This document shows, piece after piece, positions 1 to 63,595 of a DNA stretch of 63,595 bases. Under the pieces are notes generated by a model. The model was given only the letters and a program-made list of their open reading frames with translations, did not search any database and was not told where the DNA came from. Positions within the stretch are counted from its first letter, which is position 1. Each line of letters begins with the position of its first letter. This DNA is from Candidatus Hydrogenedentota bacterium (lineage in GTDB: Bacteria > Hydrogenedentota > Hydrogenedentia > Hydrogenedentales > SLHB01): the NCBI GenBank assembly GCA_903925285.1, contig CAIYET010000115.1:1-63595 (forward strand), read 5' to 3'. Position numbers and translations under genes: made by a program.

Positions 1-500
1 CTAACGAGGCGATTCGTGAGAAGTCCGCGCTTTCAAAATCGCGTCGGCGTATATTGGGGCTGTCGTCTTGCATGGCGTCTGTCAATCATTCACCAGTCGG
101 TGTGTGCCGACTGGCTACTTCCATGTGGATCGCGTCGGATGTAATGGGTCGCGTTGAATTTGCATTCTTCTAACGCGGTGAGCGTGATTTCACGGTTCGC
201 TAGCTTCCCGCTCCAAATACCGTTTAGCTAATTACTAGCACATTAGCGATATTTGATGGCTTGCTATTTTTTGTTGCGAACGAGGGCGACGGATTCGAGT
301 TACTCGGTTTGCCTTTTTTACGCTTTCGCCTGCCCGCCTGGGATATATAGTTGGAAGGTAATCACCCATCGCCAACTTTCTGCCTCTATTGCACCCAAGC
401 GCTTCGCTTCCATTGCTATTCCCAGTTTTGTCGAGTGGACTAATCCTGGCGATTTAGTGGAGCGTTTTCGAGATTGTTTTAATTGTGGAAGAACACCTAT

Positions 501-529
501 ATTATCTTCTAAGTCGTCAAGTTTGTCAA
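501..529 (-). promoter_or_regulatory. sigma70-type promoter, leftward
   Basis: Minus strand TTGACA-17 nt-GATAAT. Confidence 0.55.
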
Positions 530-782
530 GGGTTTCAGTCGCGAGGATCGGCGATGGAGCGTCCATTTCGTTAAAGTCCGCCCACCCGCCAAAAGCGAAC
601 GAGCGTTCTAGGTTTATGTCCGGTGACCGTAGAATTCCGTGAGAGCCGAGATCGGCTGGGCGTGGGTATGATTGCGCGTGGCGCGCCGTCGCCCGTTTGG
701 TGCCGCGTGGCGCTCGGCTGTTGGGTGGATCGTGGCGAGGTTGCGGAGGTTCTGCCACTTTAATGCTAGAAGTCAAACGGCA

Positions 783-811
783 TTGACGTTCTGGACAAAC
801 TGGCGTATACT
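783..811 (+). promoter_or_regulatory. sigma70-type promoter for the rightward operon
   Basis: TTGACG-17 nt-TATACT upstream of the first gene (GAGGA RBS, ATG at 924). Confidence 0.65.
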
Positions 812-923
812 AGGAACTGTGCGGATGTGAGTGGGTCTCCTGTCCGCAAAGCCCGCTAGGGCGGGACGATCACGTTCCGCTTCCAGCGGGTTTACTTTAA
901 CAATCGCAGAGAGGAATTTACCA

Positions 924-1637
924 ATGGCGCAATTCAAAGATCGAATCATCGAAATCCGAACCGTCAAAGCCAGCGAGCTAACCGACAACGAGGGCAACTG
1001 GCGCGTCCATCCATCGGCGCAAAAAGATGCGATGGTCGGCATCCTCAACATCACCGACGACGAAGCGGACAAGATGCTCCTGGTCTACGATCCAATTAGC
1101 GCCATGGCAGAGATGGACGGCACCAAGGTCATTGCGCTGACGGATCGCGTGACGACTGACGACTTGTTTCTGCGCGAGGTGCTGCGTAAGCTCGAGCACG
1201 AAGCCAAGTTCACCGACGATGACAACGCCGTGGGCGGGGGATCGCCGGACAAGCCCAAGCCGAACAAGAAGGGCGATGGCATGGGACCGATGGAAATGGA
1301 ACTGATGCCCTTCGAACATTACGACTATCTGATGCTCGCGTTTCGCGATGAACTGTCCTGGCTGTCTGCCGTGAGCGTCATGCACATCGAACGCAAAGCA
1401 GATGCGCGCCGCACGGGCAAGATCGGCTTGTGTCGGGTGCTCGATGGCAAGCAGGTTGTTGAGCGGATCATCGAGCTAGAGCTGGAACTCGCCAAGTATC
1501 GCAACCTGAACAACGCCGCGAACGCCACAATCGCCAAGCGCCAAAGAGGAACGGCGCTTAAAACACGGACGCGGAACGCCGACGCCACCCACGCTTGCAA
1601 ACCGGGCAAGGATCTATCTTCAGGGACGGCGCAATGA
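924..1637 (+). CDS. ParB-like N-terminal domain protein of phage modification loci (core appears internally shortened)
   Basis: Starts RTVKASELTDNEGNWRVHPSAQ and later has EADKMLLVYDPISAMA, the typical start and end of such domains, with little between them; RBS present. Confidence 0.6.
   Translation: MAQFKDRIIEIRTVKASELTDNEGNWRVHPSAQKDAMVGILNITDDEADKMLLVYDPISAMAEMDGTKVIALTDRVTTDDLFLREVLRKLEHEAKFTDDDNAVGGGSPDKPKPNKKGDGMGPMEMELMPFEHYDYLMLAFRDELSWLSAVSVMHIERKADARRTGKIGLCRVLDGKQVVERIIELELELAKYRNLNNAANATIAKRQRGTALKTRTRNADATHACKPGKDLSSGTAQ
1542..1619 (+). repeat. Diverged ~78-bp repeat, copy 1 (copy 2 at 25350-25428)
   Basis: Manual alignment gives about 10 mismatches and 1 gap; both copies encode HACKPGKDLS. 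Confidence 0.85.
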
Positions 1638-2410
1638 AAGTCGTCATTCTTTCCAAAGGGCGCAGCAAGACCATCGCCAAGAATAGTCTGAGACTATTTC
1701 CACGTGCCTTGGTGACAGTAGACGAACGCGAGGTCGCCGACTATAACTCGGTCGTGCCGCGCGACCAGCTCGTCCCGCATCCCCCTCTGCGATTCGTCGC
1801 CGAGATCCGCAACTGGGTCATCGATAATATCAAGGACAATGAGATCGTCATGGCAGACGATGACTGCACGTTCTTGATGTCGAAAACTGGACTCAGTCCC
1901 CGCCGCTATATCGAACCCGCTGTGATCGAGCAAGTCTTCGAGAACTCTTCCGAATGCGCCAAGGGCTTTGGGTGCAGCTTGTTCGGATGGTCTCACATGC
2001 CCAACCCCATCTACCAATACATGCCGAACGATCCCATCTATCTCGATGAGTGGGTCAGCACGGTGTTTGGCATCATCGGCAAAGACTATCACTTTGACGA
2101 AGAGTTCAAGTACGCTGGCGAGGACATTGATTTCTCGCTCCAGCACTTGATGAAAGAACGCATTATCTTCGTCGACACGCGTTTCCATTTCGCGGTGGAC
2201 AATGTTCCCGGCGGTCAGGACGCCAACCGCTCGCTCGAACGCGACAAAGCGGATCGTGAATACCTTCTGCGCAAGTGGGGAAAATTCGTTTCGGCTGGAT
2301 TCAAAGACAGTGATCATGGTCGCGTCCACGCTAACTCGGATGGTTTGGGTCCGCCCTACAAGTCGGTGCATGTGGCTCGCCGGCAAGGTCGCCAGTCGTG
2401 GGCAGAGTAA
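1634..2410 (+). CDS. TAGT/GREB1-like GT-A fold glycosyltransferase
   Basis: VVILSKGR, IRNWVID, IVMADDD (DxD) and EDIDFSLQ motifs; adjacent to a ParB-like gene. Confidence 0.7.
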   Translation: MKVVILSKGRSKTIAKNSLRLFPRALVTVDEREVADYNSVVPRDQLVPHPPLRFVAEIRNWVIDNIKDNEIVMADDDCTFLMSKTGLSPRRYIEPAVIEQVFENSSECAKGFGCSLFGWSHMPNPIYQYMPNDPIYLDEWVSTVFGIIGKDYHFDEEFKYAGEDIDFSLQHLMKERIIFVDTRFHFAVDNVPGGQDANRSLERDKADREYLLRKWGKFVSAGFKDSDHGRVHANSDGLGPPYKSVHVARRQGRQSWAE

Positions 2411-3277
2411 ACGCGCTCGTCACCAGCGTCGGCGCCATCATCGGCTATGGGACCGCAACCAGGTCGATCTGGTCTTTTTCGGCGGTGAAGCCGAGATCCA
2501 TCGAATCCACGATGAACCCAATTGCGCGGCTTCGATGGGTTCGGCTTCTTCGGGTTTGCGCTTGAGCCAAACTTGTCGTCCGTCCTTGGTACCTTGATAC
2601 GCCCAGCGCATCTTCCAATTTTCGCGCCAATCAACGTCCCAAAGTTCAGGGAACATTCCCCAGCCGTGCTGACTGACGCGGGAATCCGTACGATCCATTC
2701 ATTGCCGCGATGGTGTGATTACAAGACTGCCAGCGCGATGCTGGGACATCCGTTCTTGGTCAAGCCGCGACGATCCAGCGCATCAAAAGGCATTGTCACG
2801 ATAAGATCGCAGGACGACTTTGATTACTGGCTTATGAAACTGGGTGACAATTTCATGGCGCAGGAGATCGTCGGCGACAACGAGCACGAGTACACGGTGG
2901 GCGCCTTCGGGCTGGGCGACGGATCGATCTCGCAGTCCATCGCAATGGTCAGGACGCTGAGTCGCGAGGGATCCACGGCGCGTGCCAGCGTGGTGGATCT
3001 GCCCGAACTGGACGCGGAAGTGCAACGCCTGGCGCGCCTCTTGAAACCGCTCGGTCCAACCAACTTTCAATTCCGCCGGCACGAAGGAAACTATCTCCTG
3101 CTCGAAGTCAACCCGCGCTTCTCATCGTCGCTCTCAATTCGCACGGCGTTCGGATTCAACGAGCCAGAAATGTGCATCGAGTATTTTCTCAATGGTCAGG
3201 TGCCAGCGCGCGCCGAGATCAAACACGGCAACGCCGTCCGTTACATCGAAGATGTAATTACTTTAGAGGCAGGATGA
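2407..3277 (+). pseudogene. ATP-grasp (carbamoyl-phosphate-synthase-like) ligase with fragmented N-terminus
   Basis: C-terminal frame 2522-3277 has PFLVKPRRSSASKG, EYTVG, NFQFR and LLEVNPRFSSS; N-terminal pieces (ALVTSVGAIIGYG and VDLVFFGGEAE) lie in other frames at ~2410-2500. Confidence 0.7.
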
Positions 3278-4026
3278 AGCGAGTTGCGATCCATCAACCG
3301 CACTACTTTCCGTGGCTGGGGCTTTTGCATAAGATCGCGCAGAGCGATGTGTTCATCGTGCTCGACAATGTTCAATTCAATCGCCAAGACTATCAGCATC
3401 GGTCGATGTATTCAACGCAAACAGGCGCCAAGTGGCTGACCATCCCAGTGGGCGAGTCGAATCGCGATACAACCGAAATCTGTGCGATCCATTACGGCAC
3501 CACGCCAGAGCGGGTCTATGGTCAGCACTTCAAGACGTTGCAATTTCGGTACGGCAAGGCGCCAGGTTGGAAACAAACGGCGGATCGATTGCGCCAAGTC
3601 TTCGACTGTCCCGAAGGTCAGGGCTGGGGCTATGGCACAATGACGCCTATGCAGCTCATCATGGACTCGATGAAACTGACACTAGATCTGTTCGGAATCA
3701 ACACGCCAATGGTCTTTGCCTCATCGCTCGACGTGACTGGCAAAAAAGACGAGCTGATGCTGAACCTCACACGCGCGGTCGGTGGGGATGTTTATCTTTC
3801 TGGCACCGGCGCGCGCTCGTACTTGCGCGAGTCGCTATTTACTGACGTGAAATTAGAGTGGCAGGCGTTTGAACATCCGATCTATCCGCAACGCCACCTG
3901 GGCGCATTCGTGCGCGGATGTATGGGGTTGGATTTCTACCTAGAAGATGCGGAAACAGCGCAACAGTACGCCAACCTCTGGAGCCAGAATGAGAATCCTT
4001 GTCGTCTCGCCGCACGCCGACGATGA
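3274..4026 (+). CDS. wbqC: WbqC family protein
   Basis: AIHQPHYFPWLG...SDVFIVLDNVQF and YLSGTGARSYL motifs. Confidence 0.9.
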   Translation: MKRVAIHQPHYFPWLGLLHKIAQSDVFIVLDNVQFNRQDYQHRSMYSTQTGAKWLTIPVGESNRDTTEICAIHYGTTPERVYGQHFKTLQFRYGKAPGWKQTADRLRQVFDCPEGQGWGYGTMTPMQLIMDSMKLTLDLFGINTPMVFASSLDVTGKKDELMLNLTRAVGGDVYLSGTGARSYLRESLFTDVKLEWQAFEHPIYPQRHLGAFVRGCMGLDFYLEDAETAQQYANLWSQNENPCRLAARRR

Positions 4027-4665
4027 AACCGTGAGCTGTGGCGGCATGATCGCACGCGCCGTGCAAGAGGCAACACGGTGGACTTGGTCGTTGTGTCCAT
4101 CGGAACGACGCACCATCGCTCGGATGGTCAGATCAAATCAACGCTTGAACAGCGGCGCGATGAACTGGGTCAAGCGGTCAAGGTGCTGGGAATCGCGAGT
4201 GCTGAGGTGATGTTTGAGAATATGGATGGTCAGCTCGACACGATGCCGCGGTACGAGATCATCTCGCGCCTAGACGGCATCTTGGATCGCGGCTACGATC
4301 AGATTTATTTTCCATACGCTTCGCACCATCAAGACCATCAAGTCGTTTACGAATCGTGTTTCAGCGCCTTGCGCCAAGGAGCGCGAAAGAACAATCCATC
4401 GCTCGCGGCGATGTACGAATACACCTACATCGGCTGGTTGCCAATGGGCATCCAAGGCGGGCATTACTATGTGGACATCTCATCGTTCATGGGAAAGAAG
4501 ATCGTCGCGCTTCAATGCTACGCGTCTCAACTTTCGACACCCGATCACCCGATCTCGGCACAATCCATCGAATCATTGGCGCGGATGCGCGGGATGGAAT
4601 CTGGATTCACGTACGCCGAAATGTTTTATCTCGTGCGGATGGTCAAAGGCATGGAATTTTTGTGA
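3989..4665 (+). pseudogene. PIG-L/LmbE family deacetylase, split by a 1-nt frameshift near 4070
   Basis: ILVVSPHADDE...CGG in one frame, HQDH and KIVALQCYASQ in the next; one extra G in GAGGCAAC restores the frame. Confidence 0.85.
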
Positions 4666-4852
4666 TTGCTCCTTGGTACGTCATGGCATACACGCAACTC
4701 GAACGAATTGCGCGCTTGCATTGCATGGTTCAATGGCACGCGACCTAGACATTATCGCTGTTCCTTGGGTGAGCGATTCTGACAGTCCCGAAAAATTATT
4801 AAAAGCGTTCTATCGGTTCATTACTATAAAAGCGAAAGTAAAATATCGATGA
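4662..4852 (+). pseudogene. Degenerate phage hypothetical gene with a nucleotidyltransferase-like motif
   Basis: ALALHGSMARDLDIIAVPW is out of frame with upstream APWYVMAYTQLERIAR. Confidence 0.4.
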
Positions 4853-4965
4853 ACGACGCTGGCAAGACAGTAGCCGTTTATCACTTGGGTGGCTTTGCAC
4901 TCCCAACAAAGAGTAACTAATTAACAATCTGGGTGGGGTCAAGCCGAATCATTGAAAGTGGAAGT

Positions 4966-5856
4966 ATGCTACTAACAACACCGATCAATTTGCTCACGCA
5001 TCGACCCGACGCTATCGAGATCGAGCGCGCCGGCATTCCCGACCTGCGCGAACGGCGTGGGGAATGGGCTGTCAAGCAGTACGTGCATTGGCGCGGCACC
5101 TACCAGGGTGACGATGTCTTCATCAAGTTCAGGCACAAACACAATCGCACCCGCGAAGAGGTCGCCTATCATCAGTGGTGCGATGAGATCAAGCAATACT
5201 TTGAGCTGAACAAGATGAGCACGTGCGTGGTCTACAACAGCAAGGAAGGGTACGGCATCATGCAGCAATGGTGGCCAACCTACGGGCGATTGCGCGAGCC
5301 ACCGGTCCGACCTTATTACGCCAAGCCAGAGAACATGATCGAACTGCTGAAGATCTCCTTCTTCGATGCGATGATCGGATCGCTCGACCGGCACGGCAAC
5401 AACGTGCTGTGCGTGCGCGGCGAGGGGTGCGGACTGAACTTCAAACTGCCAACGACCGATGAGTCGGTATTCTATCAAGGACCGGGCTGGAACGCACCGA
5501 AATCGCTTGACCGTACGCTGCTGACCATCGATGACGAGGATGTTTTCTACGACAAACAGCGCCCGATCGTGCGCTTCGATGCCACCATCAAGCGCGGGAT
5601 GGTGCTGATGCTCGCGCGCAACAAAAATGAGATGGACGCCTACCGCCAGCGCGTGCTGGCGCAAGCGGAAAGCATCTTGCTGCTCGCCGACTTTGAGCTG
5701 ATGCACCGAGGCGGATATTATCATACGCTTGAGAACAACCTAAAGCATTCCGAGGATCTGTGGCAGATCGTCCTCAGTGACTTGGGCATGCCTGACATCA
5801 ATACAGAAGAGCTATGGTCAGTCGTCCTGCGCGACTTGAGAAAGCAAGATGCCTAA
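4966..5856 (+). CDS. HipA/PI3K-PI4K-like kinase
   Basis: VFIK, REEVAY, FFDAMIGSLDRHGNNVL (catalytic DRHxxN) and LLTIDDE. Confidence 0.75.
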   Translation: MLLTTPINLLTHRPDAIEIERAGIPDLRERRGEWAVKQYVHWRGTYQGDDVFIKFRHKHNRTREEVAYHQWCDEIKQYFELNKMSTCVVYNSKEGYGIMQQWWPTYGRLREPPVRPYYAKPENMIELLKISFFDAMIGSLDRHGNNVLCVRGEGCGLNFKLPTTDESVFYQGPGWNAPKSLDRTLLTIDDEDVFYDKQRPIVRFDATIKRGMVLMLARNKNEMDAYRQRVLAQAESILLLADFELMHRGGYYHTLENNLKHSEDLWQIVLSDLGMPDINTEELWSVVLRDLRKQDA

Positions 5857-6508
5857 CGATATTGACCGACTGCCGTGGGATCAGGAACCTGGCGAGCCAA
5901 CCAAACACTTTGACAGGTTTGTGCGCTACAAGCTGATCGGACCCGACCGCACGCTGTACTCGGCCTATAACCAGTTCAAGGCACGCGGGGGCTCGGAAGG
6001 GCGTGTCTTTGCGGTGCCGGGAGCGTGGCGGAAGATCGCGAAACAATGGCGCTGGCAGGAGCGCGCTGAGGCATGGGATGCCGAGCAAAGGCGCGTGGAA
6101 GAAGCCAAGTGGCAGGCACGCCGCGCTGAACTGCGCGAACAAGAATGGGGCACTGCCACGCTGCTGCTGGACAAAGTGGCGCGTATGCTCAGTTTCCCAG
6201 TGGAACAAACCACGCGTTCAGTCACGAGCGCGGATGGGCAAACCATCAACACCACGATCATCAACCCAGCGCGCTGGTCGTTCGCCGATGCCGCCCGCCT
6301 GCTGGACGCATCGAGCAAGGTGCGCCGGCTTGCCGCTGAGATGGAAACCAGCCACGACGTCATCGAGCAAACCACGTCATGGGAAGATGAGCTGCTGGCC
6401 ATCTACAAAGACGGCAAGGTGACGCTGGAACGAATCGAGGAAGAGTTTGGACCAAACATCGCTGCGCGAATCTCTGCCCGGTCAGGCATACTACCAAGCA
6501 AAGCTTGA
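5849..6508 (+). CDS. Terminase small subunit (putative)
   Basis: WDQEPGE...F..Y and W...WRWQERAEAWD pattern; directly upstream of terL. Confidence 0.65.
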   Translation: MPNDIDRLPWDQEPGEPTKHFDRFVRYKLIGPDRTLYSAYNQFKARGGSEGRVFAVPGAWRKIAKQWRWQERAEAWDAEQRRVEEAKWQARRAELREQEWGTATLLLDKVARMLSFPVEQTTRSVTSADGQTINTTIINPARWSFADAARLLDASSKVRRLAAEMETSHDVIEQTTSWEDELLAIYKDGKVTLERIEEEFGPNIAARISARSGILPSKA

Positions 6509-8264
6509 GAAACTGCGTGGCGAGATCGAGCGCGAGGATCGCCTGCCCGATCCAGTGGACTGGATTCAAACCAACTTCTATATCATCGAGACCCGGGCAC
6601 CGCTCACCTTAGCCAAATACCAAGCGGCGGCATTGCGCGCCGCCATGGAACGCGATGAAACAACGGGGCTTTTCAAGTACAGCACGATAGTATGGTCTGA
6701 CTTGAAGAAGAGCGCCAAGACCACAATCGCTGGGGCAGTCTCGCTCTACTTTGCCTGCAACCGAAGACATGCGCGCATTCGCCTGGTGGGCAACGACTTG
6801 AAGCAAGCGGACTCGCGTGTGTTTCAGATGATCGCCGACTGCTGCAAGATGAACCCAGAGCTTGCAAAGGTCAGCCAAGTCACCCAGCACGCGGTCAAGT
6901 TCAAAAACGGGTCGGTGATTGAATCCGTCCCAGTGGATCCAAGCGGCGAAGCCGGCGGCAACGATGATCTCGTCGAATGGACGGAACTCTGGGCGGCTAA
7001 TGGTCAACCGCATCAAAAGATGTGGAGCGAGATGACGCTATCGCCGCTCAAGTACGGCAGATCATTTCGCTGGACGGATACTTATGCCGGCTACACGGGC
7101 GAGAGTCCGATCCTCGAGCAACTGTATCAAACTGGGGTGAAGGAAGGGCGCAAGCTCGATCTACGTGCCAGCGGCGCGCCCAAGGACTTGGAAGTATTTG
7201 CGAACGACGCCGCCCGCTTGTTTGTGCTATGGAACACGGAGCCGCGTCTGCCGTGGCAAACGCCTGAATACTATGCCCAGGAGCAAGCGTCGCTGACCGA
7301 AAGCGAATTTCTGCGTTTGCATCGAAATCAATGGACAATGAATTCTGAAGAGATCTTCGTGCCGTCCGAGTGGTGGGAAGCATGTCAAGTCGAGATTCCA
7401 CCGATCAAACGTGAAACCTTGTTTGTTTCAATGGATGCTGGGATTAGCTCGGACTGCTTCGCTATCGTCGCCGCGTCTCGCGTCAAAGGCAAAGCGGCGG
7501 TGCGTTATGCGCGAGCGTGGTATCCCAAGAAGGGGCAGAAGCTAGAATTTCGCAACGAAGAGAATCCCGATGACCCGGACTATCCTGAAGGCGAGCTGCT
7601 GCGCCTCATCAGGCGCTACAACGTGATCGAGGTTTGCTACGACCCATACCAACTGCACGACATGGCAACGCGGCTGAAGGGCAAAGCGAATTTCTACGAA
7701 TTTTCGCAAGGGAGCGAACGCGCGCTGGCGGACAAGCAACTGCGTGATGCCATCCGCGACCGCAACCTCTTGCACAATGGCGATCACGAGCTGACCAAGC
7801 ATGTGCGCAACGCGAACATCAAACACGCGACGGAGATCAGCAAGCTGCGCCTGGTCAAGCGCGCACCCAACATGAAGATCGATCTCGCGGTCGCGATGTC
7901 CATGGCGGTGCATCGCTGCTTGTTCGGCGCAACGGTCGCGGAAGAGTGGCTTGCCGCGGTAGGCACCAATCCGCAAGCGGCACCGCTGGAAGAGAATGAC
8001 TGGGCGCGTTTGCCGATACGCCCAGGGCAACCTGACTATGTCGTGCCGCGCATTACGCTCGATGGGCAAACGGCTGAAGCGACCAAGCCAAAACCGAAGC
8101 GACGCAAGACCATCGAGGTGGAAGTAGAAGAGGACGCTGAACCGACCCAGGAGCCGCAACACGCACCAGCGGAGATGCCAGCGCCGAGACCTGATCCAAC
8201 CATGGCGGATCGCCTGGGCATCCCACGTGTGGGCGGTGGACTGCCACCGCAACGCCGACGATAA
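6447..8264 (+). CDS. terL: Terminase large subunit with a Pro-rich C-terminal extension
   Basis: Walker A variant KKSAKTT, Walker B-like VEWTELW, RNase H-like SMDAGISSD, CYDPYQ and KIDLAVAMSMA. Confidence 0.9.
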   Translation: MDQTSLRESLPGQAYYQAKLEKLRGEIEREDRLPDPVDWIQTNFYIIETRAPLTLAKYQAAALRAAMERDETTGLFKYSTIVWSDLKKSAKTTIAGAVSLYFACNRRHARIRLVGNDLKQADSRVFQMIADCCKMNPELAKVSQVTQHAVKFKNGSVIESVPVDPSGEAGGNDDLVEWTELWAANGQPHQKMWSEMTLSPLKYGRSFRWTDTYAGYTGESPILEQLYQTGVKEGRKLDLRASGAPKDLEVFANDAARLFVLWNTEPRLPWQTPEYYAQEQASLTESEFLRLHRNQWTMNSEEIFVPSEWWEACQVEIPPIKRETLFVSMDAGISSDCFAIVAASRVKGKAAVRYARAWYPKKGQKLEFRNEENPDDPDYPEGELLRLIRRYNVIEVCYDPYQLHDMATRLKGKANFYEFSQGSERALADKQLRDAIRDRNLLHNGDHELTKHVRNANIKHATEISKLRLVKRAPNMKIDLAVAMSMAVHRCLFGATVAEEWLAAVGTNPQAAPLEENDWARLPIRPGQPDYVVPRITLDGQTAEATKPKPKRRKTIEVEVEEDAEPTQEPQHAPAEMPAPRPDPTMADRLGIPRVGGGLPPQRRR

Positions 8265-8551
8265 TGGGGACAGTCTCTTACAGTGAGCAACGGCATTGAC
8301 ACCGTTTTATGCGACCCTACAATGGGAAGTTTCAATGGAATCACGACTTGCTTTCCGAGCTGGCACGGGTTGCACGCAAGAGAATAATTTTTCAGCATTG
8401 GTTTATTCCAGCGAACAAGATGGGTCTTTATAAAAAAGCTCAAGAAAAATTCGCAATGTCTTGCGTGTATGGCAAGGTCAAACGTATTTTGGGCGCGCGC
8501 AGATCATCAGCGTGTTTGACGCACGATAAAAGATTGGAAGTATACTCGTAA
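8264..8551 (+). pseudogene. Remnant of a DPPY-type methyltransferase
   Basis: DTVLCDP, PYNGKFQWNHDLLSELARVARKRII and WQGQTYFGRAQIISVFD are split by frameshifts. Confidence 0.55.
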
Positions 8552-9066
8552 TGAATCCGAAACAGCAAACCCAGCGACCGGCAGCCATTACTCAGCCAGT
8601 TTCAACGGCAAAGCAACCGCCACCCCCTGACCTCGAATTGCACACGTCAAAGCGAGTGCGCGCTGGGATCGGCGACCCAGCCACCCGCATCGCAAAGCTC
8701 GAGCAGCAGGTCGCGGCGTTGCAAGCGGCTGACCAGGCGCCACGTGCTACGATCCTGCGCCTGCGCGATTTTATCGAAGACACGTTCGACCGCGCGCGCT
8801 GGGATCTGCCGGCGCTGTCCTCGCTGCGCTCGACGGTTGACCAAGAAGCAAGACGCGAGCAACTAGGATTCCTGCACGCGTGCGTCACGATCTGGGAGAA
8901 GATGGGCGAGGCAACGCCCGATGACATTGTAATGATGGTCATGGCAATGAGCGGACAGGAAGACAAACTGAAGGGTATACTCCAAGGGCAAATGGTGATT
9001 CAAGCGCCGGCTCGTGGTGGTCCACCCCCAGTGGGAAGCACGATCCCGATCGTGCCAACGGAATAG
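8551..9066 (+). CDS. Hypothetical protein
   Basis: 171 aa ORF between terL and the portal. Confidence 0.65.
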   Translation: MNPKQQTQRPAAITQPVSTAKQPPPPDLELHTSKRVRAGIGDPATRIAKLEQQVAALQAADQAPRATILRLRDFIEDTFDRARWDLPALSSLRSTVDQEARREQLGFLHACVTIWEKMGEATPDDIVMMVMAMSGQEDKLKGILQGQMVIQAPARGGPPPVGSTIPIVPTE

Positions 9067-9099
9067 GATGCCGCGCTCGAGTAGGGCGCAAGGAAGAAC

Positions 9100-11769
9100 A
9101 TGCAACTAGCGCATTTGAACGTAGCCACAACCGCGCAAATCGCGCAACTAATGAAAACCAGCGCGAGCGTGCGCGCTATCGCGGCAACGTCATCGTCGCT
9201 CAAGCCAGGTATCCCGCACCAACCTGGGCGCGGTGATATACCGATGTCTTGGGCGCAGAATTTCATGCCACCTGGCTTCCCGCTGTCTCCCCTCGCTCCC
9301 CAACTGGGTGCCGCTCGCCAGCCCAACTATAACCAGAATCCGTCGTTAGAGCCGCGCGTGCAAAGTCGTTTGACGGCGCAAGCGGTCAGCACCGATTCAT
9401 CTGGGCGCACGCTTTACCAAGTCACCGATGACGAAGGCGCCTATCAGTTCGTCCCACGCGCTTATCAATTCCCACCAGCCGTCAATACCACGATCACGCC
9501 ACGCATTAGCTATGGTCTGATGTCGTTTGCGGATATTCAAGAACTGAGTTTCAGCACACCCGATGTCATGCTCTGCTGGAAGCTGCTCAAACGCGAGTTC
9601 AGCGGACTGAATCCTCATATCATTCACGATGACGGCGAACCTTGCACGGACAACAAGATCACGCGTTTGGCGCGCTATCCCGATGGCTACCACGGCATGA
9701 GCGTTTGGTTATCGCGCTGGTTCTACAACTCGGTGATTTACGGCGCACCCGCGCTGTATCTGCCGCGAGATCGCAAAACTGGGATGATCACCGGTCTCGT
9801 CAACGTCGATGGATCGACCATCTTCACGCTGATCGATGAAAATGCGGCGGTGCCGGCGCCACCTGCACCTGCGTTCTTGCAGATCATCTATGGCGTGCCG
9901 TATGGCTTTGCCAGCACGGAGCAACTTTGGTATAAACCGCAAGAGTTGCAAGTCAGTTCAGAGTATGGCATGGCGCTGGTCGAATCGGCGTATCTGCCGG
10001 CGATGCTGCTGAATAAAATCTGGCAGTATCAAACGGCTTGGTTCACCACGGGCACGATGCCCGAGTACGTCGTCAATGCTCCCCCTGGCTGGACCAATGA
10101 CCAGGTTGCCGCGTGGCTCGTCACCAAGTCGCAAGCGTTACAAGGCAATCCCGAACTGCGCACGCAGTTCGATGTCTGGCCCGCTGGCTTCACGCAAATG
10201 GCGAGCAAGAGCGTTGAATTTCGCAAAGATATTTACGACACGGCGAAGCGCGAGCTGATGGAGCACGCTGGCATCCCAATCGCAGAGGTCGGCGACACAC
10301 AGGGCCGCGGCGGACTGGGCGGCAAGGGCTTGATGGACGCGATGTCCCAGCAAGTGTTTCGCAAATCGTTTCTGCCGGCAATCAATGCGACGGCTGAACC
10401 GTTCAACGATGTGCTCGCGATCAACAAGCAAGAGTGCGATGACGGCGAGGTGTATCATCGCTTCGAGTGGAGCTTCCCAAAAGAAAGCATCGACCCCGCC
10501 AAAGAACGCGAGAAAGTAAATGAGGACTTTCAGAACGGCGGCTTGACGCTGGGCGAGTATCGCGAAGCCATCGGACAAGAACGCTTCAAGGATCAACGCG
10601 ATGACCTGATCTACTTGAAGGGCGGCGCCTTCATTGCGCCGGATGGCACGGTCTGGGCAAACGCTGGGAAGCAACAAGACCCAGGAGCGGATCCCGCGCA
10701 ATTCCCAGGCGTCCAGATTCCAGGGCAGAAACCACCGCAACCAAACGCGCAACACGCGCCCGGTCTCCCGCCCGGTGCTCCAAGCGGTCCAACGCAGGCG
10801 GCGGCTGATGCGCCAGGATCGGTTCAGAATCTATCCAAGTCCGCCGAGCATGATGGCGTGATCGCGTTGCGCGTGCCAGCGCCGATCGCGAATGACATCT
10901 TCCTGCAAGCGCAGGCGCAGATCAACGCGGGATTGGATGCGCTGGAGACGCCTGACCAATATGTTGCTTGGGGCGGCGAGTGGAATGACTTTGACCTAGC
11001 GAAGCGCGCCAACACCTTGGCAAAGCATTGCGGCGTGTGCCCGCCAACGGATGAGCAACCTGGGGACGATGCCTACTATGGCGCGCCCATCATGCGCAGT
11101 ACCACGGTGGATGCGCCGATCAATGGCGCCAACGGCACGGAGATCGTTGCGGTTTCACCCAAGGGTCTGGACTCGCGTCCATTCGCGTGGAAGCCCGAGG
11201 GCGATGAGAATGCCAAACTGAATGAACAGATCGGGCATCCCCAGTATTTGGCAGAAGAAGCGTGCTACCTGATCGACCGCACGCTGCAACTCTTCCTCGT
11301 GCCCGTGTCCTTTGTCGCCGAACTAGAGGGCGAGGGCGGCGCGGCGATTCACTGGGTCCTCAACAGCGGCGAGATCCTGCACGCGAACGACTACGCAGAA
11401 GACTGGGTGCAAGCGGCGGCTGTGCTCGATTTCATCTGTGGGCAAACGGATCGCACGCACAATCCGCACAAGTTGAACACCAACTATCTGACGCATCCCG
11501 ATGATCCAAGCCGTCCGATTCTGATCGACAATGGACTGGCGTTCCCAGTGGCAGAGAGTCCACGCAAGATTGCCAGTGACTTTATCAATGCCTGGGGCGA
11601 CCAACAGATCGATCCCGACCTGCTCGATGCGGTTGCCGCGTTGCGCGATAACACGGTCATCTGGAAGCGAGTCGCGCATCTCGTTGGTGCGGATCCAGTC
11701 GCGCAAGCGCTTGAACGCATCGACACGTTGGTCAGCGAAGGCGCGATTCCTGAGCAAGCGAGCGATTGA
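9100..11769 (+). CDS. Portal protein fused to a C-terminal PI3/4-kinase-like domain
   Basis: Portal-like core (LVNVDGSTI, AFLQIIYG, YGMALVE, WFTTGTMP, GLTLGEYREAIG), Pro/Gln linker, then FAWKP, EEACYLIDRTLQLFLVP, AVLDFICGQTDR and LIDNGLAFP. Confidence 0.8.
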   Translation: MQLAHLNVATTAQIAQLMKTSASVRAIAATSSSLKPGIPHQPGRGDIPMSWAQNFMPPGFPLSPLAPQLGAARQPNYNQNPSLEPRVQSRLTAQAVSTDSSGRTLYQVTDDEGAYQFVPRAYQFPPAVNTTITPRISYGLMSFADIQELSFSTPDVMLCWKLLKREFSGLNPHIIHDDGEPCTDNKITRLARYPDGYHGMSVWLSRWFYNSVIYGAPALYLPRDRKTGMITGLVNVDGSTIFTLIDENAAVPAPPAPAFLQIIYGVPYGFASTEQLWYKPQELQVSSEYGMALVESAYLPAMLLNKIWQYQTAWFTTGTMPEYVVNAPPGWTNDQVAAWLVTKSQALQGNPELRTQFDVWPAGFTQMASKSVEFRKDIYDTAKRELMEHAGIPIAEVGDTQGRGGLGGKGLMDAMSQQVFRKSFLPAINATAEPFNDVLAINKQECDDGEVYHRFEWSFPKESIDPAKEREKVNEDFQNGGLTLGEYREAIGQERFKDQRDDLIYLKGGAFIAPDGTVWANAGKQQDPGADPAQFPGVQIPGQKPPQPNAQHAPGLPPGAPSGPTQAAADAPGSVQNLSKSAEHDGVIALRVPAPIANDIFLQAQAQINAGLDALETPDQYVAWGGEWNDFDLAKRANTLAKHCGVCPPTDEQPGDDAYYGAPIMRSTTVDAPINGANGTEIVAVSPKGLDSRPFAWKPEGDENAKLNEQIGHPQYLAEEACYLIDRTLQLFLVPVSFVAELEGEGGAAIHWVLNSGEILHANDYAEDWVQAAAVLDFICGQTDRTHNPHKLNTNYLTHPDDPSRPILIDNGLAFPVAESPRKIASDFINAWGDQQIDPDLLDAVAALRDNTVIWKRVAHLVGADPVAQALERIDTLVSEGAIPEQASD

Positions 11770-11779
11770 GGTTGGATGT

Positions 11780-12601
11780 ATGAATCCAACGCTACGCCGC
11801 CCCATCCAAGCGCAGGTCAAACGCAAAACCGCGCTCGCGCTGAATCAATGGTATCAGAGCGTCTACCATTCGATTCGCTTTGTGCAAAAGCAAGAACCCG
11901 TCATCGACTGGGAAGCCGAAAAGAAAAAGTTTGAGGATGAACTGCTGGCGATCATGGCCTGGGCATCGAGCGAATACAGTCGCATCGAGGAAGACTTCTG
12001 GGCGCAGCGCGGGAAGATCATCTCACCCGACGCGCAGCGCATCCTCGACCAATACGAGATCGATGCCGGCAAGCGGCTCGCGCGAATCGGCGACACGACC
12101 GAGCGCAATACCAAGTCTGCCGTCGAAAACTGGGATGGGACGGATCGCAACGACTTGATCGCTGGCGTGAACCGCTGGTACGGCGAAGATCGCGCCGCCA
12201 ACATCGCCAAGATGGAAACGGGGTTTCTGCTGACGGCTGGCGCGCTCATCACAATGATGGCCATAGACACGCATCAGTGGATTTGGCGACACGGCGAAGA
12301 GTGCGACACGGGACCATGCGAGCTGATCTGCGCGCCGAATGAAGGCGAGGTGTTTTCATACGATGTGCCAATGCCGCCGATGAGCACTCATTACGGTTGC
12401 GACTGCTATGGCGAGCCATACGATCCAAGCATGGTCTTCGTGCCGGGCGGAGCGGTGGATGCGATCAACGCGCCGGCTGAACACGAAGTCAACATGGATC
12501 CACCTGGACTGGGAACGCCAGAGCATCATCTATGGACAAAGCAAGTCGTGCCTGGTGGGTTGAGACGCAGTCGAACGGAAAATACTCGGCGGCGACGCTG
12601 A
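11780..12601 (+). CDS. MuF/SPP1 gp7-like minor head protein
   Basis: RAANIAKMET, W..W, C..C and HYGCDC; directly after the portal. Confidence 0.75.
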   Translation: MNPTLRRPIQAQVKRKTALALNQWYQSVYHSIRFVQKQEPVIDWEAEKKKFEDELLAIMAWASSEYSRIEEDFWAQRGKIISPDAQRILDQYEIDAGKRLARIGDTTERNTKSAVENWDGTDRNDLIAGVNRWYGEDRAANIAKMETGFLLTAGALITMMAIDTHQWIWRHGEECDTGPCELICAPNEGEVFSYDVPMPPMSTHYGCDCYGEPYDPSMVFVPGGAVDAINAPAEHEVNMDPPGLGTPEHHLWTKQVVPGGLRRSRTENTRRRR

Positions 12602-13140
12602 AGAAATCGCAGGCGTTGACACGAACTGCAATCAAAGCCACATACGACAGAACCCAGGAAACGCTCGGCAAGATGGGCGTGAAAGAGCTAACCGTCTATC
12701 GCGGGATCGATGTGAACAAGAAGCTGTTTCCAGGAAGACAGTATATCCTCAAAAGCAACGCGCTCGAATCATGGTCAACTGATCCAAAGACTGCTTCAAA
12801 GTTTGGCGGCGCCGTGCTGAAAGCCAAGATTCCCGCGTCACGCATCTACAGCACGGCACGCACTGGACCAGGATGTTTGAACGAGTACGAGGTGATCATC
12901 ATCGGCAACAAGAAGGGAACGCGCGACTACGGAACGGTGGTGAGCAACGTCAAGCACGGTCTGGCGCCTTGGCAGAAGATGGTCAAGGCAGACGAACCAA
13001 ACGAAGACGATGTCATCGACTTGGCGAACGACACCAACTCGGACTGGATCAAACGCGTAGACGATGGCAAGAATCGCGACGAAGAACTCGAAACACACGC
13101 GCAACTCGCGCAAAAGAGTAAGGATGAACACATACAATGA
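12532..13140 (+). CDS. ADP-ribosyltransferase (R-S-E clade), probably the C-terminal module of MuF
   Basis: VYRG...ESWSTD...NEYEV; frame is open from 12481 and overlaps the end of MuF. Confidence 0.75.
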   Translation: MDKASRAWWVETQSNGKYSAATLKKSQALTRTAIKATYDRTQETLGKMGVKELTVYRGIDVNKKLFPGRQYILKSNALESWSTDPKTASKFGGAVLKAKIPASRIYSTARTGPGCLNEYEVIIIGNKKGTRDYGTVVSNVKHGLAPWQKMVKADEPNEDDVIDLANDTNSDWIKRVDDGKNRDEELETHAQLAQKSKDEHIQ

Positions 13141-13369
13141 CCAAGCTCGCTGCACTGCTTGCGGATCGACGCGGATCGCCGCCAAGTACTGCACGGGACA
13201 CGAGAAACCTGATCGCACGTTCGCCGATCCGCCAATCACGCATCACGCGCCGTTGATCCACCGAACTTGCAACAACTGCGGCTTCACCTGGGACGAACTG
13301 CCGATCAACTCGGCAACTGACTTTGGACCGAACAAGATCGCGAATGGCGATCTCAGCAAATCCGCCTAG
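13124..13369 (+). CDS. Small zinc-ribbon protein
   Basis: CTACG...CNNCG. Confidence 0.6.
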   Translation: MNTYNDQARCTACGSTRIAAKYCTGHEKPDRTFADPPITHHAPLIHRTCNNCGFTWDELPINSATDFGPNKIANGDLSKSA

Positions 13370-13384
13370 CGGACAAGGAGAATC

Positions 13385-13725
13385 ATGGCTTTCACAGGAA
13401 ACATTTCGGCGACCGTACTCAACGGCAAAACATTGAGCGGGAGCATTGATCTGACGGGCAACGTGCCCGTGGGTATTCTGCTGCCCGACGCATTGACGAG
13501 CACGACGATGACATTCAATCGCAGTGACGATGGATTCAAGTGGGTGCCTGTCTACACCTCATCTGCCCAGCTCTCAATCACGGTCGCGGCTGGACGCTAC
13601 GTAGGGCTGAAGCAAGACGAGGTGTCGCAACTGCGCGGCATCAAATTCTTGCAACTCGTGTGCGGAAGCACCGAGGCGCCGACCGCATCATCACGGTCGT
13701 GACCGTCGCGCAAAGCACTCTATAA
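13385..13725 (+). CDS. Beta-rich phage protein (possible head decoration), with a 1-nt frameshift near 13675
   Basis: AAGGAG RBS; SGSIDL...GILLP...TFNRSDDG; C-terminus GADRIITVV is in a shifted frame. Confidence 0.5.
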
Positions 13726-13727
13726 AC

Positions 13728-13755
13728 TTGACAGTTCAACCGCAAAGCATAAAAT
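13728..13755 (+). promoter_or_regulatory. Promoter for the glycosyltransferase island
   Basis: TTGACA-16 nt-TAAAAT. Confidence 0.5.
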
Positions 13756-13840
13756 GGAGCCGATGTGCGTTAGCAACAGGCGCATAGTCGCATAACACTA
13801 ACGCCGATGGCGTGAACGTCGCTCCATCAGAAAGGCAAGG

Positions 13841-14292
13841 ATGCAATACAAGATCACGGCGTCGAGACTGGCTCGGTGGGCAAGAGCGGAAACAAGATCG
13901 CGCCACTGGCAATGCACCAGATGGCGATGCAAGCGGTTGGTCTTCCAATCTCAATCGAATTTTCGACGCAAAAGATCGTCGGCTACGTCACGGCTGCAAC
14001 TGAGACGGAAGCCGGCGTTTCTATTGAGGGGCTGTGCAGCCGTAAAGCAACGGATCAGCACCTCATTTTCGTCGTGCCTGGGATGCGCATCAACAAGAAA
14101 CACAACGAAGGCAAAACCATCGTCATCGATGACATCACCATGTTCGGATTTGCGATCACGACTGACCCCGACGACGACAGTCTCACCCCAATCAAAGAAG
14201 AGGCGACAGAGCAAGACAAAGACTGGGATGCCACGCTCGAACTTATCACGGCGCAATCAACGTGGCTCAATCCAAGGCGATTTACCGAATGA
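13841..14292 (+). CDS. Hypothetical protein (frameshift near the start)
   Basis: RBS and ATG at 13841; main frame is 13876-14292. Confidence 0.45.
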
Positions 14293-15092
14293 GCCATAGA
14301 CTGAAATCCGTCAGCATTGTTGTTGGCACGATGAACCGCTTGCCATTGCTACAGCAGATGGTAGCGAGTGTATGCGAGGACATGCGCAACTTCTATGGAC
14401 GTTGGCAATTCGTGATCGTGGATTCTAGTGACAATCTGGAAACAGCCGACTGGATTACGCATCACAAAAGCGTTGGTTTCACCTATAAAAAGATGGAACA
14501 ACAAGGCGCCGTCGCCGCGTTCAATGCCGGCTTTGCATTGGCGCAATGCGACTTCGTCGTCGCGCTGAACGATGACTGCATCATCCATCCGCCGGTCATT
14601 CCAGTCGCGATCCAGATGCTTCAGAACGACCCGCAGATCGGTCAAATCGCGATCCCCTACAACGTGCCGACCAATAACGCGGCGGGGCATAGTGAGCTGC
14701 TGCTCCAACACATCAACGTCAATGGGCATGTGGTGATGTACGCCAATTTCAGCGTCATGCGGCGCGCGCTCGGAGCTGAACTGGGTTGGTGGCAAAACAT
14801 CTACCAGCAGTACGGCGGCGACACGCATCTATCCATCGCCGTCTGGAATGCGGGTCTCAAGGTCGTGGGGCTCAATCCACCTGGTTTCATCGAGCACATC
14901 GAAGCGATGGACGGCACCCGCCGTGGCAATGGCGGGGCGGATCGGCTCTTTGAATACTGGCAGGGTTGGGAAGGGCCAGATCGTTCTACATTAACCAAGA
15001 TGAGGCACGATGATGATGATAAATGTTATCACGGCACTGGCGTCCGCCAAAGACTTTCTAACCCAAGTCACGGAGCGCATTCCGCCCGGTGA
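14289..15092 (+). CDS. GT2-family glycosyltransferase
   Basis: VSIVVGTMNR, VIVDSSD, AFNAGF, VVALNDD and YGGDT. Confidence 0.85.
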   Translation: MSHRLKSVSIVVGTMNRLPLLQQMVASVCEDMRNFYGRWQFVIVDSSDNLETADWITHHKSVGFTYKKMEQQGAVAAFNAGFALAQCDFVVALNDDCIIHPPVIPVAIQMLQNDPQIGQIAIPYNVPTNNAAGHSELLLQHINVNGHVVMYANFSVMRRALGAELGWWQNIYQQYGGDTHLSIAVWNAGLKVVGLNPPGFIEHIEAMDGTRRGNGGADRLFEYWQGWEGPDRSTLTKMRHDDDDKCYHGTGVRQRLSNPSHGAHSAR

Positions 15093-15276
15093 AAAGCAAC
15101 GACATTCACTGACGCTGAACGATTCAGGGTTGGAGCTGACGCTGTTCGTTGGAAAATACTATCTGCCGATCTCGCTGAACGAAGCCGACTTGGTCGCCAG
15201 CGTGGACAGTCTAGTCAATGACATCGAGAGGATCTATCGCGATTTCACGAAACAGGAAGGCATCGATGCGAAATAA
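15010..15276 (+). CDS. Hypothetical protein
   Basis: 88 aa ORF within the operon. Confidence 0.55.
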   Translation: MMMINVITALASAKDFLTQVTERIPPGEKQRHSLTLNDSGLELTLFVGKYYLPISLNEADLVASVDSLVNDIERIYRDFTKQEGIDAK

Positions 15277-15378
15277 AATTATCTCAAGCAACTGGTTTGT
15301 CGCGCTGGTAGCACTCGCGTTTACAGGGATGGGTGTGGTCATCGTCAAGGCATTCATGGATGCACTCCGTATGCTGGG

Positions 15379-16656
15379 ATGGATTCAATGAACTCACCCC
15401 ATCTTTACGATTTCGGCGAAGAAAACTGGGAACGCAAACTGCATCTCGCGTGCGGCGGCATCTATCTGCTGGGGTACGAGAACTCGGACATTGTTGGCGA
15501 GGTGCGCGCCGCCGAGAACTTTGAGCCAAACCTCACTGACATCAAGGACTATTACGCTCGCCTCGATGGGTCGATCAGAAACCTGCCTGTGCGGCGCAAG
15601 ACCATTGTGGATCGCACGTTCAATTTCATCGATCCACCCTACGAACCTGGCACGGTCGATAAGATCGTGTGCATTCAAGCGCTGGAACACCTGAACCAAC
15701 AGAACGCGCATGCCACTCTCGCGCGCTGGTGGAACATCCTCAAGCCCGGTGGCGTACTGATCGTGTCGGTGCCACGCATGGACGATACGCTCGAGCTGCT
15801 GCACCAACCTGACCGCGCTGACTTTGCGCGCCGGCACCTCGAAGGATCGCGACGTGATATTCACAACGTCCACCAATCGTGGTTCAACGCGCCGGACATT
15901 GAATGGCTGCTTGACCATCACGGGTTTACCCGTGTTTCATTATTGCCTAACTTCCACCTTTATCCCGCGCTGGTCGTGCGAGCGGTCAAGGCAGATCGCT
16001 TCGTGCCAGATCGACGCTACCAGATGCCCCTGCCGCATTACGACGAAACCTGTAAAACCGTGCTCGATGTCGGACCCGGCGCCTACCCTTTGCCCATGGC
16101 CACGCATTGCTTCGATGTGAACGATCGCTATGAGGACTCGCGCCGCGTGCCGTGTGACATCGGCGATGTAGAACACCTGCCCTACGATGACAACGCATTC
16201 GATTACGTCTACTGCTCGCATGTGCTCGAGCATACGCTGGATCCGCTGAAAGCATTGCGCGAACTGCAACGAGTCGGCAAGCGCGGATATGTCGAAGTGC
16301 CGGCAGTCACCATGGACTTTCTTATGCAGCACGGCGATGCCCACACACGCGCTGACGGCAAGGCAGGGCGATGGATGTGCTTACCCATTCCAGGCGGCAT
16401 CGTCTTCGTCGAGCGGAGCGATCAACTGACCGACGCGGGATTCAATGACGCACGCTGGCGCAACCTGTGGCAGATGATCACGCAATACCAAGTGCCGCTC
16501 AACGCCAACGAGCAATTCTTTCGTGAATTTTTCTGGAGCCACCAAGACACACTCAATGTGTCGGCGAGCTGGAACAAGCCGACCATCAACAACGCGCGCG
16601 CGGTCGCACTGCACATCGTTGAAGATGGGCAAGCGGTACGCTGGGAGATCCTATGA
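15379..16656 (+). CDS. Tandem class I SAM-dependent methyltransferase (two domains)
   Basis: KLHLACGG...ALEHL...ILKPGG and VLDVGPG...LPYDDNAFDYVYCSHVLEH. Confidence 0.85.
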   Translation: MDSMNSPHLYDFGEENWERKLHLACGGIYLLGYENSDIVGEVRAAENFEPNLTDIKDYYARLDGSIRNLPVRRKTIVDRTFNFIDPPYEPGTVDKIVCIQALEHLNQQNAHATLARWWNILKPGGVLIVSVPRMDDTLELLHQPDRADFARRHLEGSRRDIHNVHQSWFNAPDIEWLLDHHGFTRVSLLPNFHLYPALVVRAVKADRFVPDRRYQMPLPHYDETCKTVLDVGPGAYPLPMATHCFDVNDRYEDSRRVPCDIGDVEHLPYDDNAFDYVYCSHVLEHTLDPLKALRELQRVGKRGYVEVPAVTMDFLMQHGDAHTRADGKAGRWMCLPIPGGIVFVERSDQLTDAGFNDARWRNLWQMITQYQVPLNANEQFFREFFWSHQDTLNVSASWNKPTINNARAVALHIVEDGQAVRWEIL

Positions 16657-16901
16657 TTCAAAACACGGCATCGCGATTCGGAAAGTTTTGCATAGCGCAT
16701 GGGCAAGCGATTGCAATGGCGTCAATCATCGAGGCGCAGACGCCAATCACGCAAGGAATTCGCGTTCAAGGCACAACTTTGGTGCGCTTTCACGACGATG
16801 AGAAGGGCGTCACCTGCTGGCAACCTCTTACATCGATAACGTCTCTTTCTAGCGCAAGTGCGGCAATCGCTTGTCTGCCGGACAAGGACTTGCTACGATG
16901 A
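16653..16901 (+). CDS. Hypothetical protein
   Basis: ATGA start/stop coupling at both ends. Confidence 0.5.
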   Translation: MIQNTASRFGKFCIAHGQAIAMASIIEAQTPITQGIRVQGTTLVRFHDDEKGVTCWQPLTSITSLSSASAAIACLPDKDLLR

Positions 16902-17473
16902 TCACCGTCACCGTCATGGCGCACACGAAAACAATGGCGAGCACCCTACCACATTTCCGCAAGATGTTTGCCAAGAACTGGCAAGGGCAATCCTTTACGA
17001 TTGCCGGTAGTGACAAGGTATGGAGCGATGCCGCCATCGATTATTTCAGCACCTTAGATGGAAACGTGACAGTGCTTATGCTCGACGACTATCTGCTGTC
17101 GGATCACGTGGATCATCACAAGGTCAACCTGTGTTGCAACTACCTGCGTGTTCATCTGGAAATTGGGTGCATTCGATTGAACCCGTGTCCTGGTCCAGAG
17201 ATGGACTATTCTGAATTTCCGTGGCTGGGCGAGTTCAGTCGAACCCAGGATTACATTCTCAGTTTGCAACCGACTGTATGGCGCGTGTCCTGCTTGATCG
17301 ATCTGATGCGCGAGGGTGAGAGTGCCCACGATCTCGAACGATTGGGACAACAACGCGCCCGCGACTCCAAATGGCGGTTTCTCGGAACACGCGAGAACCT
17401 GATCAGCATCAACAACTTGATGCGGATGGGCGACATCGATCCTGCGGTGCTCGACTGGGTGAATAGCCAGTGA
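16898..17473 (+). CDS. GT-A-like glycosyltransferase (short)
   Basis: VLMLDDY, IRLNPCPGP, SLQPTVW and GESAHDLE. Confidence 0.55.
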   Translation: MITVTVMAHTKTMASTLPHFRKMFAKNWQGQSFTIAGSDKVWSDAAIDYFSTLDGNVTVLMLDDYLLSDHVDHHKVNLCCNYLRVHLEIGCIRLNPCPGPEMDYSEFPWLGEFSRTQDYILSLQPTVWRVSCLIDLMREGESAHDLERLGQQRARDSKWRFLGTRENLISINNLMRMGDIDPAVLDWVNSQ

Positions 17474-18012
17474 ACTTGAACATCGACCTGACAGGCGTGC
17501 TCTTCTTGGATACCGAAACGACGGGTCTCGGATCCGATGACGAGATCGTTCAGATCGCCGTGCTCGACGTGAAGGGAACTGTCTTGCTCGACGAGCTAGT
17601 CAAACCTCACAAGCCCATCGGCGAGGATGTCATTAAGATTCACGGCATCACGGATAAGATGGTCGCTCATGCGCCGACCTTCGACCAAGTTTGGCTCAAG
17701 CTCTATCAAATGATCATCGCGCCAGCGCCATCGCGCATCTACGCCTACAACGCGGAATTTGATCGCCGCATGATTCTGCAATCTCTGCGAGCGTGCGGGG
17801 TCGATGAAAAGCAAGTCGTCATCGAAATGACGTGCGCCATGCGCTTGTATGCTCAAATCAAGGGTCTGCGCTGGGCAAAGCTGACTGATGCGCTCGCGCA
17901 ATGCGGGATCGCGCAACAAGCCAAGCATAATGCGGCGGTGGATGCGGACAGCGTTCGCAAGCTGATGCGGAAGATCGCAGGAATGGAACAAACCAATGCT
18001 AGTCATGAGTGA
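17470..18012 (+). CDS. DEDDh 3'-5' exonuclease (DnaQ-like)
   Basis: LDTETTG, IHGIT, YNAEFD and HNAAVD. Confidence 0.9.
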   Translation: MNLNIDLTGVLFLDTETTGLGSDDEIVQIAVLDVKGTVLLDELVKPHKPIGEDVIKIHGITDKMVAHAPTFDQVWLKLYQMIIAPAPSRIYAYNAEFDRRMILQSLRACGVDEKQVVIEMTCAMRLYAQIKGLRWAKLTDALAQCGIAQQAKHNAAVDADSVRKLMRKIAGMEQTNASHE

Positions 18013-18192
18013 ACTGACTCTGCTCTATCACGAAACACGCGTGGCCATTCGCTATGGCGAGACGTTGACATTCGGGTCAGACCACACACGCCTTTCGCTG
18101 TATGGCGAAGAGATTCACATTTCAAACTATCTTCCATTTGGCGCGGCGTACCAGATCGGCATCGATCCAGCCAGGCAACAAAGCGATCAAGA

Positions 18193-18600
18193 ATGGATTG
18201 GCGCGCAATTAAACTTCGGGCGGCACTGGTGAAAAAGATTTTCACCTACGCCACGTCGATGCGCCGCAACCGCGTCCCGGCTGAACAAAAGATGTTCGGG
18301 TTGCTGCGCGCCTGGCGCATCGAATTCAAGACCCAGGTCGTCATCGGTCATTACATCGCCGACTTCGTGATCGACAAACTGGTCATCGAACTCGATGGAC
18401 CAACGCACGTCGGGCGCGAGCAATACGACCGCGAGCGGGATGCTTATTTGCGGAAGTCTGGTTGCAATGTGATGCGATTTCCAAACCGCATTGTGTACGA
18501 AGACCCGCGCCAAATCAAAGCCGAGATCTTCAAGCAATACCCGATGCTGCAGGCGCGCGCGGCAATCCGCAAATCAAAACTATTCGGAAGGTGGACGTGA
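18193..18600 (+). CDS. DUF559/Vsr-like endonuclease
   Basis: YIADF...LVIELDG..H...DRERDAYL..SG..VMRF. Confidence 0.85.
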   Translation: MDWRAIKLRAALVKKIFTYATSMRRNRVPAEQKMFGLLRAWRIEFKTQVVIGHYIADFVIDKLVIELDGPTHVGREQYDRERDAYLRKSGCNVMRFPNRIVYEDPRQIKAEIFKQYPMLQARAAIRKSKLFGRWT

Positions 18601-18909
18601 TGGCATGGATCAAGACAGATGACCGACTCCCGCCCGGGCAAATGGGTTTTGGGTCGCCACAATCGAGGAACCTGGATTGACAGCGATGATCCTGAGAATG
18701 TGAACTGCGTTGTCGTCAAACTTAAAAAAGGCATCAGCCAGCGGGAACGCAATGGTCTTTCAGACGACGACTCAAGGAAACGTCTTTTCACGAGCGGCAA
18801 TAACCTTGTCCCGTACAGCTTTCACACGTTCGGACCCGACAATTTCTTTGGTCAAACTATTACTCTCTGGCAACCCATCGAAGAAGCGCAACAGGTGGAA
18901 TCCAGATGA
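18600..18909 (+). pseudogene. Hypothetical protein (MAWIKTDDRLP start), frameshifted
   Basis: N-terminus and body are in different frames, switching near 18635. Confidence 0.45.
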
Positions 18910-19796
18910 AAGTAACATTCGCAGGGATCGTCTTCAACGGCGACCACTTTCTCGAGCAAGTCATTCGCGCCGTCAAGCCATTCGGCACGGTCGTGTTCGT
19001 CGAGGGACCGACCGCGCACTATCAAAAACTGGGATTCAAGAAAAGCAGTGACCGCACCAATCGAATCCTCGAGGACTTGCGCATTCCAGTAATCCATGGC
19101 TGCTGGGAAGAAAAAGATGAGGAAGCCGCGGCGACCGCTCGCCTGATCCCCGAAGACACGGACTTTGTTTGGTGGATCGATTCCGACGAAGTGTGGGACA
19201 CGAAGGACATTCAACGGATCCTCGCTTTGCTTGAGACCGGTCAATATGACAGCGTCGCGTTCAAGACCTGGAGCTACTTCGCCGGCTTCGAGTATGTCGT
19301 CAGCGGTTGGGAGCGCGCGCAACCGTTCCACCGCATTCAACGCTGGTATCCGGGCGCGCAATGGGCAACCCACCGCCCGCCGACCGTGAACGATCCAAAG
19401 ACAAGCAAGCCGTGGCGCGAGGGCGGACGCCATCTCTCGCACGAAGAGACCGAATCTATGGGGTTGAATCTCTACCATTATTCATACGTCTACCCAAGCC
19501 AGGTCGAAGCCAAGTCGCGCTATTACGCGGACTATAATCCAGCGATCTGCATTCCCGATTACTATTGGACCGTGTTCTTGCCGTGGGCGAAAGGCAATTT
19601 CGCTGAGCGCAAAGAGATCGAGCGCAAATGGCAAGGCGTGCATAACTTCATACCCTCGTACCGCGGCGACACGTTCCCCGTGAAAAGCATCCTGCCGCAT
19701 CCCGACGCAATTAACAAGGCAATGCAAAAACTGGATGCGCGCTGGCTCGAGGAAATGGGGGTTTTGGAGCAAATACTGAAATGGATTGTCGCGTGA
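18906..19796 (+). CDS. GT-A/GT2-like glycosyltransferase
   Basis: IVFNG..FL, FVEG, SSDRT, WWIDSDEVW and YHYSYV. Confidence 0.75.
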   Translation: MKVTFAGIVFNGDHFLEQVIRAVKPFGTVVFVEGPTAHYQKLGFKKSSDRTNRILEDLRIPVIHGCWEEKDEEAAATARLIPEDTDFVWWIDSDEVWDTKDIQRILALLETGQYDSVAFKTWSYFAGFEYVVSGWERAQPFHRIQRWYPGAQWATHRPPTVNDPKTSKPWREGGRHLSHEETESMGLNLYHYSYVYPSQVEAKSRYYADYNPAICIPDYYWTVFLPWAKGNFAERKEIERKWQGVHNFIPSYRGDTFPVKSILPHPDAINKAMQKLDARWLEEMGVLEQILKWIVA

Positions 19797-19869
19797 CGTG
19801 GCAGGAAAGCCCGCTGTATTGCAAATCCATGCGAAATCGGCTGGCGCGACAATTCTCGTAAGAGGTGAA

Positions 19870-20347
19870 ATGGCACAACTGGGCGCACACATCCTCGGCG
19901 ACTTGAGCACGCAACCACGCTGCGAGCATCCGCTGTCCTACTGGGAAGGGCGGGACGCCTGGCTCGATTGCCGCGAACCCGATCACCTCGTCAGCGGCGA
20001 AGCCAACTTCGGACAAGAGGTGCGGATCGTCGTTCAGTCGCACGACAAGTACGACTTTAACATCGTCGTGGCACGACCGGTCACGGTGCATCGACTGGCG
20101 TTCGTCGCGTCGTTCGGGCGCGATTGTCGCGCTGGGATCAGTTGTCCGCTCGATGGACGTGGCGGCATGGACAATGGTTGCCGGCAACCCCGCGCAAGTG
20201 ATCGCAATATACAATCACGATCAACGACGCTGGATCAAGACACCCACGCTTGAAGAGCGAGTCTTGGCAATCGAAACAAATCTATTCTCGCTCACGGCGA
20301 GTTTGCAAGAACTGACTCGCTCAATGCGAGAGAACTTGGAGCAATGA
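19870..20347 (+). pseudogene. Left-handed beta-helix acyltransferase, disrupted
   Basis: VRIVVQSHD...RPVTV, then DVAAWTMVAGNPAQVI in another frame. Confidence 0.6.
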
Positions 20348-20854
20348 TGCGAATCGCATTGTACAAACGAAGTTTCAGTCTGACCGCGCGATATGATAGT
20401 TTCAAATACCGATCAGACAAACGCTGGCGCGCGTTGCAACGCATTTGCCTGTGGATCCTCGCCAAGATCGGCGCTAACGAGACGCAGGCGATGGTGACGT
20501 TCACAACCATCGATGAGCAAAGGGTGTTAGATCTCGCGAAAGCGCATATGAGCGAACTCTATTCTGCTGGATTGCATCCGCGCACCATCATGCTGGGTCG
20601 CACGTGGTCTTGAACAACTTAAACAAGATCGATCTCGGAACCGAACCTTTCGAGATGAACGATGGACTCGGCACGCCAATCGATTGGAGCTGACATGAAG
20701 CAACAAATGGTGGCACCACCCCGAGGACAGCATCGAGACCATCGCCGATTACCTCGGCATAAAAATTTAGAGGAGGAAATATGGACAACCCAACCCAGGA
20801 CACCCCGAACGCGCAATCCAAAAATCTCACGGGTCTTTTTGATGAGGCGACAAA

Positions 20855-21097
20855 ATGAGCCAACACCTCGAGGAGCGCGACCCGATCGCCATCATCCAAT
20901 GGCGTAACTTTCTCATGGATGGATTAATCGAGGAACTCGCACGCAACCGTGAGCTATTGGACGCATACAAAGCCAACAATGCTACATTGGGAGCGATGGT
21001 GATCGCGGCGAAAATTAAAGAGGCAGAGGATGCCATCCGAGAAGATGACGTGGTCAGGATGATCCACGCTTATCGAGAATTGACGGAGTCGGAATGA
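20855..21097 (+). CDS. Hypothetical protein
   Basis: 80 aa ORF coupled to the MTase start. Confidence 0.5.
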   Translation: MSQHLEERDPIAIIQWRNFLMDGLIEELARNRELLDAYKANNATLGAMVIAAKIKEAEDAIREDDVVRMIHAYRELTESE

Positions 21098-22290
21098 TAA
21101 ACTTTTTACAAGGGCACGTGCTCGAGCAGCTGAAAACGATTGGCGACGGCACGGTCCAGACCATCGTCACAAGTCCGCCCTATTGGGGACTTCGCGCCTA
21201 TGGAACCGAGCCGCAAATCTGGCGCAATGGGCACGAGCTATGCGCGGAGCACGAATGGCAATCTTTCACACAAATTAAAAAGCGTCCCGATTTGCCCCCC
21301 GAACCGAACAGCAACCCGAACATCTTTTGTTCAGCCGGGACGCGGTTGCGGCGCATCAAAGCAATAAACCTTGACGACTACGGGCGCGGCAAGCGCGAGG
21401 ACATTGTGATGAAGTCCGACACCTGCGCTGTTTGCGGAGCATGGCGCGGCGAGCTGGGACAAGAGCCGACGCCGGCGGAATACGTGCGCCACCTGGTCGA
21501 GATTTTCAGATATGCCCGGCGGACGCTGCGCGACGACGGTACGCTCTGGCTCAACCTCGGCGATTCGTACGCAGGAGGAAACGCGCCCGGCAACAAGGTG
21601 ATTGGGAATCCTGAATTCAACAAGAACCGACCCAGCCGAGCGGCGACCCTGACCGGCGGAAAAAAAACGCCGGCTGGACTGAACGCCAAGAACCTGATCG
21701 GCATCCCCTGGCGTGTTGCCTTCGCGCTCCAGGACGATGGCTGGATTTTGAGAAACGACATCATCTGGGCGAAGCCGAACCCCATGCCCGAAAGCGTCAC
21801 CGACCGCTGCACGCGCTCGCACGAATACGTTTTTTTATTCAGCAAGTCGCCCAGATATTATTTCGATGCGGAGGCGATAAAAGAGGAGAGCGTAACAAAA
21901 AGTATGCCAGGTAGTAATTACACAGATACCAGGATGACCCACGGCACAGGTGGCGGAAATTCAGGATTCAAAAAAGCGTTTGAGAAAATGAAAACCGGAG
22001 AACTCAACGGACGCAACAAGCGCGATGTGTGGACCGTGAGCACATTGCCCTACAAAGGCGCCCACTTCGCCACGATGCCGCCCAAGCTGGTCGAGCCGAT
22101 GATTCTCGCCGGCTGCCCAGCCGGTGGGACCGTGCTCGATCCATTTGGTGGCAGCGGGACCGTGAGCCAAGTCGCCGAGCGCCTGGGACGCAGCAGCATC
22201 TACATCGACCTCAACCCAGCCTACCTCGAACTCGCCCAAGAGCGAAACAAGCAACGCGCGCTGACCCCAGCGAGCGAGGGCGAATCCTAA
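21094..22290 (+). CDS. N4C/N6A DNA methyltransferase (beta class)
   Basis: VTSPPY, IIWAKPNPMPES, HFATMP and VLDPFGGSGT. Confidence 0.92.
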   Translation: MINFLQGHVLEQLKTIGDGTVQTIVTSPPYWGLRAYGTEPQIWRNGHELCAEHEWQSFTQIKKRPDLPPEPNSNPNIFCSAGTRLRRIKAINLDDYGRGKREDIVMKSDTCAVCGAWRGELGQEPTPAEYVRHLVEIFRYARRTLRDDGTLWLNLGDSYAGGNAPGNKVIGNPEFNKNRPSRAATLTGGKKTPAGLNAKNLIGIPWRVAFALQDDGWILRNDIIWAKPNPMPESVTDRCTRSHEYVFLFSKSPRYYFDAEAIKEESVTKSMPGSNYTDTRMTHGTGGGNSGFKKAFEKMKTGELNGRNKRDVWTVSTLPYKGAHFATMPPKLVEPMILAGCPAGGTVLDPFGGSGTVSQVAERLGRSSIYIDLNPAYLELAQERNKQRALTPASEGES

Positions 22291-22291
22291 A

Positions 22292-22723
22292 ATGAATGTG
22301 GCGCACGACCGACCAGCGCGCGCGCGCGCAACCCAATCGGTTACAAACTGGCGGCGACGTGCTCGACCTGAGTCAAGCGGATCGCGATAGCCGCTTGCTT
22401 CCATTCCCAAGGTCATCAACAAGATCGTGCACAATCGAAAATTACCGACGCACGTCTTTTCCGAAGGCGCACCGGACGACTTTGATGAACTGATGGGAAG
22501 TGTGCTAGGTGAGGTTACGCTGCACCTCAACGGCGATCCAACCGAAGCATTCAACGCATTGGCGAGCGCACGCGTGCTCATCACCTCGCGCAGTGGATTC
22601 TCGTATCTCGCCGGCATCGTCAATTCACACCTGAAGATCGCGCCGCCGTTCTGGCACCACATTCCCGACGCGGATGGATGGATCCAAGCCACGCTCGATG
22701 GAGAATTTGAACTATGGCATTGA
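22292..22723 (+). pseudogene. GT-B fucosyltransferase-like C-terminal fragment
   Basis: HVFSEG...AFNALASARVLITSRSGFSYLAG; N-terminus missing. Confidence 0.5.
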
Positions 22724-23658
22724 CAACACACTACTGCACACTCTTCGATGAGACTTATGCCGTCAAAGGGCTTGCGCTGGCCGCGTCTATGGCGTTGAAT
22801 GTCCAAGATTATAGATTGCACATTCTGGCGCTCGACTCAACAACCTTTCGACTCGTCTGCGAATGGATCGAGGGCGCGGATTTACTCGGACATGGCTGGA
22901 TGGAAAAGCACGTCACCGTCACCAACCTGACCGATGTAATGACGGATGAACTGCGCGACACGCGCCGCTCGCGAACCTGGCAAGAGTTTTGCTGGACGCT
23001 GGCATCGGTGTGGCTTAAAATGAATCTGCTGGCTGTGCCCGAAGGCGAACGCTGCATCTACCTCGATGCGGACTCCTATTTCTTTTCTGATCCAAAGCCC
23101 GTGTACGCCGAGATTGGCGATGCCAGCATCGCGCTTGTGCCACATCGCATTCATCCAAGTCGTGCAGAATTGTTTATCGGCAACGGCACCTACAACGCCA
23201 ACTTCATCTACATGCGGAACAATCTAACGGGGCGAGCGTTCGCCGAGGACTGGGCGCGCCGCTGTATCGACTGGTGCTTCTACCGGCAAGAGGATGGAAA
23301 ATTTGGCGACCAGGGGCATCTGGATGAACTCGTCAAAATCCATCCCGTGTTTGACATCCAATCACGCGGACTAAACCTTGCGCCGTGGAATCAGGGACAA
23401 TACAGTTACTGGGTGTCTGAACTTGTCGGCGCGCCCGACTGGATCGAGGTCTGGGATCGCGATCCAGTCGGGCGCGAAGTCTTGCGAACGGATCCGCTGG
23501 TGCTCTATCACTTCCACGAGTACATGCACAACATACGCTTGACGGCGTGGGACCTGCATCCAATGGTGCGCGAGAAAATTTACGCGCCTTACATCGAACA
23601 TTCCGAGCAACTCAGCCAATATCTCGCCGAGAGAAAAGAACGATGGCAGACCTCTTGA
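22714..23658 (+). CDS. GT-A (GT8-like) glycosyltransferase
   Basis: YCTLFD..Y..KGLAL, IYLDADSYFF, FGDQ..LD, NLAPWN and YHFH. Confidence 0.8.
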   Translation: MALTTHYCTLFDETYAVKGLALAASMALNVQDYRLHILALDSTTFRLVCEWIEGADLLGHGWMEKHVTVTNLTDVMTDELRDTRRSRTWQEFCWTLASVWLKMNLLAVPEGERCIYLDADSYFFSDPKPVYAEIGDASIALVPHRIHPSRAELFIGNGTYNANFIYMRNNLTGRAFAEDWARRCIDWCFYRQEDGKFGDQGHLDELVKIHPVFDIQSRGLNLAPWNQGQYSYWVSELVGAPDWIEVWDRDPVGREVLRTDPLVLYHFHEYMHNIRLTAWDLHPMVREKIYAPYIEHSEQLSQYLAERKERWQTS

Positions 23659-23784
23659 CAGTACGGGTGGAGATTCCGCTCGGTGTAACATACACCACGC
23701 TCCAATGGGTGGGCGCGTACACGCAGGGAACTATTCCAAGCTGGCGTGATTTGCATTTTCCGAAACCAAGATTCAAGGAGTAAC

Positions 23785-24036
23785 ATGGCAGACACAGACG
23801 ACAAATTGGATCCCGAAGTCGCTAAACAACTGGCGGCGGCGGCTAACCAAGAGCACGGCGAAGCGGAGTTTAGCCAGGACGCAAAAGCTGGTGTCAGTGT
23901 CGCGTTTCACATTGCAACGCGAATTGCTGGATACTATAAAGCCCTCGTCGCCAATGGTATCGAGCCAACCGACGCGATGGAAATGACCAAAGCGGCGTCA
24001 AACATCTATTGGGTGCATTGGCTCGATAGAAAATGA
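23785..24036 (+). CDS. Hypothetical protein
   Basis: AAGGAG RBS before the ATG. Confidence 0.6.
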   Translation: MADTDDKLDPEVAKQLAAAANQEHGEAEFSQDAKAGVSVAFHIATRIAGYYKALVANGIEPTDAMEMTKAASNIYWVHWLDRK

Positions 24037-24072
24037 AGGCACTAACATACTTGACACACCGCGAATGTAAAA

Positions 24073-24747
24073 ATGATTGAAACGCTCGTTTGGATTCTCC
24101 CAAGACCGAGAAAAATTATTTACAAAGGCGGATTTCCTTTGCACTTTGAAAAAAAGATACTTCGCCTTTATGGAATTGATGAGAAGAACCCGCAAGGCGT
24201 TCTGCATCCGTTCGGTGGTCGTGCCGAGTATGGAGTTCGCGTTGATTTGAATGCAGATGTAAAACCAACTGTTTGCGCGGACGCGCACCATCTCCCATAC
24301 GCAGATGAATCATTTTCCTTTATTATTTTCGACCCACCTTATTCAGAAGATGAAGCCAAACGGCTTTATGGAACTCCTTATATCAAGGTCGTCAAGTGCA
24401 TTGAAGAATCAGTGCGCGTCCTGAAAAACGGCGGTTACATTGCGCTCTATCATCGGCTTTGGTTGCCTAAACCTGACGGTACGGATTATCACAAACGAAT
24501 TATTGTTCATCCCGGGCAATGGCACGAAGCCCGAACAGTTCACATTTTCAAGAAAAGAACCGAACAGGAATATCAACAGCGAATTGAGGTGAGTCAAGTA
24601 TATGAGTTCCAAAATGAAACCACGCATCCTACTCGCCACGCCGGTCTTCGACCAAAAAGAGTACGCCGTGCCGCAATGGCTCGAAGCCGACAAACTCTAT
24701 ACACACGAACACGACACCTTGATGGTGGACAACAGCGCAACGCCTGA
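24073..24747 (+). CDS. DPPY-type methyltransferase (putative DNA N6-adenine)
   Basis: LHPFGG, DAHHLPY, IIFDPPY and RVLKNGG; visibly AT-richer than its flanks. Confidence 0.75.
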   Translation: MIETLVWILPRPRKIIYKGGFPLHFEKKILRLYGIDEKNPQGVLHPFGGRAEYGVRVDLNADVKPTVCADAHHLPYADESFSFIIFDPPYSEDEAKRLYGTPYIKVVKCIEESVRVLKNGGYIALYHRLWLPKPDGTDYHKRIIVHPGQWHEARTVHIFKKRTEQEYQQRIEVSQVYEFQNETTHPTRHAGLRPKRVRRAAMARSRQTLYTRTRHLDGGQQRNA

Positions 24748-25312
24748 TTTTTTCGAGCGTCTAAAAACAATAGCCGCGCCCAGCGTACTTACGGCATTGA
24801 ATAATGATTTCCGCGCGCTGTTGATGAACCGAGTGGCGACGCCCGGCGGAGAATACTTCGCGCCGCTCACGCAAGCGGCAGAGCATATTCGCAAGTTCGC
24901 GCTCGTGTATGGCTATGACTACTGGCTGAACATCGATGTCGATGAGTGGGGCGATCCCGATCTAATCGACTATTTGCTAGAGCTGATCGGCGATGCTGAC
25001 GTGCTCGCACACGCCAGCCCAAACCGCCAGCTCAACCAATGGATCGATGGCGGATTCGGCTGTGTCATGTTCAATCGCCGGACTCTGATGTCCTTCTCAT
25101 TCGACGAGTGCCCACCCACCATGGCGCACGATGTTTGGTTCTTTCGCTACGTGCGCGGATATTCACCGCTCGACTATTCTGGGTTGCCAGAGATCAAGAT
25201 CAAGCAAACTCGTGGCACGCGCATCCTGAATCATCAAGACGGGATGTGCGGCGAGAAAATAAACGCTTTCCCAGATGGGAAACCCTACCAACTTACAGTG
25301 AGGTTGACATGA
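24602..25312 (+). CDS. GT-A-like glycosyltransferase
   Basis: ILLATP, MVDNS, YDYWLNIDVD and GFGCVMF. Confidence 0.65.
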   Translation: MSSKMKPRILLATPVFDQKEYAVPQWLEADKLYTHEHDTLMVDNSATPDFFERLKTIAAPSVLTALNNDFRALLMNRVATPGGEYFAPLTQAAEHIRKFALVYGYDYWLNIDVDEWGDPDLIDYLLELIGDADVLAHASPNRQLNQWIDGGFGCVMFNRRTLMSFSFDECPPTMAHDVWFFRYVRGYSPLDYSGLPEIKIKQTRGTRILNHQDGMCGEKINAFPDGKPYQLTVRLT

Positions 25313-25527
25313 GCACCAGACGAAAACTTGCACGCCGAGCGCCAGCAAGCAAAGAGGCACGGCGAATGAAACACGGACGCGGGGCGCCGACGCCACCCCA
25401 CGCTTGCAAACCCGGAAAAGATCTGTCTGACGAACACACCCATCATCCATATTTTGTATGCCGCTTTTGCGGCGGTGCGATGAAGTCCTATCCGACCAAG
25501 CGCAGGCCGAACAAAAATGCTGAGTGA
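25309..25527 (+). CDS. Small basic Cys/His protein containing repeat copy 2
   Basis: GAGG RBS; HAC...H...CRFCG. Confidence 0.55.
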   Translation: MSTRRKLARRAPASKEARRMKHGRGAPTPPHACKPGKDLSDEHTHHPYFVCRFCGGAMKSYPTKRRPNKNAE

Positions 25528-25858
25528 GTCGGATCGCAACGTGGTGCGCGACATCGTCTTGGATGTTATGCGCGAGGTCTTGCTGGAGATGCGCGAAGCC
25601 AATCTCAAACCTGTGGGGGCGATTGAGCGACTCTTCCGCATTGAGCCGCAAACAGCGGAACTGCGCCGGCAAGCCAAACTGACCGTCTCGCCCGCCGTGG
25701 CACGTTTCATTCAAGATCATGCGCGCGCTGGACATATCTTGTCGGTCAGCGCGAGTCACGTCTTGGCAATTAACCCAGCCAACGAATTCAGGGTGGTGGA
25801 TCAACTCGGTTGCGAGGATACGCTAACCGCGATCTCGGCAATAAACCAACTGGAGTGA
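25517..25858 (+). CDS. Hypothetical protein
   Basis: 113 aa ORF. Confidence 0.5.
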   Translation: MLSESDRNVVRDIVLDVMREVLLEMREANLKPVGAIERLFRIEPQTAELRRQAKLTVSPAVARFIQDHARAGHILSVSASHVLAINPANEFRVVDQLGCEDTLTAISAINQLE

Positions 25859-25860
25859 CC

Positions 25861-25890
25861 TTGACGCGCACCCAGTTTCCATAGTATAAT
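25861..25890 (+). promoter_or_regulatory. Promoter for the head/tail operon
   Basis: TTGACG-18 nt-TATAAT. Confidence 0.7.
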
Positions 25891-25924
25891 ACTTCCAACA
25901 ATATAACTTTCGGCTCTGAACGAC

Positions 25925-25977
25925 AAGGCGCCGACTTTCTAACACGGACAACCGTGTGGAAAGTCGGCGCCTTTTTT
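25925..25977 (+). terminator. Intrinsic terminator in the leader of the capsid operon
   Basis: 15-bp perfect arms AAGGCGCCGACTTTC/GAAAGTCGGCGCCTT, an inner stem and a T-run. Confidence 0.8.
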
Positions 25978-25993
25978 GTTACTAGGAGGAACT

Positions 25994-27532
25994 GTGGCAG
26001 ACGACAACCTCGCAGAATCAACCGAACCTTTCGGAAAATTTACGTTCAACATCCCCATCACCAAGGTCGATGAGGTCAAGCATGAGGTTTGGGGCACGGC
26101 TTGCGTCGAGGAACCCGACCGCGGCGATGAGCAGATGGACTATAACTCGTCCAAGCCGCACTTTGTCAAATGGTCGGAAGACACCTTCAAGCGCTCCTGC
26201 GGGAAATCATTCGGCAACGTGCGCGCCATGCACCAGCCCATTGCCGCTGGGATCGTGATCGATTTCAAAGCTGACGATGCGACCAAGTCATTCCCGATCG
26301 GCACGCACATCACCGATGAAAACGAATGGTACAAGTGCCTCACTGGCACATACACCGCATTCAGCATCGGTGGCAAGTACGGCAAACGCTGGATGACGCG
26401 CACCGATGACGGTCGCACGATCATGTCCTATACCGCCATCCCGAACGAGGTTTCCCTCGTCGATGTGCCCGCCGTCCCGCACGCGACCTTCTCCGTCGTC
26501 AAAGCAGACCACAGTATAGAAGCTCGCGAATTTCTCGCCAAAGACGAACTGACCGTGAGCGTCAACGGCAAGATGCCGTTCGGCGAATTCATGTCCCTCG
26601 CTTTACAAAAACTAATCCCAGGTTTCCCGAAGCCAACCAACCGCAAGGCAGAGGACGAAACCATTTTGCAATACGCCGCCACGACCACACCGCAAGCGTT
26701 CACGCCCGCGAGCGTGCCATCCACCGCCGCCCTGCAAGCCAACCACCCGCAAGCCCAGGTCATCAATCCTGACAGCATTCCCGTCTCCAGCGCCATGCGC
26801 AAGTATCCCGATGGGCGATCCATGCCCGTCCTGGCAAAAGAGGTCGGCGATGCCCCGGGTCTGCGTCACGGCGATCCGGGCAGCAAGAGCATCTGTGAGC
26901 ATTGCAAGAATTTCCGCGATGTCGCGCCGGGCTATTGCCGCTTGTATGATTTCCCATCGCCCAAGGACTGGACCTGCGATTCTTTCACATTGGAAGATGG
27001 GACTGGGGAACCGGACGAAATGGCGCACGTCGCCAAGCTGACCAAAGCAGATGTCAAATGCCCGTCGTGTGGCGAAGCCATCGCCATCGAAAAAGCCGGC
27101 GACTTGAAATGCTCGGCGTGCGGCAAAGCGCTGACCGCGACTGATGACACGGAGAGTGGCGGATTCAAGCTCGCTTTGTCAACGCCAGCGGCTATTTCCG
27201 CGCAAACTGAGATCACCGATGACGACGCGGCCACCAAGATGGCTGACCTTGTGGGGATCGCGAAGAAAGCTCGCGATCTGCCGGGATCGCTGCTCAAAGG
27301 CGGAAGCGACCGCGCTACGTATGGCGACCCCGTGAATAAAGCTTACGCCTGCGACACCAAGGCGCACGCTTTCATTTCCATTCAAAAATTCAATGCTGGC
27401 ATCGGAGCAGATCAATACTCCAAACGCGAATGGGCGATACTCGGGCGCCGACTTCGCAACCTCGCCAGCACGACCTTTCAACGATCGTACCGATACAACC
27501 CGCGCGAGAAGCAAATCGAGCGCGAATTCTAA
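25994..27532 (+). CDS. Prohead protease (XkdF/HK97-like) with Cys-rich and DUF6582-like appended domains
   Basis: VWGTA, VRAMHQPIAAG, FSIGG and EVSLVDVPA; CEHC..C..WTC; CPSC..CSAC; YGDP...DT..H; AGGAGG RBS. Confidence 0.8.
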   Translation: MADDNLAESTEPFGKFTFNIPITKVDEVKHEVWGTACVEEPDRGDEQMDYNSSKPHFVKWSEDTFKRSCGKSFGNVRAMHQPIAAGIVIDFKADDATKSFPIGTHITDENEWYKCLTGTYTAFSIGGKYGKRWMTRTDDGRTIMSYTAIPNEVSLVDVPAVPHATFSVVKADHSIEAREFLAKDELTVSVNGKMPFGEFMSLALQKLIPGFPKPTNRKAEDETILQYAATTTPQAFTPASVPSTAALQANHPQAQVINPDSIPVSSAMRKYPDGRSMPVLAKEVGDAPGLRHGDPGSKSICEHCKNFRDVAPGYCRLYDFPSPKDWTCDSFTLEDGTGEPDEMAHVAKLTKADVKCPSCGEAIAIEKAGDLKCSACGKALTATDDTESGGFKLALSTPAAISAQTEITDDDAATKMADLVGIAKKARDLPGSLLKGGSDRATYGDPVNKAYACDTKAHAFISIQKFNAGIGADQYSKREWAILGRRLRNLASTTFQRSYRYNPREKQIEREF

Positions 27533-27545
27533 AGCAGGAGGCAAC

Positions 27546-29831
27546 ATGAAAGCAAGTCTTCAAAAAGATTTCGCCGCCACCGCTCGCGAGCTCACCGAGA
27601 AGCTACGCGCGCAGGTCAGTAGCGGTGATACCCAGGGCGCACTCGCATCCCTCGATCAGATGGATGCGGTGAGTGATGTCGCAAGCGATGCCGACAACAC
27701 GGTCGCGAACGTCGCGCTGCCCCCGTCTTCGCCGAGCACGCCCAGCTTGGCATCGGCGGCTTCGTCCGTCGCACCGAGTACGCCAAGCGCCAGCGCACCG
27801 AGCGGGACAACCGACTCGTCGCTTGCGCAAGCGGCAACCCAACCGTCCCCGGCAACTCCGCCGGCAACACCGACGCCCTCTTCGTCTTCAGTGACCAAGG
27901 GCGCGATTGCCGTGGGAACGCCACCGCCACCCGTTGGATCGGCGATTCTGGGATCGCTCGTGGGTGATGTCATCGCCAAGTCCGACGACGCTTTCCTCGA
28001 TGACCCGGTCGCTGAATTGTTCGGCACGGGTGTGAGTGGCGCGACCATGGCAAAGCAAATGCCCCAGCAACCCGTCGTGCTAGCCACGCCACCACCCAAC
28101 CCGCAAGCGGCTCCGTTCTCGTTCTATGGGCGGATGGGCGACGACTTTTACATCCAAGAAAAATTGCCAGCATTCACCAAGGCATTGCTGACCGGCGGTC
28201 GCTTTGCTTCGGAGAATGCGCTTGATCTGTTCAAGACCGGTCGAGGCAATTACGACTTCCATCTCTTCGACATGACGCTGCACGCGGCGTATCGCCAAGT
28301 TCTGAACAAGGGCGGATTCCGCGATACCAATGCAACGGAATTTCGCAAGATGGCCGTCAGTGCCATGGATGGCAACGAGATCCGCTCGCGCGGACTCGCG
28401 AACGATTTCAACAAGGGCGTCATCAGCACGACCGCACCTGGCTACTACTTGCAGATGATGGTCAAAATGATGCTCCCTGTTTTGACTCCGATGCTCAATC
28501 GCATCCCGATGCAAAAGCCCCGCACGGGTGGTAGCCGCGCGGAATGGCGCGTCAACTTGGGTTTCCAGAACTTGGACGAAACCCAGGGCATGATTGCGCC
28601 CGAAGCCGGCGTGGCGATTGGTAGCACCACCGGCACCGGGCAAGCGATCAGCGAGAATCCAACGCTCTTCCAAACCCCCTACTCTCGCCATCCTGTCAAC
28701 GATGCCGTGACGGTGGAAGCCCAGTACGCGATGCTTGGATACGACGATGCCTTCCAATACAGCATCGTCCGCGCCCTGACCGCTTACTTGCGCATCGCCG
28801 AAATGGCAACGCTCTGGAACAACTACGCGGCAGTCGGCGCGATTGGCGCGGTGACCGCGACGACCAGCGGCTCGAGCTCCGCGCTCGCTGGCGGAACGAA
28901 CGACAAGTTTGCTGTGACTGGCTTGACCGGCATCGGCTGGCGCGGCAATCAACTCGGCATCGGCGGCAAGGGTGGAGCCAGCTCCGTCCAAGGTGAGACA
29001 GCGGCGACGCTGACCACCGCCACCGATCTCTCGACCGCAACGAGCGTCAAACTCACGTTTGCGGCAAAGCCAGGTTGCTTGGCGTATAACGTGTACTACC
29101 TGCCTTCGGGTGTGGTGGGAAACGCGCGCTACGTGGGCACGTACTACACCAACGCGATCACCATCACGGCTTTGCCGGCGGTGGGCGCGGCCAAGTCCTA
29201 CCCGACCGCGGACGGTTCCGCCAATGCGAACGGCTACGAAGGCGCTTTGCAATGGTGCGAGATGTCCACGATCTACGGAAACTCCATCACGAACAAAACG
29301 GTCACGGATCAAGCTGGCGCCGCTCTGACGCTGGCAGGTCCGAACCGCATCTCCGAGATCGACAAGATTCTTGCCGACCTGATGACGAACTGGCAACTCG
29401 CGCCGAGCTTGATCGTGGGCTCGCCGAATACCATTCGCCATTTCAACAACATCCTGCAATCGGGTGGATCGGCGCAACCGTACATCATCCATCTCGGCGC
29501 GGGACCCGAACAAGGGTCGCTCGTCGGCGGCATGTGGGCGGGCGCGTACACGAACAACTACTCGCTCGGCTTGCAGAATGTCCCGAAGGTCATCGACGTC
29601 ATGGCGCACCCGTATCTTGCGGACGGCACCTTGATGGTGATGACCGAAACAATTCCCTACCCGATGGCTCGCGAAGCGCGGGGCTGGGTGATCGAGCAAC
29701 AGATCCCGCTCACGTACTGGCCGCTCGCCGCATTGACGGCGTCCTGGCCCTACATGATGTTCTCGGACCAAGTGCTCGAGAACTATCACCCTCCGGCGCA
29801 AGCCGCCATTCAGTGCATCAACACGGCGTAA
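27546..29831 (+). CDS. Major capsid protein with N-terminal scaffold and an inserted Ig/FN3-like domain
   Basis: Follows the protease; strong RBS; low-complexity N-terminus; PVLTPMLNRIP and VMAHPYLADGTL; followed by a hairpin. Confidence 0.8.
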   Translation: MKASLQKDFAATARELTEKLRAQVSSGDTQGALASLDQMDAVSDVASDADNTVANVALPPSSPSTPSLASAASSVAPSTPSASAPSGTTDSSLAQAATQPSPATPPATPTPSSSSVTKGAIAVGTPPPPVGSAILGSLVGDVIAKSDDAFLDDPVAELFGTGVSGATMAKQMPQQPVVLATPPPNPQAAPFSFYGRMGDDFYIQEKLPAFTKALLTGGRFASENALDLFKTGRGNYDFHLFDMTLHAAYRQVLNKGGFRDTNATEFRKMAVSAMDGNEIRSRGLANDFNKGVISTTAPGYYLQMMVKMMLPVLTPMLNRIPMQKPRTGGSRAEWRVNLGFQNLDETQGMIAPEAGVAIGSTTGTGQAISENPTLFQTPYSRHPVNDAVTVEAQYAMLGYDDAFQYSIVRALTAYLRIAEMATLWNNYAAVGAIGAVTATTSGSSSALAGGTNDKFAVTGLTGIGWRGNQLGIGGKGGASSVQGETAATLTTATDLSTATSVKLTFAAKPGCLAYNVYYLPSGVVGNARYVGTYYTNAITITALPAVGAAKSYPTADGSANANGYEGALQWCEMSTIYGNSITNKTVTDQAGAALTLAGPNRISEIDKILADLMTNWQLAPSLIVGSPNTIRHFNNILQSGGSAQPYIIHLGAGPEQGSLVGGMWAGAYTNNYSLGLQNVPKVIDVMAHPYLADGTLMVMTETIPYPMAREARGWVIEQQIPLTYWPLAALTASWPYMMFSDQVLENYHPPAQAAIQCINTA

Positions 29832-29841
29832 CGACGAGAAA

Positions 29842-29869
29842 TGCAGGGGGGCGGCAACGCTCCCCTGCA
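29842..29869 (+). terminator. Hairpin after the capsid gene
   Basis: TGCAGGGG-GGCG-GCAA-CGCT-CCCCTGCA; weak U-tract. Confidence 0.55.
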
Positions 29870-29893
29870 AGGTTAATATTGGATTCCGAAACT

Positions 29894-30400
29894 ATGGTTG
29901 AAATTCTGTTTGATTTTGAATCGGTGCGTCTCTTCGAGCAAGCATGGAATGCGGCGCCCGACTTGTTTGATAGCATGTTACTGGAAGTTGGAAGACAAGC
30001 CGTAGACGTGCTGCACGCGGACATCGCTGTTTACCCATCCGTGCCGAGCTACCCGATCAACTGGGACTCGGGTCGCCAGCGGCGCGCTTTCTTTGCGACC
30101 AATGGATTTGGCGGCGGGATCCCGCACGTGCGCAACGGCGGACTGCCCCGCTCGTGGCAAAAGGACGTGCAGCTTGTGACTTCGGGAAACGTGCGCGGAG
30201 TCGCGGGGCAGGTCTTCACCAACTTGCCGGGCGCGAAGTATGTGCAAGATGCCGACTATCAAAGCCGAATCCACGAAGGACGCTGGCAAACCGTGCAAAG
30301 CGTCTTGCTGCAAGACGCGCCTGAGGTGACTGAACTATTCCGTCAAGCCGCCGAGATCACTCTGGATTTGACCGCGCGCCAGATGGAGCGCGAACCATGA
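29894..30400 (+). CDS. HK97 gp10-like neck/tail-completion protein
   Basis: R.G.L.RSW...N...AKYVQ...H..RW; gene position. Confidence 0.55.
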   Translation: MVEILFDFESVRLFEQAWNAAPDLFDSMLLEVGRQAVDVLHADIAVYPSVPSYPINWDSGRQRRAFFATNGFGGGIPHVRNGGLPRSWQKDVQLVTSGNVRGVAGQVFTNLPGAKYVQDADYQSRIHEGRWQTVQSVLLQDAPEVTELFRQAAEITLDLTARQMEREP

Positions 30401-31071
30401 CCCAACCTGCATTCTGCACGCTGACCCAAGTGAAGCAATATCTTCCGCTAAATCAAGATTCAGATGGATCGATTGATCCGAACCTGACGCGGGATGATCC
30501 GCTATTGCAGGAAGCCATTCCCGCTTTCTCGCAAGCGATCAACGATCACCTGGGCTGGAAACTGCAAACCGAAACCGTGACGGCACAAGTCTTTGAAAAA
30601 CAGGCAACCACGTCGTCGCGCGTGACCATCGATGCGGACGGATACTTGATTATCAAGACCAACTATCCAACGATTCAGAGCGTGAGCGCAATAGCTTATA
30701 AGACTCAGTGGACGCAAAACTGGATTCCGGTGAGCACGAGCGCGGCGATGTTTGACACCCTCGCCGACACGGATCGCCCATCATTGACCAGCTTTGCCAT
30801 CCGCGTGGATAACACACTGGGCTGGCTGAACTATCGCTCGATCAGCAAAAAATTATGGGTGCAAGTCTCCTACGTGGGCGGGTACGCCACGATCCCCGCG
30901 CCGATCGTGCGCGCTTGCGTTGAGTGGATCGGGCATGACTATCGCTTGCGTGATTTCATCCCGACCATGAGTGCGGGATTCATCGGGATGCCAAACACAT
31001 CCATCCAACCCAAAGAGATTCCGCCGCACATCGCCAAGCTGATCGACCCATACATGAGGACTTATCAGTAA
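30397..31071 (+). CDS. Head-tail connector (gp6-like)
   Basis: FCTLTQVKQYL, D.LL, VSYVGGYATIPAPI..AC and LIDPY. Confidence 0.75.
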   Translation: MTQPAFCTLTQVKQYLPLNQDSDGSIDPNLTRDDPLLQEAIPAFSQAINDHLGWKLQTETVTAQVFEKQATTSSRVTIDADGYLIIKTNYPTIQSVSAIAYKTQWTQNWIPVSTSAAMFDTLADTDRPSLTSFAIRVDNTLGWLNYRSISKKLWVQVSYVGGYATIPAPIVRACVEWIGHDYRLRDFIPTMSAGFIGMPNTSIQPKEIPPHIAKLIDPYMRTYQ

Positions 31072-31532
31072 TGGCGGTCACCAGCATCAACGATGTTATC
31101 ACGGCGCTGGTGCCGATCGCGCGGAGCGTGGTGCTCACCGACAACTGGCATCCGTTCGTGCGCGATCTGAACAACTCGCCAGCGAGTTTGTCCCAGGGCG
31201 ACAATCCGCAAGTGTTTTTCCATCCAGCGAAAAATGCGGCGAAAAGATTGACATTTAACAGCTACGCGGGAAGCCAGTCCCATCGTACCCAGCGTGATTT
31301 CACGGTGCTCGTCTACTTCATCGACTCGATCAATCTGGTGCCTGTATGGCAATCCCGTCCACGCGTGACTCAATGGTGCAATGACTTCGTCCAAGCCATC
31401 GACGGGCAGGACGATCTAGGGCTCGACGATCTGTATGCGGAAGCCAGTGCTGATGTACGCGATGGGCTGATGTTCAATCAAGTGCCCTTTCGCGGAGGCA
31501 TTATCACGCTCACCGGATACTATTTCTACTAG
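31071..31532 (+). CDS. Putative tail terminator
   Basis: Size and synteny. Confidence 0.5.
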   Translation: MAVTSINDVITALVPIARSVVLTDNWHPFVRDLNNSPASLSQGDNPQVFFHPAKNAAKRLTFNSYAGSQSHRTQRDFTVLVYFIDSINLVPVWQSRPRVTQWCNDFVQAIDGQDDLGLDDLYAEASADVRDGLMFNQVPFRGGIITLTGYYFY

Positions 31533-31541
31533 GAGGTTTCA

Positions 31542-31907
31542 ATGGCTCGAACTGCCGCCACAATTCAAGAACTTTCGGTCAATGGCAAGAACGTCACCTT
31601 CGCCGCGCCGCCCGCCAACGGCACGGGCAATGGCATCACCATCAATAACACGGATGGTCGTGTCCTGTTGCTTATCAACAGCTCCAACACGACATTGACG
31701 CCAATCGTGACGCTCGTTGCTGGCGCCCAGGCAGTCGCAGGTGGGTATGCTTTGGCAAACCAGGCGTACACGATCCCTGTGAACGCCACCGGCTATGTGA
31801 TCTGGCTGAACCCAGCATTGTTTGCCGACGCGGGTATTTTCTCGGTGGACTTTTCGTCAACAGCGCTGCAATACGCCGTCGTGCATTTGCCGCCATCGTA
31901 CAGCTAA
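31542..31907 (+). CDS. Hypothetical virion protein
   Basis: AGGAGG RBS; beta-rich sequence. Confidence 0.55.
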   Translation: MARTAATIQELSVNGKNVTFAAPPANGTGNGITINNTDGRVLLLINSSNTTLTPIVTLVAGAQAVAGGYALANQAYTIPVNATGYVIWLNPALFADAGIFSVDFSSTALQYAVVHLPPSYS

Positions 31908-31919
31908 GAAAGGTCGTTC

Positions 31920-32420
31920 GTGGAACAAACTCAAACCGAGTATATTGCCATTGATAACAAGTGGATGTTCCGAGAGGCAACGCTCGTGCTCGGATATTAT
32001 CACCACAACAATGAATGGACGCCTGGACGCAATCTCGCGATTCCCAAGGATACGCTGATTAGATCGGGCAGCCGATTCAAGATCATCGCATCCAAGGCGC
32101 GAGAAAAAGCATGGTTCATGGCCAACACGGTCGCGCCGGCTGACGCGCAACTGCATTTCAATCTCGAAGATATTTTTGAGCCGGCAGTGGCAGATCTCTT
32201 ACGCCTGAACGCTATCAACACGCTCGAGGATGTCGCGACCGAACTGGATGCGATCATCCCGGGAAGTGAGATGGCAAGCGAAAGCAAAAAACCGACGACT
32301 ATTCCTTTGCGCGTTTTGCTGGGACAGGTCGCCAACAAGGACGAAGAAACAATCAACGCTTGGATCAGTGGCGCGGTAAATCTTTGCAAGATACCCGTCC
32401 CGCCAAGCGAGGGAGAATAA
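31920..32420 (+). CDS. Hypothetical protein
   Basis: 166 aa ORF within the operon. Confidence 0.6.
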   Translation: MEQTQTEYIAIDNKWMFREATLVLGYYHHNNEWTPGRNLAIPKDTLIRSGSRFKIIASKAREKAWFMANTVAPADAQLHFNLEDIFEPAVADLLRLNAINTLEDVATELDAIIPGSEMASESKKPTTIPLRVLLGQVANKDEETINAWISGAVNLCKIPVPPSEGE

Positions 32421-32421
32421 A

Positions 32422-32838
32422 ATGGGCGCAACAACCTTTCTGGGCAATCATGCTCAAATTGTTTTCGCTGGGACCGATCTCAGCGGAGACATGAACTCGC
32501 TCGACATCAATTTCAAGACCCCTTACATTGAGTCCACCGCGTTTGGCGATGACTGGGACTCGGGCATCTCCGGCGTGGGCGGCTACACCGTCGCGCTGGC
32601 TGGATTTGTCAATAAAGCCACGGGTCAAAACGACCAACTCTTCTTTTCCAAGATGGGCGGCGCCACCTCGCAGACCGCCGCTTGGATCATTGGTCTCGCC
32701 GGCACCGCCGCCAACAACCCGAAATACTCGGGCAACGGCATCTGCACGGATTTCAAAGAGGGCGTGAAGGTCAAGTCCCTCGCCAGCATCGCGCTGACCA
32801 TTCAAGGCACCGGCTCGCCGGCACGCGGATCGTACTAA
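32422..32838 (+). CDS. Tail tube protein
   Basis: IESTAFGDDW..GISG and YSGNG...LTIQGTG; gene position. Confidence 0.8.
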   Translation: MGATTFLGNHAQIVFAGTDLSGDMNSLDINFKTPYIESTAFGDDWDSGISGVGGYTVALAGFVNKATGQNDQLFFSKMGGATSQTAAWIIGLAGTAANNPKYSGNGICTDFKEGVKVKSLASIALTIQGTGSPARGSY

Positions 32839-32891
32839 ACAAGTGTGGCGTCCAAGGACAGCCGACACAGAGAGGAACACGGTGAGCGCAA

Positions 32892-33266
32892 ATGGCTCCA
32901 CCTACCAAAACAGTTGAACCCGAAGTAAAAACCCAAACCCAGGTTACAGCGAGCGGGATTGTCATTCCGCTCAAAGGATTTCCCGGCGAGCACGTCACCT
33001 TTATTCGCGAGTGGTGCTACGGCGACATCGTCGAGGTCGGAAAATGGATCGCTGGCACCGAACCCCAGATCAACGCGCTGCTCGAGCGGATCGTCGATTG
33101 GCACATTACCGATCTCGGTGGGAACGTGATCGTCTTCAACCGAACTGGATTGACCCAAGACCAAACGCCGCTTTACAAGTTGCCCGCCGCCAAGGCACGC
33201 GCAATCTCGAATGCGGCGTTTGAGGCGTACTCGGCAAGTTCGCGCATCGACCCTTTAGTGAGCTAG
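32892..33266 (+). CDS. Tail assembly chaperone (G)
   Basis: Between tail tube and tape measure; ends at a slippery site. Confidence 0.75.
   Translation: MAPPTKTVEPEVKTQTQVTASGIVIPLKGFPGEHVTFIREWCYGDIVEVGKWIAGTEPQINALLERIVDWHITDLGGNVIVFNRTGLTQDQTPLYKLPAAKARAISNAAFEAYSASSRIDPLVS
33251..33257 (+). other. -1 programmed ribosomal frameshift site C CCT TTA
   Basis: XXXYYYZ heptamer in the correct phase; the -1 frame is open to 33613. Confidence 0.85.
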
Positions 33267-33613
33267 CCATCTGGAAGTATGGGGCTGGCGACTCAACGGA
33301 TGGCGACCAACCGATGTCCGAAGACCTATGGATCGGTCTTTGGATGGATGACTTCAAACGCCCCCCCTGGGAACTGGGCTTCGGCGACAAGAAAGACATC
33401 GCCCTCATGTCACGCGCTCGGCACGCTGTCTTTGTTTACCAGACCGCTCAACAATGCCGGGATCCACAAAAAATGCAATACCTAAGCGAAGAGCAAATGG
33501 AGCTAGTCGTGCGAATGCGCGAAATGCTCAAAACTGAAAAGCGCGCCACCTCGGCGCGCCCGACTCGTTTTGTACGGCGCCGCCGCGCGCCGGGAGCGTT
33601 GAACCGTGGCTGA
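33257..33613 (+). CDS. Tail assembly chaperone T segment (G-T fusion)
   Basis: The -1 frame reads SELAIWKYG... into ORF 33314-33613. Confidence 0.75.
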   Translation, partial: SELAIWKYGAGDSTDGDQPMSEDLWIGLWMDDFKRPPWELGFGDKKDIALMSRARHAVFVYQTAQQCRDPQKMQYLSEEQMELVVRMREMLKTEKRATSARPTRFVRRRRAPGALNRG

Positions 33614-35792
33614 TGCTAATCTGAATGTAGGATTCCGCGTCACTCAAAACGACATTCCCCCGGCACTACGGGCGAATGCGGAATCCGCGCGCAATACCAC
33701 GCAGAGTTTTGAGGAATGGCAAAACAGCATTGCCGACGCGATGGAAGCCCAACAAGCCCAAACCGCCGCGACCCGAGCCGCGGCTGAAGCCAGCGAACGC
33801 GAGATCGCGACGCTGAATCAGAACATCAGCGCCCAACAGCGGTTGCGCGAGGTGGTCATGCTCGCCGCGCAAGGCAAGCTCTCGCTAACCCAGGCAACGC
33901 GCGAAGAGGTGGATGCCGCGCTCGCAGAGCAAAAAGCAACCGCTGAGAATATCGCGCTGTACGATAAACTGACCAACAGCACAGCCCGCGCCAGCGAAGG
34001 GCACGAGAGTATGCGCGGGAATGCTCGCGCGATGCGCGAAGCCGCCATGATGCTGGGTGTCGCACTCAACTTGCTGGGGAACGAGATCGATCAAAACCTC
34101 GGGCCACAGGCAAAACAACTGACCGAGACAATGCGGTTAGGCGCGGATGGCATGATGCTGGGCAGTCACGTCGCCGGCGTCCAAGGCGCGGCGTATGGCG
34201 CATTGGCTGGGATTATATTGGGGTTGGCCTTTGCCGCGTCAGAAGGCGACGCCGCCGTCAAAGAATTGAACAAGGATCTGCAATCCGCATCTGAGAAGGA
34301 CAAGCTCGCCGAAACACTGGCAAAGATTTCGGGAGCGAACAAAGAGCAATCCCAAGCAGCACTCGACGCGGCGCACAACAACGCGGAGTATGCCAAGGAC
34401 TTGCAAGCCGCCTCTGAAGCGACCAAACACGACACCAATGTGTGGGAGAGTTTTATAACGGCGGCAAAAACTGCGGCGGCAGCCATCAGTGATCTGGTCA
34501 CGGGTGGATTCAAGCAACTCGCCGAAGCGGCCAGTGCCGCGTTCACGATCATAACGCACGGCACCGTGACTTTAGAATCGACTGCCGTGCGCTTTGAAGC
34601 CACGATGGCTGGCATCAAGGCGTACGCCGATGCTTACGCCGCGCTCAAGTCACCCGAAGAAGCCGCCGCCGATGCCAACAAAGCATACGCCGATACACTG
34701 GATCGTGTGGCAAATGCGAAATCGCATCTCAATGAAGTGATGGCTGGCGCGCCCGATCCGAAAGCCGCGCAGGAAATGAGTCAGAACACGGCGAACACCG
34801 GCGCCGCGAAGTCCGAACTCTACAAAGCCGACGATGCTTATCAATCGCACCTCGACGACATTGCCGACCAGCAAAAAGCCAAAGCCGCCGCGAACGCGCA
34901 AGAGATCGAGCGCATGAACCGAACGCACCGAGAAAACTTGGTGCGCATGGCAGACACGGAACTCGCTCGCGAAAATGATTTGCGCGCCCAGGAAGCGCAG
35001 CGTGAGGACGACCTGCGCGCGCAAGAGACCATCAAGGAAGAGGACATGGCGCAATCGCGCCAAAACTCGATCGATGATCTCGCCCAGTCCGATCTCAATG
35101 CGGTCAATGCCTCGCTGGACGCCAAAGTCAAAGCCGAAGACCAAGCCGCGCAAAAGACGCTCGACATCGAGAAAAAACTGCAAACCGAAATAACGGCGCT
35201 CGACTATGACACCGGCATGAAACTGCGAACCGCCAAGACCGAACACGACGCGGAAGCCATCGAGTTCACCGCCGCGCATGAAAAAGCGGTGAAGAACTCG
35301 GCTGCCAGCGACGCGATCAATCAAGAACAACGCACCTTGCAGAGCGCCTTGACGGCGGAAGATCAAAAGCTCGCCAAAACTCGCGAGACCGAAGCGCAGC
35401 GACTCGACGTCATCAACCGCAATGCCGACCAGGCGCTCGCGCGCGCGCGCCGCGACGAAGAGAACCAGATCGAAATGGCGCAGCGGACTCGCGATCAGCA
35501 GATTCAGGCGGCGCAGGTCGCGCTCGATGCTCAGATCAAAGCCGAGAACTTGCGAAACAAGAATGCGTTCACGGATTTTGACAGCCGTATCAAGCTCGAG
35601 GAATCGGCGCAAACAAATTCAGAAGACAAGGTGCATCGCCAATACATGACGCATCTCGACGAGCTGAAGCAAAAACTCAACGAGCTGATCGCCAAGAAAA
35701 TTGAACTGGCGAACACGCCGATGGGCAACGAACCTAAAGTGGCGTACTACACGGGACCCGACAGCACGCTCTATAACCAGGCATGGCAATGA
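33606..35792 (+). CDS. Tape measure protein
   Basis: 728 aa Ala-rich helical protein after the chaperones. Confidence 0.8.
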   Translation: MADANLNVGFRVTQNDIPPALRANAESARNTTQSFEEWQNSIADAMEAQQAQTAATRAAAEASEREIATLNQNISAQQRLREVVMLAAQGKLSLTQATREEVDAALAEQKATAENIALYDKLTNSTARASEGHESMRGNARAMREAAMMLGVALNLLGNEIDQNLGPQAKQLTETMRLGADGMMLGSHVAGVQGAAYGALAGIILGLAFAASEGDAAVKELNKDLQSASEKDKLAETLAKISGANKEQSQAALDAAHNNAEYAKDLQAASEATKHDTNVWESFITAAKTAAAAISDLVTGGFKQLAEAASAAFTIITHGTVTLESTAVRFEATMAGIKAYADAYAALKSPEEAAADANKAYADTLDRVANAKSHLNEVMAGAPDPKAAQEMSQNTANTGAAKSELYKADDAYQSHLDDIADQQKAKAAANAQEIERMNRTHRENLVRMADTELARENDLRAQEAQREDDLRAQETIKEEDMAQSRQNSIDDLAQSDLNAVNASLDAKVKAEDQAAQKTLDIEKKLQTEITALDYDTGMKLRTAKTEHDAEAIEFTAAHEKAVKNSAASDAINQEQRTLQSALTAEDQKLAKTRETEAQRLDVINRNADQALARARRDEENQIEMAQRTRDQQIQAAQVALDAQIKAENLRNKNAFTDFDSRIKLEESAQTNSEDKVHRQYMTHLDELKQKLNELIAKKIELANTPMGNEPKVAYYTGPDSTLYNQAWQ

Positions 35793-36226
35793 ACAACATT
35801 GTCCTAGATGGAAATAGCTACCGGATTCTTTCCACCGGAAACAAGCCGGCTTACAAACACATTCGCAAGCCCATTGCCGACTATGATCGCGGTGGGACGG
35901 GCATGCCATTGGTCACGGAGACCGGTTGGTTTGAAAACACCTACGAAGTCACCCTGCTGGCGAGCACGGTCGATCTCGCCGCGCTGGAAGCCAGTTACAA
36001 TAAACGCTTGACCACCGGCACGCCATCCCAAGACAATCTCGCGCTCACGGATCCAGAGGGATTCACCTGGGATCCAAACACCGGCGTCAACGACGCCACC
36101 CACGCGTACAGCACGGGTGTTTTTTTTACGGACAAGGGAGAGCCGCAACCGCTGACTGGGCGCGGGGGCTGGACTGGGAACCTATTCACGATCGCCATCA
36201 AGTTGCTCGTCAATGCAACGAGTTAG
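35783..36226 (+). CDS. Putative distal tail protein
   Basis: Directly after the tape measure gene. Confidence 0.5.
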   Translation: MAMNNIVLDGNSYRILSTGNKPAYKHIRKPIADYDRGGTGMPLVTETGWFENTYEVTLLASTVDLAALEASYNKRLTTGTPSQDNLALTDPEGFTWDPNTGVNDATHAYSTGVFFTDKGEPQPLTGRGGWTGNLFTIAIKLLVNATS

Positions 36227-36238
36227 ACTTCCACTATT

Positions 36239-39200
36239 ATGCAAAGCGACAGCCAATCCGTAGCGAACAGCGCCGCCGCACACGCGCAGATCGCCCAACC
36301 GAATTTCACATCACCGAACCGTGTAATGCTGGATGATCCACGCATTACGGGCTGGGTCTTGGCATCCAATGGCGGACTCGGAACGGCGTCGCTCTTCGAT
36401 GGGCTAGTCACGACTGATGGCTATGTATTGCGCGCGCGCATTCTCGCCAACAACACGCTGGAAGTGACCCGGAGCACGGTTGCCGCCGCATCGATCACGA
36501 CTACGCTCGCCTGGTCCGCCAACACGTTACCGACCACCATCACCGCCACTTATAAGCATGGGGTTGCTCTCTTCAACAATGCGGGTGTGATCGATCTCTT
36601 CTGGGTGGACGCGACGACCACGCCGCTGTCCCCCGTCGTTTATCAAAAGCGTTCGAGTGACAACGGCAAAGCCGGCACGTGGGGCACAACTCACAGCGTC
36701 ACGGGCGGACTCAGCACCCAGTACGGCACGGGCGCGCCCGCGCCGATCAATCTCGTTGCCCCAGCGGCGAACCTTGTTTTTTACACCACCACCAGCAGCT
36801 TTGCGAGCCATGCCGTATTACTCAATTACTTCAAGACCACCGATGCTTGGGTGACTCCCGTCGCTGGCGGGGCTTGGGATTACGACGCCCTAGTCATGGG
36901 GATCGATTCGCCAGTGTCCTTATTCGGATCCGATAACGCTTCGTCAACCATGGCGTGTGCCGCATTACCCAATGGGGATTTGATTTTCTGCTTTTACAGC
37001 GCCAATCCGCGCAGCTATACGACGGCGGGGCTCTGGACATTGCGCGCATATCTGACCGCGACCAATACATTTTCTTTCGGGCAGATCGAATCACTTCTCA
37101 CCGGCGTCAACGTGGGAACCGTGCTCCCATCGGAGAACGCGAACCCATCGGGCTATCTCGTCATTGCACCCAGACTTCAAACCGTGGGATCGGATCTGTG
37201 GATCACCGCGACCGAGGTCACGCAGTTTGCCGGCAACTTCAATGCGATTCTCTGCGCGTTGCGCGCCAAGACAACCAGCGGCACGATCCACTTCACCGAT
37301 CGCATGGGCTTGGGATCGCTGGGCGTGAGCACTGTAACGAATTACACGAGCGGCGTTTTATCGCCCTTGTTTACTCTCAACGACATTCTCTACAACAAGA
37401 TGCTTGTGGCTGGGAACAATTTGTTCATGCTGTCCTATGACCGCGTCTTTGTAGCTGGCGCCACCTCTCTGTGTGGCGTCAGCAATCCCGCCAAGACAGT
37501 GGATCTATCCGGCGACATGACCCAGGGTGAATACCAGCGGACGCCAGTCAAGCAAATCAGCACCGCAACCATTCACTTGCGAAATCGTGGCGAAAAGTAC
37601 ACGGTCAACCAAGCGTCGTTGATCGACGGTGCCCGCGTGATTCTGAAAGCTGGGTACGGCAGCAACCTCACCACCTTGGGGACGATGGTCATCGACGAAG
37701 CGAAGACCTTGACCAAGTTTGGGCGCACTACCTTTGACCATCAGATCGAACTCACCCTGCACGACTATCTGGACAAGTTGGTGCATTACATTTCAGATTA
37801 CTATTATCAATATGCCAGCGGACTAAAGATTAGCTTGAATAGTTTCAAAGACTTGACCGCGCTCGCTGTGTTCAATGGGAATTTCACCGCGCAAAACGGG
37901 ACGCTCTATCCCGCCATAGTAAATGCCGCTGACAAATGGTATGACAACCTGGCCTACGTCAACTCACAACGGCGCGTGACCGATGGCTGGATCGAATTGC
38001 CTTTCAAGATCGACAACGCAGTCATTGATGCGAACAATGTCAACGCCTACATTGGCATCGCCTTCCAAGGCGTGGATGCGCAGAACTATTACGCCGTCAC
38101 CTGGAATCGCGGGACGAACAATCAATTCCAACTTGTTCAAGCAACGCCGGCAGCAACCACGAGCATTCAATACCTGACGTACACGCGCATAACAACGAGC
38201 AACGAGCAAACTGTGGCGTTCAAAATGAATGGAACTTATGCCATGCGCGTGCGACAGTACCACAACAAGGTTTGGGCAGAATGGGCGAGCGGAATAAACT
38301 CGCCGGAAAACTTCAGCAGCGCGCCCGCCGTGAGTGGAAGTTTGGGCGTGCATACGTTCTATTACACGATTACCGCCATTGATGCGCTCACCAATGAAGA
38401 GTCGGGTCCGTCCGCTGAACTCGCCGTCACGACGAACACCACAAACCAAAAAAATGTTTTGACTTGGAACAAGGTGCCGAACGCAGCGGGGAAAACATAC
38501 AAGATCTATCGCTCGCTGGTCAGCGGCGCGGCGAATTACCCGGCGACCTCGTTGCTCGCCACCGTGAACGATCCAACGGTCACGTACACCGACGATGGAA
38601 CAGTTGCTCTCACCAGCGGATCGCCGCCCGTCAAGCCGATCACGAGGACGCGGACTTGGAACGCGGCGTTGTCTTACACCGGCGTGCCAACGAATGCCGC
38701 TTACTGGGGGATCTTGATGACCGGGCAACTGGCGAACACGACGCCGATCGGATATTCGATCAACAACCAAGCCACGCCGTATCAGAAAATGATGTTCTTG
38801 AATGACCGAAACACGGCTTCTGGTTACCAAGGGAAACGCGACGAACTTGCCGCGCGCATCCCGATTCCTGGACCGGGTGTCATGCGTGGGCTTGACCTCT
38901 ACTTTTACATCAACGCAAATCAATCCCAAGTCCCGAGCATTCCTGAAATTTCAATCAATGTCGTTCTGGACAAGGGCGACGGAACCCAACCGGCAGATTT
39001 GACCGTGCCGAGCAACATTCTCTACTCAACGACTGTTTCACCGAGCGCGCTAGCGGCTTCCTACATAAATTTCCAGACCAGCACGATCTCTCTGCAAGCG
39101 TACAGCGTGATCGCGCTAACAGGGGGCTACGTTTGGATTTGGGTGCATCCAGCGAACGACATTGCGGTTGCAAGCGCCGGGCTGGTTGCGCAACCAGCGG

Positions 39201-40612
39201 GATGGCTTTATGATGCGGTCGGCGCAAACAAGGGCGGTGTCCTGTCAAAGTGGATCTACCAGCAACCGCATGACGTGACTGGCGCAAATCCAACATGGAC
39301 TATCTCAAATTTCGACACGGCGCCCAGCTTCTATTGCCAATTATATTACGCGCAGCAATCCGTGGGATTCACGATCCTGGGATTGAATTTTGCGTCGGGT
39401 GAACCTGAATATACGATGGAGCACGTCATTGCCGAGCTTGCCACCAAAGCCGAAATGAACGGGATCACCGCAAAAAGCTGGGTGAGCGATGCGTTGTCCA
39501 CCTACTCGACGGGAACCGACAACACACAGGGATTCACGTTCGCCAACAATTCGGTCGGATCCATCTCGGCGAGCGGGGGCTATCTAACCGTGGCTGGCGC
39601 AGACTCCACCCATTACGGAGTTGTCCGCACCAACGCTTATCTGGGAACGGTGGGCGAGTTTCCGCTCGAGATCGATCTGGTCATTCAGGGCGCGACCAAC
39701 AAGCAAGGGATCGCCTTTCGCTTGACGGGGAACCCGAACGACAGCACGCTTGCCGGCTACTATGTTGAATTCCAACCTTCTGGCGGAAGCATCGACAAGA
39801 TCACGCTTTATCAAGTCGTTGCTGGCAACATGACGAAATACAAACTAGGGGAATCGACGTGCCTCGCCCCATTGCCGATCAACCAAGTGGCACACGTCAT
39901 GCTGACCGAGTACGAAAATTACATCACGGTCTATGTCAATGGAATTCTAAGCGCAATGATTAGCGACGGTTCCGTCGCTAATGCCGGCTATGTGGGCTTG
40001 GTGAGCTACGGGACAACCGCGAGCAAATGGGCGAACCTGCGTATTCCTGAGATCCGACCGCATCGCGATACTTACACCCTCGAAGGGGACAAGGACGGTC
40101 GCCAGAATCTCGATCAACTGATCGGGCTGGATCAAATCTATTACAGCGCCAAGCAAGATGGATCGCTCTTCATCACCATCTACGCGAGTCGCGACCTTGA
40201 CGCCGCGGTTTACTCTATCACCTTGAAGGATGCGGGACACATCTACAGCGGACGCTATCGCGTCTCGGACTTGAACGCGCAAGGGAACTATTTCGCGCGC
40301 TACTTGGTGAGCACGGTGCTGGCATTGCGCGGACGCTTCTACAAACGCTATTCGACGAATGCTTACACCGACAGCGCCGCTTACTTGAATGCACAGATCC
40401 CAGCGCGGGATGGGCAGGAGTCTAGCGAGCAATACCCAGCGGGATTCAAACGCGCTAACCCAGCACTCGAAGTCGAGGATGAAGTCATCACGACCAATGC
40501 CTTTGACGGCGTGGTCAACGGAACCTGGATCGTCACGGACTATGCTATCCGGATCATACCCAAGAGCGCCGAACAAAGCATGACCATGAACCTGCGCAAG
40601 TTCATTTCATAG
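36239..40612 (+). CDS. Large tail tip/hub protein with FN3-like and lectin-like inserts
   Basis: 1457 aa, Thr/Ser-rich; YYTITAID..EESGPS...LTWNKV...YKIYRS. Confidence 0.7.
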   Translation: MQSDSQSVANSAAAHAQIAQPNFTSPNRVMLDDPRITGWVLASNGGLGTASLFDGLVTTDGYVLRARILANNTLEVTRSTVAAASITTTLAWSANTLPTTITATYKHGVALFNNAGVIDLFWVDATTTPLSPVVYQKRSSDNGKAGTWGTTHSVTGGLSTQYGTGAPAPINLVAPAANLVFYTTTSSFASHAVLLNYFKTTDAWVTPVAGGAWDYDALVMGIDSPVSLFGSDNASSTMACAALPNGDLIFCFYSANPRSYTTAGLWTLRAYLTATNTFSFGQIESLLTGVNVGTVLPSENANPSGYLVIAPRLQTVGSDLWITATEVTQFAGNFNAILCALRAKTTSGTIHFTDRMGLGSLGVSTVTNYTSGVLSPLFTLNDILYNKMLVAGNNLFMLSYDRVFVAGATSLCGVSNPAKTVDLSGDMTQGEYQRTPVKQISTATIHLRNRGEKYTVNQASLIDGARVILKAGYGSNLTTLGTMVIDEAKTLTKFGRTTFDHQIELTLHDYLDKLVHYISDYYYQYASGLKISLNSFKDLTALAVFNGNFTAQNGTLYPAIVNAADKWYDNLAYVNSQRRVTDGWIELPFKIDNAVIDANNVNAYIGIAFQGVDAQNYYAVTWNRGTNNQFQLVQATPAATTSIQYLTYTRITTSNEQTVAFKMNGTYAMRVRQYHNKVWAEWASGINSPENFSSAPAVSGSLGVHTFYYTITAIDALTNEESGPSAELAVTTNTTNQKNVLTWNKVPNAAGKTYKIYRSLVSGAANYPATSLLATVNDPTVTYTDDGTVALTSGSPPVKPITRTRTWNAALSYTGVPTNAAYWGILMTGQLANTTPIGYSINNQATPYQKMMFLNDRNTASGYQGKRDELAARIPIPGPGVMRGLDLYFYINANQSQVPSIPEISINVVLDKGDGTQPADLTVPSNILYSTTVSPSALAASYINFQTSTISLQAYSVIALTGGYVWIWVHPANDIAVASAGLVAQPAGWLYDAVGANKGGVLSKWIYQQPHDVTGANPTWTISNFDTAPSFYCQLYYAQQSVGFTILGLNFASGEPEYTMEHVIAELATKAEMNGITAKSWVSDALSTYSTGTDNTQGFTFANNSVGSISASGGYLTVAGADSTHYGVVRTNAYLGTVGEFPLEIDLVIQGATNKQGIAFRLTGNPNDSTLAGYYVEFQPSGGSIDKITLYQVVAGNMTKYKLGESTCLAPLPINQVAHVMLTEYENYITVYVNGILSAMISDGSVANAGYVGLVSYGTTASKWANLRIPEIRPHRDTYTLEGDKDGRQNLDQLIGLDQIYYSAKQDGSLFITIYASRDLDAAVYSITLKDAGHIYSGRYRVSDLNAQGNYFARYLVSTVLALRGRFYKRYSTNAYTDSAAYLNAQIPARDGQESSEQYPAGFKRANPALEVEDEVITTNAFDGVVNGTWIVTDYAIRIIPKSAEQSMTMNLRKFIS

Positions 40613-40651
40613 GGGATTCTATGCGGTTAAAGTTCCAACTCCAAGGGGATT

Positions 40652-43600
40652 ATGAAACACATCTACGGACTTCTGCTGGCCATGCTTCTGCTGGGTTGCG
40701 CAACGCCCAGCAGCGAGCGGACGGCTAAATATGTCACGCCTGAACCGATCGCGTTTGCAATTACGAGCACGCCGAGCGTCACGTCACAACCCAGCACGAC
40801 CGCAACCCGAACACGCGCGCCGAGCGTCACGCCGACCCGAACAAGGACTCCCATGCCTGTAAACACAACCGCTCAGGCGACGATTCAACGCCTGAGCCAG
40901 TCGCAAGTCGTCGTCGATCAAAACAAAAAAGTGGGGACCATCGTCGATTACAGCATACCGCTCCGCTGGGCGGATGTCGTTGTCACTGGCGCTGGGACCG
41001 TGCATGCTCTATTTCCGTTGGATCGCGACATCTCCAATGTCGCGATTGGAATGCGCGCCGAGGTAACTCGCGACACCGACACGATCACCGGCGTCAGCGA
41101 GTATTACGTCACGCAACTCAAGCCGCCGCTATTTGGTGTGGGCACGAACACGCCCGCGCGAACGTCTGTCCTCGCGCAACCGAAATGGGTTTATCTATCG
41201 CAATCGGGAACGCAACTGCAAGCGAGCTGGACGCAAGTGCCCGGCGCGACGAAATACACGGTCTTCTACAACCCAAACGGCACGCCCCACATGAACGGCG
41301 CTCTACCCGTGCCAGGCGCTACCAACATCGCGTCTACGGCGTGGAATGGGTTGTTCAATTCCAGCCCCACGAGCCAGATCAATCTCATCAACCCGAGTTT
41401 TGAGAGCAACAACCTGACGGGGTGGGGCGGTCCAGAGCCGCTGCCGTATGGACCTGACTCATTGTCATGGCTAATTCTTCCCGCAACCATTTCATCCACT
41501 CATGCCTATAGCAGAACGTATTCCGCGTTGATCCAGTCGAACGTATATAAGAACGGCGCAAATTACTACTACTCGACTCTGAATAGCGATCTGATTCCTG
41601 TGATCGCGGGGAATCCCTACACGGTCAGCTTGTATGCTTTTACCGACAATGCGGTGCATGGGAGTAACTCGTTTAGTCTGTACATTGCGTGGTATGACGC
41701 AACCAAAACCATTGTGCCTTACGGAAGCGGGGGCTACATAGGCGCTGTCTCCGGACCCTTCGCTCTGAATTCATGGACACTTCGCGCGGCGACCAAAACG
41801 GCACCTGCTACGGCGGCGTATATGGAATTGTATTTCGCGCCGGCTAACTTTGGAGATGGCGTCACCATGAACACATGGATAGATCTAGTTTCCGTTTCAG
41901 GACAGGCGCCTGTTAGTGTAAATTCTTATCCCATTGCAGTGGTGGCTTACGACGACAACGGCAACGCATCGCCGCCCAGCGAGTGGCTGATCCCCGTGCC
42001 GCAAGCTGCCAGCGTGGGCAGTCCCAGCACCGGAATTGCGCTAGACCCCGTGACAGCGACCGTGCAGATCATCAACAACACGCCGACGCGCTCCGCCAGC
42101 GCCGCGCCCACCACGCAGCAGATCCAAGATGATTTTTCACTGTTGACTGCGCCTCGCCACAGATACGAACCGGACAAAGATGGCACATATGCCATGACCA
42201 GCGACATCACGGGCGGCGGTGGTCTGTACGTTGGAGCCGTTATTGCAAATCCAACGAGTTCTCTGCCAACTGGGTTTCTGTGGTGCGATGGTTCAGCCGT
42301 ATCTCGCACGACCTACGCGGCGTTGTTTACGTACTTAGGAACAACATTCGGATCGGGCGACGGATCGACAACATTCAACCTGCCAGATCTAAATGGTCGC
42401 ACGATTTACGGCAAGGGATCGAACGCCGACGTGTCAACGGTAGGCAACAGTGATGGGCTTGCAAATGCAAGTCGCACGCCAAAGCACACGCACAACATTC
42501 CCGCAACGAGCATTGATTGGGGAACGGGCGCAGGCAGCCCGAATCGTCTTTCTGTTTATGGTTCCTCTACAGAACAACCTACGTCAGACAAGCCAACTGG
42601 CTCTGGCAACGAACCCTACTTGGTTGTCGGCGGCTGGGTGATTTGCTACGCGCCGCCATCCGTGGCGGTGGCGGTGGCTGGGAATCCGTCTGCACAGACC
42701 GGTCTTGCAGCGATCAACGGAACGGCCATCACATGGATGCGCTCAGACGCTTCACCCGCGCTTGATCCCCAGGTCATCCACGCCGCAACGGCAAAGACTT
42801 CGCTCGTTGACGGGGACGAACTCCCGATTGCTGATTCTGCCGCGTCAAATGTCTGGAAAAAAATAACATCGCTGAATGCGTGGGTAAATTATTTTAAGAG
42901 CAAAGCCGACGCGCTCTATGCGGTGATCGGACACACGCACAGCTACCTTTCAACTGCACTTACATCGGCGCACATTTTCGTAGGCAACAGCTCGAACGTC
43001 GCAATCGACACTGCTTTGAGTGGCGACGCAACAATAGACAACACCGGCGTGCTGACCATTGCCAATGCGGTTGTCACTCTGACTAAGATGGCGAACATGG
43101 CAACCGCTTCGCTGATCTATCGAAAAACTGCCGGGAGCGGTGCGCCCGAAGTCAATTCGCTTGCAACACTGAAGTCAGACTTGGGTTCAATGCCAGCGAC
43201 CGCGCACAACATTCTGAGTGCAACTCATGGAGATGCGACAGCGGCGAGCGCGGTGCGGGGTGATGTTATCACAGCGCAAGGCGCAAGCCCAACCTGGTCG
43301 CGCTTGGCGATTTCCGTCCCAGCCGCCAATGTCCTGAATGTTTTAGGCGCGGCGAACGGAGACACCGAGCCGTCCTATAAAACTATTTTAGACGGCACGA
43401 CTCCGGCAACCGAAACCGTGGGCGGAGCGGGCGCGGCTGGAACTTCGCTTGTCGCCGCGCACCGTGATCATGCGCACCCCATTACGAATCCGGCGCTCGA
43501 TACCCTTGCTTCGCCAACCGACATCACCACGCTGAACACATCAACAACCGCGCACGGGCTTGCTCCGAAAATGGTTGCGCCGGCATCTGGGTTATTGAAT

Positions 43601-44266
43601 GTCCTTGGAATCGCGAACACGGAAACAGCCGCAAGTAACAAGGCGCTGTTCGACACGACCAACCCGGCGGCGCTTGGATCGGTGGGTCCGGGAACGCAAA
43701 TCATCGCGGCGCGGCGCGACCACATTCATTCTGCCGCTTCGGTGCCGCTTACCACACCAACCATCGACGGGAAAAAAGTTACCTTTGGGACATCCAACCC
43801 AGGAAGCCCAAGTTCAGGCGACGCCAATTTCAGAACGGACTTGGGTCTATGGACATATTACGACGGGACGCGCTGGCTGACAGCGCATGAAGTGGCTGTT
43901 GATATTCCGCAAACATATTACACAGTGAGCGGTACTCGCGGACTGCTCCATCGCCTACGAACTGATTATGCGCCTTACATTACCCGCGTGGCAATTTCGA
44001 CAAACGCAGATACCACCAACAACGCATCAAACTACTGGACGATTGCGATTAGGGGCATAAACCTAACCGATTCGGCAGCAACGACTATTGATACATTCAA
44101 CACGTCCGCTGACACCGTGAACACGTGGACAAATCACGAACGCGCGCCGGGTTCAACTGCAACCCCAGCGAATTACTATATGCTCGATGTGCTGGCAACC
44201 AAATCAGGTTCTCCCGGCGGGGTAACTGTATTGGTCACGGCATATTACAGGTTGATTGTCACATGA
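40652..44266 (+). CDS. Tail fibre (FN3, CBM-like and tail-collar domains) with an N-terminal lipoprotein-like signal
   Basis: MKHIYGLLLAMLLLGC; LINPSFE; GFLWCDGSAVSRTTYAALF...GDGSTTFNLPDL; RDHxH motifs. Confidence 0.8.
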   Translation: MKHIYGLLLAMLLLGCATPSSERTAKYVTPEPIAFAITSTPSVTSQPSTTATRTRAPSVTPTRTRTPMPVNTTAQATIQRLSQSQVVVDQNKKVGTIVDYSIPLRWADVVVTGAGTVHALFPLDRDISNVAIGMRAEVTRDTDTITGVSEYYVTQLKPPLFGVGTNTPARTSVLAQPKWVYLSQSGTQLQASWTQVPGATKYTVFYNPNGTPHMNGALPVPGATNIASTAWNGLFNSSPTSQINLINPSFESNNLTGWGGPEPLPYGPDSLSWLILPATISSTHAYSRTYSALIQSNVYKNGANYYYSTLNSDLIPVIAGNPYTVSLYAFTDNAVHGSNSFSLYIAWYDATKTIVPYGSGGYIGAVSGPFALNSWTLRAATKTAPATAAYMELYFAPANFGDGVTMNTWIDLVSVSGQAPVSVNSYPIAVVAYDDNGNASPPSEWLIPVPQAASVGSPSTGIALDPVTATVQIINNTPTRSASAAPTTQQIQDDFSLLTAPRHRYEPDKDGTYAMTSDITGGGGLYVGAVIANPTSSLPTGFLWCDGSAVSRTTYAALFTYLGTTFGSGDGSTTFNLPDLNGRTIYGKGSNADVSTVGNSDGLANASRTPKHTHNIPATSIDWGTGAGSPNRLSVYGSSTEQPTSDKPTGSGNEPYLVVGGWVICYAPPSVAVAVAGNPSAQTGLAAINGTAITWMRSDASPALDPQVIHAATAKTSLVDGDELPIADSAASNVWKKITSLNAWVNYFKSKADALYAVIGHTHSYLSTALTSAHIFVGNSSNVAIDTALSGDATIDNTGVLTIANAVVTLTKMANMATASLIYRKTAGSGAPEVNSLATLKSDLGSMPATAHNILSATHGDATAASAVRGDVITAQGASPTWSRLAISVPAANVLNVLGAANGDTEPSYKTILDGTTPATETVGGAGAAGTSLVAAHRDHAHPITNPALDTLASPTDITTLNTSTTAHGLAPKMVAPASGLLNVLGIANTETAASNKALFDTTNPAALGSVGPGTQIIAARRDHIHSAASVPLTTPTIDGKKVTFGTSNPGSPSSGDANFRTDLGLWTYYDGTRWLTAHEVAVDIPQTYYTVSGTRGLLHRLRTDYAPYITRVAISTNADTTNNASNYWTIAIRGINLTDSAATTIDTFNTSADTVNTWTNHERAPGSTATPANYYMLDVLATKSGSPGGVTVLVTAYYRLIVT

Positions 44267-44464
44267 GAATCTATTACGTTCCCTCTGGCAACATCGCCGC
44301 CGGCGCGGCAGAAGCGAAAGTCATTAAGGACAAACACAAATCCAAGTCCATCTCGAAGATGAACGCGAAAGACTTGGCTGAAATTGTCGAACTCTTGGCG
44401 ATTGCGGCGGGGATTGCAAATTCTGACGGGACGGTGAAATGACGTGGGCAGACAAAGGTGAAGT

Positions 44465-44728
44465 ATGACAGAAAATGACTGGCAACTAATCATAGGAGTG
44501 ACCGCGAGCATCAATGCGGTTCAACTGATTGACCGATACCGGATCGTGCGCGACATGGGCATCTTCGCGGCGATCTTGCCGCGCGTATTTATCGCGGTGA
44601 TCTTTATGATAGATGGACTCATTCCAGAGCCGCATCCCGTCTATGTCCGCGACCTGGATTACATATCACTGATTCTGCTGTTCGCAACATCCATCGTAAA
44701 TATGATCGCGGAGAGACTTCGCAAATGA
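44465..44728 (+). CDS. Small multi-TM protein (holin candidate)
   Basis: About 3 hydrophobic segments; lysis-block position. Confidence 0.5.
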   Translation: MTENDWQLIIGVTASINAVQLIDRYRIVRDMGIFAAILPRVFIAVIFMIDGLIPEPHPVYVRDLDYISLILLFATSIVNMIAERLRK

Positions 44729-45057
44729 CACCGGAAATAATAGCTGCGGGAACCGCACTCATCGTAGCGCTCGTCAGTGGGGTGATTAGTGTCAGAAACT
44801 CATCATCCCAAATAAAGCGGGACGCCTTGACAATCGCAAACGAACAGATTGACCGGATGGACAAGCGGCTGCAAGTGGTCGAGGCTGAGAACAGCACGAT
44901 ACAAAAATCTATGTTCGCGCTGGCTATGGCTAATGCCACGCAAGCCACAAAAATCGTGCGACTCGAAGCAGAACTGACTTCGCGGGACAGTCGGATCGTT
45001 GAACTAGAAACGCAAGTGGCGGAGTTACAAGCAAAGCAAAGACAAACGGAAGGATAA
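44725..45057 (+). CDS. N-terminal TM plus coiled-coil protein (lysis-associated candidate)
   Basis: IIAAGTALIVALVSGVI followed by heptad repeats. Confidence 0.55.
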   Translation: MTPEIIAAGTALIVALVSGVISVRNSSSQIKRDALTIANEQIDRMDKRLQVVEAENSTIQKSMFALAMANATQATKIVRLEAELTSRDSRIVELETQVAELQAKQRQTEG

Positions 45058-45060
45058 ATT

Positions 45061-45879
45061 ATGATTCAAAAACGTCTGCCGCGTTCACCGCGCGACAACA
45101 ACGACTACGAGCTTTCAAACTTCTTACGCAAAGCTGCCGTCCTGCCGGCGGTGCGTGACTGGGGATTCCCTCAGCAACCTCTCAATCAGGTAAAGACCTC
45201 ACATTGTGGCGGATTCTCTCTCGCCGACAAACGCGCTAGTCCTGGATCGGCATTCGGCTCGATCCCGCAAACAGACCGAGATGGGCACGATTATTACTAT
45301 CTCATCAAAGCCCTAGAGGGCGTAAAGCCAAACGATCCAACCTATGAGGATGGAGTTTACACCCGCGATGCTCTGAAGCTCTGCGTCCAACTGGGCTGGG
45401 CAAGGGCGTATGCTTTCGCTAGCGATCTGAACTCCGCCAAGTCATTCATTCTAGGTCAGGACACCCTACTCTTTGGTAGCGTCTGGCTCGCAGATATGTT
45501 TGACACGGACGCCGAGGGTTTCATCCACTTTGGCGGCAATGTTGCCGGCGGTCATTTGTGGGAAGTCCGCGGCTTCGATAGCGACCGAGACGTTTGGACC
45601 GGACAACAATCTTGGGGTCCGTGGGGTTACCAAAAGAACGGCACCTTCTACATCAAGGGCGCTGACTTTGAAGCTCTCTACAAACAATCCGGCGAGATCG
45701 GGGCGGTGGTAGAAACTGCCAACGTCCCAGTCCCAACTCCCGGAAATGGATGCTATGATCTGCAAGCCATGATCGCGCGCAACATCAAGTCCATGAGCGC
45801 GTCAAAAGACCCAAATGTTCAACTCTACATCAAGTCGTTGCAAGCCCAGCTTGCGGTTCTCAAAGCGGGCAAAGTCTAA
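45061..45879 (+). CDS. Papain-like (C1) cysteine peptidase
   Basis: LNQ....HCGGFS, GGHLW..RGFD and QQSWG.WG..NG. Confidence 0.8.
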   Translation: MIQKRLPRSPRDNNDYELSNFLRKAAVLPAVRDWGFPQQPLNQVKTSHCGGFSLADKRASPGSAFGSIPQTDRDGHDYYYLIKALEGVKPNDPTYEDGVYTRDALKLCVQLGWARAYAFASDLNSAKSFILGQDTLLFGSVWLADMFDTDAEGFIHFGGNVAGGHLWEVRGFDSDRDVWTGQQSWGPWGYQKNGTFYIKGADFEALYKQSGEIGAVVETANVPVPTPGNGCYDLQAMIARNIKSMSASKDPNVQLYIKSLQAQLAVLKAGKV

Positions 45880-45885
45880 AGCGCG

Positions 45886-46020
45886 ATGAGGTTTGGATTT
45901 CTGCTCGCCGCGCTGATGGGCGCGGTCTTGCTCAAGTATGAGCGCAACAGTCAATACAAAGAACTTTGGATCCTGCTGATCGCGGGTAGCTTACTTGCAT
46001 TCGCGGCGAGCCAGGATTAG
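45886..46020 (+). CDS. 44 aa two-TM peptide
   Basis: Manual translation MRFGFLLAALMGAVLLK...LWILLIAGSLLAFAASQD. Confidence 0.45.
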   Translation: MRFGFLLAALMGAVLLKYERNSQYKELWILLIAGSLLAFAASQD

Positions 46021-46047
46021 AATACAAACACTTCAAGGGGTGATTTC

Positions 46048-46260
46048 ATGGCAAACGATCTAAGCAAGTTGGTCTCGGTCCGACTCGTCCAGGACGATGG
46101 AAAGTCATTGGGCAACTCGGTGGACATGGCGGAGAGCGACGCTTTCCCGCTCATTCAAACCTTCCAAGCGTTCTTCACGAACTCGGTCACCGAAGACATT
46201 CGCGATTTTGTCGAGTGGGCTGAGGGCGGGATCGGCGCGCAGGAGAACAATGCCGAATAG
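46048..46260 (+). CDS. Hypothetical protein
   Basis: GGGGTG RBS; 70 aa. Confidence 0.55.
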   Translation: MANDLSKLVSVRLVQDDGKSLGNSVDMAESDAFPLIQTFQAFFTNSVTEDIRDFVEWAEGGIGAQENNAE

Positions 46261-46344
46261 GAAAAACAACCACGCGCTAAATTGGCGCGTGGTAAAACAC
46301 GCCGCGCCGTTCGCGGCAAATCAAGTCGCAAAGAGGTCAAATCT

Positions 46345-46830
46345 ATGAACGCATTCAAAAAATTCGTTCGCGGGAATTTAGTCCCGCTCGTGGTGCTCGT
46401 CGCAACGGTGATCGCCGCCTTCGCATTTCCGTTCAAAGCCGCCGACGCGGTCAGCGTCAAGGGCATTGATCCGAACACGATCATTGCCTTCTTCGGCATG
46501 TCGCTGAGTCAGTTCTTCACCTGGCTGGCCAGTCAAATCGTGGTGGGCGGCGGGATCGGCGCCCTGCTCGTGTTCTATATCATCACGCCGATCGCCACGT
46601 GGCTCGAAGTTCCGGATTCCGTGACCCAGGTCTTTACCGGGTTGGTCTTCACGGCCATCGCCAATGCGCTCACGGCGCTGGTCGGCGCGGTCGCGCCGGC
46701 GTACTTGCCGCTGCCGCTCTGGCAGATCGTGATCGTGCTCGTCGCGGTTGCGGTCAACTACTACTTTGCCAAGGTCTCGCTCAACGCGCATCCGCGCGGA
46801 ACATCGGCCGCGCAGCGCGCACTCGGATAA
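46345..46830 (+). CDS. Multi-TM membrane protein (holin candidate)
   Basis: 4-5 hydrophobic helices. Confidence 0.6.
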   Translation: MNAFKKFVRGNLVPLVVLVATVIAAFAFPFKAADAVSVKGIDPNTIIAFFGMSLSQFFTWLASQIVVGGGIGALLVFYIITPIATWLEVPDSVTQVFTGLVFTAIANALTALVGAVAPAYLPLPLWQIVIVLVAVAVNYYFAKVSLNAHPRGTSAAQRALG

Positions 46831-46909
46831 TAAAAGTCGTCGCGATTGCATCCCGCGACGGCGGAACAAAAAAGCGGGTCTGTTTGCCACAGGCCCGCTT
46901 TCAAATTAA

Positions 46910-46955
46910 AAATGACAGCCAACCTTTGCGGGTTTCATGGCTGTCATTTGTTTTG
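46910..46955. terminator. Hairpin, possibly a bidirectional terminator
   Basis: AAATGACAGCCA...TGGCTGTCATTT flanked by A and T runs. Confidence 0.55.
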
Positions 46956-47137
46956 CCAGGACACAAGTCCATACGGGATCGGCTTGACGATCTCCGGCTC
47001 GGTGAATCCGCCGTTTCGGCAACGGTGACGCGAACGATGTGACGGGAATACATGTGCTGGCTTCATAATTAAATTGTAACACGGTTAGTTACAAATCGCA
47101 AGCTATAAAATACAACTTCTAGCAACAAACTTGGGTA

Positions 47138-47165
47138 TTGACAATCTTTACAACTGTGATAGAAT
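47138..47165 (+). promoter_or_regulatory. Promoter
   Basis: TTGACA-16 nt-TAGAAT with an extended TG. Confidence 0.65.
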
Positions 47166-47187
47166 AACACTCAAAGGGAGTATAACA

Positions 47188-47658
47188 ATGGCAAAGAAGA
47201 AAACAAAAAAAAGATTGGTAGAAAAAAGATCGGCAAGGGTCAAGCCAGTGCGCGGGTTTAGCAAGCCGCGCACTGGCGCGCACGGGTTTAGCAAGCCGCG
47301 CACTGGCGCGGCGCTTGAAAGAACTGCATACCACGATGCTTTAGAAGCGCCATCAGTCGCGGAGAAAGGGCGAGCGGCGCCGGCAGAGATGATCATGCTG
47401 CACCAAGGGACACGCCCGACTCGCGTGCCGCTGGGCAAGACTCGCACGGACGAACAAAAGATCGGCGGTAAAACCGTGACCGTGGTCTATGGTGATGTTT
47501 GGACAGCGGTCCGCAAGCTGGGTGTCTCGAAGATGACTGTGACCAATCGAATCAAATTGCCCACGGGTCATCCGCACAAATTGTCGGCGGTTCGGTTTGG
47601 CAGCGCCAAGTTATGGATTCCAATGTCCGAGCTGGAAGCGAAACCCGAGCCAGTTTAA
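47188..47658 (+). CDS. Basic protein with a C-terminal HTH-like segment
   Basis: Lys/Arg-rich N-terminus; AVRKLGVSKMTVTNRI. Confidence 0.6.
   Translation: MAKKKTKKRLVEKRSARVKPVRGFSKPRTGAHGFSKPRTGAALERTAYHDALEAPSVAEKGRAAPAEMIMLHQGTRPTRVPLGKTRTDEQKIGGKTVTVVYGDVWTAVRKLGVSKMTVTNRIKLPTGHPHKLSAVRFGSAKLWIPMSELEAKPEPV
47251..47310 (+). repeat. 30-bp tandem duplication
   Basis: C(G/A)CGGGTTTAGCAAGCCGCGCACTGGCGCG twice. Confidence 0.95.
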
Positions 47659-47683
47659 CGCACGAGCCGAGCAAGGAAGAAAC

Positions 47684-47977
47684 GTGAACACAGCAAAGCA
47701 TAAACGCTTAACAAATCAAGAGATCGAACGGATCGGCGTCTGGGGTAGCGCCAAGATACCGCCTTACTGGGAAGAGCTACGGAATTATGTCTTCAAAAGA
47801 GATGGACATCGATGCTCTCGATGCCACAAGGTCTTCAAAGACAAAATGCTGGATGCTCATCATATCATTTGGCGCGAGAATGGCGGGAGTGACAATCCAA
47901 AGAACCTGACCACTGTTTGCACGCCGTGTCACGACCTAAAACTGTTGGATCTGCCCGAATCGTGGCACACAACATAA
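47684..47977 (+). CDS. HNH endonuclease
   Basis: RDGHRCSRC...AHHI...GGSD...NLTTVCTPCH. Confidence 0.9.
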   Translation: MNTAKHKRLTNQEIERIGVWGSAKIPPYWEELRNYVFKRDGHRCSRCHKVFKDKMLDAHHIIWRENGGSDNPKNLTTVCTPCHDLKLLDLPESWHTT

Positions 47978-47996
47978 GAATCGAGAGGAAACCAGA

Positions 47997-48404
47997 ATGT
48001 CAAACAACTCGTTTCGGTTCGATCCAAATAGTTCCGGGGAGGTTTCTGCTCGTGTAACGCAGTTCGCGGCAATCAGGTCGATACACGGGCTGCAAAAAGC
48101 AAGGAGAGTGCTAGGGCTGTCTCAGTCGCAGTTAGCACGTGAAATAACGCGATTGGCGAGGCAGTCCGGCGAGCATCCCGTCAGCCGATCAACAGTCGCA
48201 AACTGGGAATCAAGACGAAAGATGATGGCGCGTCAATACGTGGACGCTGTTGGGCGCTTGCTGGCAACGTGGGTTTCCGATAAACTGGGACGCCGCATCG
48301 CAACACGGATTCAGGTTAATTCGCCGTGGCAAGTGACATTGTTTGCGACGTGCTCGAATTGCAACAAGTGGTTCGAGATACGCCGTTCAACGCAGAGGAA
48401 ATGA
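47997..48404 (+). CDS. XRE-family HTH regulator with a C-terminal CxxC
   Basis: ARRVLGLSQSQLA...VSRSTVANWE. Confidence 0.75.
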   Translation: MSNNSFRFDPNSSGEVSARVTQFAAIRSIHGLQKARRVLGLSQSQLAREITRLARQSGEHPVSRSTVANWESRRKMMARQYVDAVGRLLATWVSDKLGRRIATRIQVNSPWQVTLFATCSNCNKWFEIRRSTQRK

Positions 48405-48427
48405 GCAAGTTGCAAGAAACGAGGCAC

Positions 48428-49072
48428 ATGATTACTATCGCATTTGACGCCGCCGAAAAATTCACGGGCTGGGGAGTCCTTGGGGACTTGGGCGAGATCA
48501 ACAGCTACGGCGTCATCAAAACTCAGCACGATGCCGACATAACGGATGGGCAAGATCAATTCAATCGCCAAGCGGTCTTGCGCGGCGAGGTTCTGAACGT
48601 GATTCACGCTGTCGGTGCATCTCTTGTCCTAGCCGAGCGCCGGCTACAAAATCTCACCATCGCCATTGAGCGCACGGACTGGAAGCGCGGCAGGTCAGCG
48701 TCACGCGTCGGTCTCATCACCGATGGGATCGCACGCGAAGCACTCGCCATTGCGACCTCGACTATCTTTGGCGTTTGCTTGGAACTGGGGATTGATCCGC
48801 TGATCACCGGACCGTTGGAATGGAAACGCGCACTGGGAACGGGACGCAGTAAAGGGGGCGCGGCGGAATGGTGTATCAAGCAATGGCCGATGCGCTTCAA
48901 GCAAGGGATCTCCGACAAGACGCGCGCCGGCAAACGCACGATCAAGAAAGTTTGCATCGACATCGGGACGGATGAGATCGTGCCCGATCACGTCACCGAC
49001 GCACTGGCGATGGGCTACTATGCACGTGGACTGAACAAACTGGCTACGGACTTGAAAGGAGTGCTACCGTGA
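48428..49072 (+). CDS. RuvC-like Holliday junction resolvase
   Basis: IAFDA...TGWGV, IAIE, EWKRALG and DHVTDALAMG. Confidence 0.7.
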   Translation: MITIAFDAAEKFTGWGVLGDLGEINSYGVIKTQHDADITDGQDQFNRQAVLRGEVLNVIHAVGASLVLAERRLQNLTIAIERTDWKRGRSASRVGLITDGIAREALAIATSTIFGVCLELGIDPLITGPLEWKRALGTGRSKGGAAEWCIKQWPMRFKQGISDKTRAGKRTIKKVCIDIGTDEIVPDHVTDALAMGYYARGLNKLATDLKGVLP

Positions 49073-49748
49073 TGTACACCGCACAAGACATCGACAACCT
49101 GATCGACGACGCGACGCTCGGACGCACGACCGAGGCGCAACTACGCAAGTATCTGGCATGAGTGGAATCGCGGAATGCCCGCGCAAACTCTTCTGGGGCA
49201 TGCTCAAAGGATCGGATCACCTGCTCAAAACATTGCCGCGCGATCTGCGCCTGGTGCAACAACGCAATTTCAAACGGGGCTATGGCATAGAGAAAATATG
49301 GCGTGAGATGGTCAAAGATGCTTTGCTCGACCCAGCACCGCTCCCGCCGGATCCGGAAGGACCCGCGATTGTTGGCTTCGACCCGATCTTTCGTGGGCAC
49401 GTGGATGGAATCTACAAGTCGGGGCAGATCGCGGAGTGCAAAAGCGTCGCGCCTGAAAAATTCCAACGCATCGTGCGCGTGGAAAATAGGATTCCGCCAT
49501 TTCACTACTGGCAAGTCCAGGCGTACATGCGCTATTCAGATTTTGACGCGACCCTGATTACCTATTTTCAATCGAGCACGCTCGAGCACGCAACTTTTCG
49601 TATCACGCAAGACGACAAGGTGGGCGACGCTATCGAGAAAAAAGCAAGACTCGTGCTGGCGTGCTACGCCAAGGTTCCACCTGGCGAGATTCCGATCAAT
49701 GGCACGCGCGCCGCGCCCGCGTGTGAATGTGGACGATGCAAAGACTGA
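49072..49748 (+). CDS. Cas4-like PD-(D/E)XK nuclease, with a 1-nt frameshift near 49155
   Basis: CPR, GHVDG, ECKS, QVQAYM and C.CGRC; one added G gives YLGMS. Confidence 0.75.
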
Positions 49749-49833
49749 ACCAAGCAAGGATGTGAACAATGGCCGCAAATCCTAGCATTGAACTGAAAAA
49801 GCCACGACGACTTTCACCGTTTGGGCACACGCG

Positions 49834-50280
49834 TTGAGCATCGCAACAAAAGCGAACGACGCGCAACAACAAGCGATTGCCTACTTGAACGAACGCCGCA
49901 ATGAATCGCTGGCGCAGATCGTCGGCATCGGCGAGCGGCGTGGGCTGGACGTCAACCTCGAGGCGGCGGAGCTGACATTCAACCAACCTTACACAGTTCT
50001 GCCCGCTCAAACCGGCGACCCGAATGAAGTCATGATCGTGCAATCGCTGATCGTCGCCGGGTTGCCGGCGATTGGCTGGATCCTGTCGCCCACTGAACTG
50101 CGCGCGGTCAAGTCGCATTCCGTCGCCGACACGTACATCAGCGCTTTCAAAGCGGCGGCGCACGTCGGTCTGGTGGTGCATGATGACCAGGGCTGGCGCA
50201 CGAACCAAGTCAAGATCAATTCACTCATTGCCGTATATCAAAAAATTGGCACTAGTGCCAAAAAATTCGGTGATCCATGA
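49834..50280 (+). CDS. Hypothetical protein (true start uncertain)
   Basis: 148 aa ORF coupled to the FtsK gene. Confidence 0.5.
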   Translation: MSIATKANDAQQQAIAYLNERRNESLAQIVGIGERRGLDVNLEAAELTFNQPYTVLPAQTGDPNEVMIVQSLIVAGLPAIGWILSPTELRAVKSHSVADTYISAFKAAAHVGLVVHDDQGWRTNQVKINSLIAVYQKIGTSAKKFGDP

Positions 50281-52262
50281 ACAAACTATCGCTCATTGCC
50301 ATCGCACTCTGTTTGACCGCTTGCGGATCGCAATCGTTCATCACGACTGCCGCGCCCACGAGCGCCGATCCGTTCGAGCAACTGATCGGCGCTCAAGCCA
50401 GTGCGACTGCCGCCGCTGGACAATACAGCAATGTTTCAGCCGTCGCCACGTCGCGCGCAAGCGCAACGGAGACTTATCTCCTGCTGTCGGCGCAACAAAC
50501 CCGGGTGTACTTGAGCAATGGAGCAACGGCGACGGCGATGACGCAGAACTTGCAAGCGACTCGCGAATCGGCAAAGGTGATCGGCACGCAAACTGCCCTA
50601 GCCAGCGAATCCAGTGCTCAAGCGACCAAAGCCAGCGCCACCCAGACGGCACGGATCGCCGAGTCCAACGCGACCGCGGCTGCCCAGTCATATCAATTCA
50701 CGGCAACGGCTGGCGCCGTGAATGTGCAAGCAACGCAAGCCAGTGCCTCGGCGACATCTACCGCGCACGCGGCGAGCGCGAATGCGACGGCAGTCAGCGG
50801 CAACGCAACGGCAACCGTCGTCGCCGAGGGTGTGAAAACAAAGATCGAGCAAGAAACTTACTCGCGCATGACTGCCGGCACGATCGCTTGGGGCGGACTG
50901 ATCGTTGGCGCGGGTCTCGTCCTGCTGTTGGCGATTCTCATCTATCGCGCTATCGATGTTTTTATCTGGCGCAAACGCATCACTTTTCGCGACGCGTCCG
51001 GTGAGCTGGTGATCTTCTTTCCCGGCGACAAGCGCAACGCCGCGATGCTGCGCCCGGGGCGAATGCCCAGCGAGGGATCCGTCATTGCGGATGGAACTTC
51101 AACCCCATTGACCATCCACGCGGCACCCGGCAGCGCGCCGGCAACTCGCAACGATCAACGGGTCAGTATGCTCCTAGCCGCCAAGTCATCAGATGCGGAA
51201 ACGGATCTGAAAATTGACACGGGCATGAACGAAGGTGAGCGGTTACAGCTCGAGCCAGAGCAAGATCGCAAACCTTTTGAAGCTCGACCGCTGGAACTGC
51301 GACCCAATCGAAAAATGTTCTTGCCAGTTGGCGTCACGGGCACGGCAGAGGAAATGTGGATCCCGCTCAACACGGTTCCGCACGCGCTGGTGGCTGGATC
51401 AAGCGGCATGGGCAAATCAACCTTGATGCACGCATGGATTCAGGCGTTGATCGCGGGTCGGGCTGTAAAACTGGGGATGTATGATGGTAAAGATGGCTTG
51501 GAATTTGAGCGCTACGCCGGCACTGGCGCCGTGGCGCTGAACGATCGCAATCTCGGGGAATTTCTCAAAGAGCTGACGAACGAGGACGCGCAACGAGCGG
51601 AGATGTTCAAACCGCTGGGAGTACGCAATCTCGACGACTACAATGCCACTGGCAAGAACTTGCCGCACGTCGTTCTTTTCATCGATGAGATCAGCCGCGC
51701 GATGGAAGTCGCCGGCGCACGCGAACGACTGGAACAACTGGCTGAACGAGCGCGCGCAACGGGCATCCACCTGGTCATGGCGACGCAACACCCAGACACG
51801 AAGACAATCACGCAGGGCATTCTTTCAAATGCTTTGTTGCGGATCGCGTTTTCCGTGCCGCACAGTGTCAACAGCGTGGCGGTGCTCGGATGCTCGGGCG
51901 CCGAGAAACTGGGCGGGATTCCTGGGCGGATGCTGGTCAATTACCACAGCAAACTGATCGTAGCGCAAGCGTTTGCTGTCAAAGTCCCGATGCCCGGCGA
52001 GTGGAATGTCTCGGAAATGCCGCCGGATATTAGGGAAATGGTCAATATCGCGATAGGGCAGGGCGGTGGACTGTTTGTCGTCACGCAGATCGCGAGAGAA
52101 CTGAACATCCGACCTGCCAAGGTGACAGACGCAGCGCGTTGGCTGGAACGCAACAACCTGCTGACGCCAGTCATCAAGGATGGTGAGGGTCGAAACAAAG
52201 GGCGCCGGATCACTCCCCGACTGCTGGGGATGGTTCAACCTGTGACGGCTACTGGGAAATGA
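50277..52262 (+). CDS. FtsK/SpoIIIE-family ATPase with a lipoprotein signal and a TM helix
   Basis: LCLTAC lipobox, Ala/Thr-rich region, TM, HALVAGSSGMGKST, VLFIDE and RATGIHLVMATQ. Confidence 0.85.
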   Translation: MNKLSLIAIALCLTACGSQSFITTAAPTSADPFEQLIGAQASATAAAGQYSNVSAVATSRASATETYLLLSAQQTRVYLSNGATATAMTQNLQATRESAKVIGTQTALASESSAQATKASATQTARIAESNATAAAQSYQFTATAGAVNVQATQASASATSTAHAASANATAVSGNATATVVAEGVKTKIEQETYSRMTAGTIAWGGLIVGAGLVLLLAILIYRAIDVFIWRKRITFRDASGELVIFFPGDKRNAAMLRPGRMPSEGSVIADGTSTPLTIHAAPGSAPATRNDQRVSMLLAAKSSDAETDLKIDTGMNEGERLQLEPEQDRKPFEARPLELRPNRKMFLPVGVTGTAEEMWIPLNTVPHALVAGSSGMGKSTLMHAWIQALIAGRAVKLGMYDGKDGLEFERYAGTGAVALNDRNLGEFLKELTNEDAQRAEMFKPLGVRNLDDYNATGKNLPHVVLFIDEISRAMEVAGARERLEQLAERARATGIHLVMATQHPDTKTITQGILSNALLRIAFSVPHSVNSVAVLGCSGAEKLGGIPGRMLVNYHSKLIVAQAFAVKVPMPGEWNVSEMPPDIREMVNIAIGQGGGLFVVTQIARELNIRPAKVTDAARWLERNNLLTPVIKDGEGRNKGRRITPRLLGMVQPVTATGK

Positions 52263-52794
52263 GCGACATCTCGGTATTTGGTTATCGGTAGTAAAACCGT
52301 GTTATCTCGCGTTCGGAAGGGCTTGTCAGACGCATCAGACTGGAAATCTGGTGCGTCTTTTCGTTATTGGATCGGAATCCATCTTCCCGCGCACGCGTTC
52401 AGCGTCAAATACACGAGTCGAAGGAAACTGAACACGAGGCACTGTCTCGGCAACCTGATCAGAGTCGAACACAAGCGGGTTCGGCGCTCATCACGTTGCC
52501 GTGAGGTTTCCTGTTTCCGAGGGGTCCACACTTTCAACCAAAGTCTTTCCACCGTTAGGTGCCCACGAAGGGAAGCGGGCGCAGCCACATCAATCTCCCC
52601 GCAACTTCGCTTTGGTCTTGGTGTATGTTGAATGTTTTGCCAGATCTGCGTTGGTCGTGCCGCTAGCGCGTCTTAGTGTTCGATTAGGTCACAAACAAAC
52701 CGCTAGGATTCGATGAGAAACAGTGCATCCACTATGTTCCAGCGCACGCACATCGTTGCGCGCGCCGTGCTTGTTGAAGCTAAGTTGCTGAAAT

Positions 52795-53032
52795 AAAAAA
52801 TCAGTCCTTTGTTCTCGGCGTAGGGTGTCCTGTCAAAGACTCCCCCGTTGGCGTAGGGGTCACTCAAGGCGGATAATACTCGCTAGTGCAACCCTATGCC
52901 GATAACAAAAGACTGAATCATGCTTTGACAGGAACTTTATGTACCATGTGAGTTGGTGCCACCCAACTCGGTAATTTGTTGATCTGCGTCAACAGATCGT
53001 TTGAGACTCGGAACTAGGTAACTCCCAATCTC
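52795..53032 (-). ncRNA. Candidate structured ncRNA or attenuator
   Basis: Three hairpins, a 26-bp stem ending in U6 and an 11-bp cross-pairing; lies downstream of a promoter. Confidence 0.55.
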
Positions 53033-53038
53033 GATGCT

Positions 53039-53067
53039 ATTCTACTCTAACTTGGCGACAATGTCAA
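53039..53067 (-). promoter_or_regulatory. Promoter
   Basis: TTGACA-17 nt-TAGAAT. Confidence 0.75.
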
Positions 53068-53082
53068 GGTCGTAAATAACAC

Positions 53083-53127
53083 AAAAAAATCCCAGCCGTG
53101 ACAACTTGCGTCATCACGGCTGGGATT
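53083..53127 (-). terminator. Intrinsic terminator of the leftward operon
   Basis: 14-bp perfect stem and a T7 run on the minus strand. Confidence 0.85.
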
Positions 53128-53741
53128 GTCGGTGGAACTCTACTTTCAAACCTCGAAACGGCGCATCTCCGCGCCGCGCTTGTAAGCGTCGGCAACCGGC
53201 TTGTAGACATCGGATGGATGCGGTCGGTAAACCCAGTTTGCCAGAATGGCACGCACGGCGCTTGATTCTTCACGCATTGCGGTGCGTAGCGTTTGACTCA
53301 TAGCAGTCGCTCCTGCTGGACTGGCGCCTTGCCGCGCTCGCGTTGAAGCAAAAGATCGTCCAAACCTCGCTCGGCTTGCTTGCTGGCGACAAGTCCAGCA
53401 CGCTTGCCTGGATCCTGCGGATCGAGTGAGTAGTAACAAATCTGGAGTGCGCGCACGTTGCCGGCTTGATCGGCGATTTGCTCGAGCAAGCCGGCAAACT
53501 CGGTGAGAATCGGCGCGATGACATTCGCCGCGTCGGCTTCGTTGCCAGTGGAAATAAAGCCACGAACTTCCAATGCGTCTGCTATCTGCATCGCGATTTG
53601 ATCGGCACTTGCACATTGGCACCATCATCTCGGATGCTGAGATCGCACCTTTCGGGTTTCCATGCTTGCGCGCCCAGGCAACGACACTCTTAACATCTGC
53701 CGGCAGAATGGTCACGGTTCTTTTAACTTGGATGTTTATTT

Positions 53742-53984
53742 TCATACTTCCTTCTTTGCTTCAAACTCGTCATTGATTTTGATGTGATAGCCGACTGTGC
53801 TTTTGATGGCTTCGACTTTCGTCCCAACCATGATTGCGTCAACATACAGCGTTCCATCTTCACGCAATTTCAAGATGAAACCGCGCCGACCGTCAACCCA
53901 CAATTCGTATGCGGTGTTTGGTTTGAGTTGCTTACGCGCGGACGCGCAGGTACGGATTGCTGGGCGTTTCGGAACAATTCGCAT
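53742..53984 (-). CDS. Hypothetical protein
   Basis: GGAGG RBS before MRIVPKR. Confidence 0.55.
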   Translation of the reverse strand: MRIVPKRPAIRTCASARKQLKPNTAYELWVDGRRGFILKLREDGTLYVDAIMVGTKVEAIKSTVGYHIKINDEFEAKKEV

Positions 53985-53994
53985 GCCTCCTTGC

Positions 53995-54026
53995 TTGGAC
54001 GCATCCTCGCGCGAGGATGCGTCCAA
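53995..54026. repeat. Perfect 32-bp palindrome
   Basis: TTGGACGCATCCTCGC|GCGAGGATGCGTCCAA. Confidence 0.95.
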
Positions 54027-54032
54027 CTACAA

Positions 54033-55904
54033 CTACTTTTTCTTCGAGATCGGTTTGGCGGACTTGGCTTTGCGCGCTTCTTTGCGCGTGGCTTTGGCGA
54101 GGTTGCCGCGATGCTTCGGGCAATACACGCCAATGGTCTCGTCACCGACCCAGTGCTCTTCTTCGATGTCGCGCTTGGTCAATTTCTCGGCGGGGGCATA
54201 GTCACCGCACGTCCAGCAGCAGAATGGAAGATGCTGAACTGGGACAGCATCCCATTTCGGCGGAAGTTTGACACCCAGGTGATTGATGCTTCCACGGTAG
54301 CCGTCGAGATCTGGATCGTCCCAGCCATTCGCAATCTCGATGAACTTGCGCCGGACTTCGGTCAATGGATTGTAGCGTCCTTGATAATCAACCGAATGCT
54401 CGGCGAGCACCATGAACGCAATGTATTCACGCAATGCTTCATCGCTGTCGGTCTTGAGAATGCGCTCGGTCAACGCATCACGATGCGCTTTCAACTCATC
54501 GCCGGCAACGCGCAAGTCATTGGATGCCAGGCGCGCCAAGAATCGCAACGCCGCGCCGCTCGATTTGATTTGCGGAGCAACGACTTCCGCCGTGTGCTTC
54601 GTCAGCCAGATCACGCTCCATTTGTTCTTGTTCGTGGCGGAGCGTTCTTTCCGGCGCGCCGTCGCTTCGCGATTCTCTTCTTTGCGCCGATCATCACGGG
54701 CTTTGGGAGACTCGTTTTCTTTGGGTGCGGATTTGGCGGGTTTGGACTTGGCTTTATCGCCGCGCTTCAGCGCCTCGGATTTTTCCTTGAGCCAGGTGCG
54801 CGTTGCTTCTTCGTCTACTGTGCCCAAGCAAACCCAGCGCGAACCGAGCAAATGCAAACGGTCATACGACTGATTGCGGAATTGCCAGCCTCCCGCTGGG
54901 GCGGGCGGAACGGAATACAAACGCAATTCCGGACGCTTGGACGCAATCAACGCTTGGATCATCGTTGTGTACGTCGAGTCGCGCTCCGAGCCATCATACA
55001 CTGGCGTGATGTTTTCATCTGCCGAGAATGTCGCGATGCCAGTCTTCTCGTGAATGCGGACGAGGTCTTGCGGGATCGTCAACTTGAACTTGGCATCGAA
55101 GCACGCCGGGCGCGCGCAAAACGTGGAATGCTCGTACTTGAACAAGAACGAACATCCGGAACATTGCGGGATGGCTTCTTCGTCGTCCAAGGGCTGATCG
55201 AATAAAGTCACCTGCCCTGGCTTGGGCCAATCCATCTTCCACGGCACATCGTTCAACGCGCGCGCCTTGTCGCCGATCTGCTTTTCGATTTCGTCGTCAA
55301 TGTATTCTTCGGGGTTGGCTTCTTCGATGGATGCCTTTGCAATCTTCAACGCGGAGCGCGGTGCCAGCTTGGACAACGCCACCAACGCACGCGCATTGCG
55401 CTGGCTGATCTTGCGCTCGTCGGCAAGCGCCTGAACTTCGGGCGGGAGCAACAAGAGGCGCAGTAGATCGGAAATAGTCGAGTCCGACTTGTAACCAAAT
55501 TCCTTGGCGGCGGCGAGGTTGGAAAGTCCGAACTCTTTCTTGCGCCGTTGAATGATTTTGGCTTTCTCGATAATCGAGAGGTCGTCGCGCTGTCCATTCT
55601 CAGATGCCGCCCGATCGCTCATCTCGCGGTCCGACAAATCTTGGATGTCGATGGGGAACGACTCGCCTGGGAATGCAACGACGAACGCGCGCTTGCGGCG
55701 ATGACCAAAGGCAAGCTGCACACGGTCTCCGACCATTCGCCCTTGCGGGATCTGCATCATGCCGCGAACTTCGGGGCTGCCCTCTTTCGGGGTGAGCATG
55801 TCAGTGGCGAGATCGCGAAGCGATTGCTCGCTGTAGCTCGTGCGCGGTTGCCATGGATTGTCGTCAACCAGCGCAGGATCAAAAAACTGGATATTCATAC
55901 TCAT
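54033..55904 (-). CDS. parB: ParB/Spo0J-family protein with a long Cys-containing C-terminus
   Basis: NPWQPR, LAFGHRRKRA, ENGQRDDLSIIE and an HTH. Confidence 0.85.
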   Translation of the reverse strand: MSMNIQFFDPALVDDNPWQPRTSYSEQSLRDLATDMLTPKEGSPEVRGMMQIPQGRMVGDRVQLAFGHRRKRAFVVAFPGESFPIDIQDLSDREMSDRAASENGQRDDLSIIEKAKIIQRRKKEFGLSNLAAAKEFGYKSDSTISDLLRLLLLPPEVQALADERKISQRNARALVALSKLAPRSALKIAKASIEEANPEEYIDDEIEKQIGDKARALNDVPWKMDWPKPGQVTLFDQPLDDEEAIPQCSGCSFLFKYEHSTFCARPACFDAKFKLTIPQDLVRIHEKTGIATFSADENITPVYDGSERDSTYTTMIQALIASKRPELRLYSVPPAPAGGWQFRNQSYDRLHLLGSRWVCLGTVDEEATRTWLKEKSEALKRGDKAKSKPAKSAPKENESPKARDDRRKEENREATARRKERSATNKNKWSVIWLTKHTAEVVAPQIKSSGAALRFLARLASNDLRVAGDELKAHRDALTERILKTDSDEALREYIAFMVLAEHSVDYQGRYNPLTEVRRKFIEIANGWDDPDLDGYRGSINHLGVKLPPKWDAVPVQHLPFCCWTCGDYAPAEKLTKRDIEEEHWVGDETIGVYCPKHRGNLAKATRKEARKAKSAKPISKKK

Positions 55905-55929
55905 TGTTAGGTCTCCTTTGCGACTGGAC

Positions 55930-56223
55930 TTATTGCCAAGTCGTCGAATTTTGTTGTTCTGGATTAAGTGCCGCGACTAGCGTTGTCGTGCCAGCTTTTG
56001 GCAAGGTATTTGAGATTGTGACGAATCTCGGATTCCGAACCTTGAAACACGATGCACGGTTGCTTTTTGTGCGAAGTCTTGCGACCGCCGATGCGGTTCG
56101 CGATTTTAACACCCTGGGCGAAGTTTTGGGATCACCCGGCAGCTTATCCCAATCAGTTGTGATGAACCGGCTATTTCCATTGACATCGCTTTCGATGCGC
56201 GTTAATCTGATTTCATCAGCCAT
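55930..56223 (-). CDS. Hypothetical protein
   Basis: Coupled ORF. Confidence 0.45.
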   Translation of the reverse strand: MADEIRLTRIESDVNGNSRFITTDWDKLPGDPKTSPRVLKSRTASAVARLRTKSNRASCFKVRNPRFVTISNTLPKAGTTTLVAALNPEQQNSTTWQ

Positions 56224-56573
56224 TATTCACCACCCGCCTCGTTGGCGCTGGCATTCTTGCGGATCCATTCATTCCACGCGGCGAGAGCATCTTCCGGGGT
56301 GGGGAACCGGCATCGCTTGAGATAAGCGCGAGTGCGCGACGAGGGCAACGGCTCGAACTCAAACTCGCTCTGCTTGTTCAGCGTAAAGCCAGGCATGAAC
56401 GAGCCGAGACTGCGAACTGCCCACAGCACCGTGCCGTCTTGCTGCACGGCGCGCTGTAGGCAGATCAAGTTGCTGGGATCGCGGTGGAGCAAATAACTAT
56501 CCACCGGGATTTCCGCAATCGAGTCATAAGGTTGGAATGGAACGATCACTTGCAAATCATCAGTCATGTTCAC
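56223..56573 (-). CDS. Hypothetical phage protein
   Basis: WAVR...LNK..EFEFEPLPSSR. Confidence 0.6.
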   Translation of the reverse strand: MNMTDDLQVIVPFQPYDSIAEIPVDSYLLHRDPSNLICLQRAVQQDGTVLWAVRSLGSFMPGFTLNKQSEFEFEPLPSSRTRAYLKRCRFPTPEDALAAWNEWIRKNASANEAGGE

Positions 56574-56883
56574 CTTCTTTCTTTTTGGGATTCAATGCTT
56601 GCCAAAGCGTGGCGCCGATCACGGTGATCGGCGTGGCAACGGAAAATTTATTGTCACGCTCCGCCACGAGAGTGGATCCTGCATAACCGCCGCAGGGATT
56701 GAGCGTCGCCGTGCCGAAAACTTCATACTGGGCATTGACACGCAAGACTTGGTGGCACTGGCTACACGTCGATTCCCAAGCGCCTTTGGAATCGACCCAG
56801 GCAATAAACGAATGCCCGTTCAGATTAGCGGCTTGGGCGGCGGCATCAAGGAACTTGGTATCATTCTGACTTATCTGACTCAC
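56560..56883 (-). CDS. Hypothetical protein (CxxC)
   Basis: Coupled ORF with AGGAG RBS. Confidence 0.55.
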   Translation of the reverse strand: MSQISQNDTKFLDAAAQAANLNGHSFIAWVDSKGAWESTCSQCHQVLRVNAQYEVFGTATLNPCGGYAGSTLVAERDNKFSVATPITVIGATLWQALNPKKKEGEHD

Positions 56884-57244
56884 GTCTTATAACTCCTTTC
56901 GGAAGTGGGATTTGGGAAAGCGGAATTTCTTCTTCTTGCGCTACGTGCTGGAGCGCGGGTGCTTTGGCGAGCTTGAAGCGGATGTTGCCGAGCACTTGCG
57001 AGAACGCGCCCAGCAAGCGCAGGAGCTCGCGGGAATTTTCAAACACCCAAAACTCGCCCATCGTCGCGTGATGATATTTAACCCAGCCCGTTCGAGTGGC
57101 ATACTCTTGCGCAATCGGATTTTGCTTGATCCCCAGCCAAGAGACTTTCGCATTGTGCGGATCGCGAATCACGTACACGCCAACGCCGGCAAGGTAATCG
57201 ACAAATTCAAACTGAGCATCGAGGGGCGGAAGTGGGATGGGCAT
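56861..57244 (-). CDS. Hypothetical protein
   Basis: Coupled ORF. Confidence 0.55.
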   Translation of the reverse strand: MPIPLPPLDAQFEFVDYLAGVGVYVIRDPHNAKVSWLGIKQNPIAQEYATRTGWVKYHHATMGEFWVFENSRELLRLLGAFSQVLGNIRFKLAKAPALQHVAQEEEIPLSQIPLPKGVIRRESDKSE

Positions 57245-57722
57245 GGCTACGTCCAGAAAAGTGGATGCCCGCCAATCGCTTCGAGACGGTCATGGATCGC
57301 ATCCACCCGAACCGTATCAGCGGCAACGCCAGTATAGGGAGCGGCTTCGCGCTCTTGCACCAAGCGGATCAACTCTGCATCACGCGCCGGCGCGACATAG
57401 TGCGCGATAAAGTCATACAGTTCGTCGCCGGGACGCCACGCCCAGCAAAGACCTTGCTTCGGGGATGGTCTTTGTAAAGATTCACCAAACCGAGGTAGCA
57501 CGTGCCGCCGTTCTGAAGCGCCATAGCATGAACCAGGTCGCGAGTCGCGCTGTTCAGTGCTTCATCGACTTCAACGGCTTCGCCGTAATTGGCAGCAACT
57601 CGGTCAACTATAAAAGTAACGAGTTGGGGAATGGTCAAAGGACTCCTTTCAGTAAGATTAGTGCGCGACGGCTGGAGACCCTCTCTAAACCGCCGCGCAC
57701 TAACTCGGACTAACTTGTAAAC

Positions 57723-57751
57723 AATATACAATACAACTAGGGGGATGTCAA
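57723..57751 (-). promoter_or_regulatory. Promoter
   Basis: TTGACA-17 nt-TATATT. Confidence 0.65.
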
Positions 57752-58080
57752 GGGTTCTGCGAGAATCGCCAGGTCTTGTAGCCCGTTTCGCACGCTTGCA
57801 AAAGCGGCGAATCGGGGAGCGGGCAGCCAGCTTTCTTCTGCGTCCACACCAGGTAGGACGAAACCACGGCGATGGCAAACACGCTTGATTTCACGCCAAA
57901 CCCAGGGATGTCACGCGTCGGAAACTTGCCGTGCTCATCCCGCATCCAGAGCGGGTATTCCATTGCCCAAGCAGAGCAAAAGTCGGCGGATGCGCGCGCC
58001 GCTGCTTCGTCGATGGTCTCGAAGATCGGATAGCACGATTGGCTATACCAGATCAAGGGCATTTCAAGCGCGAGGGACAC
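57748..58080 (-). CDS. Hypothetical protein
   Basis: 110 aa ORF. Confidence 0.45.
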   Translation of the reverse strand: MSLALEMPLIWYSQSCYPIFETIDEAAARASADFCSAWAMEYPLWMRDEHGKFPTRDIPGFGVKSSVFAIAVVSSYLVWTQKKAGCPLPDSPLLQACETGYKTWRFSQNP

Positions 58081-58420
58081 ACGACGACTCCGGAGCGGTG
58101 TGCGCGCTGCGCATGTGCTTTTTCAAACCGCGCCGGAGAAATGACTTGTGGCACTCTTCGCATTCAACGGTGTCCGACGACTTGGATTTGAACTTGCTCA
58201 TCGCTTTGCGAACGTGCGGACTTTTACCTGCGATTTGGCGCAGAACTCGCTCGCCGGCGGCGGGACGCTCGCCTTCAACGACATCGCCTTCGATCTCGTT
58301 GTGCTCGGCGGCGCGGCGCGCACGCAACTCTTGCTGGAACGGACGCGGATCGACCAGTATCTTCGCCAGCTCGAGGTCGGTCAGGGTGATGTGATACGTT
58401 CGGGTTACTGAAACTTGCAT
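58064..58420 (-). CDS. C2H2-type zinc finger protein
   Basis: CEECHKSFLRRGLKKHMRSAH; AAGGAG RBS. Confidence 0.65.
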   Translation of the reverse strand: MQVSVTRTYHITLTDLELAKILVDPRPFQQELRARRAAEHNEIEGDVVEGERPAAGERVLRQIAGKSPHVRKAMSKFKSKSSDTVECEECHKSFLRRGLKKHMRSAHTAPESSCVPRA

Positions 58421-58717
58421 CTTACTCCTTTGCGCGATTGCGCTATTTGGCTCCATTGCATTGGCTGGGCGCGTTCCGTCCAGCGGTCGCGCCGCAACGC
58501 GAACAGATCCAAACTGTTTTACCGATAAGATTTGCAATCTTCCCGTTGCGAAGATTGCCATCGATTTCATAGTATTCAACGTACAAGTGACCTTTATTTT
58601 CTTTGGTTCTTCCAGTGGCTTGTAACATTAGTTTGCCTCGCTAGGATCTCGCGCTCGTCGAGGACGACGGCATAGTGCTGGCGAATATCAAAGACTTTCG
58701 CCTTTGCAAGCGTGAGT

Positions 58718-59102
58718 TTACTCCTTGGCATCTTCTTCTCCTTCCCAATGGACTTCCCAATGGACTTCCCAATGCTGGTGCAACGAGAGGGCGTAAGTTT
58801 TGACATAGCCAATCTCGCGCAGATCGCTCCAATCCGGCAAGTAAAATTTTTGCTCGGGTCGGATAGCGCGTGAACGCACGTCCAGCGGCAACGATGGCAT
58901 ACTCGTCGCGTTCGGCGGGAGTGAGCGGAACATTCAAGTCATCCCGCTGATAGATGCCGCCTTCGTAATACACGGTGACTTTGCCAGAACGCTCTATCGC
59001 AACGGCAACGCTGTGCGGAGCGAGCTGGGCAAACAGCGCTTTCGCGCCATCACTGGGATGGTCGTTCAACGTAACGATTTTGATTTGAGAGTTTACTTCC
59101 AT
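58718..59102 (-). CDS. Hypothetical protein (probable frameshift near 58845; 12-bp tandem repeat at the C-terminus)
   Basis: About 3 copies of CTTCCCAATGGA at 58741-58774. Confidence 0.45.
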
Positions 59103-59656
59103 TATTTCTTTCTCCGACTGCTAGACTTGGCTTTCGGCTCGACCACTTCGGTGATCGCGATACTGGCTTCGGTGGCATGGCAGAACTGCCTGATCTCTTC
59201 GTGCGTGGCGGCATAGCCGTCCAACTCTTCCTTGTCCCACTTCGTGCCGGGCTTGCGGTAGACGGCTTTCAACTTGGAACCATCGACGCGATGTCCAGCC
59301 GCCAGCGTTAAAGCGTCGATTTCATTCTCGAGCAAAACAAGGTTCTCGTCAGCCGCGGTCAGCTTGGCGTTGAACTCGGCGTCCATTTCTTTCCATTGCT
59401 GGCGAACATCGTCGCTGATCATCGAAAGTTTTTGCTCGGCAAACTCTTCTTCCGCGCGCTTGATCTCTTCGCGGAAAGACCACAACAGATCAAGCCGCTC
59501 GATGATCGGCAAATCTTCCTCGGCGACTTGCCGCGCGGTGAGCGGCGCGCTCGCCGCTGTTTGCTGAATCAGAGGACTGCGGTCGAAAACACTCTTGACA
59601 TCCAAACTACGCGATGGGCGTTTGACATCCAACGCGGGAACTGGAACTGTAGACAT
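59102..59656 (-). CDS. Gam/Gp157-like coiled-coil protein
   Basis: Coiled coil, then AVYRKPGTKWD..LDGYA..H. Confidence 0.5.
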   Translation of the reverse strand: MSTVPVPALDVKRPSRSLDVKSVFDRSPLIQQTAASAPLTARQVAEEDLPIIERLDLLWSFREEIKRAEEEFAEQKLSMISDDVRQQWKEMDAEFNAKLTAADENLVLLENEIDALTLAAGHRVDGSKLKAVYRKPGTKWDKEELDGYAATHEEIRQFCHATEASIAITEVVEPKAKSSSRRKK

Positions 59657-59740
59657 TGGGTCTCCTTTCGCGGTTGCTAACGCATTGCCGCAATTCTTTA
59701 TTATCCGAACTCCGAAAACAATGAATCGAAGTCAGGCAAA

Positions 59741-60676
59741 CTACGCGTACACCTTCTTTCTATTGGGTTTCTCGAACTCGGGGAACAACAACGGTTGCTG
59801 GGATTTGCCTTGCTTGATCGCCTTTTGCGCGGTTGGCTTGGATTCTTCGAGAATATAGCCAGTGCCGTTCAAGCCATACAGCCGAACATTGATGATCGTC
59901 ATCTGCACGCAACGCTGGTCGATGTCACAGCCATAGAACTCGACGGCGCGCTCGATCACCGCCCAACGCGGAAACTGCCGCGCGCCAGCAAGCAACATCC
60001 GCCCCGAACCGCAACCGGCATCATCGGCGACGGTCAGCGGACGATACTTGATACTGGGATCGCTGTTCAAGGCGTTAAAGCGCGTCTGCAACGTGATGCG
60101 CGCACCCATCAACTCACCGATCGCTAACAGGCGGCGCGCATGTTCGGACTGCGCAATCTGCTCGTCGATACGCTGGGCGAGTGCGGCTTCGGCATCCGCT
60201 TCTTCGCCGACTGTGTTCCGCGCCATCAATTCGCAAACGTGCTCGGGACTAAAGAACTGCCCACGCGCCGATTGCGTCGAAGAGTAAACGAAATTCTGAT
60301 ACGCTTCACCCAAGCAATCGGCATACGTCGCCTCGCCTTCGCCATCTTCCGCTTCTGACAGCAGAATGGCAAACCCTTCAGCGAAGTGACGAAGGGTCTG
60401 AACTTTCCAGCGTTTCTGGATCGCGGTCCAACGCGGCTTGAGATCGGCGGGTTCAGGAAACTGGTCAACCTGCTCAACGGTCGGGGGATGCTGGTGCTCG
60501 CGAATGAACTGCGCCAGTTGGTTGAACAACGAGGGGAACCGATCTAACTGATACTCGACAAAGTCGAGGAATCCGTCAAAGGTTTCCTTGTGATTGTATC
60601 CTTCATAGCCGCACTTCTCGATCACCGAGATCAAGCGCGTCGAGCCATCGCGCAGATCAACGTGACTTCTTGGCAT
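59741..60676 (-). CDS. Type I-like N6 DNA methyltransferase fragment lacking the NPPY/F motif
   Basis: RGQFFSPEHVCELMA, GCGSGRMLL and FYGCDID. Confidence 0.75.
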   Translation of the reverse strand: MPRSHVDLRDGSTRLISVIEKCGYEGYNHKETFDGFLDFVEYQLDRFPSLFNQLAQFIREHQHPPTVEQVDQFPEPADLKPRWTAIQKRWKVQTLRHFAEGFAILLSEAEDGEGEATYADCLGEAYQNFVYSSTQSARGQFFSPEHVCELMARNTVGEEADAEAALAQRIDEQIAQSEHARRLLAIGELMGARITLQTRFNALNSDPSIKYRPLTVADDAGCGSGRMLLAGARQFPRWAVIERAVEFYGCDIDQRCVQMTIINVRLYGLNGTGYILEESKPTAQKAIKQGKSQQPLLFPEFEKPNRKKVYA

Positions 60677-60948
60677 CGTGATCCTTGTTTTTGGCATCCT
60701 CGGCGCGTTGCAATTCACCGAGCGTCGAAAAGTGATCGCCGTTGACCGCGTACCACTTGCCATTGATCTGCGTCTTGGAAAGAGTTTGTTTGCACGCACC
60801 GCAAACAAACGTCGGTGGATTTTTCATTTGCCTTTGACCCAGACACCGCACCGCTGGCAAAACTTGCCCCACCCTAGAACCTTGCCCGCGAAGTGCGAAC
60901 CCACGTTCTTCGTATCGTGAAACCCGAAGAGACACAACAGCCAACCGA

Positions 60949-61563
60949 TCATTCTGCACCTTCTTCGGGTCGGTCGTTACCGTCCAAGTGAATCACCATC
61001 TTGTCTTCATTGTCTTCGTCGGATGGGAACGACCATTCACCTGCCGCGCGATCATCGTCGAGATTCTTTTCAATCGAAGCGGAATACTGGGGTTCAAGCA
61101 TGTGGCGAAGATTCAATTCGGCGAAGTCGGCTTCTTCTTCGGTGTCGAATCCGAGGTCGTTTTCTTCGTACTGGGAGCTTTGCGATTCCGCTTGATCGTA
61201 AGTCAGGATTTCACCGAGGATGCCACTCACTTGGATCACGCTGGCGCGCAGCTCGCGTCCTTGATCGTCGGTGGTGTACGCGGTCAGTCCAAGCGTGTAC
61301 TGACTGCGCTCGATCTCCAATCGATACTTGCCGCACGTAAACTTGGTCTGCGTTGCCGCGACCAGGCGCGCATTAAGATCGGCACTCAATTCAGGGTGGG
61401 TCACTGCCACCATGCCGGGTTGTCCAATGGGCAAAACCCAGGGCGTCAAATCTTCCAACTTGACGCCGAGAATGTTCGTCTGGTACAAACGCAAGCCGCC
61501 GATTAAAGTGGCCAGCTCGACATCACTCACTTGAAGTATCATTGTCACCTTCCTTTTCTTCAA
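60949..61563 (-). CDS. Hypothetical acidic protein
   Basis: 204 aa ORF. Confidence 0.55.
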   Translation of the reverse strand: MKKRKVTMILQVSDVELATLIGGLRLYQTNILGVKLEDLTPWVLPIGQPGMVAVTHPELSADLNARLVAATQTKFTCGKYRLEIERSQYTLGLTAYTTDDQGRELRASVIQVSGILGEILTYDQAESQSSQYEENDLGFDTEEEADFAELNLRHMLEPQYSASIEKNLDDDRAAGEWSFPSDEDNEDKMVIHLDGNDRPEEGAE

Positions 61564-61739
61564 AAAGTTTTGGGAGCATATTCAGGATCACCCTGCCATA
61601 CTGACTGAGCACGATGTAGCGAACATCGTAACTGACAAGATCGACGTATTCATTCTCAATCAAGCCACTCCGAAACATCGAAGAAACTGCATCGTCATTC
61701 AGACTGGGAGAGCGAACGCCGTCTTCCCAACGGCGATTT

Positions 61740-63008
61740 TTAAGAATCTTGCGTCCTTTCATCAACCGTGAATCCTTCGAGCGGAATCGCGGCTCGGCGC
61801 TGGCGGATGCGCGCTGCAATGGGCTGAACATCGTCGGCGATCCCAACATTGCGCGCCGACCTGGGTGTCGCGCCATACGCCACCAAGTACGACCGCGCCG
61901 TCGTGCCAATCTCGCGCAACAGCGTTTGAATGCCGGTGACATTGCGCGTGGTGGTGCCATCCAGCATATTCTCGATCCGCGCAATCTGCGCATCGATGTC
62001 GGCGTTGCCAATCAGGTTCATCGACTTCCACGCCGCGACTGTGTTGCGAACTTGGAGCGTGGAGCGTCCAATCAGATCGCCGTCATTGCGTTGCATACTT
62101 TCGAGCACGTTCACCATTCCATCGTAGATCAAACTGATGGACTGCTCTTGCAAGGCGAACACAAAGTCTGCGATCATCTTATCCTTCTTGGAGCGCGCTT
62201 CAGATACCACCTCAGCGTTCAACCGGGCGAGGTCGCGTTCACGGTTCGCCAAAGCATCTTGCTCGATGCTCTCGGCGCGTCGTTCACGGTCGCGCTTAGC
62301 TTGGACCCGCTGGGTTTCTGCTTCGTCGGCGGCTAGCAACGAGGGGAGCGGGATATAGTTGATCTCGGTCTCGTACGCAAAACTAGCGACCACTTCTTCA
62401 CGGCTGGGGATGGCTTGACGAATCCGATCAATGAACGATGCGACGAACGTGTCTTCGCTGATGCCGCCCAACGAGGCGCGATTCAGTTTCAGCAAGCGCT
62501 TGTACGCGGAGTGCGCCGCGCCATCATACGCTTGAAACAACTCGCGCATGATGGATGACCAATCGATGTTGATGCGGTCGCGCACTGCCAAGTACCGATC
62601 GCGATACTCGCCGTTCAGTCTCTTCCATTCGTCCCAGGCGCCGATGGGAATGAACTCGCCCCAGTAGGTCTGATATGCTTTTGAACTGAGCACCTTGCGC
62701 GCGCCGGAGTCGATGGTGTTCAACTCGCGCAACAACTCTGCCGGCAGCAGGCGCTTGGCGCCCAAGGTCATCAGCTCGTCGTACACGCGTTGCTCTTCAA
62801 CGTCTTTCGGCGTGGGGATGCCGAGATCGTTAAGCGTGATCTGCGTTCTGCCACGCCACCGGCGCAGGTGCAATTTCACAACCACGCCTTGCTTCATCAG
62901 GTGCGCCCAGTCTGGAACGGCGACATTAACACGCTCGCCCAACTGGGTTTCAATGCGCCGCGCCGATGCCACTGCACAGGGCGAGGCGCGAGTATTTTTT
63001 GCTTTCAT
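61740..63008 (-). CDS. DUF3150-like protein
   Basis: VKL...WRG...L..DLG...LGAKRLLP...L...AR. Confidence 0.55.
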   Translation of the reverse strand: MKAKNTRASPCAVASARRIETQLGERVNVAVPDWAHLMKQGVVVKLHLRRWRGRTQITLNDLGIPTPKDVEEQRVYDELMTLGAKRLLPAELLRELNTIDSGARKVLSSKAYQTYWGEFIPIGAWDEWKRLNGEYRDRYLAVRDRINIDWSSIMRELFQAYDGAAHSAYKRLLKLNRASLGGISEDTFVASFIDRIRQAIPSREEVVASFAYETEINYIPLPSLLAADEAETQRVQAKRDRERRAESIEQDALANRERDLARLNAEVVSEARSKKDKMIADFVFALQEQSISLIYDGMVNVLESMQRNDGDLIGRSTLQVRNTVAAWKSMNLIGNADIDAQIARIENMLDGTTTRNVTGIQTLLREIGTTARSYLVAYGATPRSARNVGIADDVQPIAARIRQRRAAIPLEGFTVDERTQDS

Positions 63009-63286
63009 TTGAAATCCTTTAGAATCTCGGCAAGCTCATCATCAACAGTGCCAGCCAACGCCGCGCCACCCAGTTTGATGGATGGATCTGCGTTTGCCAT
63101 GCCGGGATCGATCAAACGTCGCCAGAGGTATCCTTCATAGTGCGGACACATTTCCAGCGCCCAAAACATTGCCTCTTTTTCCTTGCCGCGCCGAATGGCT
63201 TTCTGGATCGCGGACACGACTTCAGGCAATTCATAGCCAAAACGGTCGGTGTGCCTGACACCATAAAACTGCTGTGCCAATTTCAT
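63005..63286 (-). pseudogene. RarA/MgsA C-terminal-like fragment
   Basis: EVVSAIQKAIRRG...AMFWA.E...YLWRRL, then abrupt truncation. Confidence 0.6.
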
Positions 63287-63595
63287 TCTCCTTGAATTGA
63301 TTTTCAAATGGATCGTGAGTTTCTTTTTTGTCTCGCTGTGGACTCCTTTCCTCGTCAAGATTCAGACTGGCTTGCTTGCGAACAACTCGCGGCTTGGGGA
63401 CATACACCGGCATATCGGCGGGGCGCGGAACGTCCGAAGCGCGCACACCACCAACGCCGGGCTTGAATGCGTAGCCGCGCTGGCAACACAAGCAGGGAGA
63501 ATAATATGGCTCACACTTATTTCTTTGTAGAACTCGAGTGTCTAGTGCGCGGTGTGCGCACTTGTCTGCATGGATCGGATGGGCGAGGCGCGAGA

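Follow-up and report, generated by a model that had tools for sequence, protein, structure and literature searches.

In the window (the whole 63,595-nucleotide stretch of DNA analysed here), a phage portal protein continues C-terminally into a complete bilobal kinase domain of the PI3/PI4-kinase superfamily, nearest to the type II PI4-kinases. Portal and kinase are encoded in one open frame with an ATG start (9100..11769, 889 amino acids, protein P0001; + strand, as are all features given below). That the two are joined in frame had been proposed by a sequence-only reading, which saw a PI3K/PI4K/HipA-like kinase, and the proposal is upheld by profile, profile–profile and fold evidence. The strings it quoted, RPFAWKPEG, EEACYLIDRTLQLFLVPV, AAVLDFICGQTDRTHNPHKLNTNYLTHP and RPILIDNGLAFP, all occur in the translation. 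It was right to put the kinase in the same ORF but not to start it at about 11100, for the domain begins earlier, with the conserved K642 at nt 11023. Neither a stop nor a frameshift lies between the halves. Thirteen contig pieces from four lake-water runs of one study fall on 10300-11704 with zero differing letters and zero indels, at low depth and with partial cover, the runs being possibly the source of the window itself; the same fusion is also encoded on independent contigs. As an observation, the portal–kinase fusion is confirmed.

The first 134 residues (9100..9501) align with relatives, the N-terminus of relative P0013 from residue 1 on, and are mostly of low confidence in the full-length model (pLDDT below 50 at residues 1-13, 15-18, 21-33, 67-89 and 124-130). 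The portal core follows at residues ~135-522 (9502..10665), with pLDDT mostly 75-96. Its identification, already made from the sequence, is borne out by a match of residues 114-561 to PHROG 2662 'portal protein' (E 1.1e-23) and by Foldseek, which with the full-length model finds the phage 812 neck/portal (E 6e-13) and the HK97 portal (E 9e-10, TM 0.68 on the target), with further matches to portals of a GTA, T5 and Mu. Pfam Phage_portal (PF04860) is matched at E 1.3e-4 with 21.7 bits, under the 39.1 cut-off, and tblastn with the window protein finds annotated portals in 9 phage records at 23-30% identity. The gene belongs to a head module and lies next to, and downstream of, that for the large terminase (TerL, 6447..8264; PHROG 9, E 1.8e-48; Pfam TerL_nuclease, E 2.3e-15).

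A disordered linker of ~120 residues joins portal and kinase, and in it lies what is left of a 2H phosphoesterase domain that has been deleted. Residues 523-592 (10666..10875) make up the Pro/Gln linker noted earlier, rich also in Ala and Gly (P 13, A 11, G 9 and Q 9 of 70), with pLDDT below 50 throughout. The edges of the 2H remnant (residues ~583-636, 10846..11007) emerge from BLASTP against P0013, in which residues 1-606 of P0001 align to 1-580 and residues 622-889 to 716-984, ~135 residues of P0013 being replaced by ~15. As residues 577-701 of P0013 are a Pfam 2_5_RNA_ligase2 domain (E 3.9e-13), the window protein retains just the edges of the 2H domain. Among relatives, the spacing between portal and kinase ranges from 19 to 516 residues, with a median of 114.

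The kinase domain itself, residues 642-889 (11023..11766), gives an AF2 model with a bilobal kinase fold (pLDDT 89.5, pTM 0.89). Foldseek places PI4K II-alpha at E 6.6e-7 among 32 matches at E<=1e-3, the matches listed at that threshold being all kinases or the pseudokinase Fam20A. VIA ranks PI4K II-alpha at Z 16.9 (rmsd 4.0, 223 aligned), followed by Fam20C (Z 14.7), CtkA (12.2), HipA (10.6), CotH (9.9) and MavQ (9.1), with actin-fragmin kinase also among the neighbours; its 18 chains at Z>=8 comprise 17 kinases and one lanthipeptide synthetase entry. When the family profile A4 was run with hmmsearch against the PDB (177,635 sequences), it retrieved PI4K II-beta and II-alpha (E 7.7e-6, for II-beta, to 6.4e-4). 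By hhalign, the family profile aligns to that of a PF00454-bearing set (38 weaker phmmer matches, 37 of which carry PF00454) with probability 100%, E 2e-48, over 215 columns; of 50 close relatives, 16 have a PF00454 match at E<=1e-3. The window's own domain (residues 601-889) matches no Pfam family at E<=1; a single-sequence search of the PDB with it gave nothing significant (best E 0.19), and its only NCBIfam match is TIGR03843 at E 1.3e-4 and 21.4 bits, where the cut-off is 172.4. Since its own sequence has no Pfam match at threshold, the kinase is assigned at superfamily or fold level only.

In that sense the kinase domain belongs to the PI3/PI4-kinase superfamily, with type II PI4-kinases (PDB 4pla, 4hnd/4hne, 4wtv, 8a5x) the best solved match by profile, Foldseek and VIA alike, a likeness of fold and motif only, which does not class the domain as a PI4K2A/B member. 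The blocks in common are an alpha-C helix with 'VP' after it, 'LDYI..N/Q.DR...NWL' and 'IDNGLAFP'. Identity is ~19-20%, however, and the window domain is compact (~250 residues), sits on a phage portal and has a 6-residue insert in its catalytic loop. Most bacteria would not be expected to offer a lipid substrate; phosphatidylinositol is missing from most of them. The bacterial and phage PF00454 proteins (among them the SCO1664 family TIGR03843, and WXG100- and MuF-linked proteins) have the same Lys, Glu, DR...N and DNG motifs, whereas the portal-linked clade has its own conserved 'K..GV...DD.YYGAPI' segment at the N-terminus and a 'NYLTHPDD' motif. The earlier family reading can be narrowed: type II PI4-kinases and these PF00454 proteins are closest, while class I-III PI3Ks or HipA are less near (for HipA, Z 10.6 against 16.9). 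The HipA-like pattern is real at fold level, HipA, CtkA, Fam20C and CotH having the atypical-kinase fold in common with the window domain at lower scores than PI4KII; no match to Pfam HipA_C or HipA_2 is found in the window protein, and HipA_2 is touched by no more than 2 of 38 distant relatives.

The fusion belongs to a large family, mostly from uncultivated phages, whose kinase is either fused to the portal or encoded directly after it. At E<=1e-3, 198 clusters (50% identity) match, 83 of them at E<=1e-30. A search for further portal–kinase fusions, suggested by the sequence-only reading, found the architecture in 78 of 158 retrieved relatives, with the portal first in every case; of the proteins of at least 600 amino acids among the closest 100 relatives, a portal is present in 70 of 75. 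In each of the 9 IMG/VR loci it stands immediately before the kinase, 7 having fused and 2 (L007, L009) adjacent overlapping genes. The kinase domain was found in no cultured phage among 50,697 records and in 0 of 134 other genomes of the bin's phylum. Related portals with other cargo do occur in cultured phages: that of Arthrobacter phage Sonali bears the annotation 'portal and MuF-like fusion protein'; in Mufasa8, one record names the gene a MutT/NUDIX hydrolase.

What accompanies the kinase varies. In 50 close relatives the domains include 2_5_RNA_ligase2 (13), DUF5661 (11), Acb1 (3) and ADPrib_exo_Tox (2). Carriers in the wider kinase family include Phage_Mu_F (2 of 38), WXG100_2 (3 of 38) and WXG100 (2 of 38); P0157 is a multi-effector giant combining WXG100_2, ADPrib_exo_Tox, the kinase and GT4-conflict, and the architecture of P0116 likewise places the kinase on another carrier or in a multi-effector protein. 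With the kinase on other carriers, the 2H deletion in P0001 and 2H, DUF5661 or ART domains in relatives, the cargo has been shuffled.

Directly downstream of the portal–kinase gene, a candidate MuF-like minor head protein (11780..12601) starts at an ATG at 11780, with GAGG upstream. It has no Pfam and no PHROG match; the rank-2 ESM Atlas cluster is Phage_Mu_F at 0.94, which is a lead only, and tblastn finds its homologs downstream of the portal–kinase in two other loci (L004 and L006). Next comes an ADP-ribosyltransferase-like ORF (12532..13140; Pfam DRAT, E 6.7e-7, 29.2 bits, cut-off 25), whose tail (residues 154-193) shares 56% identity with the N-terminus of the kinase relative P0012. Further along is a candidate prohead maturation protease (25976..27532; PHROG 9427 'head maturation protease', E 3.8e-11), which is a possible releasing enzyme for the kinase. 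No RNA-repair partner, ligase or other, was seen near the gene by Pfam or PHROG.

The T7 gp0.7 kinase and the T4 Alt ADP-ribosyltransferase are familiar cases of phage enzymes acting on host proteins as infection begins; neither is fused to a portal, unlike the window kinase. T7 gp0.7 is expressed early and does not form part of the virion. T4 Alt travels in the head and is injected, as cited in PMC5512222. The parts covered of that paper (Iyer et al. 2017) and of PMC9503650 (Burroughs et al. 2022) describe 'polyvalent proteins', likewise with a head carrier and enzymatic cargo among terminase, portal and MuF genes, and predict that 2H, Nudix, ART, PBECR and InPase domains, when fused to a portal or to MuF, are packaged and then injected; for portal-fused 2H domains the degradation of nucleotide signals or the processing of RNA ends is proposed. 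The window's relatives bear 2H and ART domains, as these papers describe on portals and MuF in the same parts. The kinases on polyvalent proteins are there of the Ser/Thr/Tyr type without a C-lobe (PMC5512222, part covered), not of the PI3/PI4K type as in the window. No mention of a portal–PI3/PI4K fusion was found in the parts of the literature covered. The architecture of portal- and MuF-borne effector fusions is present in the window: a carrier and an enzymatic cargo, in one polypeptide, among head genes.

This genomic and domain context favours an effector role over control of packaging. The preferred reading, held with about even confidence, is of a portal-borne effector kinase, new cargo on a known carrier, that would be carried by the virion and phosphorylate host, probably protein, targets. 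In established portal architecture the C-termini (crown) point into the capsid interior, and twelve kinase copies, built into the head on flexible tethers, would therefore lie inside it. For this the kinase would have to be cut from the portal within the linker, the prohead protease being one candidate, and the freed enzyme would act on its targets as infection begins. An effector role is also in keeping with the MuF-like and ART genes alongside. Three points were counted against delivery: portal subunits remain in the capsid, the folded ~28-kDa kinase domain must unfold to exit, and ATP is absent inside the capsid. Among solved structures the domain is closest to lipid kinases (PI4KII, MavQ) together with secretory or spore-coat protein kinases (Fam20C, CotH), which counts against a firm choice of substrate class.

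It is unlikely that the kinase works instead in the producing cell or during head assembly, with phage scaffold, capsid or portal proteins or, late in infection, host factors as targets and the fusion giving co-expression and local concentration. The portal is permanent in the capsid and its cleavage only predicted, and the cytoplasm is the only place with ATP. CotH, whose kinase acts on the spore coat, and Fam20C are among the fold neighbours. The split overlapping genes directly after the portal in L007 and L009 also suit co-translated assembly partners. However, co-fused 2H/Acb1-like and ART domains, and MuF and WXG100 carriers, typify delivered conflict effectors, not assembly factors. The cargo region, moreover, has been gained, lost and shuffled, as in the 2H deletion and the ART-tail module shared with P0012, which is unexpected for a core assembly function.

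The sequence-only reading had suspected a pseudokinase from the atypical catalytic loop. The predicted ATP-binding Lys698 (FAWKP, 11191..11193) lies within strand beta-3 (693-699 of the model) and is Lys in 145 of 151 non-gap rows of the family alignment. The predicted alpha-C glutamate is at Glu719-Glu720 (11254..11259), in a helix that aligns to 'YLSEAGAYLVD' of PI4K II-beta. In the catalytic loop, Asp784-Arg785...Asn795 (11449..11484), 168 non-gap rows can be compared: 164 have the Asp, 166 the Arg and 162 the Asn. The metal-binding motif equivalent to DFG, Asp810-Asn-Gly in ILIDNGLAFP (11527..11535), aligns to IDNGLAFP of PI4K II-alpha, with Asp in 164 of 170 non-gap rows. The set of Lys698, Glu719/720, Asp784, Asn795 and Asp810 is complete in P0001 and in 136 of 147 family rows.

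What is atypical is the loop. The canonical pattern is DRHxxN, and its spacing is not matched by P0001, in which the His of DRH is absent and Asp-to-Asn spacing is 10 residues versus 4 in 136 of 162 family rows. Spacing of 10 is common to only P0001, P0002 and P0012 (3 of 162 rows), and kinase activity could be impaired because the insert is so rare and the DRH His is missing. The loop is longer than canonical in 26 of 162 rows, however, and several lineages have inserts of 1-6 residues and keep both Asp and Asn; the 6-residue insert is the extreme of a loop of variable length. It is distinctly unlikely that the domain is a pseudokinase or nucleotide-binding module, serving in the head without phosphotransfer as a structural plug, to sense DNA or ATP, or to provide a docking platform. 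The insert splits the Asp784-Asn795 loop, the pseudokinase FAM20A is among the profile and fold matches, and the lack of a Pfam match for the window's own sequence is consistent with such a module; against it, pseudokinases usually lose some catalytic residues, whereas P0002 and P0012 keep all five as P0001 does, and the loop region is modelled at pLDDT 83-86. The suspicion is weakened but remains, and the kinase domain, judged by these residues, is probably catalytically competent.

A small-molecule, lipid or nucleic-acid kinase in place of a protein kinase, acting for instance with the 2H of relatives on RNA ends or nucleotide immune signals, or on a membrane lipid at entry, is as improbable as the pseudokinase, for although lipid kinases (PI4K II-alpha and II-beta; MavQ) give the best fits by structure, 2H and Acb1 occur in 13 and 3 of 50 close relatives and the proposals cited above for portal-fused 2H concern nucleotide signals and RNA ends, most bacteria lack phosphatidylinositol, protein kinases are many among the fold neighbours (Fam20C, CtkA, HipA, CotH, actin-fragmin kinase), the RNA-repair partner sought near the gene was not seen, and the window protein has lost 2H and kept the kinase, which therefore functions without it.

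The portal-borne effector kinase can also be put in a more extended form, which is possible but doubtful. The family would then be a widespread, undescribed class of virion-delivered kinases, with twelve active domains tethered to the inner face of the portal, freed by the prohead protease, leaving with the DNA and phosphorylating host defence or translation factors before phage genes are expressed. Loop inserts particular to each clade would tune substrate choice, and the portal C-terminus would be a general recombining dock for counter-defence cargo (kinase, 2H/Acb1-like, ART and DUF5661).

Enzymes fused to portals or MuF are predicted 'first-strike' effectors in phage heads, and few have been tested experimentally. 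Kinases of the PI3/PI4K superfamily, carried with a portal by at least 78 clusters at 50% identity, add a whole enzyme class to that predicted repertoire. Because the copy number of the portal is fixed and its position known, the fusion offers a clean system for questions of cargo: whether a covalently tethered cargo can be released and ejected, what a kinase may do in the first seconds of infection, and how cargo modules are exchanged among carriers. It also opens a way into the function of the bacterial PF00454 and SCO1664-like kinases, which are poorly understood.

The open reading frame at 9100-11769 (+) runs uninterrupted from an ATG start for 889 aa. The sequence-only reading had taken it for a portal protein fused in frame to a PI3K/PI4K-like kinase, and the translated frame contains all the strings it quoted as well as the Pro/Gln-rich stretch that links the halves. 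Over the junction, 13 contig pieces from sequencing runs carry no differing letters and no indels. This support comes from a single study, through four lake-water metagenome runs of low depth and gapped cover, and applies outside 10377-10459 and 11705-11800, where these runs give no contig cover. The N-terminal half is a portal. Residues 114-561 match PHROG 2662 'portal protein' (E 1.1e-23), and the Pfam Phage_portal match (E 1.3e-4) stays under its threshold, at 21.7 bits where 39.1 are required. In a full-length AF2 model, made with a 42-sequence alignment (A6), mean pLDDT is 76.2 and the core, at about residues 135-522, is well predicted; Foldseek matches this core to the solved portals of phage 812 (E 6e-13) and HK97 (E 9e-10, target TM 0.68), and also to those of GTA, T5 and Mu. 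By tblastn, nine phage records match the portal part at 23-30% identity; the matched gene is annotated as portal in eight and as 'hypothetical protein' in one. Among these matches, the gene of Arthrobacter phage Sonali is annotated 'portal and MuF-like fusion protein' and that of Mufasa8 is called a MutT/NUDIX hydrolase in one record, so related portals of cultured phages also bear appended modules.

Searched as a single sequence, the C-terminal 289 residues match no Pfam family at E<=1, phrog_18941 alone among PHROGs (E 0.058), nothing in PADLOC, and in the PDB, by phmmer, at best the WD-repeat part of PkwA (E 0.19). NCBIfam TIGR03843 (SCO1664 family) gives a weak match, at E 1.3e-4 and far under its cut-off. 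A word-indexed search brings in 10 relatives at 34-54% identity, and an exhaustive phmmer search of 1.84 billion representatives yields 198 clusters at E<=1e-3, with 100 at E<=1e-10 and 83 at E<=1e-30. PF00454 PI3_PI4_kinase is present at E<=1e-3 in 37 of the 38 proteins that make up a set of weaker, shorter phmmer matches (E 8e-10 to 2e-5). A profile of the window domain with 16 short relatives (A4) finds type II PI4-kinases in the PDB (4wtv, E 7.7e-6; 9hhm, 8.8e-6; 4hnd, 1.7e-4; 4pla, 6.4e-4) and FAM20A at 3e-3, and hhalign pairs it with the 38-protein set at a probability of 100% (E 2e-48, 215 columns). The motifs picked out by eye are the very blocks that align with PI4-kinases: the alpha-C helix followed by 'VP', 'LDYI...DR...NWL' and 'IDNGLAFP'.

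The fold agrees. The AF2 model of residues 631-889 has a mean pLDDT of 89.5 and a pTM of 0.89; its top Foldseek match is PI4K II-alpha (E 6.6e-7), and all those listed among the 32 at E<=1e-3 are kinases or the pseudokinase Fam20A. An independent VIA scan of 48,161 chains also gives PI4K II-alpha (Z 16.9, rmsd 4.0, 223 aligned), with Fam20C (Z 14.7), CtkA (12.2), HipA (10.6), CotH (9.9), MavQ (9.1) and actin-fragmin kinase (9.0) at lower ranks. Profile, hhalign, Foldseek and VIA thus identify the C-terminal part as a PI3/PI4-kinase-superfamily domain. Membership of the HipA family is rejected, there being no HipA family match and a VIA Z of 10.6 against 16.9 for PI4K II-alpha. In fold and motifs the nearest proteins are type II PI4-kinases and bacterial PF00454 proteins; the window domain, however, falls below the PF00454 threshold and the spacing of its catalytic loop is non-canonical, and for these reasons it is placed at the level of the superfamily. 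The domain begins with the segment K642..G645 V646...D656 ('LAKHCGVC...DDAYYGAPI'), which belongs to the kinase and not to the linker since it is invariant in the family, stands N-terminal in stand-alone forms as well, and is modelled at pLDDT 82-90.

Fusion to a portal is a trait of the family. A search for other portal-kinase fusions found both domains in 78 of the 158 proteins in hand, always with the portal N-terminal, the portal HMM having been built from A6 columns and so being partly circular for the 42 A6 proteins. The closest 100 relatives include 74 with a portal, and at lengths of at least 600 aa the fraction is 70 of 75. Pfam domains in 50 close long relatives are Phage_portal (32), PI3_PI4_kinase (16), 2_5_RNA_ligase2 (13), LigT_PEase (12), DUF5661 (11), Acb1 (3) and ADPrib_exo_Tox (2). 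At every one of the nine confirmed IMG/VR loci, the match to the window's portal part lies immediately upstream of that to the kinase. Seven loci have a single long ORF (897-1075 aa); in the other two, a separate kinase ORF overlaps the end of a preceding ORF of ~700 aa. Two kinase-like domains per protein are seen in P0011, P0047, P0102, P0107, P0116 and P0118. In P0011 the PI3_PI4_kinase signature is more canonical in the second copy (35.8 bits) than in the portal-proximal one; this above-threshold PF00454 match was discarded as evidence, as it lies in the extra C-terminal domain (residues 1343-1378) and not in the one that aligns with the window's. The family is so far known from uncultivated phage contigs. 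With limited sensitivity in each case, a pattern scan of species-representative genomes gave 12 pattern matches, none of them confirmed, the kinase domain had no tblastn match among 50,697 phage records, and a profile search of the phylum to which the bin is assigned found it in one of 135 genomes, that of the bin itself.

The linker probably bears the trace of a lost cargo. Residues 523-592, in which P, A, G and Q are abundant, and 607-641 have pLDDT below 50 in the full-length model, with a single helix at 594-610. BLASTP aligns the window protein with its close relative P0013 (986 aa) in two blocks, 1-606 with 1-580 and 622-889 with 716-984. The segment of ~135 residues present in P0013 and missing here is that relative's 2H phosphoesterase domain (577-701; Pfam 2_5_RNA_ligase2, E 3.9e-13). 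Just the first and last segments of this LigT/Acb1-like domain, intact in P0013, are left at 10846-11007, and retention of the edges alone is most simply explained by a putative internal deletion of ~120 residues of cargo. Among relatives the spacer from portal to kinase is 19-516 residues long, with a median of 114. DUF5661 (~60 residues, function unknown) occupies it in P0002, P0008-P0011 and the IMG/VR loci L003-L005 and L010, and is absent from the window protein; a full-text literature search, supplements lying outside its scope, found no paper on DUF5661.

Phage genes are spread throughout the 63,595-base contig, one of 1133 in a bin of 8.28 Mb (completeness 96%, contamination 6.7%). Bacterial flanks are absent, and a comparison of the contig ends revealed no exact terminal repeat 20-399 bases long. 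That contamination, the lack of flanks and the absence of the kinase domain from the phylum's other 134 genomes make host assignment by binning uncertain. The large terminase (6447-8264) precedes the portal-kinase ORF, and directly after the latter comes a candidate MuF-like ORF (11780-12601), assigned solely from an Atlas lead, its start site and downstream homologs in the IMG/VR loci L004 and L006. A DRAT-like ADP-ribosyltransferase (ART) ORF follows (12532-13140; Pfam score 29.2 bits, cut-off 25). The two ORFs lie in different frames with a 70-nt overlap, and the ART frame opens only past a stop near 12478; this may reflect two genes, or else a MuF-ART fusion, of a type common in phages, that has been frameshifted. 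A head maturation protease candidate (25976-27532, 518 aa, PHROG 9427) shares ~140 nt with an 812-aa ORF (27393-29831) whose sole match is PHROG 13692 (function unknown, E 9e-37) and which may be a capsid or scaffold gene. Between the portal/MuF/ART and protease/capsid blocks lie ~12-13 kb (13385-25800), an unusually long break in a head module; two methyltransferase-like genes, 15379-16656 and 21094-22290 (PHROG 67, E 1e-66), are inside it. DNA methyltransferases are among the products encoded on the contig, and a tail fibre gene is at 40652-44266. Genes for an FtsK/SpoIIIE-like ATPase (PHROG 1358, E 3e-46) and a ParB-like protein, at 50277-52262 and 54033-55904 (-), could indicate a lifestyle that is plasmid-like or segregating, or else an extra DNA-handling system.

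In the wider kinase family other delivery carriers occur: Phage_Mu_F in two, WXG100_2 in three and WXG100 in two of the 38 proteins. Of two multi-effector giants, P0157 combines WXG100_2, ADPrib_exo_Tox, the kinase and GT4-conflict, and P0116 has GDPD, a hydrolase, Gln_amidase and two kinase stretches. Conflict-type cargo of relatives includes 2H/Acb1-like and ART domains. An acidic module of ~40 residues is shared, at 56% identity, by the tail of the window's ART ORF (154-193; 12991-13110) and the N-terminus (2-42) of P0012, a kinase relative at 67% identity. This sharing points to a shuffling of cargo modules between carriers, as far as sequence comparison goes, and the module itself could mark a joint left by recombination or serve head cargo as a docking peptide. 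A role for the kinase in the producing cell or in head assembly, as for CotH, remains a rival to effector function. Regulation of packaging, which had also been suggested, is subsumed under the assembly role as nothing ties the domain to the terminase.

The catalytic loop had been called atypical and the domain suspected of being a pseudokinase. The first point holds: Asp784 and Asn795 are separated by 10 residues, against 4 in 136 of 162 rows. The other 26 rows have 3 (1 row), 5 (12), 6 (4), 7 (1), 9 (5) or 10 (3). The window protein shares its 10-residue loop, which is similar in sequence too, with P0002 and P0012 from other contigs; this and the spread of lengths make the insert a feature conserved within a clade, at the extreme of the loop lengths that the family tolerates. 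The suspicion of a dead kinase is disfavoured, the catalytic residues being intact beside the insert. Alignment of the 158 proteins to the A4 HMM gives 173 domain rows, which include the query and the HMM-building sequences; among non-gap rows Lys698 is conserved in 145 of 151, Asp784 in 164 of 168, Arg785 in 166 of 168, Asn795 in 162 of 168 and Asp810 in 164 of 170. The full Lys, Glu (719 or 720), Asp, Asn, Asp set is present in 136 of the 147 rows covering all sites, and the window protein has it complete. The kinase is probably active, a prediction we hold with moderate confidence; a pseudokinase or nucleotide-binding module remains as a rival, and so does a kinase acting on a non-protein substrate.

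The preferred reading is that of a probable effector carried by the portal. Portal C-termini face the capsid interior, so twelve copies of the apparently intact kinase domain would sit inside the head, tethered to the portal. To reach host targets, we infer, the kinase would have to be released from the portal by cleavage, for which the candidate prohead protease (25976-27532) is a possible enzyme, and would then leave the head together with the DNA.

Full-text literature searches turned up no portal-PI3/PI4K fusion (supplements and the external architecture lists of PMC5512222, which may include some, were outside their scope). In the excerpted text of PMC5512222, polyvalent proteins bear kinases of Ser/Thr/Tyr type that lack the C-lobe, whereas that of the window is of PI3/PI4K type. 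The proposed delivery agrees with the excerpts of PMC5512222 and PMC9503650 in which 2H, Nudix, ART, PBECR and InPase domains fused to portal or MuF proteins are predicted effectors. It agrees also with the experimentally supported precedent of the Dar proteins of P1, which according to PMC12810830 are capsid-internal and missing from emptied heads. The portal-kinase system belongs to a known kind, that of a head-carrier fused to effector cargo.

Follow-up and report, generated by a model that had tools for sequence, protein, structure and literature searches.

Introduction

In phage HK97, the head genes run in the order portal, protease, capsid, and the scaffold is the N-terminal delta domain of the capsid protein (103 aa). 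Residues 101-104 of its capsid protein gp5 read F-N-K|S, with S104 being what we take to be the N-terminus of the mature capsid, and 6 of the 13 delta-domain lysines stand two residues after L, V, I, M or F, the [LVIMF]-x-K context considered throughout this work. The catalytic residues of the HK97 protease gp4 (MEROPS family S78) are presumably H65 and S114.

Other head proteases recognize different short motifs. According to the part of Iyer 2017 (PMC5512222) that deals with T4, the L/I-x-E motif of that phage also trims packaged, injected enzymes, one of them an ADP-ribosyltransferase (ART). For phiKZ-like phages, sections of PMC10052503 describe a single motif, A-X-E, at which gp245 of SPN3US cuts capsid, portal and ejection proteins, with additional motif copies within propeptides; the motif and protease lineage in those sections differ from those considered here, and cleavage there is shown by mass spectrometry, whereas ours is predicted from sequence.

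MuF polymorphic toxins and other portal- or MuF-fused effectors form a further point of comparison (Jamet 2017, PMC5576092; Zhang 2012, PMC3482391; Iyer 2017, PMC5512222). In parts of these papers, as at our locus or in its relatives, a MuF gene directly follows that of the portal, MuF has an ART fused to it or as a neighbor, and a 2H phosphoesterase occurs on portal or MuF; the release proposed in those parts is autoproteolytic or papain-like, not by a prohead protease. One section predicts that portal- and MuF-fused enzymes are packaged and injected (Iyer et al. 2017, PMC5512222).

The head-assembly locus

The window, the whole stretch of DNA that was analysed, is an entire contig of 63.6 kb, in which the genes for head assembly of a tailed, uncultured phage lie at positions 9100..29831. 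From 5' to 3' these are portal, MuF-like protein, ART, approximately 12 kb of DNA-modification genes, protease-scaffold protein and capsid, with the following features:

9100..10650, + strand: portal core, about aa 1-517 of an 889-aa ORF (phrog_2662 portal, 1.1e-23; Pfam Phage_portal, 1.3e-4, under the cut-off)
10651..11025, + strand: portal C-terminal linker with candidate sites NLSK580|S, DLAK635|R and TLAK642|H and an apparent 2H-phosphoesterase remnant inside
11026..11769, + strand: predicted type II PI4-kinase-like domain, portal aa 643-889 (profile, model and structure match)
11780..12601, + strand: MuF-like minor head protein, 273 aa, with a C-terminal HxxCxC (tblastn homologues)
12532..13140, + strand: DRAT-like ART (Pfam DRAT, 6.7e-7, 29.2 bits against a cut-off of 25)
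13064-13369: Cys-rich ORF
25976..26503, + strand: putative HK97-family prohead serine protease domain, aa 1-176, ending VVK176|A (phrog_9427 head maturation protease, 3.8e-11)
26504..27532, + strand: C-terminal, scaffold-like region of the protease protein, where two Cys clusters and the majority of that protein's motif copies lie (from motif positions)
27546..28415, + strand: capsid delta (scaffolding) domain, aa 1-290, ending DFNK290 (motif and conservation)
28416..29831, + strand: predicted mature major capsid protein from G291, GVISTT... (phrog_13692, 8.7e-37, from G291 on)

This arrangement resembles HK97 in its gene order, in a scaffold that forms a delta domain at the N-terminus of the capsid protein, and in a lysine at P1 with a hydrophobic residue at P3 (F-N-K103|S104 in HK97, F-N-K290|G291 as the predicted cut in the window). 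It differs in the length of the delta domain, which reaches 290 aa here and includes a 140-aa disordered stretch rich in Pro, Ser, Thr and Ala, and in a protease extended by a scaffold-like tail of 340 aa that contains two Cys clusters.

Comparisons drew on 22 related viral loci, two of which (L017 and L020) were dropped as near-duplicates to leave 20 in the motif statistics. Homologues of the portal comprise P0007-P0014 together with the 22 viral loci.

Distribution of the hydrophobic-x-lysine motif

A sequence-only reading of this DNA had proposed that [LVIMF]-x-K marks prohead-protease sites across the head proteins. All 18 strings that it quoted are present, each once and in the protein named (portal 3, MuF 1, ART 1, Cys-rich ORF 1, protease 6, capsid 5 plus GVISTT). 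A hydrophobic residue (L, V, I, M or F) stands two positions before 12 of 31 lysines in the portal, 2 of 11 in the MuF-like protein, 7 of 23 in the ART, 1 of 7 in the Cys-rich ORF, 16 of 39 in the protease and 13 of 22 in the capsid. A head-versus-rest count along the lines of the proposed check, set against whole-protein shuffles, gave 51 copies versus 29.5 expected in these six head proteins (z 4.6) and 179 versus 189.4 (z -0.9) in the remaining 64 window ORFs, a greedy longest-ORF set in which some ORFs may be spurious. Control motifs in the six proteins were flat (hydrophobic-x-E, 32 versus 31.2; hydrophobic-x-R, 29 versus 26.8).

The protease (16 versus 8.6) and capsid (13 versus 5.7) showed the largest excesses among all 70 ORFs. 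Both persisted when residues were shuffled only locally, in windows of 20 to 100 residues (capsid, 13 versus 5.3-6.1, p <= 0.002; protease, 16 versus 8.5-9.4, p <= 0.006), and are therefore not due to local composition. The portal was marginal under the same local shuffling (12 versus 7.2-7.5, p ~0.04), and no excess was found in MuF (2 versus ~2.6), ART (7 versus ~4.8) or the Cys-rich ORF (1 versus ~1). The enrichment anticipated for head proteins at large thus holds for protease, capsid and, marginally, portal, three of the six.

Related loci repeat this pattern, with z-scores that overstate independence given shared ancestry: protease-scaffold proteins of 13 loci held 205 copies versus 125.1 expected (z 8.65) and capsids of 11 loci 74 versus 53.4 (z 3.4). 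The capsid excess was greatest for a pair of proteins whose delta domains are long (L006, 13 versus 6.5; L010, 15 versus 6.2), and in short-capsid phages the excess sits instead on longer protease-scaffold proteins (L019, 21 versus 7.8; L013, 16 versus 7.0). The 170 background ORFs of these loci were flat (548 versus 538), x-R, x-E, x-D and x-Q controls showed no enrichment in the relatives' scaffold proteins, and there was no overall motif excess in related portals (201 versus 190.1), MuF proteins (53 versus 46.7) or ARTs (13 versus 11.6). Around 358 scaffold lysines, the signature comprised M or L at P3 (2.5x), V (1.9x) and I (1.6x) at the same position, and E at P4 (2.0x).

T4 served as a control of the method. 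The same test recovered the known gp21 motif, [LI]xE, in scaffold gp22 (16 versus 5.6) and in gp21 itself (7 versus 2.5), with no such excess in mature gp23, portal or sheath, and [LVIMF]xK was flat in every T4 protein examined. T4 and the window phage are therefore alike in having a short repeated motif enriched in scaffold and protease, and differ at P1, which is Glu in T4 and Lys here. The delta domain of T5 pb8, whose boundary we take to be residue 159/160, contains 9 copies of the lysine motif versus 5.1 expected, and K159|A160 falls on that boundary. An open-access literature search on cleavage sites of T5 pb11 found nothing.

From these sequence counts, enrichment tracks the scaffold and delta-domain parts destined for removal, not cargo, and the main role of the motif appears to be ordinary scaffold clearance. 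Some copies are surely structural, including IPITK|VDE, which lies in the first strand of the protease fold and is kept in nearly all relatives, and MVK307, which belongs to a mature-capsid helix.

Capsid boundary and head protease

Nine of the 12 lysines in the capsid delta domain lie in the motif, as do all three in its disordered stretch (residues 55-196). K212, K230, K268 and K290 are invariant in four homologues, always in motif context, and of 16 capsid relatives, 15 show hydrophobic-x-K at the position matching K290|G291. The suggestion that the mature capsid begins near GVISTT is supported by this conservation and by the HK97 cut at its own F-N-K|S: judged by sequence and analogy, the mature protein probably starts at G291.

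The AF2 model of the capsid was poor (pLDDT 52.6); with it, Foldseek returned nothing at E <= 0.001, its top rows being phage capsids, and each of the top 10 VIA-align matches to this low-confidence model was a capsid or encapsulin chain of the HK97 fold (Z 10.8-8.4), among them 9ny2_A with an rmsd of 5.5 over 172 aligned residues. Among annotated phages, only two Brevundimonas phages matched the capsid (28% identity over 28% of the query). A single-protein capsid scan of viral contigs gave no match, and neither the capsid nor the protease profile had a meaningful match among PDB sequences.

The protease-scaffold gene immediately precedes that of the capsid, both in the window and in all 12 related loci that contain the two, including L008, in which the two form one ORF; the same in-frame fusion occurs in P0003. 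Its start codon in the window, TTG, is uncertain. Matches to S78 models were weak (Pfam Peptidase_S78_2, 0.0076, 16.7 bits against a cut-off of 24; TIGR01543, 0.017, 15.3 bits against a cut-off of 59), and similarity to HK97 gp4 is marginal (pairwise hhalign E 0.0023, probability 12.5%). In this same weak alignment, H86 and S130 (FSxGG), invariant in 13 sequences, correspond to H65 and S114 of gp4. On the basis of these weak matches and one PHROG, the protease probably belongs to the HK97 family. The end of its domain is hydrophobic-x-K in 12 of 15 sequences, YVK in one more and R in two. Further motif copies in the scaffold-like part fall at positions 189, 212, 219, 276, 288, 354, 357, 373, 430, 441, 455 and 471, and the last 100 aa are conserved among relatives.

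Placement of the motif at domain boundaries, as the earlier reading had it, fits FNK|G in the capsid, VVK|A at the protease-domain end and the three portal sites. It fails for DLSK|SA in the Cys-rich ORF, a site two residues short of the stop codon that bounds nothing.

The motif excess could in principle simply reflect the amphipathic or coiled-coil character of scaffolds and be unrelated to proteolysis, since scaffold and delta domains are helical and several copies fall inside predicted helices. We consider this very improbable: the excess is lysine-specific, with the x-R, x-E, x-D and x-Q contexts flat in the same proteins; the T4 scaffold has no x-K excess yet shows its own known motif; every lysine of the disordered capsid stretch is in the motif; and the boundary site itself is conserved, with FNK|S of HK97 as its counterpart. 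Because the enrichment follows the scaffold, the site preceding GVISTT is conserved and this site matches HK97 F-N-K103|S104, hydrophobic-x-Lys is most likely an HK97-family, Lys-specific maturation motif of a known kind. The proposal that it is a prohead-protease cleavage motif thus gains support from its scaffold and delta-domain enrichment, its lysine specificity and its conserved boundary.

The portal-fused kinase

The kinase previously placed on the portal was upheld by PI4-kinase-like profile and structure matches. Its profile matched PI4K2B among PDB sequences (5.5e-5), and an AF2 model (pLDDT 84.4, pTM 0.87) matched PI4KIIalpha in Foldseek (4hnd_B, E 3e-8, probability 1.0, TMq 0.56). 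Pfam PF00454 was matched in relative L010 (7.2e-15), with no Pfam match for the window's own domain, which did match TIGR03843 (1.8e-4). Human PI4KIIalpha/beta is the best structural and profile match and shares the WKP lysine, the DRxxxN(W/Y)L catalytic loop and IDNGL, but identity is only ~20%, TMq to the portal kinase domain is 0.56, and FAM20-type protein and sugar kinases match as well. Phosphatidylinositol is rare in bacteria, so a lipid target is not implied. Key residues in the portal are K698, D784-R785 and D810 of IDNGL; K68, D154-R155, N165 and D180 (ATP-binding Lys, DRxxxN loop and DxG) are invariant in 10 kinase sequences. By sequence and model, the portal C-terminus is thus predicted to be a catalytically intact, inward-facing type II PI4-kinase-like domain. 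A search of open-access papers and bioRxiv found no PI3/PI4-kinase-like domain on a portal in print, and a literature search for DUF5661 found nothing.

At E <= 1e-30 the portal-kinase fusion has 106 cluster representatives, and relaxing the threshold to E <= 1e-10 raises this number to 770. The motif L-x-K directly precedes the kinase domain in 59 of 66 located representatives and is kept even where the following HCGVC is replaced. In the window this site is K642, invariant along with the adjacent C and G; the AF2 model is disordered before K642, and the ordered chain begins at ~K642/H643. Where the window has this linker, its relatives possess a full 2H domain or DUF5661. In all five portals with a 2H domain or apparent remnant (P0008, P0013, L021, L004 and the window), a motif precedes the first strand of that domain, by eye 3-8 residues upstream in four and farther in L004. 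We also considered general motif enrichment of the portal linker, but linkers as a whole were not enriched once the anchor site was set aside (58 versus 45.2, with 14 of the 58 being the anchor site).

Conservation of this kind could instead mean that the kinase is never released, but stays tethered to the portal and acts in cis, in the producing cell or in assembly and packaging, with L-x-K as a structural element. The kinase behaves as a constant feature of the clade, not as swappable cargo, being present in eight of nine close portal homologues, and among the best 146 representatives 69 have a length of 700-1700 aa; the invariance of K642 with its neighboring C and G, and the absence of motif enrichment in portal linkers, point the same way. 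Yet the P3 leucine is conserved in a segment that is disordered in the model, L-x-K outlasts HCGVC, and L008 encodes the kinase in an ORF of its own that overlaps the stop codon of the portal, so the two need not be joined. There are also short forms that stand alone, some of which are fragments. We rejected such 'stand-alone' kinases as proof of release since a number of them turned out to be fragments or alternative calls: P0023, P0065 and P0079 begin inside other domains, and the P0056 cluster includes an 868-aa member. Permanent tethering seems to us the less likely course, though a serious contender, and kinase release by the protease is plausible from the sequence evidence.

MuF-like protein, ART and Cys-rich ORF

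The MuF-like gene begins 11 nt after the portal stop codon, as in relatives. The window protein itself had no direct HMM match, PF04233 included. Its tblastn homologues are L019 (5.5e-20), L002 (5e-15) and L016 (4.5e-13), of which L002 and L016 match Pfam Phage_Mu_F (PF04233; 3.8e-10 and 2.7e-12) and L019, the best, has no Pfam match; in the Atlas, PF04233 occurred in 12 of 30 matches (score 0.94). These homologues and the position next to the portal support the MuF-like identity proposed earlier. FVQK as a MuF cleavage site was not sustained, with MuF proteins showing no motif enrichment.

The ART translation contains VYRG, ESWST and EYEV, presumably the R, S-x-S and E-x-E motifs of R-S-E ADP-ribosyltransferases. 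Candidate sites flank its catalytic core, TLGK47|M before and MVK152|A after, the latter followed by an acidic tail (12988-13137); the L010 homologue retains FAK|MG before the core. The tail resembles the leader that precedes FAK|HCGVC at the N-terminus of kinase homologue P0072 (56% identity over 41 aa, E 3e-12), so one shared segment appears motif-bounded on two different enzymes. Neither a second copy of the tail nor any other shared leader was found in the window or the 22 loci, and a region search with the tail gave no candidate. P0072 lies on a 2.2-kb contig, and no context for it was found in metagenome, genome or viral contigs. A MuF-ART fusion by programmed -1 frameshift was considered and rejected: no X_XXY_YYZ heptamer was seen by eye in the overlap (12481-12601), and the L010 genes are separate. 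By analogy, an ART adjoining the MuF-like gene fits the known theme of MuF-associated effectors; its processing by the head protease is uncertain, the hints being the pair of flanking sites and the single shared tail.

The Cys-rich ORF, earlier taken for head cargo, has no homologue in any related head module, and its 'site' is two residues from its end; on sequence grounds we place it outside the cleavage system.

These observations bear on the full form of the sequence-only reading, in which the protease frees kinase, ART and Cys-rich modules in the head and all are injected as effectors. The L-x-K ahead of most portal kinases, the motif upstream of every 2H domain or apparent remnant, the bounded ART core with its first site echoed in L010, the homology of ART tail and P0072 leader, and the fusion of ART, NUDIX or DUF3626 domains to MuF in relatives would all accord with it, as would the packaging and injection predicted in the section of Iyer et al. 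2017 (PMC5512222) on such fusions. Against it, ART, MuF and Cys-rich ORF lack enrichment, the Cys-rich ORF lacks head-module homologues, the P0072 link is a single protein, and scaffold parts hold most motif copies. Moreover, T4 cargo has a common N-terminal targeting peptide, whereas no shared leader was found among other window proteins, and the main candidate cargo here is a covalent part of the portal. We therefore regard this complete cargo system as unlikely. Of that reading, the motif, capsid start, kinase and MuF-like protein are supported, and the Cys-rich cargo and MuF site are not.

Proposed mechanism and implications

Our preferred explanation, to which we assign a probability of about 0.7 from sequence and analogy, joins a head-protease motif, scaffold clearance, the K290 cut and probable freeing of the kinase. 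The phage's serine prohead protease would recognize L, M, V, I or F at P3 and Lys at P1, often with Asp or Glu at P4 and Ala, Ser or Gly at P1'. Its sites would be concentrated in the parts cleared from the prohead, namely the C-terminal scaffold of the protease and the 290-residue capsid delta domain, and a final cut after K290 would yield the mature capsid from G291. The protease would probably also cut the L-x-K ahead of the portal kinase, giving up to 12 free kinase copies per head, which might then be injected into the host; for kinase, ART and Cys-rich protein alike, injection is something we infer.

For HK97-type head proteases, of which a large group is concerned, hydrophobic-x-Lys offers a cleavage rule that is simple and can be put to the test, and scaffold-tracking enrichment, validated on T4, may serve as a sequence-only predictor of mature capsid N-termini in uncultured phages. 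The portal-kinase fusion is widespread, and a description of it was not found in the open-access papers and bioRxiv preprints searched. More tentatively, a large clade of uncultured phages may build head-loaded enzymes onto the inward C-terminus of the portal, bounded by the lysine motif and released at maturation, with the ART as a second cargo. If so, the portal modules would include a PI4-kinase-like kinase, frequently accompanied by a 2H phosphoesterase or DUF5661, exactly twelve copies of each enzyme would be freed beside the DNA end, ready for first injection, and the ART with its motif-bounded tail would follow the same release rule. A kinase so released and injected would represent a new way of dosing effectors at fixed stoichiometry and a new class of phage kinase, possibly one of counter-defence given its frequent 2H phosphoesterase partner.

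Head module and its genomic setting

The window is one complete contig (C115, 63,595 bp) of a metagenome-assembled genome and reads, from its sequence, as a tailed-phage genome, with no terminal repeat found in its 63,595 bp.

Features of the head module and its neighbours in the window
6447-8264: large terminase (phrog_9, 1.8e-48)
9100-11769: portal (phrog_2662, 1.1e-23)
11780-12601: 273-aa ORF (MuF-like), between portal and protease
12532-13140: DRAT-like ADP-ribosyltransferase, ART (Pfam 6.7e-7, above cut-off)
13064-13369: small Cys-rich ORF, next after the ART
25976-27532: protease (phrog_9427 'head maturation protease', 3.8e-11)
27546-29831: 761-aa capsid protein (phrog_13692, 8.7e-37)
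30397-31071: head-tail adaptor
Farther along than the adaptor: tail-fibre protein with a Collar domain

Close homologues were rare (three for the capsid, at 54-58% identity, and eight for the portal), and a portal profile search recovered 22 viral contigs carrying the same module, ordered as portal with C-terminal extension, MuF, variable genes, protease and capsid. Portal-to-protease spacing in these relatives is just 1-5 kb; in the window, about 12 kb of glycosyltransferase, methyltransferase, exonuclease and DNA-methylase genes, which are not head-related, lie after the Cys-rich ORF and before the protease. There are two such blocks of DNA- or sugar-modification genes, at 1595-4665 and 14262-25312, the larger separating the ART from the protease and splitting the head module. 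They include GT2 glycosyltransferases, SAM methyltransferases, N6/N4 DNA methylases, a DUF559 endonuclease, an RNase T-like exonuclease, a TET-associated glycosyltransferase, and WbqC and PIG-L proteins, and suggest a hypermodified genome. A 49-nt direct repeat (1542-1590 and 25350-25398; 88% identity, 23.8 kb apart), whose second copy directly follows the modification-gene block ahead of the protease gene, could be a promoter, a regulatory element or a recombination scar.

A lysine motif concentrated in scaffold proteins

The sequence-only reading had proposed that a prohead protease acting at hydrophobic-x-Lys motifs ([LVIMF]-x-K) in six head proteins frees kinase, ART and Cys-rich modules as injected effectors. 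All 18 motif strings it quoted are present in the named proteins, and the expected enrichment over background held for the group: 51 motifs against 29.5 expected (z 4.6, whole-protein shuffles), compared with 179 against 189.4 in the other 64 window ORFs, while hydrophobic-x-E and hydrophobic-x-R controls were flat. Local shuffles (20-100 residue windows, controlling for regional composition) showed that this excess is real but borne by three of the six: the capsid (13 vs ~5.7 expected, p <= 0.002), the protease (16 vs ~8.6, p <= 0.006) and the portal (12 vs ~7.3, p ~0.04), with MuF, ART and the Cys-rich ORF all at expectation. Within the capsid, 9/12 lysines of aa 1-290 lie in the motif, including 3/3 in a disordered Pro/Ser/Thr-rich stretch (aa 55-196), against 4/10 in aa 291-761.

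Among relatives, counted without the near-duplicate loci L017 and L020, the motif excess tracks the scaffold. It was strong in protease-scaffold proteins (13 loci; 205 vs 125.1 expected, z 8.65) and present in capsids (11 loci; 74 vs 53.4, z 3.4), with no excess in portals (201 vs 190.1), MuF proteins (53 vs 46.7) or 170 background ORFs (548 vs 538). The largest capsid excesses belong to two with long N-terminal domains (loci L006, 13 vs 6.5, and L010, 15 vs 6.2); in phages with short capsids (510-530 aa) the excess sits on longer protease-scaffold proteins (L019, 21 vs 7.8; L013, 16 vs 7.0). Protease-scaffold and capsid form a single in-frame ORF in two relatives (protein P0003, 1253 aa; L008:11521-14628). 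Across 358 scaffold lysines, the hydrophobic P3 position favoured M/L (2.5x), V (1.9x) and I (1.6x), and P4 favoured E (2.0x).

The T4 protease cuts at L/I-x-E, and the same test applied to [LI]xE in T4 gave an excess in scaffold gp22 (16 vs 5.6), gp21 (7 vs 2.5) and the gp23 propeptide (4 vs 1.6) and none in mature gp23, portal gp20 or sheath gp18; the enrichment test is thus able to recognise a genuine cleavage motif. Because [LVIMF]xK was flat in all T4 proteins tested, scaffolds do not show lysine enrichment as a rule. The motif does appear in the HK97 delta domain (6/13 lysines, 2.8 expected, p 0.04) and in the T5 delta domain (9 vs 5.1 expected) and protease (8 vs 4.6).

Capsid boundary and protease

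Putative cuts are marked by an arrow. In the capsid, conservation climbs steeply at K290, which is also where the PHROG match begins. Of 16 capsid relatives, 15 have hydrophobic-x-K where the window has K290↓G291 (for example LQK↓G, FAK↓G, LNK↓S, LAK↓G, LRK↓A and LKK↓T), and P0005, the most distant, has FSQ↓S; short capsids retain a 23-37-residue propeptide that ends at this site. The window's F-N-K290↓G shares its tripeptide with HK97 gp5 residues 101-104 (F-N-K↓S), S104 being the mature N-terminus there, and T5 capsid K159↓A160 coincides with what is presumably the delta-domain boundary at residue 159/160. The AF2 model of the capsid is poor (pLDDT 52.6) and Foldseek returned nothing with it at E <= 0.001; with residues 328-761 of this low-confidence model, the best ten of 48,161 chains in VIA-align were all HK97-fold capsids or encapsulins (Z 10.8-8.4). 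An inserted all-beta domain (aa ~450-560, window ~28900-29200) has weak fibronectin-III and monobody matches.

Protease residues H86 and S130 do not vary across 13 sequences and align to H65 and S114 of HK97 gp4 in a weak pairwise match (E 0.0023, probability 12.5%); the HK97-type protease models of Pfam and NCBIfam match below threshold. The protease domain ends in ATF-x-hydrophobic-hydrophobic-K↓A/V in 12/15 sequences (YVK in one more, Arg in two), a conserved Lys end that fits a protease cutting itself free of its scaffold part. IPITK↓VDE near the N-terminus is likewise conserved and, despite its motif, is probably a strand of the protease fold. In two relatives (L003:15930-16466 and L008:11066-11557) the protease gene is immediately preceded by a ferritin-like (Dps-type) gene.

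Taken together, we put the probability at roughly 80% that the motif is where a Lys-specific head protease of the HK97 type cuts, the bulk of it serving scaffold removal and capsid trimming. It is a fresh instance of an already known kind of head-protease motif: motif-guided cutting of capsid, portal and ejected proteins is established for T4 and phiKZ-like phages (PMC10052503).

MuF, ART and the Cys-rich ORF

The 273-aa ORF had no direct HMM match; among the homologues that tblastn found for it in relatives (E down to 5.5e-20) are Phage_Mu_F matches (L002, 3.8e-10; L016, 2.7e-12); a language-model atlas also points it to PF04233. Relatives' MuF proteins carry fused NUDIX, DUF3626 or ADPrib_exo_Tox ART domains (the last in L012, 6.5e-24). 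These fusions occur in L003:11881-15498, L010:8679-10502, L012:12337-13677, L013, L016 and L021, and three of the relatives' MuF proteins hold an intein splicing domain. PMC5576092 and PMC5512222 describe MuF-effector fusions as a known theme, and the latter includes 2H and RNase domains fused to portal or MuF, predicted to be packaged and injected.

The ART gene overlaps MuF by 70 nt in the -1 frame, with no slippery heptamer seen by eye in the overlap. In the ART, TLGK47↓M comes before the catalytic core and MVK152↓A after it; the former recurs in the L010 homologue as FAK↓MG. The acidic tail after MVK↓A (window 12988-13137) shares 56% identity across 41 residues (E 3e-12) with the N-terminal leader (residues 2-42) of P0072, a 317-aa protein that is the closest kinase homologue (kinase 62% identical to the window's) and whose leader ends in FAK↓HCGVC. 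This motif-bounded segment on two different enzymes is the best single hint for the cargo idea, P0072 being one protein on a 2.2-kb contig; the segment is mobile and may be a docking peptide or a former inter-domain linker. Release of the ART by the protease seems unlikely. A recurring E-x-E-H-P-R-D-x-x-G-K/R-F peptide, often adjoining a motif site, occurs in linkers of the L010 MuF and ART, the L018 MuF and the L006 portal tail. The Cys-rich ORF, also proposed as released cargo, was rejected as part of such a system since none of the related head modules contains a homologue of it and its 'site' lies two residues from the stop codon.

A kinase fused to the portal

Portal aa 643-889 is a kinase. 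Against the PDB, a ten-sequence profile matched PI4K type II beta (5.5e-5) as well as FAM20 kinases, the good AF2 model (pLDDT 84.4, pTM 0.87) had PI4KIIalpha as top Foldseek matches (E 3e-8, TMq 0.56), relatives' domains match Pfam PI3_PI4_kinase (L010, 7.2e-15), and there is no variation in the WKP lysine, the DR...N loop or IDNG. This is a large family, with 2680 cluster representatives at E <= 0.001 and 106 at <= 1e-30; among the best 146 representatives, 69 are 700-1700 aa long and 50 have a portal signature. In relatives, a 2H phosphoesterase (P0008, P0013, L021) or DUF5661 is inserted where the portal core meets the kinase; in L004 the 2H domain follows the kinase.

Hydrophobic-x-K stands directly ahead of the kinase in 59/66 representatives with a locatable domain start and persists where HCGVC is replaced by ASGVD, YSGVD or FTGVA; the model is disordered before K642 and ordered from ~K642/H643. 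In L008 the kinase has an ORF of its own (8701-9540, 280 aa), which starts with an ATG overlapping the stop codon of the portal (ATGGATAA) and has a 44-residue leader and then PLAK↓QCGVC. By eye, all five portals with a 2H domain or apparent remnant have a motif upstream of the 2H first strand, 3-8 residues away in 4/5 and farther in L004. Portal linkers overall showed no motif enrichment (58 vs 45.2), the anchor site itself accounting for 14 of the 58. Putative protease cleavage ahead of the kinase, releasing it from the portal, is thus a plausible proposal, at odds slightly short of even.

The window's portal aa 580-635 (10837-11004; NLSK↓S to DLAK↓R) resembles a 2H remnant: YVAWGGEW aligns to VVAWAGDW of P0008 (portal alignment A2) and, by eye only, GVIALRVP is like the first strand, the H-x-T motifs being absent. 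LMK↓T at aa 17-19 (9148-9156), ~19 residues from the N-terminus, is kept in 6/9 portal homologues (A2) and may be an N-terminal trimming site, as in lambda, whose portal is trimmed at its N-terminus.

In open-access papers and bioRxiv we found no link of a portal with a PI3/PI4-kinase domain and no mention of DUF5661. As far as that search goes, the fusion of a kinase to the portal, with a site conserved just ahead of the domain, is a new variant.
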